From the NCBI GenBank assembly GCA_043777915.1, contig JAYWHB010000357.1, forward strand, positions 1 to 27,339: a DNA stretch of 27,339 bases, read 5' to 3'. Positions within the stretch are counted from its first letter, which is position 1; each line of letters starts with the position of its first letter. The position numbers were made by a program, and so were the translations under genes. Origin of the DNA: Deinococcales bacterium. Its GTDB lineage: Bacteria > Deinococcota > Deinococci > Deinococcales > JAAFIG01. Positions 1 to 27,339 of this stretch are shown here, one piece after another. The notes under the pieces were generated by a model. It was given only the letters and a program-made list of their open reading frames with translations. It did not search any database and had not been told where the DNA came from.

Positions 1-78
1 CGTTGTTATGACTCACTGACTGAATTGCGGGCTGCTTTGATGGTAGCGCTGACAGCTATTGGAGGTGTCATTATCTGA
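1..78 (+). CDS. 3' end of an upstream gene cut by the window edge (RCYDSLTELRAALMVALTAIGGVII*), weakly like an IS630-family transposase tail
   Basis: Frame 1 is open from base 1 to TGA at 76-78. The peptide loosely resembles the 'xxSLxELR' helix at the end of IS630 transposases; too short to be sure. Confidence 0.3.
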   Translation, partial: RCYDSLTELRAALMVALTAIGGVII

Positions 79-180
79 TTGTTACACGGGAAGCACTTAA
101 AATCCCAAGTCATTAACGCAATGCCATGCAAGACCCAAGACTCGAGAAGTGACATAAAACAATGAAATTTTGCGAGTAGC

Positions 181-211
181 TTGACTTAGAGTCCACTCCA
201 AGTTGTAAGGT
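181..211 (+). promoter_or_regulatory. MerR-type promoter/operator
   Basis: -35 TTGACT (181-186), 19-nt spacer, -10 TAAGGT (206-211). The dyad CTTAGAGT-CC-ACTCCAAG (185-202) overlaps the spacer. It lies 6 nt before the GTG of the MerR gene. Confidence 0.8.
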
Positions 212-217
212 TCAAGT

Positions 218-604
218 GTGACCGAATTGAGCATTCAGCAGACTGCCAAAAAAACGGGATTAAGTACCGATACCCTACGTTACTATGAACGCATTGGCTT
301 ATTGCGTCCAAACAGAGATGCCTCGAGTCGGCATCGGCGCTACACGCAAACTGACCTCGCATGGATTCAGTTCTTAAATCATTTGCGTTCAACTGGAATG
401 CCGTTGTCCGAGATACGAGACTACTTAGCGCTATTTCTCCAAGGCGATCAAACCCTAGCCATGCGTTTAACCATGCTTGAAGCCCACGCAAAGCAAGTCG
501 AGCAACAAATTGCTGATTTGCAAGCCAACTTAGTTGCTATTCGGCATAAAATTGCCCATAGCAAAGAGTGTACTACCAAGCCCACCACAGAGACAGAGTC
601 TTAA
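218..604 (+). CDS. MerR-family transcriptional regulator (AdhR/NmlR-like)
   Basis: N-terminal MerR HTH 'IQQTAKKTGLSTDTLRYYERIGLL...HRRY', coiled-coil dimerisation helix; GTG start just downstream of the -10. Confidence 0.93.
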   Translation: MTELSIQQTAKKTGLSTDTLRYYERIGLLRPNRDASSRHRRYTQTDLAWIQFLNHLRSTGMPLSEIRDYLALFLQGDQTLAMRLTMLEAHAKQVEQQIADLQANLVAIRHKIAHSKECTTKPTTETES

Positions 605-614
605 AAGGAGTTTT

Positions 615-1571
615 ATGTCAATCACATCTTCATTTGGTTATCGTTCAACCGCCCTCGAGGTGATTGCAGGTCACGATCTACAGGGTCAAACTGCATTGGT
701 GACTGGGGCAAGCTCTGGTCTTGGCATTGAAACTTGCCGAGCCTTATTGCAAGCAGGCGCAGAAGTGGTTATGGCAGTGCGTGACCCTGAAAAGGGTGAA
801 TTAGTGGCTGCACAATTGCGCCAAGACACCAACAACCCCAAGGCTTATGTCATCGAACTGGATTTGGCTTCTTTGGCTTTGGTGCGTGCTGCTGCCAAAC
901 AAATTCTTGGAAGATGGTCGAAGATCAATCTACTGATCAATAATGCTGGTGTGATGGCAACGCCATTTTCGCACACCACAGATGGATTTGAAATGCAGTT
1001 TGGTACAAACCACCTTGGGCATTACTTATTTTCTAGGTTGTTACAACCAGCTTTACTTGCCGCCGCGCCAGCGCGAGTGGTTATGGTCAGTTCGCTTGCT
1101 CACCAACGTTCAGATGTTCATTTTGAAGATTTGAACTACCAACAGCGCGTTTATGAAAAATGGCAAGCCTACGGACAGTCCAAGACAGCCAATGTCTTAT
1201 TTGCAGTGGCATGGAATCAGCTTTACAGTTCGGAAGGCATCACCGCCAATGCCTTACATCCGGGCGGGATTTCCACGGGTTTGCAAAAGTTCTTGCCAAT
1301 TGAAGAACAACTTGCTATGGGCTGGATTGACGAACAAGGTGTAGTCAACCCTTTATTTAAGACCACCCAGCAAGGTGCAGCCACCACAATTTGGGCAGCC
1401 GTTGCTCCAGAACTGAGTGGTATTGGCGGCTTGTATCTCGAGGATTGCCGTGAAGCGCTGCCTTTCGACCCTACCCAACCGTACTCAGGTTTTATGCCCT
1501 ATATTCGAGACCTCGCCAATGCTGAACGCTTATGGCAGATTTCAGCCGAATTGGTGGGATTGACCAGCTAA
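615..1571 (+). CDS. Short-chain dehydrogenase/reductase (retinol dehydrogenase/WWOX-like SDR)
   Basis: TGASSGLG Rossmann motif, NNAG, catalytic YGQSK. True start is likely ATG 615 after the RBS AAGGAG; the track start at 534 overlaps merR. Confidence 0.93.
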   Translation: MSITSSFGYRSTALEVIAGHDLQGQTALVTGASSGLGIETCRALLQAGAEVVMAVRDPEKGELVAAQLRQDTNNPKAYVIELDLASLALVRAAAKQILGRWSKINLLINNAGVMATPFSHTTDGFEMQFGTNHLGHYLFSRLLQPALLAAAPARVVMVSSLAHQRSDVHFEDLNYQQRVYEKWQAYGQSKTANVLFAVAWNQLYSSEGITANALHPGGISTGLQKFLPIEEQLAMGWIDEQGVVNPLFKTTQQGAATTIWAAVAPELSGIGGLYLEDCREALPFDPTQPYSGFMPYIRDLANAERLWQISAELVGLTS

Positions 1572-1594
1572 AGATAGCAGCCAAAATGCACCAT

Positions 1595-1633
1595 TTTATT
1601 TTCTCGATTTCAAGCACGGCTTGAGAAAATAAA
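1595..1633 (+). terminator. Bulged stem-loop after the SDR gene, possible terminator
   Basis: TTTATTTTC pairs with GAAAATAAA and the inner TCAAGC-ACG-GCTTGA pairs; AT-rich stem and no clean U-tract on the + strand. Confidence 0.4.
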
Positions 1634-1720
1634 GAGATTGCTTAGGAATTGTCCCAGCGTTGGGGGAGTTCGTGACCAATTGCGTTTTTTCTCAGGCTTT
1701 TTGTTTTACTGCAAGACCCT

Positions 1721-1726
1721 TAGAAT
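1721..1726 (+). promoter_or_regulatory. -10 element of a probable leaderless prmA transcript
   Basis: TAGAAT ends 6 nt before the GTG start at 1733; no Shine-Dalgarno sequence. Confidence 0.5.
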
Positions 1727-1732
1727 GCAAGG

Positions 1733-2551
1733 GTGTACATATACCGTTTGCTTGGAACACTCGAGAATTTAGATGCGATTACCCCAGACCTCTGGGACGC
1801 TGGTTGTCAGGGTTTAACTGAAGATAATGGTTCGGTGCTGGCTTTTTTTGAGACTCAAATTCCCTTGCCTTTTGCTGGTACATGGACAAAAGCCGATGAT
1901 ACCGATTGGATCGCCGCCTATCGTGCCAGTGTACTGCCTGTAACCATTGGGGATGTGACCATTACCCCGCCGTGGCTCGAGCCAGCCAGTCATGCCAAGG
2001 TGCAGTTGTTGCTTGAACCCGGTTTGGCATTCGGCACAGGGCAGCATCAGACAACCCATATGGCAATTTTAGCCTTGCAGGGCGTTCATCTCGAGGGTAA
2101 AAAAGTCTTGGATGTCGGGGCTGGCACAGGAATTTTGGCAATCGTGGCAGCCAAACTTGGAGCAGAAGCCTTTGGTGTGGACAATGATGCCAGTACCCTC
2201 AAAGTGGCTTTTGATAATGCTATTCAGAACCATGTGCAGATAGATTTCCAAGCTGGGGTTCTCGAGGATATGTTGCTGTTTGCGCCGTTTGATGTGGTCG
2301 TGGCAAATTTATTTGCTGAGCTTCACGCGATGCTTATGCCGCAATACAAATCAGCTTTGGCAAAGGATGGGCGTTTAATTTTAACGGGCATTTTAGCGGG
2401 AACTGAACAAGCTGATGCAGCTGAACAAATCACGTGGGATACCTCGAGTGGGCGTGAGAACTTGGTTTTAGGGGCGTTACTCGAGCATGGTTTTAAGCTG
2501 TTACGGCGTGAACAAATGGCAGATTGGGTGCTGCTCGAGGCGGTCTTATGA
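1733..2551 (+). CDS. prmA: Ribosomal protein L11 methyltransferase
   Basis: Thermus-type N-domain 'YRLLGTLENLD', 'EPGLAFGTGQHQTT', SAM motif 'VLDVGAGTGILAI', 'VVANLFAELH'. Confidence 0.93.
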   Translation: MYIYRLLGTLENLDAITPDLWDAGCQGLTEDNGSVLAFFETQIPLPFAGTWTKADDTDWIAAYRASVLPVTIGDVTITPPWLEPASHAKVQLLLEPGLAFGTGQHQTTHMAILALQGVHLEGKKVLDVGAGTGILAIVAAKLGAEAFGVDNDASTLKVAFDNAIQNHVQIDFQAGVLEDMLLFAPFDVVVANLFAELHAMLMPQYKSALAKDGRLILTGILAGTEQADAAEQITWDTSSGRENLVLGALLEHGFKLLRREQMADWVLLEAVL

Positions 2552-3156
2552 TTGATATTACGCGCCGAATCTCAAATTTCAGTCCAAATTGGATTGGTGA
2601 TACACCCGTCTCGTATACCGTGCCAGTTAAAATTGCGGATGGTGCGCCTGTCAATGTTGGGGTTGTGACCATGAGTACCCATACGGGAACGCATGTGGAT
2701 GCGCCTTGGCATTATTTAGATAGTGGCTTAAAACTCCATGAGATTCCGCTTAAAACGTGGGTCGGGGCGTGTCTGGTGGTGGATGCGGTTGGGGCAACTG
2801 AACTGAACCCAGATTTGCTCAGGGACTTGGATTTAACGGGTGTGACCAAGGTTTTGTTTTACACCGGGCAGCCAAATGCGTGGCAGTCTTTTCCACTCGA
2901 GTGGGCAGTGGTCAGCCCAAGTTTACCGCCGTTTTTGGCGCAACACGGAATTGATTTAATCGGTACGGATGCACCAAGCGCCGATACCCTGACCAGCACC
3001 GATTTACCCGGTCATGCGGCATTGGCTAAAAGTGGGGTCTGTATTCTCGAGAGTCTGGCGTTGGATGGTGTTCAAGCTGGGCGGTACCGTTTGGTCTGTT
3101 TGCCACTGAACTTAGAGGGTGCGGATGGCGCTCCAGCGCGTTGTATTCTCGAGTGA
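2548..3156 (+). CDS. kynB: Cyclase-family metallohydrolase, kynurenine formamidase (arylformamidase)-like
   Basis: HTGTHVDAP metal motif, 'WIGDTP', 'IGTDAPSAD', 'ILESL', 'GADGAPAR'. ATG 2548 overlaps the prmA stop (ATGA). Confidence 0.85.
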   Translation: MIDITRRISNFSPNWIGDTPVSYTVPVKIADGAPVNVGVVTMSTHTGTHVDAPWHYLDSGLKLHEIPLKTWVGACLVVDAVGATELNPDLLRDLDLTGVTKVLFYTGQPNAWQSFPLEWAVVSPSLPPFLAQHGIDLIGTDAPSADTLTSTDLPGHAALAKSGVCILESLALDGVQAGRYRLVCLPLNLEGADGAPARCILE

Positions 3157-3184
3157 AAGTACGATGATTAAAGATCGCTTTACC

Positions 3185-3208
3185 GTAGGGGCGAGGCATG
3201 CCTCGTCC
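3185..3208. repeat. GTAG-type REP-like palindrome
   Basis: GTAGGGGCGAGGCATGCCTCGTCC with a perfect 14-bp palindrome CGAGGCATGCCTCG, intergenic. Confidence 0.7.
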
Positions 3209-3277
3209 AACCTGAGTAATCCGTTTTCTGCTCTATTTCTTGTTATTGGATTTGTAATTCTCGAGTGAGGGTGTTTG

Positions 3278-4432
3278 ATGACTGTTCAATTATTTCGTTC
3301 TGATGCTTATTTATCTTCGTTTGAGGCTGTCGTTGTTCAGGTTCGAGAAGGCGCAGTTTGTCTGTCTCAAACCGCGTTCTACCCCGGTGGCGGTGGACAA
3401 GTTTATGACCTTGGCACATTAAATGGTGTACCTGTACAAAAAACCAGTCTCGAGGAAGGAAAAATCTGGCATCATTTGGATACCGATTTAAGTCTTGGCA
3501 CAGAGGTACATGGTCAGCTTGATTGGGCGCGGCGTTTTGACGCGATGCAGCAGCATACGGGTGAACATTTGCTTGGACAGGCTTTTTTTCGGCTGGGTTT
3601 CCATGTTTTAGCGGTCAATATGGAACATTCGGTTTGTACTTTGGATTTAACCGGGGTCACAACTTGGGAAATGGCAATGCAAGCCGAACAGATGGTTAAT
3701 GATGCAATTATAGCAGCGCTACCAATTAGTACCTATGAAGTACCAGACTCGGAAATTCATGCTGTTCCTTTGCGCCGCACGTCAAAAGTGCAGGGTTTAA
3801 TTCGGGTGGTACAAATTGGCGATTTTGATTACACGGCTTGTGGTGGAACGCACACCAGTAAAAGCTCCGAAGTTGGACTTCTAAAAATCCTTAAAATTGA
3901 ACGGATTAAAGGCACAGCCACCAGAATTTATTTTAATTGCGGAACACGCTTACTCGAGGATTACCGCTTCAAACACGATTTTGTGGCTTCTTTGGGTTTG
4001 CGTTTCTCGAGTGGCTTGGATTCTGTCCCTGAACGCACTGTGGCAGCCTTGAATGAACTCGGGGCTTGCAAACTGGAAATTTCACAATTGCAGACTCAAT
4101 TGGCAGCCCGAATTGCCTCGAGTTTTCTGCGTGGTGTGGTGGTGCATCTGCTAGACGATGCGACGCTGCTGCCAGAGCTTGCCAAAGCCTGTATTTTGCG
4201 TGAAAACCTGATTGCTATTTTGGGGGCAGTGGATGGTTCAAAGGCACTTTTGGCGGTGACTTGTGGGCGTAATACCAAAACCCAAGCGCGGGATGTTTTA
4301 GCGCTTGGGTTGCCGTTTATTGATGGTAAAGGCGGCGGAAAACCAGATTTAGCCCAAGGAAGCGGCTTAAAAACGACTGGCTTAGAAGCAGCTCTCGAGG
4401 CAATGCGGGCTTCTGCCCTCGAGACAGCATAG
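3278..4432 (+). CDS. AlaX-type alanyl-tRNA editing protein with C-terminal DHHA1-like domain
   Basis: 'TAFYPGGGGQ', zinc motifs QQHTGEH (HxxxH) and CGGTH, C-terminal 'GKGGGKPDLAQG'; GAGG RBS. Start is TTG 3275 or ATG 3278. Confidence 0.9.
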   Translation: MTVQLFRSDAYLSSFEAVVVQVREGAVCLSQTAFYPGGGGQVYDLGTLNGVPVQKTSLEEGKIWHHLDTDLSLGTEVHGQLDWARRFDAMQQHTGEHLLGQAFFRLGFHVLAVNMEHSVCTLDLTGVTTWEMAMQAEQMVNDAIIAALPISTYEVPDSEIHAVPLRRTSKVQGLIRVVQIGDFDYTACGGTHTSKSSEVGLLKILKIERIKGTATRIYFNCGTRLLEDYRFKHDFVASLGLRFSSGLDSVPERTVAALNELGACKLEISQLQTQLAARIASSFLRGVVVHLLDDATLLPELAKACILRENLIAILGAVDGSKALLAVTCGRNTKTQARDVLALGLPFIDGKGGGKPDLAQGSGLKTTGLEAALEAMRASALETA

Positions 4433-4486
4433 GTATCAGGCTAAGAGCCAAAGCCTTTCAGTACGCAAAAAATCACAGTCAGTCAG

Positions 4487-4614
4487 CCCCTCTCCCGTCT
4501 CGCTTAGGCTCGCCACCTGTTGGACTCCTTGCTGCTTTCTTCCTACGTTTCCACGAGCTTCGCTCGACCTGTTGCAGTCCCAAAAAACGCTTCGCTTGGG
4601 GAGGGTTAGTGAGT
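4487..4614. repeat. BoxC/REPIN-like structured intergenic element A
   Basis: CCCCTCTCCC (4487-4496) ... GGGGGAGGG-TTAGTGAG (4598-4614), with internal hairpins CGAGC-TTC-GCTCG (4554-4566) and CCCAA...TTGGG (4579-4600). Confidence 0.5.
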
Positions 4615-4704
4615 AGTGTTGACTTCTGTATATCTTGAAAGACGTGTGAAAACTGTGTTTTTTTGTTTCTAGCCCTCTATTTGAACAACAAAAGAAACCG
4701 AACA

Positions 4705-4765
4705 ACCCTCTCCCGCGCTTTTTGGCGGGATGAGGGTAACGAGCTTAAGCGAGTTGGGTGAGGGT
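4705..4765. repeat. BoxC-like intergenic element B
   Basis: Hairpin ACCCTCTCCCGC...GCGGGATGAGGGT followed by GGGTGAGGGT. GAGCTTAAGCGAG (4741-4753) matches the reverse complement of 4499-4511 at 12/13. Confidence 0.55.
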
Positions 4766-4903
4766 TGGAACGCGGTATGGGCTACTCCATTTTGAGCAAT
4801 GGGTTTTGTTGTTCTGAACTGTAAATTTCCTTGAACTGATGTCTGTGGGTGAATCTCTGTGTTCGCCCTCTTGACTCGAGAAACCCGTCTGGGACACCAG
4901 AAG

Positions 4904-5263
4904 CTAATGGTTCGTGGCTTTGGTCTGCACAAAAATCATATCGGTGGCTTTGAACTCGAGTCGAAGTTCTTGCCCACTAATATGCCATGTACCTTCAAGT
5001 TGAGCGGTGCTTTCGCCAGCCCCAGCGTATAAGGTTAGTAACAACTTGCCACTGGCATGGCTTTCGATCATACCGCTCATGATTTTACTGCCAGCCGTGA
5101 TTTTTACCCGTTGGTCTGGAGTAACCACAAAACTTGTCCACGATTGACGCGCCGAGGCTGCACTCCAAGCCCCCAATAAATAATTATTGAGTTGCGGCTC
5201 AGCCCGCCAGACCTTAGAAGGATTAGGGAGTTGGTCAGTTGAATTTGGGTTAATGCGAGCCAT
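4904..5263 (-). CDS. Hypothetical protein (119 aa)
   Basis: ATG with a GAGGGAG RBS upstream; plausible beta-rich composition; fills the gap divergent from the GGDEF/EAL gene. Confidence 0.6.
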   Translation of the reverse strand: MARINPNSTDQLPNPSKVWRAEPQLNNYLLGAWSAASARQSWTSFVVTPDQRVKITAGSKIMSGMIESHASGKLLLTLYAGAGESTAQLEGTWHISGQELRLEFKATDMIFVQTKATNH

Positions 5264-5387
5264 GTGGTGACAATACTCCCTCTAGTGTATGGTTGTGACC
5301 AATCCAAAGTTTGGTTTTAGGAAAAGGTTTAATACGCGAAGCCAAATTATACCACAATTTGCAAAAGTTTAAGGCATAATAGAAACC

Positions 5388-8081
5388 ATGCAAGTTTCAA
5401 AACCGCTTTCTTCTGACCGTGATGCTTTACAAACAATCATGGCATTGTGTTCAACAGTTTTTATACCCGATGGTGTGGCGCTTTATGTGGTGGCTGGAAC
5501 TTCGATGCAGCGTGTGCTGGCAGAAGGTCTGGCTTTAGAGGTTGCCACCAGTTTTGATAAAGGTGTGGATGTTCCCGGACGGGTCTGGGCAAGTGCTGAA
5601 CCTTTGGTGGTACAACAATACCTGCATTGGTCAGAACGCACGATTCAACAAGCTGTTTCGGTGGTGGCGGCTGTGCCAGTGGTTTTAGAAAATACCGTGG
5701 CAGGGGTTTTGATGCTGATGTACCGCCAAGCGGTGCAACTGACCCCAGCCCAAGTGGTTCAACTCGAGCGTTTATCGGTGTTGGTGGCTTCGACCTTAGA
5801 AAACGGTTTTTTGCGCCAGCAATCTAAAAAGCAAACCCAAGCTCGAGCCGAGGATAAAGCCGCCCTATCCGAATTCGACCAGCGCCTACAACTCTTTGAA
5901 TCGGCGGTGCTGAACGCCGATGAGAGTGTTTTAATCAGTGAAATCGCTGTCCCAGACGATGGTAACGAACAGAATTCAAAAATTATCTTTGTCAATGCGG
6001 CTTTTTCTAATCTGATGGGCTTTTCGCCCCAAGAATCGCTTGGGCAGACGGCTGGTTTACTACGAGGGGCTTATGGTGATACCGATTTGTACCACCGTGC
6101 CAAAGCCGATTTGCGACTTGGCAAATCGGTTGATTTAGAAACGATTGAATATAAAAAAGATGGCACACCGCTTTGGGTGCAGCTTTCGATAGTGCCGATT
6201 CGCAACGAACTAGGGGTGATTACCAATCGTGTTTCGTGGCGGCGCGATATTACCGAACGCAAAAGCAACGAACTTCTGGAGGCATACCGCAATCGGGTTC
6301 TCGAGTTGGCGCTGCGTGGTGCGCCCCTCAACGAAACGCTGCAAACTTTAACGGGCTTACTCGAGAAGATTTTTGCAGGGTCAACGGCGGGTGTTTTTAT
6401 GCGTAAAGCCGAGCGTTTGGTTTTACAAGTCGCTCCCAATTGGCGACCACTGGTGCGTTCGCTGCTGGATGGTGTACCAATTGGTTTAGGGCATGGGACG
6501 GCTTCTTATGCGATTCTGGAGGCTGTGCCAGCCGTGGTTGAAGCGATTCAAGACGATCCGCGTTGGATCAATATGGATAGGGCAATGCTGATGAGTGGGG
6601 TGGCGAGTTCTTGGGCAGTCCCGATTTCTTCAGCAGACGGCGCGGTGATTGGGGCGCTTGAACTGCATTTTTCACGCAGCAGTGCGCCAACCCCCAGTCA
6701 ACTCGAGCATTTTGAAAATGTGGCACGTTTAGCCACCTTGGTGATTGAACGCAGCACCCTAATTGACCGCTTAGATGACCAAGCCAGTACCGATACCCTG
6801 ACCAAATTACCGAATCGTTACGGGGTCGAGCGTCACCTTGAGGGTGCCTTAAAAGTGGCGTTGCAACGCGGTTGGAAATTGGCGGTGCTGCAAATAGATT
6901 TAGATGGTTTTCGGCGAATCAACGACACCCTTGGACATGAGGTCGGCGATGAGGTGCTGCGAACCGTGACCGACCGTTGGCGTACCATTTTGCCGTCTCG
7001 GGATATGTTGGCGCGTCCGGGCGGCGACGAGTTTACTTTGGTGGTCCATCATTTAGAACAGGTTTCGGAAGCCGAAGCCCTAGCCAAAGAAATGCTTAAA
7101 GCCTTGTCTTATCCGCTTTCGATTCGGGGGGTGGAACTTTTTTTATCCGCCAGTATTGGAGCAGCCATTTACCCGGACGACGGCACAAGTGCCACAATTT
7201 TGCTGCGAAATGCCGACACCGCCATGAATGGGGTCAAACGCAGTGGTAAAAGTAATTTTAGACGTTTTGACCCTGCCATGAATAGCCTTGCCAAAGAACG
7301 CTTAAACACCGAAGTGTCTTTACGCCGTGCGCTTGAACGCAACGAATTTGTGGTGCGCTATCAGCCGCAAGTCAATGCTGCTCAACAAGTGATTGTGGTT
7401 GAGGCACTGCTTTACTGGCAGCATCCGCAAGAAGGTTTGGTTGCGCCGGGGCGGTTTTTACCAGTGGCGCTCGAGTCTGGTTTGATTGTGCCAATGGGTG
7501 AATGGATTTTACGCAAAGCCTGCCAAGAAGTCGGTCAATGGCGACGCGACGGCTTAAATGTGGCTTTGGCAGTCAACATAGATGTGCAGCAGTTAATGCG
7601 GGCAGATTTTTCGGATACGGTTTCTCGAGTCCTGCGAGAAACCAATTTTGACCCAAAAGCGCTTGAACTAGAAGTCACCGAAAGTGCTTTGATGAACGAT
7701 ACCGCCCTCGCTGCCGAGCGTTTGCAGCGTTTACAAGCCCAAGGGATTCAAACCGCCATAGATGACTTTGGCACGGGTTACTCGAGCCTAGCGTATTTAC
7801 AAAAACTGCCAGTTAATTCCTTAAAAATAGACCGCAGTTTTGTTTCGCATCTCGAGCCGGGTGATTCGGGTTGGTCTTTGGTCAAACTCATTGTTTTATT
7901 GGCGCGGCATGTTGGGATGAGCGTCGTGGCAGAAGGTGTGGAGACAAGAGCGCAATTTTTGGCGTTGCGTGATTTAGCGGTGGATCGTTCACAAGGCTAT
8001 TATTTTTCTAAACCTGTAGCAGCCATGGATTTATTGGGGCGCTTAAAAGCCCCGCGTAGCGCAACATCTTCGGTTGGCTGA
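5388..8081 (+). CDS. GAF-PAS-GAF-GGDEF-EAL diguanylate cyclase/phosphodiesterase
   Basis: GAF ('GVDVPGRVWASAEPLVV'), PAS/PAC ('IIFVNAAF...YKKDGTPLWV...RDITERK'), second GAF, 'DTLTKLPNR', GGDEF, EAL, 'DDFGTGYSSL', 'EGVET'. Confidence 0.95.
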   Translation: MQVSKPLSSDRDALQTIMALCSTVFIPDGVALYVVAGTSMQRVLAEGLALEVATSFDKGVDVPGRVWASAEPLVVQQYLHWSERTIQQAVSVVAAVPVVLENTVAGVLMLMYRQAVQLTPAQVVQLERLSVLVASTLENGFLRQQSKKQTQARAEDKAALSEFDQRLQLFESAVLNADESVLISEIAVPDDGNEQNSKIIFVNAAFSNLMGFSPQESLGQTAGLLRGAYGDTDLYHRAKADLRLGKSVDLETIEYKKDGTPLWVQLSIVPIRNELGVITNRVSWRRDITERKSNELLEAYRNRVLELALRGAPLNETLQTLTGLLEKIFAGSTAGVFMRKAERLVLQVAPNWRPLVRSLLDGVPIGLGHGTASYAILEAVPAVVEAIQDDPRWINMDRAMLMSGVASSWAVPISSADGAVIGALELHFSRSSAPTPSQLEHFENVARLATLVIERSTLIDRLDDQASTDTLTKLPNRYGVERHLEGALKVALQRGWKLAVLQIDLDGFRRINDTLGHEVGDEVLRTVTDRWRTILPSRDMLARPGGDEFTLVVHHLEQVSEAEALAKEMLKALSYPLSIRGVELFLSASIGAAIYPDDGTSATILLRNADTAMNGVKRSGKSNFRRFDPAMNSLAKERLNTEVSLRRALERNEFVVRYQPQVNAAQQVIVVEALLYWQHPQEGLVAPGRFLPVALESGLIVPMGEWILRKACQEVGQWRRDGLNVALAVNIDVQQLMRADFSDTVSRVLRETNFDPKALELEVTESALMNDTALAAERLQRLQAQGIQTAIDDFGTGYSSLAYLQKLPVNSLKIDRSFVSHLEPGDSGWSLVKLIVLLARHVGMSVVAEGVETRAQFLALRDLAVDRSQGYYFSKPVAAMDLLGRLKAPRSATSSVG

Positions 8082-8130
8082 AACGCCCATAGCTCGATTG
8101 ACTAGGCGGTCTCATCTGGCATTAACCAAA

Positions 8131-8155
8131 CAAACGTTTGCAAGGGGTGTATAAT
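8131..8155 (+). promoter_or_regulatory. Probable gdh promoter: -10 TATAAT plus upstream 10-bp palindrome
   Basis: TATAAT at 8150-8155; CAAACGTTTG at 8131-8140; RBS GGAGG at 8216-8220. Confidence 0.45.
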
Positions 8156-8224
8156 CCTCCACCGAAGCACAATCAAAGAACCTCGAGGTAGTTTTGAGGA
8201 TTTGTCACGCACTACGGAGGACAC

Positions 8225-9511
8225 ATGAACCAACACGAGCCACAAGCTCGCAATGAACCCCAAACCGAGGACTTAAACCTCTGGCACGCCTTTATTGACC
8301 AAATCGAAACCACCCAAAACTACTTTAGAGCCAGTTCAGAAACCCTCGAGTATCTGCGTCATCCTAAACGTATGGTCACGGTTTCCGTACCCGCCCGTAT
8401 GGACGATGGCAGTGTCCGTTTTTTTACCGGCTACCGAGTCCAACACAGCATTTCACGCGGACCTTCGAAGGGCGGAATCCGTTACCGGGCGGGCTTAAAC
8501 TTAGATGAAGTACGCGGTTTAGCCGCCGCCATGACGATTAAGTGTGCGGTCATGAACCTGCCATTTGGTGGTGCAAAAGGCGGCATAGACGTAGACCCAA
8601 AAACCCTCTCAAAACCTGAAATTGAACGCATGACAAGGCGCTACACCTCCGAATTGGTGGATTTAATCGGACCAGACAAAGACATTCCCGCCCCAGACAC
8701 TGGCACAAACGAGCAGGTGATGGCGTGGATTATGGACACCTTTAGCCAAAACAAAGGCAGTACCGTGACTGGTGTGGTAACTGGCAAACCCGTGGCACTT
8801 GGCGGCAGCATTGGCAGAGTCGAAGCGGCTGGGCGCGGCATTGCCTATAGCATCTTTGGGGTAGCGAGGCGCGAAAACATCAACTTAGAAAAAGCCAGTG
8901 CCGCGATTCAAGGTTTTGGCATGGTCGGACGTTACGCTGCCCTAGGCTTATATGAACGCGGTGTGCGAATTGTGGCGGTTTCTGACTCGAGTGGCGCGAT
9001 TTACGCCCATGACGGCTTTGATATTCCAGCCCTGCTCGAGTATAAAAACCAGCACGGCACGATCATCGGGTTTAACGGCGCAAAACGCATAGACCACGAA
9101 TCGCTACTGACTTTACCCGTAGATATTCTTGTGCCAGCCGTGCGCGAAGGCGCAATTCATGTCGGTAACGCCGCCAAAGTCGAAGCCCAAATCATTGCCG
9201 AAGGCGCAAATCATGCCATCACCAGACAAGCCGACACCATTCTCGAGCGCGAAGGACGGGTCATCATCCCCGATTACTTAGCCAATTCGGGTGGTGTAAC
9301 CGTTTCTTATTATGAATGGGTACAAGATTTTAACAACTTTTACTGGACAGAAGACGAAATCCGAAGCAACCTAGAACAACATATTCAACACGCCCTAGAC
9401 AGTGTGTACGCCGTAAAACTCGAGCGCGATGTCAATTTGCGTCAAGCCGCATTTATTCTGGCAGTCAGCCGAATCAACGAAAGCACCAACTTACGTGGCT
9501 TATACCCATAG
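8225..9511 (+). CDS. gdhA: Glu/Leu/Phe/Val dehydrogenase, orthologue-like of the Thermus regulatory subunit GdhA
   Basis: 'TLEYLRHPKRMVT', 'GPSKGG', 'KCAVMNLPFGGAKGG', 'QGFGMVG', 'AVREGA', C-terminal 'LRGLYP'; upstream gene of a tandem gdh pair. Confidence 0.9.
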   Translation: MNQHEPQARNEPQTEDLNLWHAFIDQIETTQNYFRASSETLEYLRHPKRMVTVSVPARMDDGSVRFFTGYRVQHSISRGPSKGGIRYRAGLNLDEVRGLAAAMTIKCAVMNLPFGGAKGGIDVDPKTLSKPEIERMTRRYTSELVDLIGPDKDIPAPDTGTNEQVMAWIMDTFSQNKGSTVTGVVTGKPVALGGSIGRVEAAGRGIAYSIFGVARRENINLEKASAAIQGFGMVGRYAALGLYERGVRIVAVSDSSGAIYAHDGFDIPALLEYKNQHGTIIGFNGAKRIDHESLLTLPVDILVPAVREGAIHVGNAAKVEAQIIAEGANHAITRQADTILEREGRVIIPDYLANSGGVTVSYYEWVQDFNNFYWTEDEIRSNLEQHIQHALDSVYAVKLERDVNLRQAAFILAVSRINESTNLRGLYP

Positions 9512-9525
9512 AGAACAGCGGAAAA

Positions 9526-9553
9526 CAAAGCTCATAGCCCATAGCTCATAGCC
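9526..9553. repeat. Heptamer tandem repeat CA(A/T)AGC(T/C) x4
   Basis: CAAAGCT CATAGCC CATAGCT CATAGCC between gdhA and gdhB. Confidence 0.7.
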
Positions 9554-9570
9554 CTCCACAGGAGACAAAA

Positions 9571-10851
9571 ATGCACCAACATGAAGTTCCTTCTTACTTA
9601 AATCACGATAACCTAGGACCTTGGGAAATTTACCTCGAGCAAGTAGACCGTGTGACCCCATACCTTGGGAAACTTGCCTACTGGGTCGAGACCTTAAAGC
9701 GCCCAAAACGCATTTTGATTGTGGACGTACCAATTCAACTCGATGATGGCAGCATTGCCCATTTTGAAGGCTACCGTGTCCAGCACAACAGTTCACGTGG
9801 ACCCGGTAAGGGAGGGGTGCGCTATCACCAAGATGTAACGCTTTCAGAAGTGATGGCATTAAGCGCTTGGATGACGGTTAAAAACGCGGCGGTAAACCTG
9901 CCTTATGGCGGCGCTAAAGGCGGAATTCGGGTAGACCCACGAAAATTATCGCGTGGTGAACTCGAGAAGATGACACGGCGCTACACCTCGGAAATCAACT
10001 TTATTATTGGACCAGACAAAGACATTCCAGCCCCCGATGTCAACACCAACGAACTGACGATGGCATGGATGATGGACACCTACAGCATGAACCAAGGACG
10101 CACCGCTACAGGTGTAGTGACCGGTAAACCAATTGCCCTTGGTGGCAGCCTCGGCAGGCGTGATGCGACTGGGCGCGGTGTCTTTGTGGCTGGACGCGAA
10201 GCTGCTAATCGTATTGGTTTAGACATTGCGGGGTCTCGAGTCACGGTGCAGGGTTTTGGTAATGTTGGTAATGCGTCGGCAAGAATTTTTCATGACCACG
10301 GTGCAAAAGTCGTAGCGATTCAAGACGTGTCTGGCACAATTTTTAATGGCGACGGCATCAACCCACACGACCTGCTCGAGTTTATGAAACAAAATCCAGA
10401 TGTGACCGCCTACCCGAAAGCCACAACCATAGCCAAAAATGATTTCTGGAATGTCGAAACCGAATTTTTAATCCCCGCCGCTTTAGAAAAACAAATCACC
10501 CTCGAGAATGCCCACTTAATCAAAACCCGTATTGTGGTCGAAGGTGCAAACGGACCGACCACTCCAGCCGCCGATGATGTCCTGCGTGAACGCGGCATTA
10601 TTGTTGTGCCGGACGTGTTAGCAAATGCTGGTGGTGTGACGGTAAGCTACTTTGAATGGGTGCAGGATTTTAGCAGTTTCTTTTGGACAGAAGACGAAAT
10701 CAACAAACGTTTAGAAAAAATCATGGTTGAAGCCTTTAAGGGCATTTGGGATGTCGCCCAAGATAAAAACGTGACAATGCGAACCGCAACTTTTATTGTG
10801 GCGTGTACTCGAGTTCTCGAGGCGAGGGCATTGCGTGGGTTGTACCCTTAG
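9571..10851 (+). CDS. gdhB: Glutamate dehydrogenase catalytic subunit (Thermus GdhB-like)
   Basis: '[18 protein letters not shown]', '[15 protein letters not shown]', 'QGFGNVG', '[12 protein letters not shown]'; RBS AGGAG. Confidence 0.93.
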
Positions 10852-10870
10852 TCTTTAACCTAAAAATCGA

Positions 10871-10943
10871 GGTCAATCCAAATGGCAAGCCTCATTTTCT
10901 CCTAGGGAGTGAGCAAAGCCGAGATTGGGCTAGGATTTGTACC
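10871..10943. other. Long imperfect hairpin between convergent gdhB and S8 genes
   Basis: Nested pairings GGT/ACC, AATCC/GGATT, GGC/GCC, CTCA/TGAG and CTCC-TAG-GGAG. Confidence 0.35.
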
Positions 10944-10998
10944 ACTATTCAGGTGTGAAGACACAGGATGCGCTGTGGCGTAAGCTCGAGCGGGAAGC

Positions 10999-11032
10999 AA
11001 AAAAGTACCCTCGAGCAGGTGTCTCGAGGGTA
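10999..11032 (-). terminator. Intrinsic terminator of the S8 gene built from two CTCGAG copies
   Basis: Perfect stem TACCCTCGAG-(7 nt)-CTCGAGGGTA (11006-11032) followed on the minus strand by a T6 tract (A6 at 10999-11004), 15 nt past the stop. Confidence 0.75.
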
Positions 11033-11047
11033 TGGTTTTGAGATACT

Positions 11048-12715
11048 TTACTTTTTTCCAAGATTAGAGAGATCGAGAATGCCGCAACCCATGCCTTGAG
11101 GTTTTGGATTCCAAGAACGGCAACCACCGTAGGTTTGTGCAGTATCCAATGGTTTTAACAGCCATGACGCATCCTTCTTATTCGCTTTTGCAATTGCTAA
11201 GGCTGCTGTCACAAGTGGAGTGGCATAAGAAGTACCTTCTAAATTCATTGACGTGAGCTTAAATTCTCCAAGGGCAGCAATGTCAACAAAGTCTCCTCGA
11301 CTACTAAAACTGGAAGGAATACCTAGTTGGTTTACAGAACCAACTCCAATAACACGGTCGGTTTTTGCAGGGAATTGCTGGTAAACGCCACAATGACCCG
11401 AATTATTCACTTTGCAATTGCTTTGACCATTCATATCATAGAGCTTTTCTTGCCTATTTCCAGCCGATGCCACATAATTAACACTTTTGAGTTTTTCAGT
11501 AATCAGATATTTCATAATCTTTGAATCTGTGTCACCCCCAAAGCTCATATTGATGGTTTCTGCCCCAACATCTGCCGCGTGGCAAACGCCCTGTATGACA
11601 GCCTCAAGCGGGCAAGTACCATCTTTGCAAACCTTAACAGGAGTAATATGTGTAGTGCCAATAGTATTTTTTGTATCAGCAATGATTTGCCTGATAATTT
11701 CTGCAACTAAAGTCCCATGTAAAGACTTTCCATTGTCTAGATAGCCTATTTCAATGAAAGACTTGGGGCTTGAGAAGGGAAAACTTGTATTATTGAAACC
11801 ACTATCTAAAATTCCAATGTGTTGATTGTTCGCATAAAAATTCGGAGGTAAGTTGATTATATTCTTGAGATTATATCCTGTTTGAAAAACCTTTACTGCC
11901 AACTCGAGATTGCCATTTGGCTGTCCATATGATGGTACTGGGTCTAAATAACGAACCAAGTAATTATCTCGTATTGATTTTTTTGATCCAGGTACGATGT
12001 AGTTTGTAAAGGCTTCATCTAGTTTCTGTCGGGCTTCACCTGGACTTGTGTTCAGTTCGTAAATTGAAATATACCCATTACAAATTTTGGCAAGTTTAAT
12101 TCCATATAGAGAAATTTTAGAGGTGAGAGAGATTTCTTGGGAGTTTTTGTACCCTTTGCCCATGAAATAAGTGTTAATCCAGCCAGCTACATTATCTGGC
12201 AACTGATTTTCATGAAAAATCATGATTTGGCTTCTTTGCCAAATATAGTCATTACTTGTATTCAATTTTTCATCACCATTATTCGGGTCATAAAAACAAT
12301 TTCTTGTAATTACTGCGCCACTAGATGGATTTCGGCAAGTTGTGCTGTAACCTAGAATCTCGAGTTCATCTTCACCTACGTCTGTAACTTTGAATTTCTG
12401 GGTTCCACCCAATAGATTTTTGGGAATTTGAAAGCAAATATAATTTGCAAATCTTGATCGTCTATTACTCGCCATATTAAGCCTTTGACAATCTGTTTTC
12501 ATTGCAGGATTAACCTTAATCCAACCACCCGATCTATCTAAAAAAAATATATCCGTATTCGCTGTTGAGGAATTTAGTTCTATCATGACTAATTCGTTTT
12601 GGGCTGCTGGGTTTGGATAAAACTCCAGACTGCTTCCAGAACTTTGCGTTGCACCACCTTGAAGGTTAAACGAAACGAATAAAAGGGCTAACACCAATGG
12701 AAAGAATATTTTCAT
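11048..12715 (-). CDS. Secreted S8 (subtilase) family serine peptidase with long N-terminal region
   Basis: Signal-like MKIFFPLVLALLFVS; triad ILDSG / HGTLV / GTSYATP; oxyanion SAGN. ATG 12715 follows a GAGGTG RBS. Confidence 0.88.
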   Translation of the reverse strand: MKIFFPLVLALLFVSFNLQGGATQSSGSSLEFYPNPAAQNELVMIELNSSTANTDIFFLDRSGGWIKVNPAMKTDCQRLNMASNRRSRFANYICFQIPKNLLGGTQKFKVTDVGEDELEILGYSTTCRNPSSGAVITRNCFYDPNNGDEKLNTSNDYIWQRSQIMIFHENQLPDNVAGWINTYFMGKGYKNSQEISLTSKISLYGIKLAKICNGYISIYELNTSPGEARQKLDEAFTNYIVPGSKKSIRDNYLVRYLDPVPSYGQPNGNLELAVKVFQTGYNLKNIINLPPNFYANNQHIGILDSGFNNTSFPFSSPKSFIEIGYLDNGKSLHGTLVAEIIRQIIADTKNTIGTTHITPVKVCKDGTCPLEAVIQGVCHAADVGAETINMSFGGDTDSKIMKYLITEKLKSVNYVASAGNRQEKLYDMNGQSNCKVNNSGHCGVYQQFPAKTDRVIGVGSVNQLGIPSSFSSRGDFVDIAALGEFKLTSMNLEGTSYATPLVTAALAIAKANKKDASWLLKPLDTAQTYGGCRSWNPKPQGMGCGILDLSNLGKK

Positions 12716-12769
12716 AAGCACCTCTTGCAACATATTTTGAAAGCCTTGACAAAAATCTACGGTAAAAAA

Positions 12770-15766
12770 TTAAAATTCCAGATTAACCCCCAAGGCTTGC
12801 TGTATAAAATCTAATCGCTCGAGAATGGTTTTCTCCAAGGTAACGTCCCCGAATTTTTCAGCCGTAACTCGAGCTTCTAATAATTGCTTTTGTGCGGCAT
12901 TTAAGTTGTTCTCTAAAAGGAAAATCTCTCCCTGAACATATTTTGCATACAAACCAACAGGAGTATTTTCACGTTGATTTTGACCAAGGTCATCCCAGAC
13001 AAGGTTCATTTGTGCTTTTGCTTGTTCTACTTTATTGGTTTTGTACAGCGCTTCGGCAAGGTTAAGCCGCAATTCGGCTTTGATATTCTGCTGGTGCTGT
13101 TCTCGTACTGCAATGGCTTGTTGGTAACTCTGTAAAGATTCGTTAAAATTTCCCTGCAAGAAAAGAATTGCTCCACGATTCTCAAAACAATCAGCCAGTC
13201 GAACGGAGTTGGTTTGCACGTAGTAGGATTCTGCTTTTTTGATGTGTTCGAGTGCTTGGGTGTATCTACCACATTGCCACTCGAGTGTAGATAGGTTGTT
13301 ATGGACTCCTGCAACGCTTAACCCGTCTAGCAATTTATCTTGAATTTCTAAAGCCTGCAACCAAACACTTTTGGCTTGGTCAAAATTTCGTCTCATGGCG
13401 CAAACCACGGCAATACAGTTCAGTAACACTGCAATATTACTTTGGTTTCCAAGCCGTTGCCAAATATCTAAAGATTCTGTATAGAGAAGTTGAGCTTGCT
13501 CGAGGTCGCCTTGGTTTTGTTTGACCAAACCAACAATGGTGACTGCATCTGCTCGAATTGATTCGGCACTCTTGTTTCGGAGTCCACGAATACGAACAAT
13601 GGCTGTTTGTGCATAGTGTTCGGCTTGGGTGTAGTTATTTTTTTCGCGGATGTACAATTTTGCGCGTATAGCAGCATCGTAGGCGTGTAGAACTGCATCT
13701 TCAATACTTCCTAATAGTAAGTCGGCTTGCTCAAGTCTATTGAATGCTTCGTTGTGTTTGCTCATTTTAGCGTACCAGTCAGCTTGTTTCAAAATTACTT
13801 GTAGACGTTCTTTATCGTCTTGGCTGGTTTCTATCTGATGCTCAAACCAAATTGCAGCATTGTCCAAATCACCGTGCAAGCTGTATCTGTCGGCTAACCC
13901 CTGAAATGCTCGATGCGCTTGAATTCTATCCCTTGGTGTCCAAACATGCCGTGCATCCCAATAATGCTGCGCTGCCACGCTTGGCATTTTCAAGGCTCGA
14001 GCCGCCCGCAAGTGCAACATGGCTTTACGCGCCATTCCCATATCCTCGAGCAGCACCGCACGGGTCAGGTCGTGGTTTAGGTGCATTCCGTGTTGGTCAT
14101 CGCCTAATAAGCCTTTGTATCCTAGCTGCTCGGTGCTTTCAATCAGTTCTTGTGGGCTGCGGGCAGTGACTAATTGCAGCGTGTATAAATCGTGCTTGCC
14201 GCCCAATACAGCTAATCCCTCGAGGGTTTGTTTTTCTAAACTGTCTAAGCGTTGTAAGCGTAAACGAATCAGATTCGAGACTTGCGAAGCGTTTGAATTC
14301 TGGCTTCGCAGTAACTCGAGGGCGTAAAGCGGATTACCTCCACTCATGTGCCTTAGTGTTTGGCTGTCCCAAGTTGTGTTTTTTTGGTGCGTAATCAAGA
14401 GGGCTAAATCGGTTTGTGAAAGTGGTTCAAGCCTGATGATTTCTGCCAGGCAAATCTCGAGCAGACTTTGCCAATTGGCTTGGCTATTTTCGGTATGACG
14501 AAGCGTAGCAATGAGGTGCAGTGGATGAGGTGTGCTGTGTTGTAATAACTGACCAAGTTGTAAAATGGTGGTGCTGTCTGCCCATTGTAGGTCGTCTAGG
14601 GCTAAAATTGTGGGTTGATGACTTACAAGTAATACTTCACACAGGGCTTTGTGCAAATCAAAATGTTCGTTTGTATTGACGGCTTGGTTTGACTGCTCGA
14701 GTAACAAGGACTCGATGGCTTTTCTCGAGGGGGCTGATAATTTTTCCAGCTTATTTGGTTCTAATGCCAAGGCTTGACGTACAAAAACAGCTAAAATTTC
14801 GGCAATTGGGGTTTCTGGCGTAGCTTTGCTGTGCAGAACTCGAGTTGCTTGGCTGTGCTTTAAAATTTCTTGCATTAAACGGCTTTTGCCAGCCCCCGGT
14901 TCGCCTTGTAAAATCAGCATTTTGGCATTGCCTGAATCCTCGAGCCTCAAAAAATTTAGGCTTTGTTTTAAGTTGTCTTGCCTACCAACAAAAGGCACTT
15001 GGCTAACCACAACCAGCGCTCGAGGTTGTACCAAGCCCATTTCTTGACGCAGGGTATTCTCGCAAGTGGTTTTAGAGCCAGACCTGACCAACTCAAAGAC
15101 TTTTTTGGTTTGTGAAGTGGGTTCTACACCTAGAGCAGCGTGTAAGGATTTGCTGAATCTGGTATAAAACCCCACGGCTTTATCGGTTTCACCACGTACA
15201 CCTTGAACCAAAAGCAACAAACGCAATGCTTCTTCTCGAGGTTCGGTTTCATCGCCAGCCGCCAGTTCCAAGAGTGGTAAAGCCGCTTCAAATTGCCCAT
15301 TTTTGATGGTCAGACGCGCCAAATCAAACGCCAGTTCAGACTGTTCGGTGATGAACAACTGACGTTTCTGCTCGAGCCATTCTTCAAACTCTAAACCCAG
15401 ACCACGTTTCCATTCTCTGAAACGCACCCCACTTAAAAATTCGCCTTTGTACAAAGCGAATCTTTTTTCAAGGTCGGTTTCGGTTTGCCAATCGAGAACA
15501 TCAACACGTATTGTTGTCCCCAATTCTAGGGTTTCGAGTTCTGAAATCAGGGCTTCTTCGCCAAGCTCGAGAACAATATGCGCCCGCATCACCGATAAGT
15601 TATTTAAGGGGTCAGAAGAATCTCCCCAGAACAAGCCCGCCAGGTGTCGCCGTTCGGTGCGTCCCTCGAGTGCCAAATATGCCAGCAACGCAAAGGCTTT
15701 GGCATAGAGCTTTTTGGGTTGCCCTTGAAACTGAATTTTGGGTGAACCAAGCAAACTCAAATACAT
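12770..15766 (-). CDS. SARP/BTAD-AAA(STAND-like)-TPR transcriptional regulator
   Basis: N-terminal 'LSLLGSP...LLAYLAL...LAGLFW' wHTH; BTAD 'EPREEALRLLL...LGVEP'; 'FVGR', Walker A GEPGAGKS, Walker B 'LALDDLQWAD', 'GGNPLYALEL'; C-terminal TPR repeats. Confidence 0.9.
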   Translation of the reverse strand: MYLSLLGSPKIQFQGQPKKLYAKAFALLAYLALEGRTERRHLAGLFWGDSSDPLNNLSVMRAHIVLELGEEALISELETLELGTTIRVDVLDWQTETDLEKRFALYKGEFLSGVRFREWKRGLGLEFEEWLEQKRQLFITEQSELAFDLARLTIKNGQFEAALPLLELAAGDETEPREEALRLLLLVQGVRGETDKAVGFYTRFSKSLHAALGVEPTSQTKKVFELVRSGSKTTCENTLRQEMGLVQPRALVVVSQVPFVGRQDNLKQSLNFLRLEDSGNAKMLILQGEPGAGKSRLMQEILKHSQATRVLHSKATPETPIAEILAVFVRQALALEPNKLEKLSAPSRKAIESLLLEQSNQAVNTNEHFDLHKALCEVLLVSHQPTILALDDLQWADSTTILQLGQLLQHSTPHPLHLIATLRHTENSQANWQSLLEICLAEIIRLEPLSQTDLALLITHQKNTTWDSQTLRHMSGGNPLYALELLRSQNSNASQVSNLIRLRLQRLDSLEKQTLEGLAVLGGKHDLYTLQLVTARSPQELIESTEQLGYKGLLGDDQHGMHLNHDLTRAVLLEDMGMARKAMLHLRAARALKMPSVAAQHYWDARHVWTPRDRIQAHRAFQGLADRYSLHGDLDNAAIWFEHQIETSQDDKERLQVILKQADWYAKMSKHNEAFNRLEQADLLLGSIEDAVLHAYDAAIRAKLYIREKNNYTQAEHYAQTAIVRIRGLRNKSAESIRADAVTIVGLVKQNQGDLEQAQLLYTESLDIWQRLGNQSNIAVLLNCIAVVCAMRRNFDQAKSVWLQALEIQDKLLDGLSVAGVHNNLSTLEWQCGRYTQALEHIKKAESYYVQTNSVRLADCFENRGAILFLQGNFNESLQSYQQAIAVREQHQQNIKAELRLNLAEALYKTNKVEQAKAQMNLVWDDLGQNQRENTPVGLYAKYVQGEIFLLENNLNAAQKQLLEARVTAEKFGDVTLEKTILERLDFIQQALGVNLEF

Positions 15767-15828
15767 TACTCCGCCTTATTTGAACTTCTCTAGGAATACA
15801 AGATTTGGAGTTGAAAAAGCAAGACCCG

Positions 15829-15850
15829 AATTTAAGCCCAATTTAAGCCC
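15829..15850 (+). promoter_or_regulatory. Perfect 11-bp tandem direct repeat (AATTTAAGCCC)x2, candidate SARP operator
   Basis: Located in the divergent intergenic region 40 nt upstream of the 15891 start; the 11-bp period matches SARP wHTH binding geometry. Confidence 0.65.
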
Positions 15851-15890
15851 CCATGATTTACCTTTTGTTTTAACAAAAAGGAGGTAGAAA

Positions 15891-16211
15891 ATGCAGGTCA
15901 GCAGCAGAAGTTTATTGGAGCAAAAATTGCATCAGAGCCGCGCTTTATCCTTAGCCGACCTCGAGAAAATAACAGCCCTTGCCGATAAACAGGGGGTCAA
16001 TTTTGTACGACTTACACCCAAAGGCGCAGTTGTAGACGATGTGCTAACAGGCGTAAGCGGCACGATACACACCACCCGAGAAGCCATTTTAGGGGTTGTG
16101 CAGACCTTTCTCGAGTTATCCGAAAGTCAAGTACGACTTGAAATAAGCCGTTTGGGGTTAGAGGCAACCGCCGTATTTGAAATCCACTTTTCGACACCTG
16201 AAGTCGGGTAG
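15891..16211 (+). CDS. Small hypothetical protein (106 aa), first gene of the divergent operon
   Basis: Strong RBS AGGAGG (15879-15884), ATG start, protein-like alpha/beta composition. Confidence 0.75.
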   Translation: MQVSSRSLLEQKLHQSRALSLADLEKITALADKQGVNFVRLTPKGAVVDDVLTGVSGTIHTTREAILGVVQTFLELSESQVRLEISRLGLEATAVFEIHFSTPEVG

Positions 16212-16288
16212 TAAGTGTTTGCAAGCATCCCAGCCGCCCTCTCACCTCGAGAACCACGCCCTCGAGAGAAAACCAAGGAGCAACACCC

Positions 16289-17005
16289 ATGAGCAAAAAA
16301 TGGAAAGTCACCGATGAATCTATTATTTTCACAGACCGCCTCGCCGCTAAACTCCAAGCCCATTACAAACGCATCGAACAAACCGAAACCGTGCGCTTAA
16401 TCGAAGCTGACGGCACACCACCGGGTCTGGTTGCCAAAATCGTCAAATACATCCTGCTCGAGGTTTTTAGTTACGGACCGCACGTAACAGAAGCGACCTT
16501 TACTGCCATTGGACGCTTACCAAAATCCCGTCCCGACCTGATGAAACCCATGATTATCCATGACCTTTCCGAAGTTGACCACGGCGAAATGGCACTCGAG
16601 GACTTCATTAAACTTGGTGGGAACGAACAATGGGCGCGAACCCGTCAAATCACCCCCGCCAGTTTTGTGATGAGCGCCACTGTCCGCATGATTGGCGAGC
16701 GCGAAAGCCCATTTGCTTACCTTGGGTATATGTACCTTTTTGAATGCCTAACCCCAGTGCTGACCGAACGCGCCCAGGTTGCCCTAGCCAAAAAAGGCTT
16801 CCCCAGCAACGCCCAACGTTTTATAGATGTTCATGCCAAAGAAGACATAGCCCATGCCGATGAACTCGCAAGGCTGATTCAAAAAGTTGTGACGGATTAC
16901 CCCGAAGAAGAAAGCGCGATTGAATTTGGATTCGATTGCTTCGCGGCAGTCTACCCACTGCCAATTTGGGAAGCCGCCCTAAGTCACGCCAAAGCCGAGA
17001 AGTAA
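16289..17005 (+). CDS. Heme-oxygenase-like diiron oxidase (iron-containing redox enzyme; TenA/PqqC/CADD fold)
   Basis: Helical protein with putative iron ligands E-x-x-H ('SEVDHG'), 'YLFE' and H-x-x-E-D-x-x-H ('HAKEDIAH'); RBS AAGGAG. Confidence 0.8.
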   Translation: MSKKWKVTDESIIFTDRLAAKLQAHYKRIEQTETVRLIEADGTPPGLVAKIVKYILLEVFSYGPHVTEATFTAIGRLPKSRPDLMKPMIIHDLSEVDHGEMALEDFIKLGGNEQWARTRQITPASFVMSATVRMIGERESPFAYLGYMYLFECLTPVLTERAQVALAKKGFPSNAQRFIDVHAKEDIAHADELARLIQKVVTDYPEEESAIEFGFDCFAAVYPLPIWEAALSHAKAEK

Positions 17006-17017
17006 GGAGAGTGTGCC

Positions 17018-17794
17018 ATGTCTCGAGATACCGGTATTTTTAAGGACAATCACTTTTTACTCTTAGCGCCAGCCAATGCGCGAATCCCAAGCGTATTTTC
17101 TCGAGTTGAAGAAAACAAAGATGTACACGAGGCATGGCTGACCAAGCTCCAGCAGTTGCGTGGCAAGGTTTTTTTAGAAGATGGGGCAATTAAAGAAAGT
17201 CATTTAGACGAACAAGGTAGGCACATTTCAAAACATGATGTTCTTTCATGGCATTACTTGGCATTAAGTCCCGAAGAGCAATTGCGTGGTGTAATGCGTT
17301 GCCAAGTTTGGTACACCAGTGAACGTTTGCCTGAGCTTTGTGACCTCAATTTATACGTTCTGCTCGAGCGAATGCAGAATCTCGAGTTGCGCCAAAAATT
17401 CACAACTGCCTTAACTACCTTTATTCACCAGCCCAATGAACAGGCTTGTTTTGTAGAAATATCCGCCTTAGCAGTGGATAAAGCCAGCCAAGGATTCACC
17501 ATTGGTTCAATGCTAGGGGTTTCTGCATACTCGCTTGCCAACATCATAGATGCTTATGCGGGAGTCGGAGCAGGTACAGACCGACACCACACAGCACGGT
17601 TTTACCACAAGCTCGGAGGAATCAGTTTCAGAGACCCAAGTAACCCAGAAGAAATCTTGCCACCGTTTTTTGATACTGGTTACGACTGCCAAATGGACAT
17701 CATGGGATTTATAGACCCAGCCCCTTCAGTTAATGAAATGGTCAGAATTGTAGAAGAAAAACTTTGTGCAGCACAGGTTTATGTCAATCGGTAA
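17018..17794 (+). CDS. GNAT-fold acyltransferase, LuxI/FeeM (N-acyl amino acid synthase)-like
   Basis: 'QLRGKVF...D...D..SWH' LuxI-like N-terminus, 'FVEISALAVDKASQG' acyl-binding strand, 'ARFYHKLG'; RBS AAGGAG 12 nt after the HDO stop. Confidence 0.6.
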   Translation: MSRDTGIFKDNHFLLLAPANARIPSVFSRVEENKDVHEAWLTKLQQLRGKVFLEDGAIKESHLDEQGRHISKHDVLSWHYLALSPEEQLRGVMRCQVWYTSERLPELCDLNLYVLLERMQNLELRQKFTTALTTFIHQPNEQACFVEISALAVDKASQGFTIGSMLGVSAYSLANIIDAYAGVGAGTDRHHTARFYHKLGGISFRDPSNPEEILPPFFDTGYDCQMDIMGFIDPAPSVNEMVRIVEEKLCAAQVYVNR

Positions 17795-17832
17795 CGGCTC
17801 GAGAATTCTAGTTTGAAGTAAAGGAGTTAGAT

Positions 17833-19029
17833 ATGCCAGAATTTGGTGTCACACTAAAATTCCATCCTGATGGTGCATTAGGTATTGGTGCAACGCTTTC
17901 ATTCGATCATGACAGCCTAAAGCCAAAAAGTATTCTATTTCAAGACATAAGAAAACTTTTTCAGAAAACTGATGCTAGGAATCAAGAACAAATCAAAAAA
18001 TTCACTGAAGCTATCCAATTCTCCGCTAAACAATACATATCTCCAAGTGTGGATTTATTTAAGATGCCGACATATCTTAGTGATGTTAAGGAACAAGCAA
18101 GTATTACGGCAGTCATCAGTGGCAAAGGTGGAGTTGGAAAAACAAGTATTGCATTAGGTTTGACCGAATATTACTCGATTAGCGAAAATACCTTATTGGT
18201 CGATTTTGATTTACATAATCGAGGACTGACCTCGAAATTTGGAAAACTGGGTTCAGATACAAGTTCTGTATTGAGTCAGATGCAAAGATTTTCAAAAGAA
18301 ATCTTATCGGACACATTATTTTTCCCTTCAAATCGAAACATTCAAATGCCTGCGGACTTAGAAACATTTGTCAAACTACGGGATAAATTCACTTATCAAT
18401 CAACAGGCATTCTGCATGAGTTGCACAGTGAGTTTTTATACGCAGAAAAACATAGACAAACAGATATTGACGAAACTGGAGTCAGACCAAAAAACTGCTT
18501 TTTCTTACCGAGTCGAAAGCCATCCGAATCTTTTTTGGGTTCACCAGAGTCGGGTTTTGGGTTTGGGGAGGTTGTTCTTTTCTTAAAGTATTTAAGCACT
18601 TTGGCGCACAGACATGGGGTGACAAGAATTATTTTAGACTGTCATGGAGCGCATGATTTATTTATGGTAGGAGCAATTATAGCCGCAGATAATTTAGCTA
18701 TTGTGACCCAAGCAGACTTAGCCGCATTTGAAGGAACAATAGAGCTAGTCAAGTTTACCGAAGCCTTAACAAGCCCTACAAGTCTTGCAAAACGTCAAGG
18801 GATTTTAGTATTCAATGAGTATGACTCCAAAGACGAATTATTGGCTAAAACGCTGTTTAATGCGTTTTATAGTACCCATCCACATGCAGGTACATTTGAA
18901 GATTCACCCAAGATTTTAACGAGTACCACAATGAAAAATATGTTACTTCATTATGCTAGACCTCAAATACTTTGCACAGAAGGTATCAAGGAAGCCATTC
19001 AATCAATCGGTAAAAAGTTTCATCCGTAA
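17833..19029 (+). CDS. ParA/MinD-family P-loop ATPase with N-terminal extension
   Basis: Deviant Walker A 'SGKGGVGKTS', 'LLVDFDLHNRGL', Walker B 'IILDCHG', 'IVTQAD'; RBS AAGGAG. Confidence 0.8.
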   Translation: MPEFGVTLKFHPDGALGIGATLSFDHDSLKPKSILFQDIRKLFQKTDARNQEQIKKFTEAIQFSAKQYISPSVDLFKMPTYLSDVKEQASITAVISGKGGVGKTSIALGLTEYYSISENTLLVDFDLHNRGLTSKFGKLGSDTSSVLSQMQRFSKEILSDTLFFPSNRNIQMPADLETFVKLRDKFTYQSTGILHELHSEFLYAEKHRQTDIDETGVRPKNCFFLPSRKPSESFLGSPESGFGFGEVVLFLKYLSTLAHRHGVTRIILDCHGAHDLFMVGAIIAADNLAIVTQADLAAFEGTIELVKFTEALTSPTSLAKRQGILVFNEYDSKDELLAKTLFNAFYSTHPHAGTFEDSPKILTSTTMKNMLLHYARPQILCTEGIKEAIQSIGKKFHP

Positions 19030-19106
19030 TTGTTGAATTTGCGTCTTACGGAAATGCAATCTATTTTTCTTTTTTCAATATCCGACACTATTTTGGAGGT
19101 TATCTA

Positions 19107-19820
19107 ATGAAAACGAATTCGACACCAAACATGGTTGCCTCTTATTTGAATGTGCGTTTTGCAATAGGAGTTTTGGCAGTATCTTTACCATTCTTGCTAC
19201 TTTTGATTTGCCTAATTTATAGCATTCAAATACAAGAGTCTGTCAGTGCTTTTTATTACGTTCCACAAGCAAGAAATTGGTTTGTTGCAATCCTTTGTTG
19301 TGTTGGCATATTTCTGCTTTGTTATCGTGGTTATCCTGTAGGTCCAAAAATTCCTATTTTGCATAAGTTGAGTGAAACACTACTGCACCGAATTATGGGG
19401 TTTTCGGCTATTGCAGTAGGTATGCTGCCTACTACTCATCCATATTGTAAAACAGAAAAAGGATGTCCTCCGAATTGGAATTGGATAGATACATCCGCCG
19501 CTACACTTCATGTGTTTTTTGCTGTACTTTTATTCTCTTCTATGGCAGTTGTTGCATATTTCTACTTTCCTAATCTTCAATTCAAGACACAGAATTTGAA
19601 GCAGAGAACGCAGGAAAGAAATGGTCACATTTACAGGGCTTGTGGCATGGTTATCTTTTTTGTCGGGATTGTTTGGGGAATTCTAAGGATTGTCAACATA
19701 GAAACTTTGACACTGTTCTGGGTGGAGTTGCTTTGTGTTATTGCCTTTGGTTTTGCATGGCTTGTTAAAAGTCATCTTTCTTTGAAGCAATTTTTAAGCT
19801 CAATAACTCCAAGTCCGTAA
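19107..19820 (+). CDS. Multi-pass membrane protein (DUF998-like)
   Basis: About 6 hydrophobic helices; 'IGVLAVSLPF...SVSAFYY...RNWFVAILCCVGIFLLCYRGY', 'LHVFFAVLLF'; RBS GGAGG. Confidence 0.65.
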   Translation: MKTNSTPNMVASYLNVRFAIGVLAVSLPFLLLLICLIYSIQIQESVSAFYYVPQARNWFVAILCCVGIFLLCYRGYPVGPKIPILHKLSETLLHRIMGFSAIAVGMLPTTHPYCKTEKGCPPNWNWIDTSAATLHVFFAVLLFSSMAVVAYFYFPNLQFKTQNLKQRTQERNGHIYRACGMVIFFVGIVWGILRIVNIETLTLFWVELLCVIAFGFAWLVKSHLSLKQFLSSITPSP

Positions 19821-19920
19821 CCTGAAATTGGGTAATGAAGTGGTAAGCCTGCAATTCAAGTTTTTATTTTTATAGTGTGCTTAACAGAGCTTATTACTCT
19901 TTTGAAAAGAGGTTATTCAA

Positions 19921-20274
19921 ATGGAAAAAGATGAATCAAGGGCGAGAATTTGGAGTCAAAACCTCACAGAAGAAATTGATTTAGAACTACGCAAAGGGAA
20001 ACTTGGTTGGGAAATTAAAAAAATGTTGATTGAAAAAAATCATGATGCGAATGTAGTCAGTGAATTAATCGCTAAAGTGCAGGCAACTCGAAATGAACAA
20101 AATCAGGATTATCAAGAAATTGCTTCAGGTAACGTCGAAAGCGGCTGCTTGTATTTAATTGGAGGTGGTTTATTAAGTATTTTAATGGGTCCAATAGTTT
20201 TTATTGGCTTAATTTCTATGGGACTTCTCCGATTAGGTTTGGGTATCTTTCAGATGACACAAAAGAATAAATAA
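19921..20274 (+). CDS. Hypothetical protein with C-terminal hydrophobic/Gly-rich membrane segment
   Basis: RBS AAGAGG, ATG start, charged N-terminus then 'LYLIGGGLLSILMGPIVFIGLISMGLLRLGLG'. Confidence 0.65.
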   Translation: MEKDESRARIWSQNLTEEIDLELRKGKLGWEIKKMLIEKNHDANVVSELIAKVQATRNEQNQDYQEIASGNVESGCLYLIGGGLLSILMGPIVFIGLISMGLLRLGLGIFQMTQKNK

Positions 20275-20443
20275 ATGTAGTGCTAGTCAAGCCATTCTTT
20301 GACTCGAAATAACAACTGCAAGATGGAGTACATCGTTTTTGAATCGGCTCGCCCAGCAGCTTTGATTGAAAGTTTGTGCAGGCAAATTCAGGAAAAACTC
20401 AAAACCACGCTTGTCTTGGCGCATTAAAACCTTGGAATTTAAC

Positions 20444-21889
20444 ATGGAAAATAACGTTGAACATCTTAAAACTTGGTTTAGAGAATTCTGCTCGGAACGC
20501 ATGGATTTTATGCAGTCCGATGAGCGCCGCACCCTCCCACCGCATTTATTTCTCGAGCTAGGACGCAAAGGATTTTTTGGTCTCGAGGGCGCAGTAGAAC
20601 ATGGTGGTTTAGCCCTGAAACCATCCCAAGCCATTCAGGTTATGGAAACAGTGGCTTCGGTGGATATGTCGGTGGCAACGCTATTATCCGTTCATAACTT
20701 TTTGTCACTTAAGCCCTTGCGTCAGTATGGCTCTGAATCGGTAAAATCCACGCTTCTACCCGATGCCATTAGCGGACGTAGATTGGCTGCCATTGCTGTG
20801 ACCGAACCAAACGCGGGTTCTGACCCAAGGCGTATCGAAACCAGTTTGGTTTCTCGAGATAACAAATTCGTTTTGAATGGCACAAAATCTTGGATTGGGG
20901 CGGGGGCTTGGTCTGGTGTATTGGTCACACTGGCAAGGCATGAACAAGGTTTTACTGCCGTGTGCTTGGATTCAAATACCAAAGGCATTGTGCAGGGACT
21001 CGAGAGCATGACCCTTGGAATGCGTGGTGTGATTCAAAACAGTGTTCATTTCCAAAATGTTCATGTTTGCCAAGAAAATCTGCTTGGGGACGTTGGTAAG
21101 GGCGCGGAGATTATTCAAAACTCGTTTCGTTTCACCCGAATTTCAATTGCTGGTTGTTGCCTCGGGATGATTCGTACTGCTCTAGCGGTTGCCATAAGTT
21201 ACGCCAAGAATCGGAAAGTCTCGACGGGTTTACTGATTAATAATTCGTACAGCACAAGTGTACTCTCGGAAATTCTCGAGAAGTCTGAACAAATTAGTCA
21301 ATTCTTAAATGCCATAGCTCCGATGCTGGACACCGAAGAAACCGTGGATGAATTTGTTTCTTTAGCGGCTAAAATTGTTGTCCCAGAAATACTTTGGACT
21401 GCGTTAGACCAATGCTTGCAGATGCTCGGCGCTAGGGGTTACACCGAAAATAACTTGATTGCCAGAATGCTGCGGGATGCTCGAGTGATGCGAATTTTTG
21501 AAGGACCAACCGAAGCACTGGCTAGTCATCTTGGGCGGTATTATTTGTTGCAACCCGAGAAAATATTTAACTTTTTGGAAGAGCAATTTGGTAAGGAAAA
21601 AAGCACTCAAGCACAATGTTTACTGGAAAAATTTCACTCGAGCATCAAGATTTTTGCACAGGACAAAAATTTCTTACCTGTTTTTATTGGTATGGCAACC
21701 GCACAAGTTATTTTTTTGTACTTCTCGAGCAGCGACCCAAGTTTAGCGATTCAGTTGGAACTCGAGAAGATTGTACTCAAAACGCATTATCTCAGCACCA
21801 AGAAAACCACATCAGACGAGCTTGTACACCAAATTGAATCTGGTTATTTGAAAAACTATGTTGACTCGAGAAAGGAGTTGGTTTTATGA
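20444..21889 (+). CDS. Acyl-CoA/acyl-ACP dehydrogenase
   Basis: 'DERRTLPPH...HGGLAL', 'AIAVTEPNAGSDP', 'LNGTKSWIG', 'LGARGY', catalytic 'IFEGPTE'. Likely start ATG 20444 (track start 20366). Confidence 0.9.
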   Translation: MENNVEHLKTWFREFCSERMDFMQSDERRTLPPHLFLELGRKGFFGLEGAVEHGGLALKPSQAIQVMETVASVDMSVATLLSVHNFLSLKPLRQYGSESVKSTLLPDAISGRRLAAIAVTEPNAGSDPRRIETSLVSRDNKFVLNGTKSWIGAGAWSGVLVTLARHEQGFTAVCLDSNTKGIVQGLESMTLGMRGVIQNSVHFQNVHVCQENLLGDVGKGAEIIQNSFRFTRISIAGCCLGMIRTALAVAISYAKNRKVSTGLLINNSYSTSVLSEILEKSEQISQFLNAIAPMLDTEETVDEFVSLAAKIVVPEILWTALDQCLQMLGARGYTENNLIARMLRDARVMRIFEGPTEALASHLGRYYLLQPEKIFNFLEEQFGKEKSTQAQCLLEKFHSSIKIFAQDKNFLPVFIGMATAQVIFLYFSSSDPSLAIQLELEKIVLKTHYLSTKKTTSDELVHQIESGYLKNYVDSRKELVL

Positions 21890-21952
21890 GTTCAAAGAAG
21901 GGGATGATTTTGAAGCGTATCTTTGTGTCACGCGGTAAGAATAGGTTCTGCG

Positions 21953-22831
21953 ATGCCACCTAATTTGGACGCTCTTGCGGTTCGTTTCCATGACGGCGAT
22001 GTTGATGGGGCGATGGTTGATTTGAGTCTCGGGTTGCGTGACTTTCGCCGCTCAGTGACTCTGGGTGAATGGAAAGAGTACATTGAACGCGCCCGTTCCC
22101 ACCCAATTAGACTCTTGGTTCATCAAGACCCCTTCACTCGTCACTCGTTTATGAAGCCTCGGGGCTATCCAGGCGATGCTGAATTGATTGACCTGATCTA
22201 CCGCCAGCACACGGATGAACCAACGACCAATCTTGGTCAAGCCATCTTTCGGTTCGTTGCTGCCAATCCTGCCCCTGCCGCCGTTCGCAGCCGACGACGG
22301 GTTCTGGCAGATCGTTTGGCGGCGTTGCCTCGAGATTCCGAAGTATTTTCTGTCGCATCAGGACACTTGCGCGAACTGGAAGGGTTAGTAGAGGCGGGCA
22401 ATTCATTTGCACGCTTTATTGCCTTAGATCAAGATCAACGTAGCCTCGCTGTGGTGAACGAGAACTTTGGTCAACTGGGTGTCACAACCCTGTGCGATTC
22501 GGTCATTTCTATTGGTCGGCACGCAGCTACCCTTGGCAGCTTCGACTTTGCTTACTCGGCTGGACTGTTTGATTACTTTGACCAACGTTTGGCTGAGCGG
22601 GTGGCGCGGTCACTGTTTGCGCTGGTCAAGCCGGGCGGGTCGCTACTAATTGCCAACTTTGCCGATGACATCCAAGATGTTGGGTACATGGAATGTTACA
22701 TGGATTGGTGGCTTCAATACCGCACGGTTGGCGATATGCAAAGGTTAGCTGAGGCAGTCGGAGCAATTGGAGAGGTCACTGTTGACCCGACAGGGCAAGT
22801 GCTGTTCGTGGAGGTAAGCCGCAGTGGGTAG
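21953..22831 (+). CDS. Class I SAM-dependent methyltransferase, PhcB-like
   Basis: 'KPRGYPGD..ID.IY' motif, SAM motif 'SVASGHLRE', 'DQD', 'YSAGLFDY', 'LIANF'. Start is ATG 21953 or TTG 21923. Confidence 0.75.
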   Translation: MPPNLDALAVRFHDGDVDGAMVDLSLGLRDFRRSVTLGEWKEYIERARSHPIRLLVHQDPFTRHSFMKPRGYPGDAELIDLIYRQHTDEPTTNLGQAIFRFVAANPAPAAVRSRRRVLADRLAALPRDSEVFSVASGHLRELEGLVEAGNSFARFIALDQDQRSLAVVNENFGQLGVTTLCDSVISIGRHAATLGSFDFAYSAGLFDYFDQRLAERVARSLFALVKPGGSLLIANFADDIQDVGYMECYMDWWLQYRTVGDMQRLAEAVGAIGEVTVDPTGQVLFVEVSRSG

Positions 22832-23080
22832 CGCATGTTAATTTGTCCCTTCATCACTCGAGCCTTCGCGCCTCTGCTCGAGCCAGCCGCCACTTCGAGC
22901 CTAGATTTTCAGGTTTGTTTTTGGTGCGCTTATTCGCCAGTCGCAAATCCAGTGTGTGGGCGTTTGTATGGTGGGTGAAATGCCAGCACAATCCATTTTC
23001 TTCCCTAATTTGTTGTTAAATGAAGGTTTCAATAGTTTTTCATATGGCTTCTCAGGGAAAACGCTTTACAATGCCTGTTG

Positions 23081-26000
23081 ATGCGTCGTTGGTTTGCCAT
23101 TATTGCTGGGATAGTTGTGTTGTTGGGACTGGTGGTCTTTTTGGCTGCGGGTTCACAACCAGCCTTGCGTTTTGCCTTGGCGCAAGCTAAGGCGGCTGGC
23201 TTTGAAATTGATGCCAAGACGCTGCGTGGCAATTTGTTCTTGGGTGTCGAAGCCGTGGATGCCACCGTCAAAAGTGCTTTTATTAACGGCTCTGGGGCTT
23301 CGGTCAAAGCAAAATACAACCTTCTAACATTACTGCAAAAAAAAGAGCTTCGGCTCGAGGCAGCCGTTTCTGGTGGGCGATTAAGTTTTGACCCTGCTGG
23401 CTTGCCACCAGTGCCAGAGGGCGGCGAACCACCACCAATTCATGTTTTCTTGGATTCGGCTGCTTTGTCAGACACGGTTCTCGAGTTTGTTGGCAAGAAC
23501 ATTTTTGTGCCAGACGCGAAGGTCACACTACTCAGCCAAAGTGCGCTGCCAAGTCAGAACGGCAAGACCAGAGGCAATGTGCGGGTCAAGCTCGAGTCCA
23601 AAGACGGTGGCGGCTTTGCCACCGCCTTGTATGAATTTGGCAAGGATTTTGAGCCAAATCTGGTGATTGATACCGAACTCGATGCCTCAGTTGCCAATTA
23701 CTGGTTAAAACCGATTCCAATGGATATTCAGGGCGGCAAGTTGCGTGGCACGGTGCGGGTCACGGCAACCAGTGTGTCGGCAGAGGCGGTTCTCGAGAAT
23801 GGGGCGGTTGAAGTATTGCCCAATCTTGTGGCTTCTAACATCGCTGGTCAGGCTTCGTTTGATACAAACGGCTTGGTCAAAGCCAAATTAACAGGGCAAG
23901 GTTTGGGCGGTAGTCTACAAGCCGATTTTGAACTAGATACCAAGCCTAAACAGGAGTATTGGAAAATTAACGGGAAGCTAGTTCCGCGTTTGGAGCAAAT
24001 CATGAAAACCTTTGCCAATAGCACACCCGGTAAGGGCGCACTCGAGGTGACAGTTTCGGGTGGCGGTTGGCAGAAACTCAAACTTAACGGCACGGTCAAA
24101 GGTTTAGAAACCCTTGAAGCGGCAGGTTTTCCAGTGCAGAATTTGCGTGGCACTTGGCAATTTACTGACCATCTCGAGGCGAGCGCATCGGCAGTCACAA
24201 AAATTGGAATGGATAGCTTAAATGCTGTGGCAGACATCAAAAGTGTTGGTGAAAAAATTGTTATTACCCCAGAATTAACGGGGAATTTTTTGAATGCGCC
24301 GCTCGAGCTAAGTGGGTTAGTAGAAGTGCTGGGCGAAAAAATTGAGATTAACGCAGGTGGCGCAATTTTACGTGGTGATATTGGCGCTAACGTTGACTTA
24401 CAAGGCGAAAAGATTTCTGGGACTGGTAAATTTGGCAGTGTCCAGTTACCACTTCCTAAACCAGTTGTTTCGAGTGTCAACGGCACAGCCAAACTTTCTG
24501 GAACAGTAAATAATTTATTGATTGCAGGTTTTTTGAATCCAGCCAGTCTCGAGATTCCAGCAATTGACTTAAACAACATTTCGGGAGCATATAAACTACG
24601 TTTTAATGGCAAAGCATTGACCGCCGAAGCCAACCTTGCTGACGGTGCAATCGTAGCAAATGGGGCAATTATCAATACCGATGGTACGCCCGCTCGAGGC
24701 AGTGTTTTTGTGCGCGGGCTGCGTTTTGAACCCGGTGGTCAAGCCGATTACAACGCCCAGTATGTACTGAACGGGGCGGGGATTGCTTTAGCAGGGGTGG
24801 CTCGAGGCTACAATCTAAAGTTTGGAGAAGTCAAACTCGATGACCTTACTGGGGTGCTGAGCGTGGCTGTGGGACAAGAAATTCGTGGACGCTGGAATGC
24901 GAGTAAATTACTGGCAACCTTCACCGATAAATCGCTCAATCTGCGCCCTCGAGACTGGCGGGTTCGGGCGGCTGGCGAAACTGCTTTTGTGGGCGGCGAC
25001 ATGACTTTGACCTATGACCAATTAAAAACCAGTGGGAAACTGACTGGCAAAACGCGCTTTGGCACAATCACGGCACTTGGGCAAGGTTCACAAATTGGTT
25101 TGTCGGGCAGGGCAGGTTTTAATGGGCTTCAAGCGGCGCTCAGTGGGGCGTTGCAACTCGAGCCGTTTAATTTGCGTTTGGCGGCAGTGCCACAAAATAA
25201 ATCTCTTGGTGGAAAAATTCTGCTTGAGGCTGACCAAGACTTTCGAGTCAGTGGCAACTTAGAGAGCAATGGGCAGGATTTACAAATTGGTTTTACGAAG
25301 ACTGGTTTAAGCGCCAAGGGCAAACTGGATTTAAGTGCTTTAGTGCCAGTATTCCCAGTTGGTACAAGGGATTTACTAAAAGGCATTGCCGATATAAATA
25401 TTTCCGACTCGAGTGGTACTGGCTTGGTGCGTGGGGTGGTGGCTCGAATTCCGATTGAAGCCCAACTTCGCTCCAACAATCTGCAAATTTCTACCGAGGC
25501 TCGAGTGACAGGTGGGCAATTTGCGGGGGCAACCGTGTCTGGGGCAGTTTTTCCCAGTGTCAATGCTCGAGTGAATTACGCGGGGCTGTCGGCTCGAGTG
25601 CGTGGTTCGTATGACAATCTTGGAATTAACGGCAGTGGTTCGTTGCCAGCTTCGTTATTGTCTGGAACTGGATTATCCTTAGCCAGTAATCAATTTGCTG
25701 TAACTGGACGTTTTCAAAATAATGTACTCACTGCCTCGGGGAAAGTTGGGGCGTTACAAATTCGCAATGCCAAACTCGAGAATGGGGTGCTTGGCGCAGA
25801 TTTTAGCGGGGATTTAGTGGGGACTTACCAAGCAGAACCTTTGCGTTTACAAGGTCTGAACGGCACAATTGAACAACGCGACTCGAGACTGGAAGTTCGT
25901 GCCACGGCAAAAAGCGCTTTGGGGGTATTCAGGGGGAGTCCTATTTCGGCTGGAGGAGTAACAGCGAATTTTAGTCAGCAGAACAATAAAAATATCATTC

Positions 26001-27339
26001 GGTTTACTGCCTCGAGTGCCACGGGGACTTTTTCGGGGATCAAAACCCAAGTCAGCAATGCCAGTGGGGTGCTGAATCTAACCGGTAATGCCCTAGATTT
26101 AGAAGCCAAAGCCAGTCGTGCCACGGCGCAGACATCGGCGGGTCTGGTGATGGCTTTGGGTCTAAGTGCCACAAGCCAAGGCGTGGTGGAACGCTTACCG
26201 ATTCGTTTTAAGGCAGCCAAACTCGAGGCGACTGGTTTTGAGGCGAACGCCCTGTTAAATCAAGTCAATGGCACGGTCACAATCGCACAAAGCCAGAGTT
26301 TTACCGCCAATTTTGAATCTGGCAGTGTGCAACACCCAGAAGCGAACGCCACCATTGGGGCTGGGCAGATTTCTGGGAATTTACGTGGTCAAAGTCTCGA
26401 GACTCGTTTTTCACTGCCCGTGTTAAATGCCACGGCTCGAGGAGAAAATGCCAAAATCAGTGCCAAAGGAAGTTTAGGACTGAACTTGGAGCAACCAACC
26501 AAGAACTGGCGTGGCAATCTCGAGGCAACTGCACTTGGGCGCGACTGGCGTTTAGGTGCATCTGGGAATTGGCAGAATTTGAATGTCACGGGTTATGTTC
26601 CGACCCGTCTCTCGAGTTTAGCTGGGGTGGAATTACCAAAGTATTTACAAACCAACGTGGCGATAAACGGCACACTTGGTTTACCGAGTCTGCAATACAA
26701 TCTAGGACTGATTGCCAAACTTCCAGCCTTGCAGTTAAACGCCAGCCTCAAGGGACAAAACACGGTTTTTCAAGCTCGGCTCGAGGCAAAGGATACGGCA
26801 AAGGGTAAAGGCACACTTGTTTATGCTTCTAGTGGTTTGGCTTCGGCAGATTTTAGCAACTTGGATATAACCGCTCTCAGTCAAGTCCAAGGCACAATTT
26901 CAGGGCAGCTTGCACTGGACAAAAAATCTTTGCGGGGCAACTTAAACGGCAATTTGGCAGGGTTTCCGATTTCAGCAACTTGGCTCGAGAATGATGCTTT
27001 TAGCGGCGAAATTGGTGGGGCATTACCCGTTCAAATAAAGTCTGGTAAATGGCTTTTTCCACTCGAGGCGATTATTGAACTTGAAACCCAAGCCTCCGAA
27101 CTGCCGATTCGTGGCAAGGCTTCACTAAACCTCTCAAGCCTTCGCGGGCAGGGGCAACTCGAGTTACTGGCATACAAACAAAGTCTTGGCAATGGCGAAC
27201 TGATTTTGAAGCCGCAAGTCATGCCTTTTCAAGTGGCGCTACAAGATGGTTTGCGTTTTCGGCTCGAGAACCCTGCTGGGGCATTGCGTTTTGCGGCTGA
27301 ATCTTGGAGTGGTCAGCTTAGTTTGGCGTACTCGGCTTT
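23081..27339 (+). CDS. Giant TamB/AsmA-like (translocation and assembly module) protein, partial, runs off the window
   Basis: Frame starting ATG 23081 (MRRWFAIIAGIVVLLGLVVFLAAG..., N-terminal membrane anchor) stays open at every point checked to the window end (>1,400 codons). Gly/Leu/Thr-rich beta-strand repeats. Absent from the track because it has no stop. Confidence 0.8.
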   Translation, partial: MRRWFAIIAGIVVLLGLVVFLAAGSQPALRFALAQAKAAGFEIDAKTLRGNLFLGVEAVDATVKSAFINGSGASVKAKYNLLTLLQKKELRLEAAVSGGRLSFDPAGLPPVPEGGEPPPIHVFLDSAALSDTVLEFVGKNIFVPDAKVTLLSQSALPSQNGKTRGNVRVKLESKDGGGFATALYEFGKDFEPNLVIDTELDASVANYWLKPIPMDIQGGKLRGTVRVTATSVSAEAVLENGAVEVLPNLVASNIAGQASFDTNGLVKAKLTGQGLGGSLQADFELDTKPKQEYWKINGKLVPRLEQIMKTFANSTPGKGALEVTVSGGGWQKLKLNGTVKGLETLEAAGFPVQNLRGTWQFTDHLEASASAVTKIGMDSLNAVADIKSVGEKIVITPELTGNFLNAPLELSGLVEVLGEKIEINAGGAILRGDIGANVDLQGEKISGTGKFGSVQLPLPKPVVSSVNGTAKLSGTVNNLLIAGFLNPASLEIPAIDLNNISGAYKLRFNGKALTAEANLADGAIVANGAIINTDGTPARGSVFVRGLRFEPGGQADYNAQYVLNGAGIALAGVARGYNLKFGEVKLDDLTGVLSVAVGQEIRGRWNASKLLATFTDKSLNLRPRDWRVRAAGETAFVGGDMTLTYDQLKTSGKLTGKTRFGTITALGQGSQIGLSGRAGFNGLQAALSGALQLEPFNLRLAAVPQNKSLGGKILLEADQDFRVSGNLESNGQDLQIGFTKTGLSAKGKLDLSALVPVFPVGTRDLLKGIADINISDSSGTGLVRGVVARIPIEAQLRSNNLQISTEARVTGGQFAGATVSGAVFPSVNARVNYAGLSARVRGSYDNLGINGSGSLPASLLSGTGLSLASNQFAVTGRFQNNVLTASGKVGALQIRNAKLENGVLGADFSGDLVGTYQAEPLRLQGLNGTIEQRDSRLEVRATAKSALGVFRGSPISAGGVTANFSQQNNKNIIRFTASSATGTFSGIKTQVSNASGVLNLTGNALDLEAKASRATAQTSAGLVMALGLSATSQGVVERLPIRFKAAKLEATGFEANALLNQVNGTVTIAQSQSFTANFESGSVQHPEANATIGAGQISGNLRGQSLETRFSLPVLNATARGENAKISAKGSLGLNLEQPTKNWRGNLEATALGRDWRLGASGNWQNLNVTGYVPTRLSSLAGVELPKYLQTNVAINGTLGLPSLQYNLGLIAKLPALQLNASLKGQNTVFQARLEAKDTAKGKGTLVYASSGLASADFSNLDITALSQVQGTISGQLALDKKSLRGNLNGNLAGFPISATWLENDAFSGEIGGALPVQIKSGKWLFPLEAIIELETQASELPIRGKASLNLSSLRGQGQLELLAYKQSLGNGELILKPQVMPFQVALQDGLRFRLENPAGALRFAAESWSGQLSLAYSA

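Follow-up and report, generated by a model that had tools for sequence, protein, structure and literature searches.

The 27,339-nt stretch of Deinococcales DNA analysed here (the window) contains the palindrome CTCGAG in genes and spacers alike, which raises the question of whether this excess belongs to the organism itself and, if so, what creates and keeps the word.

Abundance of CTCGAG in the window and in the genome

An exact search located 121 copies in the window, from 141-146 to 27263-27268, in agreement with the count of about 120 given by the first-pass annotation. Base composition predicts 5.8 copies and dinucleotide-preserving shuffles (n=100) a mean of 2.99 (sd 1.98, maximum 11); the enrichment is therefore 20-40-fold over the 3-6 expected, so that the excess claimed earlier is real and its size, put at about 18-fold, was too low. 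The sites do occur, as had been claimed, in all three frames and in intergenic DNA: 72 read CTC GAG, 22 xCT CGA Gxx and 13 xxC TCG AGx, and 14 fall in the 3.0 kb of the window that is non-coding.

141..27268, unstranded: array of 121 exact CTCGAG sites, 4.9 per kb outside the probable insert at 17804..20551

The excess is not confined to the window. The whole assembly (4,280,359 bp in 824 contigs) contains 22,488 copies, that is 5.25 per kb or about one every 190 bases, 24 times the zero-order expectation. CTCGAG is the commonest hexamer of the genome, ahead of the next by a factor of 3, and each contig of at least 3 kb carries at least 2 copies per kb. No preference was seen in the bases that flank the genomic sites, the word being an exact palindromic hexamer.

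Distribution among relatives

All 19 genomes of the family are enriched (4.3-6.8 CTCGAG per kb), including one closed genome of 5.1 Mb, and the word is constant over five genera and 45-59% GC. It is mildly enriched in a sister family and depleted in a Deinococcus-like family, which supports the lineage specificity proposed from the window. Ribosomal protein L2 is nearest to the Deinococcus and then to the Thermus ribosome entries. The excess is thus a trait of one uncultured Deinococcales family (Deinococcota), and the suggestion of a HIP-type, highly iterated palindrome outside cyanobacteria is supported.

Independence from coding

The first-pass annotation had held that amino-acid demand alone does not explain the sites and had proposed a codon-preserving null. 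In a synonymous-codon shuffle that holds each protein and the codon usage of each gene fixed, the called coding sequences, with 17,038 CTCGAG observed, retain 1,661 ± 41, so that the excess stays at about 10 times; it is 9-16-fold in every reading frame. A codon-pair-preserving shuffle keeps CTC-GAG pairs by construction and is unusable as a null; intergenic density was used instead, and at 5.58 per kb, close to the 5.30 per kb of coding sequences, it likewise shows amino-acid demand to be insufficient. Density does not change at gene starts or stops, and CTCGAG occupies 62%, 48% and 37% of the positions where synonymous codons would allow it in the three frames. The word has also altered protein sequences: the Leu-Glu dipeptide occurs at 2.24 times expectation (Glu-Leu at 0.97), and 61% of the Leu-Glu pairs of the genome are spelled CTCGAG. 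A 6-bp DNA word can therefore shift a proteome, here by about 9,000 extra Leu-Glu pairs.

Conservation and origin of sites

CTCGAG ranks first for conservation among 1,227 hexamers at 91% identity (89% vs 64%) and first among 914 at 74% identity (60% vs 22%). The conservation footprint is exactly 6 bp wide, and sites are conserved at 90% in non-coding DNA and at 84-89% in the reading frames. In the multi-genome alignment, lineage-specific sites mostly face TTAGAA, CTTGAA or similar words in relatives, without gaps, and Leu-Glu codon pairs are where sites differ among lineages. The following sites of the window illustrate these patterns:

9242..9247, unstranded: site kept in all seven of the seven same-genus genomes aligned
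10375-10380, 5763-5768 and 6702-6707: sites retained in every genome aligned there
7624..7629, unstranded: site found in this genome only, facing CAAAGG, CTAGGG or CACGGG in relatives
7053..7058, unstranded: proto-site, TTAGAA (Leu-Glu) in this genome

The words opposite 7624..7629 are ungapped, indicating that sites differ by substitution and not by insertion. At 7053..7058, two relatives (G002 and G005) have TTAGAA or TTAGAG, G003 has CTTGAG, and G004 and G007 have CTCGAG. It is almost certain that point substitution creates the exact word, that a force acting at the DNA level then protects the sites in every member of the family, and that neither reading frame, strand nor position in the gene affects this force. 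The conservation of sites fits ordinary per-site selection or biased repair as well as it fits the uptake-driven spread considered below.

Spacing and motif-poor stretches

Sites avoid one another at distances under about 65 bp and are randomly spaced beyond, the pattern predicted if a short fragment needs no more than one tag. The genome-wide distribution is even (variance/mean 0.84 at 500 bp), with only four inter-site gaps longer than 2 kb. The second-longest gap of the assembly lies in the window, together with a copy of a dispersed repeat:

17804..20551, unstranded: CTCGAG-free stretch between sites, 2.75 kb, 37% GC
4424..4874, unstranded: motif-free member of an intergenic repeat family dispersed in dozens of copies through this genome and its relatives

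The CTCGAG-free stretch contains a ParA-like gene and two unknown ORFs (Pfam), and the counterpart in G004 joins about position 17794 directly to about 20736 (window numbering); it is probably inserted foreign DNA. Neither a purged palindrome (see below) nor GGCC was found within it. Copies of the repeat average 0.95 CTCGAG per kb. In these genomes the word sharply marks native as opposed to foreign DNA, and it also serves to recognise the phages of these organisms.

Purged palindromes and phage contigs

The genome bears a second signature, which is explained by restriction-site avoidance. Among the 64 palindromic hexamers, 35 have less than 0.1 of the expected count, and 23 hexamers are at 0-20 copies in 4.3 Mb, an unusually strong purge: GAGCTC has 3 copies, GGCC has 109 (0.008 of expectation), and GATC and the degenerate words GRCGYC and GDGCHC are also nearly absent. 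The purged set of G000 and G002 differs from those of G006, G013 and the outgroups, and sets differ even within a genus, varying from species to species as restriction avoidance would. About 15 methyltransferase genes in the genome indicate many restriction systems.

Both signatures, CTCGAG in all frames and purged palindromes, are also present in contigs from IMG/VR that are bona fide tailed phages, carrying terminase, portal, tape measure and major tail genes. No homology was found between these contigs and this genome, and their hosts are presumed.

Possible mechanisms

The likeliest single mechanism, put forward tentatively, is that CTCGAG serves as a watermark of kin DNA used in DNA uptake or homologous recombination. 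The word would be read at a sequence-specific step of either process by a putative reader protein, which does not seem to be a family-wide methyltransferase. Alleles with CTCGAG would be taken up or recombined more often and would replace alleles without it, so that the word could spread by molecular drive whether or not the cell gains from it. Such heavy DNA traffic would also have a negative side, restriction of the exchanged DNA, to which the near-complete purge of other palindromes would be due. Such a watermark is hinted at by the abundance of the word, its independence from coding, its conservation, its origin by substitution and its stability against the turnover of the purged set; site repulsion, the word-poor insert and repeat family, the presence of ComEC and DprA in the genome and the many restriction systems point the same way. 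Deinococcus and Thermus are naturally transformable. Against it, ComEC and DprA are found in most bacteria, and known uptake sequences are of 9-12 nt and not palindromic. The phage contigs with both signatures are not predicted by uptake-driven accumulation either, unless they are long-resident prophages. In favour of the watermark, two cyanobacteria are transformed more efficiently by DNA with HIP1, which has been proposed as an uptake signal (PMC13756078); this effect is methylation-dependent, however, and no conserved methylase was found here, which argues against the watermark.

A possible, if doubtful, alternative is a selected self-marker or array of binding sites, in which an abundant sequence-specific protein would bind each site and ordinary purifying selection would maintain it. 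The sites could act as a Chi-like signal that keeps a nuclease from degrading the cell's own DNA, or the bound protein could organise the nucleoid; in either version resident phages would copy the mark. The 6-bp footprint, equal in coding and non-coding DNA, fits this explanation, as do the even density with its few long gaps and the tailed-phage contigs bearing the same two signatures, and HIP1 has been read similarly by Xu et al. 2018 (PMC5861425). However, the binder or nuclease is putative, no candidate having been found, the 2.75-kb insert and the repeat family are tolerated without the word, and Chi is asymmetric and strand-skewed where CTCGAG is palindromic; the phage contigs, in turn, lack homology to this genome and have presumed hosts.

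It is unlikely that the word is a functionless by-product of methylation-linked biased repair (Elhai's ratchet or Vsr-like very-short-patch repair), in which near-sites would be converted to sites by a methylase or mismatch endonuclease specific for CTCGAG. A 6-bp palindrome is typical of type II targets, such repair would affect any intracellular DNA, that of phages included, and would mimic selection in divergence data, and the alternate HIPs of cyanobacteria accompany matching methylases (PMC4390886). XhoI-type systems do occur in the order: the XhoI nuclease family (PF04555) was matched in four genomes of sister families, with a methylase adjoining a XhoI pseudogene in G031 and nuclease genes without internal stop in G021, G033 and G045. 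In the CTCGAG-rich family, however, the nuclease was absent from all 13 genomes searched, this one included, and the search for a XhoI/PaeR7I-like methyltransferase proposed by the first-pass annotation yielded no orthologue of the G031 methylase in the 19 genomes, the best match being 27% identical. Seven methyltransferases traced through the family are each sporadic. C5 methylases are limited to single genera or patchier still, G010 lacking them altogether; the TaqI-like, D12 and gamma-class enzymes occur sporadically, and the complete genome G013 has no beta-class enzyme. No family-wide orthogroup was found in a search that covered the C5, beta, D12, TaqI-like and XhoI-type methylases of genomes that are mostly incomplete bins; specificities are not readable from sequence. 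The signature of Dcm/Vsr-type very-short-patch repair was not seen either: no Vsr was found in this genome (89% complete), and CTTGAG/CTCAAG, the expected deamination products, are at 1.07 times expectation and not depleted. The avoidance of CCTCGAGG in the genome argues weakly against methylation protecting CTCGAG sites. The earlier proposal of a methylation- or repair-driven motif thus appears unsupported as regards a CTCGAG methyltransferase and Vsr-type repair, judging by gene content and word counts.

CTCGAG could also belong to a two-filter system, which we consider improbable as a whole: a methylation-independent 'self' watermark, read by a putative sequence-specific protein, would act alongside the purge of about 35 restriction palindromes that varies by species, and resident phages would have had to copy both signatures. 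If this were true, a positive tag and a negative restriction screen would govern which DNA is kept across a whole bacterial family.

There is very little to recommend a by-product of codon usage, amino-acid composition or the avoidance of other words, by which, for example, Leu-Glu would be barred from CTGGAG or GAGCTC-type words and CTCGAG left over. Frame 0 does hold 59% of the coding sites of the genome, other Leu-Glu codon pairs are scarce (CTGGAG 57, CTGGAA 178) and many further words are purged. This explanation is nevertheless refuted by the intergenic and off-frame data, with equal density in coding and intergenic DNA and 10-16-fold enrichment in the two off-frames, and is further opposed by the over-use of the Leu-Glu dipeptide itself (2.2 times) and by the footprint in non-coding DNA; codon usage explains most of the signal in the mildly enriched or depleted sister families, but not in the CTCGAG-rich one. 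Finally, even though CTCGAG is widely used as a cloning site and oligonucleotide composition is used to select metagenome bins, an artefact of cloning, linkers, assembly or binning can be dismissed with near certainty, being refuted by sites that lie in frame within conserved genes and align base for base with independently assembled relatives, by the enrichment of all 19 genomes, the closed one included, and by the recovery of this stretch from biofilm and sediment metagenomes in several independent runs, which span several samples and studies.

Comparison with known systems

CTCGAG parallels the cyanobacterial HIP1 in another phylum and at higher density. According to Robinson in 1997, HIP1 reportedly arises by substitution and not by insertion of an element, and CTCGAG sites have the same origin. 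Three other features of the HIP class are likewise present: a short palindrome over-represented at least about 15 times (22,488 copies, 24 times here), in all frames and non-coding DNA beyond codon usage, and conserved beyond its flanks (Xu 2018), first of 1,227 and of 914 hexamers. HIP1 (GCGATCGC; Robinson 1995; Elhai 2015, PMC4390886; Xu 2018, PMC5861425; Rodriguez-Cruz 2026, PMC13756078) is itself 15-300 times over-represented in all frames and spacers, spread by substitution, conserved above its flanks and lineage-wide. CTCGAG differs in being a 6-mer and not an 8-mer, in belonging to Deinococcota, in being 2.5-5 times denser (5,250 per Mb vs 1,000-2,000; Elhai, PMC4390886) and in distorting the proteome (Leu-Glu 2.2 times expected). 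It is not HIP1 proper, as CGATCG, the HIP1 core, has 7 copies in the genome and L2 is nearest to Deinococcus and Thermus. HIP1 is reported to be distributed periodically at 10-90 kb (Xu 2018, PMC5861425); on the contigs of this assembly, averaging 5 kb, codon periodicity and the repulsion below 65 bp were the only regularities. HIP1 accompanies DmtA and DmtC, and abundance of a HIP word would go with a methyltransferase that recognises it (Elhai 2015, PMC4390886), whereas no conserved cognate methylase was found for CTCGAG among the classes searched. The alternate cyanobacterial HIPs (GGCGCC in Calothrix PCC 7103, GCsGC, rCCGGy; Elhai 2015) are also hexamer-scale palindromes hyper-abundant in one lineage, with related restriction-type words under-represented, but they are single-strain events coinciding with newly gained matching methylases, whereas CTCGAG is stable over its five genera and their range of GC despite turnover of the methylase repertoire.

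The DUS of Neisseria and the USS of Pasteurellaceae are, like CTCGAG, family-wide hyper-abundant words that are distributed evenly, superimposed on coding sequence and lacking from DNA acquired recently, and molecular drive via biased uptake is an established model for their accumulation. They are, however, asymmetric words of 9-12 nt with an extended consensus, at about 1 per kb and with a known specific receptor (ComP), whereas CTCGAG is an exact palindrome with flat flanks. Chi sites (RecBCD/AddAB) are short over-represented words that mark a cell's own DNA, some of only 5 nt (Bacillus), but they are asymmetric, oriented with replication and only few-fold enriched. XhoI and PaeR7I share the recognition word, and such systems occur in sister families of the order, but the CTCGAG-rich family yielded no member of the nuclease family in the 13 genomes searched and no orthologue of the methylase beside it in the 19. 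Restriction-site avoidance, seen here for other palindromes as a strong, lineage-specific loss of type II target words, removes words and cannot yield a 24-fold excess.

We found no published report of CTCGAG hyper-abundance in these Deinococcota. For 30 years HIP1 has lacked an explanation, in part because only one phylum was known to have it, always with the same two methylases. The Deinococcota case is independent; it is denser, built on a different word and stable across genera and base compositions, with no conserved methylase found, and it offers a natural comparison by which the general features of such words (DNA-level drive or selection, a link with heavy DNA exchange and restriction) could be separated from cyanobacterial particulars.

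Abundance of CTCGAG in the window, the genome and the family

An exact search of the 27,339 bases of the window finds CTCGAG at 121 sites, with 141-146 as the first and 27263-27268 as the last, in agreement with the count and coordinates of the first-pass annotation. The enrichment that it described is real, but its fold value was too low, as 100 dinucleotide-preserving shuffles of the window give a mean of 3.0 sites (maximum 11) and base composition alone predicts 5.8. The sites are read as CTC-GAG (72), xCT-CGA-Gxx (22) and xxC-TCG-AGx (13), with 14 more outside ORFs (in 3.0 kb), and thus occur in all three frames as it had stated. The assembly that holds the window (G000; 4,280,359 bp in 824 contigs, 47.4% GC) contains 22,488 copies (5.25 per kb, 24 times the zero-order expectation). 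No hexamer is commoner there: CTCGAG is three times ahead of its own overlapping neighbours, and includes 70% of all TCGA tetramers. The flanks of the sites have no base preference, the avoidance of CCTCGAGG (an 8-bp palindrome enclosing CTCGAG) being the sole departure, so that the motif is exactly six bases long and an extended motif is ruled out.

The density lies between 4.3 and 6.8 per kb in all 19 genomes of the CTCGAG-rich family (five genera; mostly metagenome bins, with one closed genome of 5.1 Mb), and the members sampled range from 45 to 59% GC with CTCGAG at 14.6-29 times expectation in every one. A sister family shows mild enrichment, with 1.4-2.3 sites per kb and a count 1.6-2.6 times that of a synonymous shuffle, families with high-GC genomes of 2.1-2.4 Mb have a raw density of 0.9-2.9 per kb, and in a Deinococcus-like family the word is depleted to 0.09 of expectation. 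An artefact or contamination is ruled out, because no contig of 3 kb or longer in G000 has fewer than 2 sites per kb, all 19 family genomes and the aligned relatives carry them, and the window stretch also turns up in several metagenome runs, on biofilm and on sediment, that belong to more than one study. Ribosomal protein L2 of G000 gives its top scores against 1NKW and related PDB ribosome entries (Deinococcus radiodurans), followed by Thermus thermophilus, with Bacillus far lower, a ranking that places the lineage in the Deinococcota and not in the cyanobacteria.

Reading frame, codon use and effect on the proteome

Called coding sequences contain 17,038 CTCGAG. When synonymous codons are shuffled with all proteins unchanged and the codon usage of each gene preserved (a usage that the motif has itself inflated), 1,661 +/- 41 are obtained. 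Frame by frame, the observed number is 9, 10 and 16 times that of the shuffle, and the density in intergenic DNA (taken as the short gaps between confident genes) is 5.58 per kb, compared with 5.30 in coding sequence, which bears out the earlier point that amino-acid demand falls short of explaining the sites. A by-product of codon use, amino-acid use or word avoidance is ruled out by this shuffle, the intergenic density, the conservation of non-coding sites and the comparison with outgroups.

Where the protein permits CTCGAG, frame 0 has it at 62% of the positions, frame 1 at 48% and frame 2 at 37%. The proteins themselves are affected: the dipeptide Leu-Glu occurs 16,355 times in G000 against 7,302 expected (Glu-Leu, 7,085), 61% of the Leu-Glu pairs are spelled CTCGAG, and tripeptides that could contain CTCGAG in either of the remaining frames are over-used 1.3-1.4 times. 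The Leu-Glu excess is 2.0-2.3-fold in other sampled family members and 1.1-1.3-fold in outgroups. Avoidance of CTGGAG, scarce in G000 as a Leu-Glu pair, would account neither for the intergenic and off-frame sites nor for this dipeptide excess. No positional role (promoter, gene start or terminator) was found, as the density does not vary around starts and stops. In tRNA genes, 6 sites are present where 28 are expected.

Conservation, turnover and spacing of sites

In 256 kb aligned at 91% identity with the closest sampled relative (G002), CTCGAG ranks first in conservation among 1,227 hexamers with at least 150 occurrences each (89%, against 64% for all hexamers). Exactly six positions, those of the motif, have a lowered divergence (2-6%); the flanks average about 9.5% (5-13% by codon position). 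Sites are kept at 90% in non-coding DNA and at 84-89% in each frame, where the flanks predict 52-57%. With a more distant congener (G006; 156 kb at 74% identity) it is again first, of 914 hexamers (60% against 22%). These divergence data fit selection and biased transmission alike.

Multi-genome alignment reveals turnover as well, many sites in window genes being lineage-specific. Such sites mostly face, without gaps, TTAGAA, CTTGAA, CTAGAA and similar Leu-Glu codon pairs, which indicates that sites differ through substitution, as they do in HIP1, the highly iterated palindrome of cyanobacteria. Their spacing is near random except that sites are scarce within about 65 bp of one another (pair correlation of 0.3 at 6-14 bp, rising to 1.0 at about 70 bp), and no long-range or helical periodicity besides the codon period of 3 was detected on G000 contigs, which average 5 kb.

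Avoidance of other palindromes

A second signature in G000 is a purge of other palindromes. Among the 64 palindromic hexamers, 35 stand below 10% of expectation and 28 below 4%; for example, GACGTC and AGGCCT have no copy in 4.28 Mb and GTGCAC, GAGCTC and GGCGCC have 2, 3 and 4, respectively. GGCC has 109 copies in the same 4.28 Mb (0.008 of expectation) and none in the window (1-27339), GATC is at 0.13 of expectation, and degenerate restriction-type words, GRCGYC and GDGCHC among them, are likewise purged. The leftover copies are dispersed and do not cluster on suspect contigs. At the level of codon pairs, word avoidance is seen in the rare spelling of Leu-Glu as CTGGAG (57 copies in G000) and of Glu-Leu as GAGCTC (twice) or GAGCTG (8 times).

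The purged set is nearly the same in G002 and different in G006, where GTGCAC is at 0.84 of expectation (0.00 in G000), AAGCTT at 1.24 (0.08) and GATATC at 0.58 (0.01); a further genus and the outgroups have other sets again. About a thousand sites per word have thus been lost since the split from this congener of 74% identity. A purged set that shifts in this way is what restriction avoidance with a fast-changing repertoire should produce. As the purge is labile and the enrichment of CTCGAG constant across the family, these are two signatures with different dynamics. CCTCGAGG has 114 copies where the other NCTCGAGN words (the CTCGAG-containing 8-mer class to which it belongs) have 1,100-1,800, being about 10 times rarer. 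Its scarcity suggests a separate avoidance of restriction type overlapping CTCGAG, and speaks weakly against a shielding of the sites by methylation.

Methylases, nucleases and repair genes

About 15 genes or gene fragments for DNA methyltransferases are present in G000 (four C5 and a fragment, two beta-class, four HsdM-like, two TaqI-like and one D12, with further partial or weak N6_Mtase matches), and those followed up include no family-wide candidate. The C5 methylase of contig C777 is confined to the genus, that of C504 is patchier and missing in G006, and no C5 methylase was found in the family member G010 (91% complete, 4.3 CTCGAG per kb). The TaqI-like methylases (C556 and C78) are confined to one or two close relatives, no beta-class methylase was found in the closed genome, and the gamma-class methylase of the methylase-poor G006 occurs in one other genome only. 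The D12 methylase has the following location in G000:

Contig C245, L197:3083-5009, minus strand: D12 adenine methylase (279 aa) overlapping a 365-aa ORF

This methylase is present in two other genera and a sister family (55-70% identity) and missing in all five other genomes of the genus searched. The partner ORF is conserved (365 aa in G000, 397 aa in genome G011) with no Pfam match, and the pair recurs in a different genus, with 69% identity for the methylase and 55% for the partner. Because of this patchiness and pairing, the two genes probably form a mobile restriction system, with the partner as a candidate for a restriction nuclease from a family not yet described.

The search for a XhoI/PaeR7I-like methyltransferase proposed by the first-pass annotation gave no candidate in the family genomes searched. 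The XhoI nuclease family is absent from the 13 family genomes searched, G000 included, and present in four sister-family genomes, one of which (G031) has a gene for a 583-aa TaqI-like methylase followed by a XhoI-family nuclease gene with stop codons (G031:C1:1090000-1099000, 3830-6227 within this locus, L172). Taken as reference CTCGAG methylase, the 583-aa protein has no orthologue in the 19 family genomes (best match, 27% identical). The L172 region is not depleted of CTCGAG (17 sites in 9 kb, 65% GC).

These negatives rest on incomplete bins, and sequence does not reveal the specificity of a methylase; as they stand, the gene-content searches leave the methylation hypothesis for CTCGAG unsupported. 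CTCGAG appears in one preprint in a list of motifs methylated in hot-spring genomes, where its abundance is not mentioned. Vsr was not found in G000. Among words one substitution away from CTCGAG, the deamination products CTTGAG/CTCAAG are not depleted (1.07 times expectation), and transition neighbours are close to expectation with transversion neighbours below it. ComEC and DprA, which are needed for transformation and are weak evidence for it, are present in G000.

Insert, repeats and phage contigs

Three elements of the window stand out:

1-99: assembly-breaking repeat, recurring with 98-100% identity at other contig ends in G000 and related assemblies
4424-4874: modular intergenic repeat (modules of about 90 bp and 270 bp), with dozens of copies in G000 and same-genus genomes
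17804-20551: CTCGAG-free gap of 2.75 kb, 37% GC, with a ParA-like ATPase gene and two ORFs without Pfam match

Only one stretch of the assembly without CTCGAG is longer than this gap. In a relative (G004) window position ~17794 joins ~20736, the missing part being about 2.9 kb (17795-20735), and this segment is probably a recent insertion. The gap contains no purged palindrome and no GGCC, where a rough estimate gives about 15 such words by chance; lacking both these words and CTCGAG, it has thus come through the restriction filter and not gained the tag. No relative of its ParA-like protein was found in IMG/VR. The segment interrupts an HDO/FeeM-like/acyl-CoA dehydrogenase gene cluster. Copies of the dispersed intergenic repeat have 0.95 CTCGAG per kb and no consistent site at their ends. 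Elsewhere in the window (8225-10851), two genes for glutamate dehydrogenase (428 and 426 aa) lie in tandem, with best matches at 70-75% identity in Deinococcus and, unexpectedly, in many Burkholderiales.

Tailed-phage contigs with both signatures were retrieved from IMG/VR by a pattern scan (among them IMGVR_UViG_3300010354_016671, locus L281, and 3300036945_001045, locus L277), one carrying terminase, portal and head-morphogenesis genes and another major tail, tape-measure and tail genes. Whatever the frame, CTCGAG is 3-4 times as common in them as after a synonymous shuffle; its density in spacers reaches as much as 10 per kb, and 18-19 of the palindromic hexamers do not occur at all. Judged by these sequence patterns the contigs are probably viruses of this clade; no homology or spacer-like match links them to G000.

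Possible origin of the enrichment

The results show a force at the DNA level that makes copies of the exact hexamer by substitution and protects them, genome-wide, in all family members and over long evolutionary time. Of the explanations weighed, the one ranked first, tentatively and at rather low odds, is that CTCGAG might serve as a tag of kin DNA in uptake or recombination, which would accumulate through molecular drive. It is put forward because recent transformation data on HIP1 are analogous (PMC13756078), competence genes and many restriction systems are present, spacing saturates at short range, and the insert and the repeats go without CTCGAG. Ranked second, and doubtful, is a self-marker or binding array kept by selection, either Chi-like or related to the nucleoid, which is the best fit to the phage contigs. 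A repair ratchet built on a methylase or mismatch endonuclease (Elhai 2015) comes third and is unlikely, being weakened by the gene-content results and by those on one-off words. A codon by-product and an artefact are excluded.

Comparison with the HIP class

Literature searches found no prior report of abundant CTCGAG. The closest known phenomenon is the cyanobacterial HIP class, of which four behaviours were tested (over-representation, frame independence, conservation and origin by substitution). CTCGAG shows all four, and with L2 pointing to the Deinococcota this upholds the initial reading of a HIP1-like signature outside cyanobacteria. It differs from HIP in the word, the phylum and the scale of the effect on the proteome, and its density is 2.5-5 times the HIP1 range of 1,000-2,000 per Mb (Elhai).

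Follow-up and report, generated by a model that had tools for sequence, protein, structure and literature searches.

A tandem 11-bp repeat as the probable SARP-type activator site of a small-protein promoter divergent from an AfsR-like regulator gene

Introduction

An exact tandem repeat of 11 bp lies between two divergent genes in the window, by which we mean the whole stretch of 27,339 nucleotides analysed here, and it raises the question of whether an activator binds there and, if so, which protein reads the repeat and which of the neighbouring genes it serves. SARP-dependent promoters offer the obvious comparison, as they carry direct repeats spaced 11 or 22 bp apart with the 3' repeat 8 bp from the -10 (PMC10936776). 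The 22-bp afs box of AfsR occupies positions -40 to -19, over a poor -35, and the contacts of each AfsR protomer fall on the first 8 bp of its repeat, leaving the last 3 untouched (PMC10936776).

A 2024 review describes SARPs as confined exclusively to actinobacteria (PMC10972967). BTAD domains are nevertheless detectable in many phyla among our control genomes. The genome that contains the window has a G+C content of 47%, and the best solved relatives of the PrmA and GDH proteins encoded in the window include what we take to be Thermus thermophilus entries; the host is probably not an actinobacterium.

Results

The first-pass annotation of this DNA reported a perfect 11-bp direct repeat in a 124-nt intergenic gap, and this is borne out. 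The 11-mer AATTTAAGCCC stands twice in exact tandem (Table 1), with 22 of 22 positions identical at period 11 (TRF score 44), and the gap, taken from the start codon of the regulator gene (15766, minus strand) to the ATG of the gene for a 106-aa protein (15891, plus strand; hereafter small106), comprises positions 15767-15890 and is 124 nt long. Chance alone would give about 0.007 perfect 11-bp tandems per 27-kb window and about 2.5e-5 in a gap of 124 nt. A pattern search allowing at most one mismatch returned 5 matches against 0.8 expected, a number reached by none of the shuffles.

Two other origins for the sequence of the box were considered and set aside. An assembly artefact is ruled out by the agreement of contigs from two separate sequencing runs (X1 and X2), which cover the box with zero differences. 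The 11-mer occurs 19 times in the genome against about 2 expected, but it is not a dispersed element: the 17 copies outside the box are single and mostly coding (Phe-Lys-Pro codons), share no common context, and represent background. Just 5' of the box, at 15817-15828, the sequence AAGACCC is similar, apart from one additional base, to the AAGCCC with which the repeat ends, and may be a degenerate third repeat at a spacing of about 12 nt, although the match is weak; no such third repeat is present in the sister genomes G003 and G004.

A -10-like hexamer follows the box on the plus strand. No TAnnnT follows it on the minus strand, and the box thus points to small106. The plus-strand hexamer, TACCTT, is weak, and the reading could as well be shifted one base upstream to TTACCT. 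A consensus scan of the 124-nt gap yielded no sigma-70-like -35/-10 pair, and the hexamer 17 nt 5' of TACCTT is GCCCAA, which is not a -35. Three features that mark a SARP box can be read here: two exact 11-mers provide direct repeats at 11-bp spacing, where at least two at 11 or 22 bp are looked for; the distance to the predicted -10 is 8 nt, both here and in G003 and G004, where about 8 bp is usual; and the box replaces a poor -35, with GCCCAA at the -35 place. With the -10 placed as predicted, the geometry of the box agrees with that of published SARP-dependent promoters.

Table 1. Coordinates of the features of the locus; positions are those of the window, and amino acid (aa) positions are those of the regulator.
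Feature	Position	Strand	Basis and remarks
S8 subtilase, downstream of the regulator gene	11048..12733	-	Pfam; syntenic in G003 (tblastn)
998-aa AfsR-like large SARP	12770..15766	-	Pfam BTAD, AAA_16 and TPR_12; AlphaFold/Foldseek
Regulator, SARP domain	aa 1-245, nt 15032-15766	-	Fold model
Regulator, STAND NTPase	aa ~258-420	-	Pfam AAA_16
Regulator, TPR region	aa ~560-930	-	Pfam TPR_12
DRup, upstream direct repeat AATTTAAGCCC	15829..15839	+	Aligns in register with the first repeat of the boxes in G003 and G004
DRdown, downstream direct repeat AATTTAAGCCC	15840..15850	+	Identical to DRup; followed by 8 nt and then TACCTT
Predicted -10 hexamer TACCTT (TAnnnT)	15859..15864	+	8 nt 3' of DRdown; read from the sequence
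Predicted transcription start	15870..15872	+	Inferred from the -10 position; would place the box at about -42 to -21
Ribosome-binding site AAAAAGGAGG, strong Shine-Dalgarno	15875..15884	+	5' of the ATG at 15891
small106, 106-aa protein without Pfam match	15891..16211	+	First gene after the box; orthologues in G003 and G004
HDO (Haem_oxygenas_2)	16289..17005	+	Pfam; probably co-transcribed
258-aa protein, conserved HDO partner	17018..17794	+	Synteny in five sister genomes

The divergent gene was described in the first-pass annotation as a SARP-STAND-TPR regulator, and the domain evidence upholds this description, with the SARP domain recognised by fold and followed by a STAND NTPase and TPRs. 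Pfam identifies the BTA domain of a SARP (BTAD, aa 99-226, E 3.9e-8, above the curated cut-off) and the NOD/STAND plus TPR arrangement of a large SARP (AAA_16 at aa 258-417, E 7e-19, and TPR_12 in four stretches), and the P-loop GxxGxGKS is visible in an alignment with a paralogue. Pfam does not detect Trans_reg_C in aa 1-98, and the DNA-binding domain is thus assigned from the modelled fold. Ten family members went into an AlphaFold model of aa 1-270, whose pLDDT averages 87 and exceeds 90 over aa 1-110; the model, which contains strands, three helices and a hairpin, can be superposed on AfsR and EmbR. When the model was compared with the PDB by Foldseek, the sole strong matches were the SARP domains of AfsR (8k60, 8hvr) and EmbR (2fez, 2ff4), with E values of 1.5e-9 to 4e-7 and query-normalised TM scores of 0.52-0.65. 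The OmpR-type winged helix at the N-terminus is seen by fold only; a sequence profile matches AfsR and the DNA-binding domain of SaeR weakly, and when the complete regulator was searched against the PDB by sequence, TPR matches alone came back. A contig scan for relatives gave as its sole match a Gemmatimonadota protein of 23% identity. Given the Pfam matches to BTAD, AAA_16 and TPR together with the AfsR/EmbR fold of the modelled N-terminus, we count the protein as an AfsR-type large SARP.

On the other side of the gap, small106 has no family match in Pfam. No terminator-like site was found in the 77-nt gap between small106 and HDO, and HDO is probably co-transcribed with small106. A ParA-like gene and further genes lie 3' of the gene for the 258-aa protein, in a low-GC stretch.

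If the repeat is a regulatory site, 11-bp repeats should also stand upstream of homologous operons, a check suggested at the outset, and they are present at the same place. G003 has full synteny of the S8 protease gene, the regulator gene, the box, small106 and HDO, and G004 has the unit of regulator gene, box and small106 on a separate contig, without HDO. In each of the two genomes the small106 orthologue is divergent from the regulator gene with the box between them, and the two 11-bp repeats, about 40 nt 5' of the small gene, align in register with the box of the window (MAFFT). The first eight bases of the repeat are AACTTCAG in G003 and G004 and AATTTAAG in the window, identical at 6 of 8 positions; both half-sites show the same pair of substitutions, and the last three bases are free to vary. 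The second 11-mer is separated from the -10-like hexamer by exactly 8 nt in all three genomes (CATACT in G003 and G004, TACCTT in the window). When G003 is compared with G004, the box and the -10 region stand out as conserved islands, with differences in the spacer and in the upstream DNA.

The regulators vary alongside the boxes. Those of G003 and G004 are near-identical in their DNA-binding part and have a common box; that of the window is 41-45% identical to them, differs at several predicted recognition-helix positions, and has an altered box. The box is about 42 nt from the small106 start in G003, whereas the distance from box to regulator gene is 62 nt in the window and about 225 nt in G003. 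Because the box keeps its distance to small106 and not to the regulator gene, it appears to belong to the small106 promoter.

The relationship with HDO is different. Across five genomes of the genus this gene keeps 93-97% identity, but the DNA preceding it differs. In G002, G004 (contig C99), G005 and G007, HDO occurs without the small gene and is preceded by a different 11-bp tandem, of the TGATTACGGTT type, followed by 7 nt and then TAnnnT. The proposal that the repeat ties the locus into one system is consequently to be narrowed: it can stand for at most small106, HDO and the 258-aa gene, in the window genome and in G003, and the evidence does not extend it to genes beyond these. It is small106, not HDO, that is conserved as the partner of the regulator and the box, and on this comparative evidence the conserved target is predicted to be small106, with the HDO link specific to a lineage.

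Comparison of positions 11048-17794 of the window with the corresponding locus of G003 (L030) reveals uneven divergence, with identities of 93% for HDO, 57% for the 258-aa protein, 51% for small106, 41% for the regulator and 30% for the S8 protease. Either the regulator cassette evolves fast, or it may have been replaced by a homologous cassette.

Three more near-identical boxes, of the AGTTTACGCCC/AATTTACGCCC type, in which ACG replaces AAG, came out of a genome-wide pattern search. They are located at C385:7384-7405, C571:5363-5384 and C451:2759-2780, the first two being exact to the degenerate pattern and the third having one mismatch; the AAG version was found in the window only. The ACG box is identical to the window box at 19 of 22 positions and has a C-to-A difference at position 7 of both repeats. 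In C385 the box is situated in the divergent gap beside the gene for a 1004-aa paralogue, a protein with an NB-ARC-type NTPase and TPRs whose SARP domain is 28% identical to that of the window regulator, and it is followed by 7 nt and then TAAGGT. A C385-type regulator (83-88% identical) and the box are conserved as a pair in at least three other genomes of the genus (G002, G003 and G005), and conservation extends to a second target of the ACG box, a 135-aa gene. The AGTTTACGCCC/AATTTACGCCC sites form a small regulon, in which the gene for the 1004-aa paralogue faces that for an RCC1-repeat protein and the box also occurs upstream of 135-aa/CHRD/beta-propeller genes; the loci of this regulon in the genus are L032, L033, L035, L039 and L040. 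With 3 of 22 positions differing between the two versions, cross-recognition is possible, and adjacency alone does not prove the binder. The closer paralogues in C633 and C651 have no 11-bp tandem of at least 9/11 identity within 450 nt upstream, so the adjacency of SARP-like genes and tandems is not universal.

The genome contains 23 BTAD-containing genes and at least 2 further paralogues, and the arrangement seen in the window recurs in it. Perfect tandems in non-coding DNA number 20 at period 11, as compared with 3, 1 and 0 at periods 10, 12 and 13. Non-coding period-11 tandems with no more than one mismatch number 44, and in 15 of them TAnnnT lies 7-8 nt past the repeat; 2000 samples of random non-coding positions averaged 2.7 such cases and never exceeded 9. 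The histogram of TAnnnT offsets after period-11 tandems peaks at 7-8 nt. A tandem is found no more than 400 nt away from 5 of the 25 SARP-like genes against 0.49 expected (about 10-fold), and 5 was reached in 0 of 5000 resamples. Relaxed scans 5' of SARP-like genes, in this genome and in sister genomes, recovered period 11 and no instances of periods 12 and 13; periods 9 and 10 were also absent upstream of SARP-like genes in the sister genomes, and period 9 was noisy in the genome of the window. Most of the 11-bp tandems in the genome do not adjoin a SARP-like gene. Taken together, the excess of period 11, the offset of TAnnnT and the proximity to SARP-like genes define a recurrent promoter type, two 11-bp repeats followed by 7-8 nt and a -10, with about 40 cases, that is statistically tied to SARP-like genes.

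Other repeat families were encountered in the course of these scans. Boxes of the form GNGACGCT-nnn-GNGACGCT occur at 13 sites with a 3-nt spacer, as compared with 1-3 sites for spacers of 1, 2, 4 or 5 nt, and TAnnnT follows 7-9 nt after 12 of the 13 (examples are C416:9172, C786:3701, C686:217, C265:1406 and C322:3565); this family looks like the regulon of one global activator of SARP or OmpR type. GTGACG-type repeats were also considered as plain -35 hexamers, a reading that was rejected since their spacing to the -10 would be about 9 or 20 nt. The DNA that separates a 964-aa gene from a SARP-like gene at C544:7040-7190 contains a perfect GTTACCTGTGC tandem and, after it, at least two further degenerate copies at intervals of about 20 bp, a multi-repeat array as opposed to a simple pair. 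Non-coding tandems of period 14 are enriched as well (16 perfect cases) and are probably arrays of 7-mers, such as AGCCCAT at 9529-9554.

Traces of a change of promoter are visible at HDO. The ancestral HDO promoter is absent from the window, where homology to the other promoter type begins only at 16238 (window positions 16238-16288). Elsewhere in the genome, C824 retains a SARP-like gene, a TGATTACGCTT/TGATTACGGTT box and approximately the first 60 nt of HDO (1166-1187, 1271-1331), the remainder of HDO and most of the 258-aa gene having been deleted; its -10 is mutated, TGAGTT in place of the TACAGT of the sister genomes. Considered together, C824 and the window look like the products of a swap of the HDO promoter from one SARP box to another. 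C560 carries a paralogue of HDO (37% identity) at 1386-2030, about 5 kb downstream of, and on the same strand as, a perfect TGTTTACGGTT tandem (7097-7120), and this TGTTTACGGTT box is one base off the box that heads HDO in the sister genomes.

Discussion

The reading that we favour, with a probability of about 0.65, is that the box is the SARP-type activator site of the small106 promoter, that the adjacent regulator is its most probable binder, and that transcription reads through into HDO and the 258-aa gene. Two SARP-domain protomers would sit side by side, one on each 11-bp repeat, and the box, at about -42 to -21, would stand in for the -35 element. The SARP dimer would recruit RNA polymerase to the weak -10, TACCTT, 8 nt downstream, and transcription starting at the small106 promoter would run on into HDO and the 258-aa gene. 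The most probable source of the protomers is the SARP domain of the divergent 998-aa AfsR-like regulator, because its adjacency is conserved and it co-varies with the box; its NTPase and TPR part presumably gates activation on some signal.

The identity of the binder is where an alternative carries the most weight. The box could be a true activator site and yet be bound by another winged-helix protein, either the C385 paralogue or one of about 15 response regulators of the OmpR/PhoB type, which we regard as unlikely. The window box resembles the ACG box of C385 at 19 of 22 positions despite SARP domains that are only 28% identical, the genome holds about 15 classic OmpR-type Trans_reg_C genes, of a type that binds similar repeats, and most tandems are not next to a SARP-like gene; moreover, the box of AfsR itself is also bound by the response regulator PhoP (PMC10972967). 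Proteins of the OmpR/PhoB family (PHO boxes, PhoP) act as winged-helix dimers on tandem repeats about one helical turn apart that overlap the -35, much as proposed here. Such proteins need a receiver domain and a partner kinase, however, and none is encoded on the window contig, where the adjacent protein has a BTA domain instead; there is no cognate response-regulator gene nearby, with 0 of the 18 Trans_reg_C matches falling on this contig (C357). As to the paralogue, the C-to-A change at position 7 of both repeats falls within the 8 bases contacted by AfsR. The regulator, box and small106 trio is kept as a unit in three genomes, with the box changing together with the regulator, and the adjacency of SARP-like genes to tandems is enriched about 10-fold.

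It is very improbable that the tandem is a neutral, recent duplication of 11 bp by slippage with no regulatory role. The 100% identity of the two copies and the restriction of the box sequence to this genome are what such an event would leave behind, but G003 and G004 have a two-repeat box in the same position with a conserved spacing to the -10, non-coding DNA shows a specific excess of period 11 that is coupled to TAnnnT at 7-8 nt, and the box is identical in two sequencing runs. Least probable of all is that the box is an operator for repression or autoregulation of the divergent regulator gene and not a site of plus-strand activation: it lies only 62 nt from the regulator start codon and the two promoters could overlap, but the G003 box holds its distance to small106 while being separated from the regulator gene by about 225 nt, a correctly spaced -10-like hexamer is present on the plus strand only, and the lack of a -35 is typical of activator-dependent promoters.

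Read as the activator site of small106, the box has its closest counterpart in the AfsR/afs box/afsS system of Streptomyces coelicolor (8k60, 8hvr; PMC10936776), in which the regulator is likewise a large SARP with a SARP domain, a NOD and TPRs. In both systems a 22-bp box of two 11-bp direct repeats replaces a poor -35 and is followed within a few bases by a weak -10, each repeat is conserved over its first 8 bases and free in its last 3, and the target is a gene for a small protein adjoining the regulator gene. The differences are also considerable: the window regulator is about 18% identical to AfsR, Trans_reg_C is undetected in it by Pfam, the sequence of its box is unrelated, and a link to a kinase is not known for it; the small gene, unlike afsS, is divergent from the regulator gene and is followed by enzyme genes. 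The small cluster-situated SARPs (ActII-ORF4, DnrI, RedD) similarly use repeats of 11-bp period near the -35, are encoded beside their target genes and have very few sites per genome, as does the window box, which is unique; they differ in having no NOD or TPR and often three heptamers, where we find two mutually identical full 11-mers. EmbR of Mycobacterium tuberculosis (2fez) shares the SARP-domain fold (query-normalised TM 0.65) and has a C-terminal FHA domain where the window regulator has its NTPase and TPRs.

A broader and more tentative proposal, possible but doubtful, is that the locus forms part of an extensive network that could be decoded, in which the 25 or more AfsR-like STAND regulators each read their own 22-bp, -35-replacing box, that new boxes arise by 11-bp tandem duplication, and that the cassette of S8 protease, regulator, box and small106 co-diversifies rapidly in the manner of pherotype signalling cassettes and captured HDO by promoter swap. 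Within the genus the cassette has diverged (regulator 41%, small protein 51%, protease 30% identity, both half-sites changed), and HDO remains at 93-97%.

Should the box be bound as predicted, the AfsR mechanism would extend beyond the actinobacteria. The natural specificity variants AATTTAAG, AACTTCAG and AGTTTACG, each with its own regulator, would provide a compact system for studying how recognition helices read DNA, and the box itself would be a handle with which to switch on uncharacterised small-protein and HDO genes of an uncultured organism, for example by means of the isolated SARP domain. The wider pattern is notable in its own right, with many regulators, many boxes, natural variants of specificity and an apparent swap of the HDO promoter.

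Two observations concern the window and the genome more generally. An open frame of more than 1420 aa, at 23078-27337, continues past the edge of the window, and Pfam gave no match to it at E <= 1e-5. The hexamer CTCGAG, seen all through the window, is extremely over-represented in the genome, being contained in all 25 of the commonest 9-mers, each of which occurs up to 2431 times.
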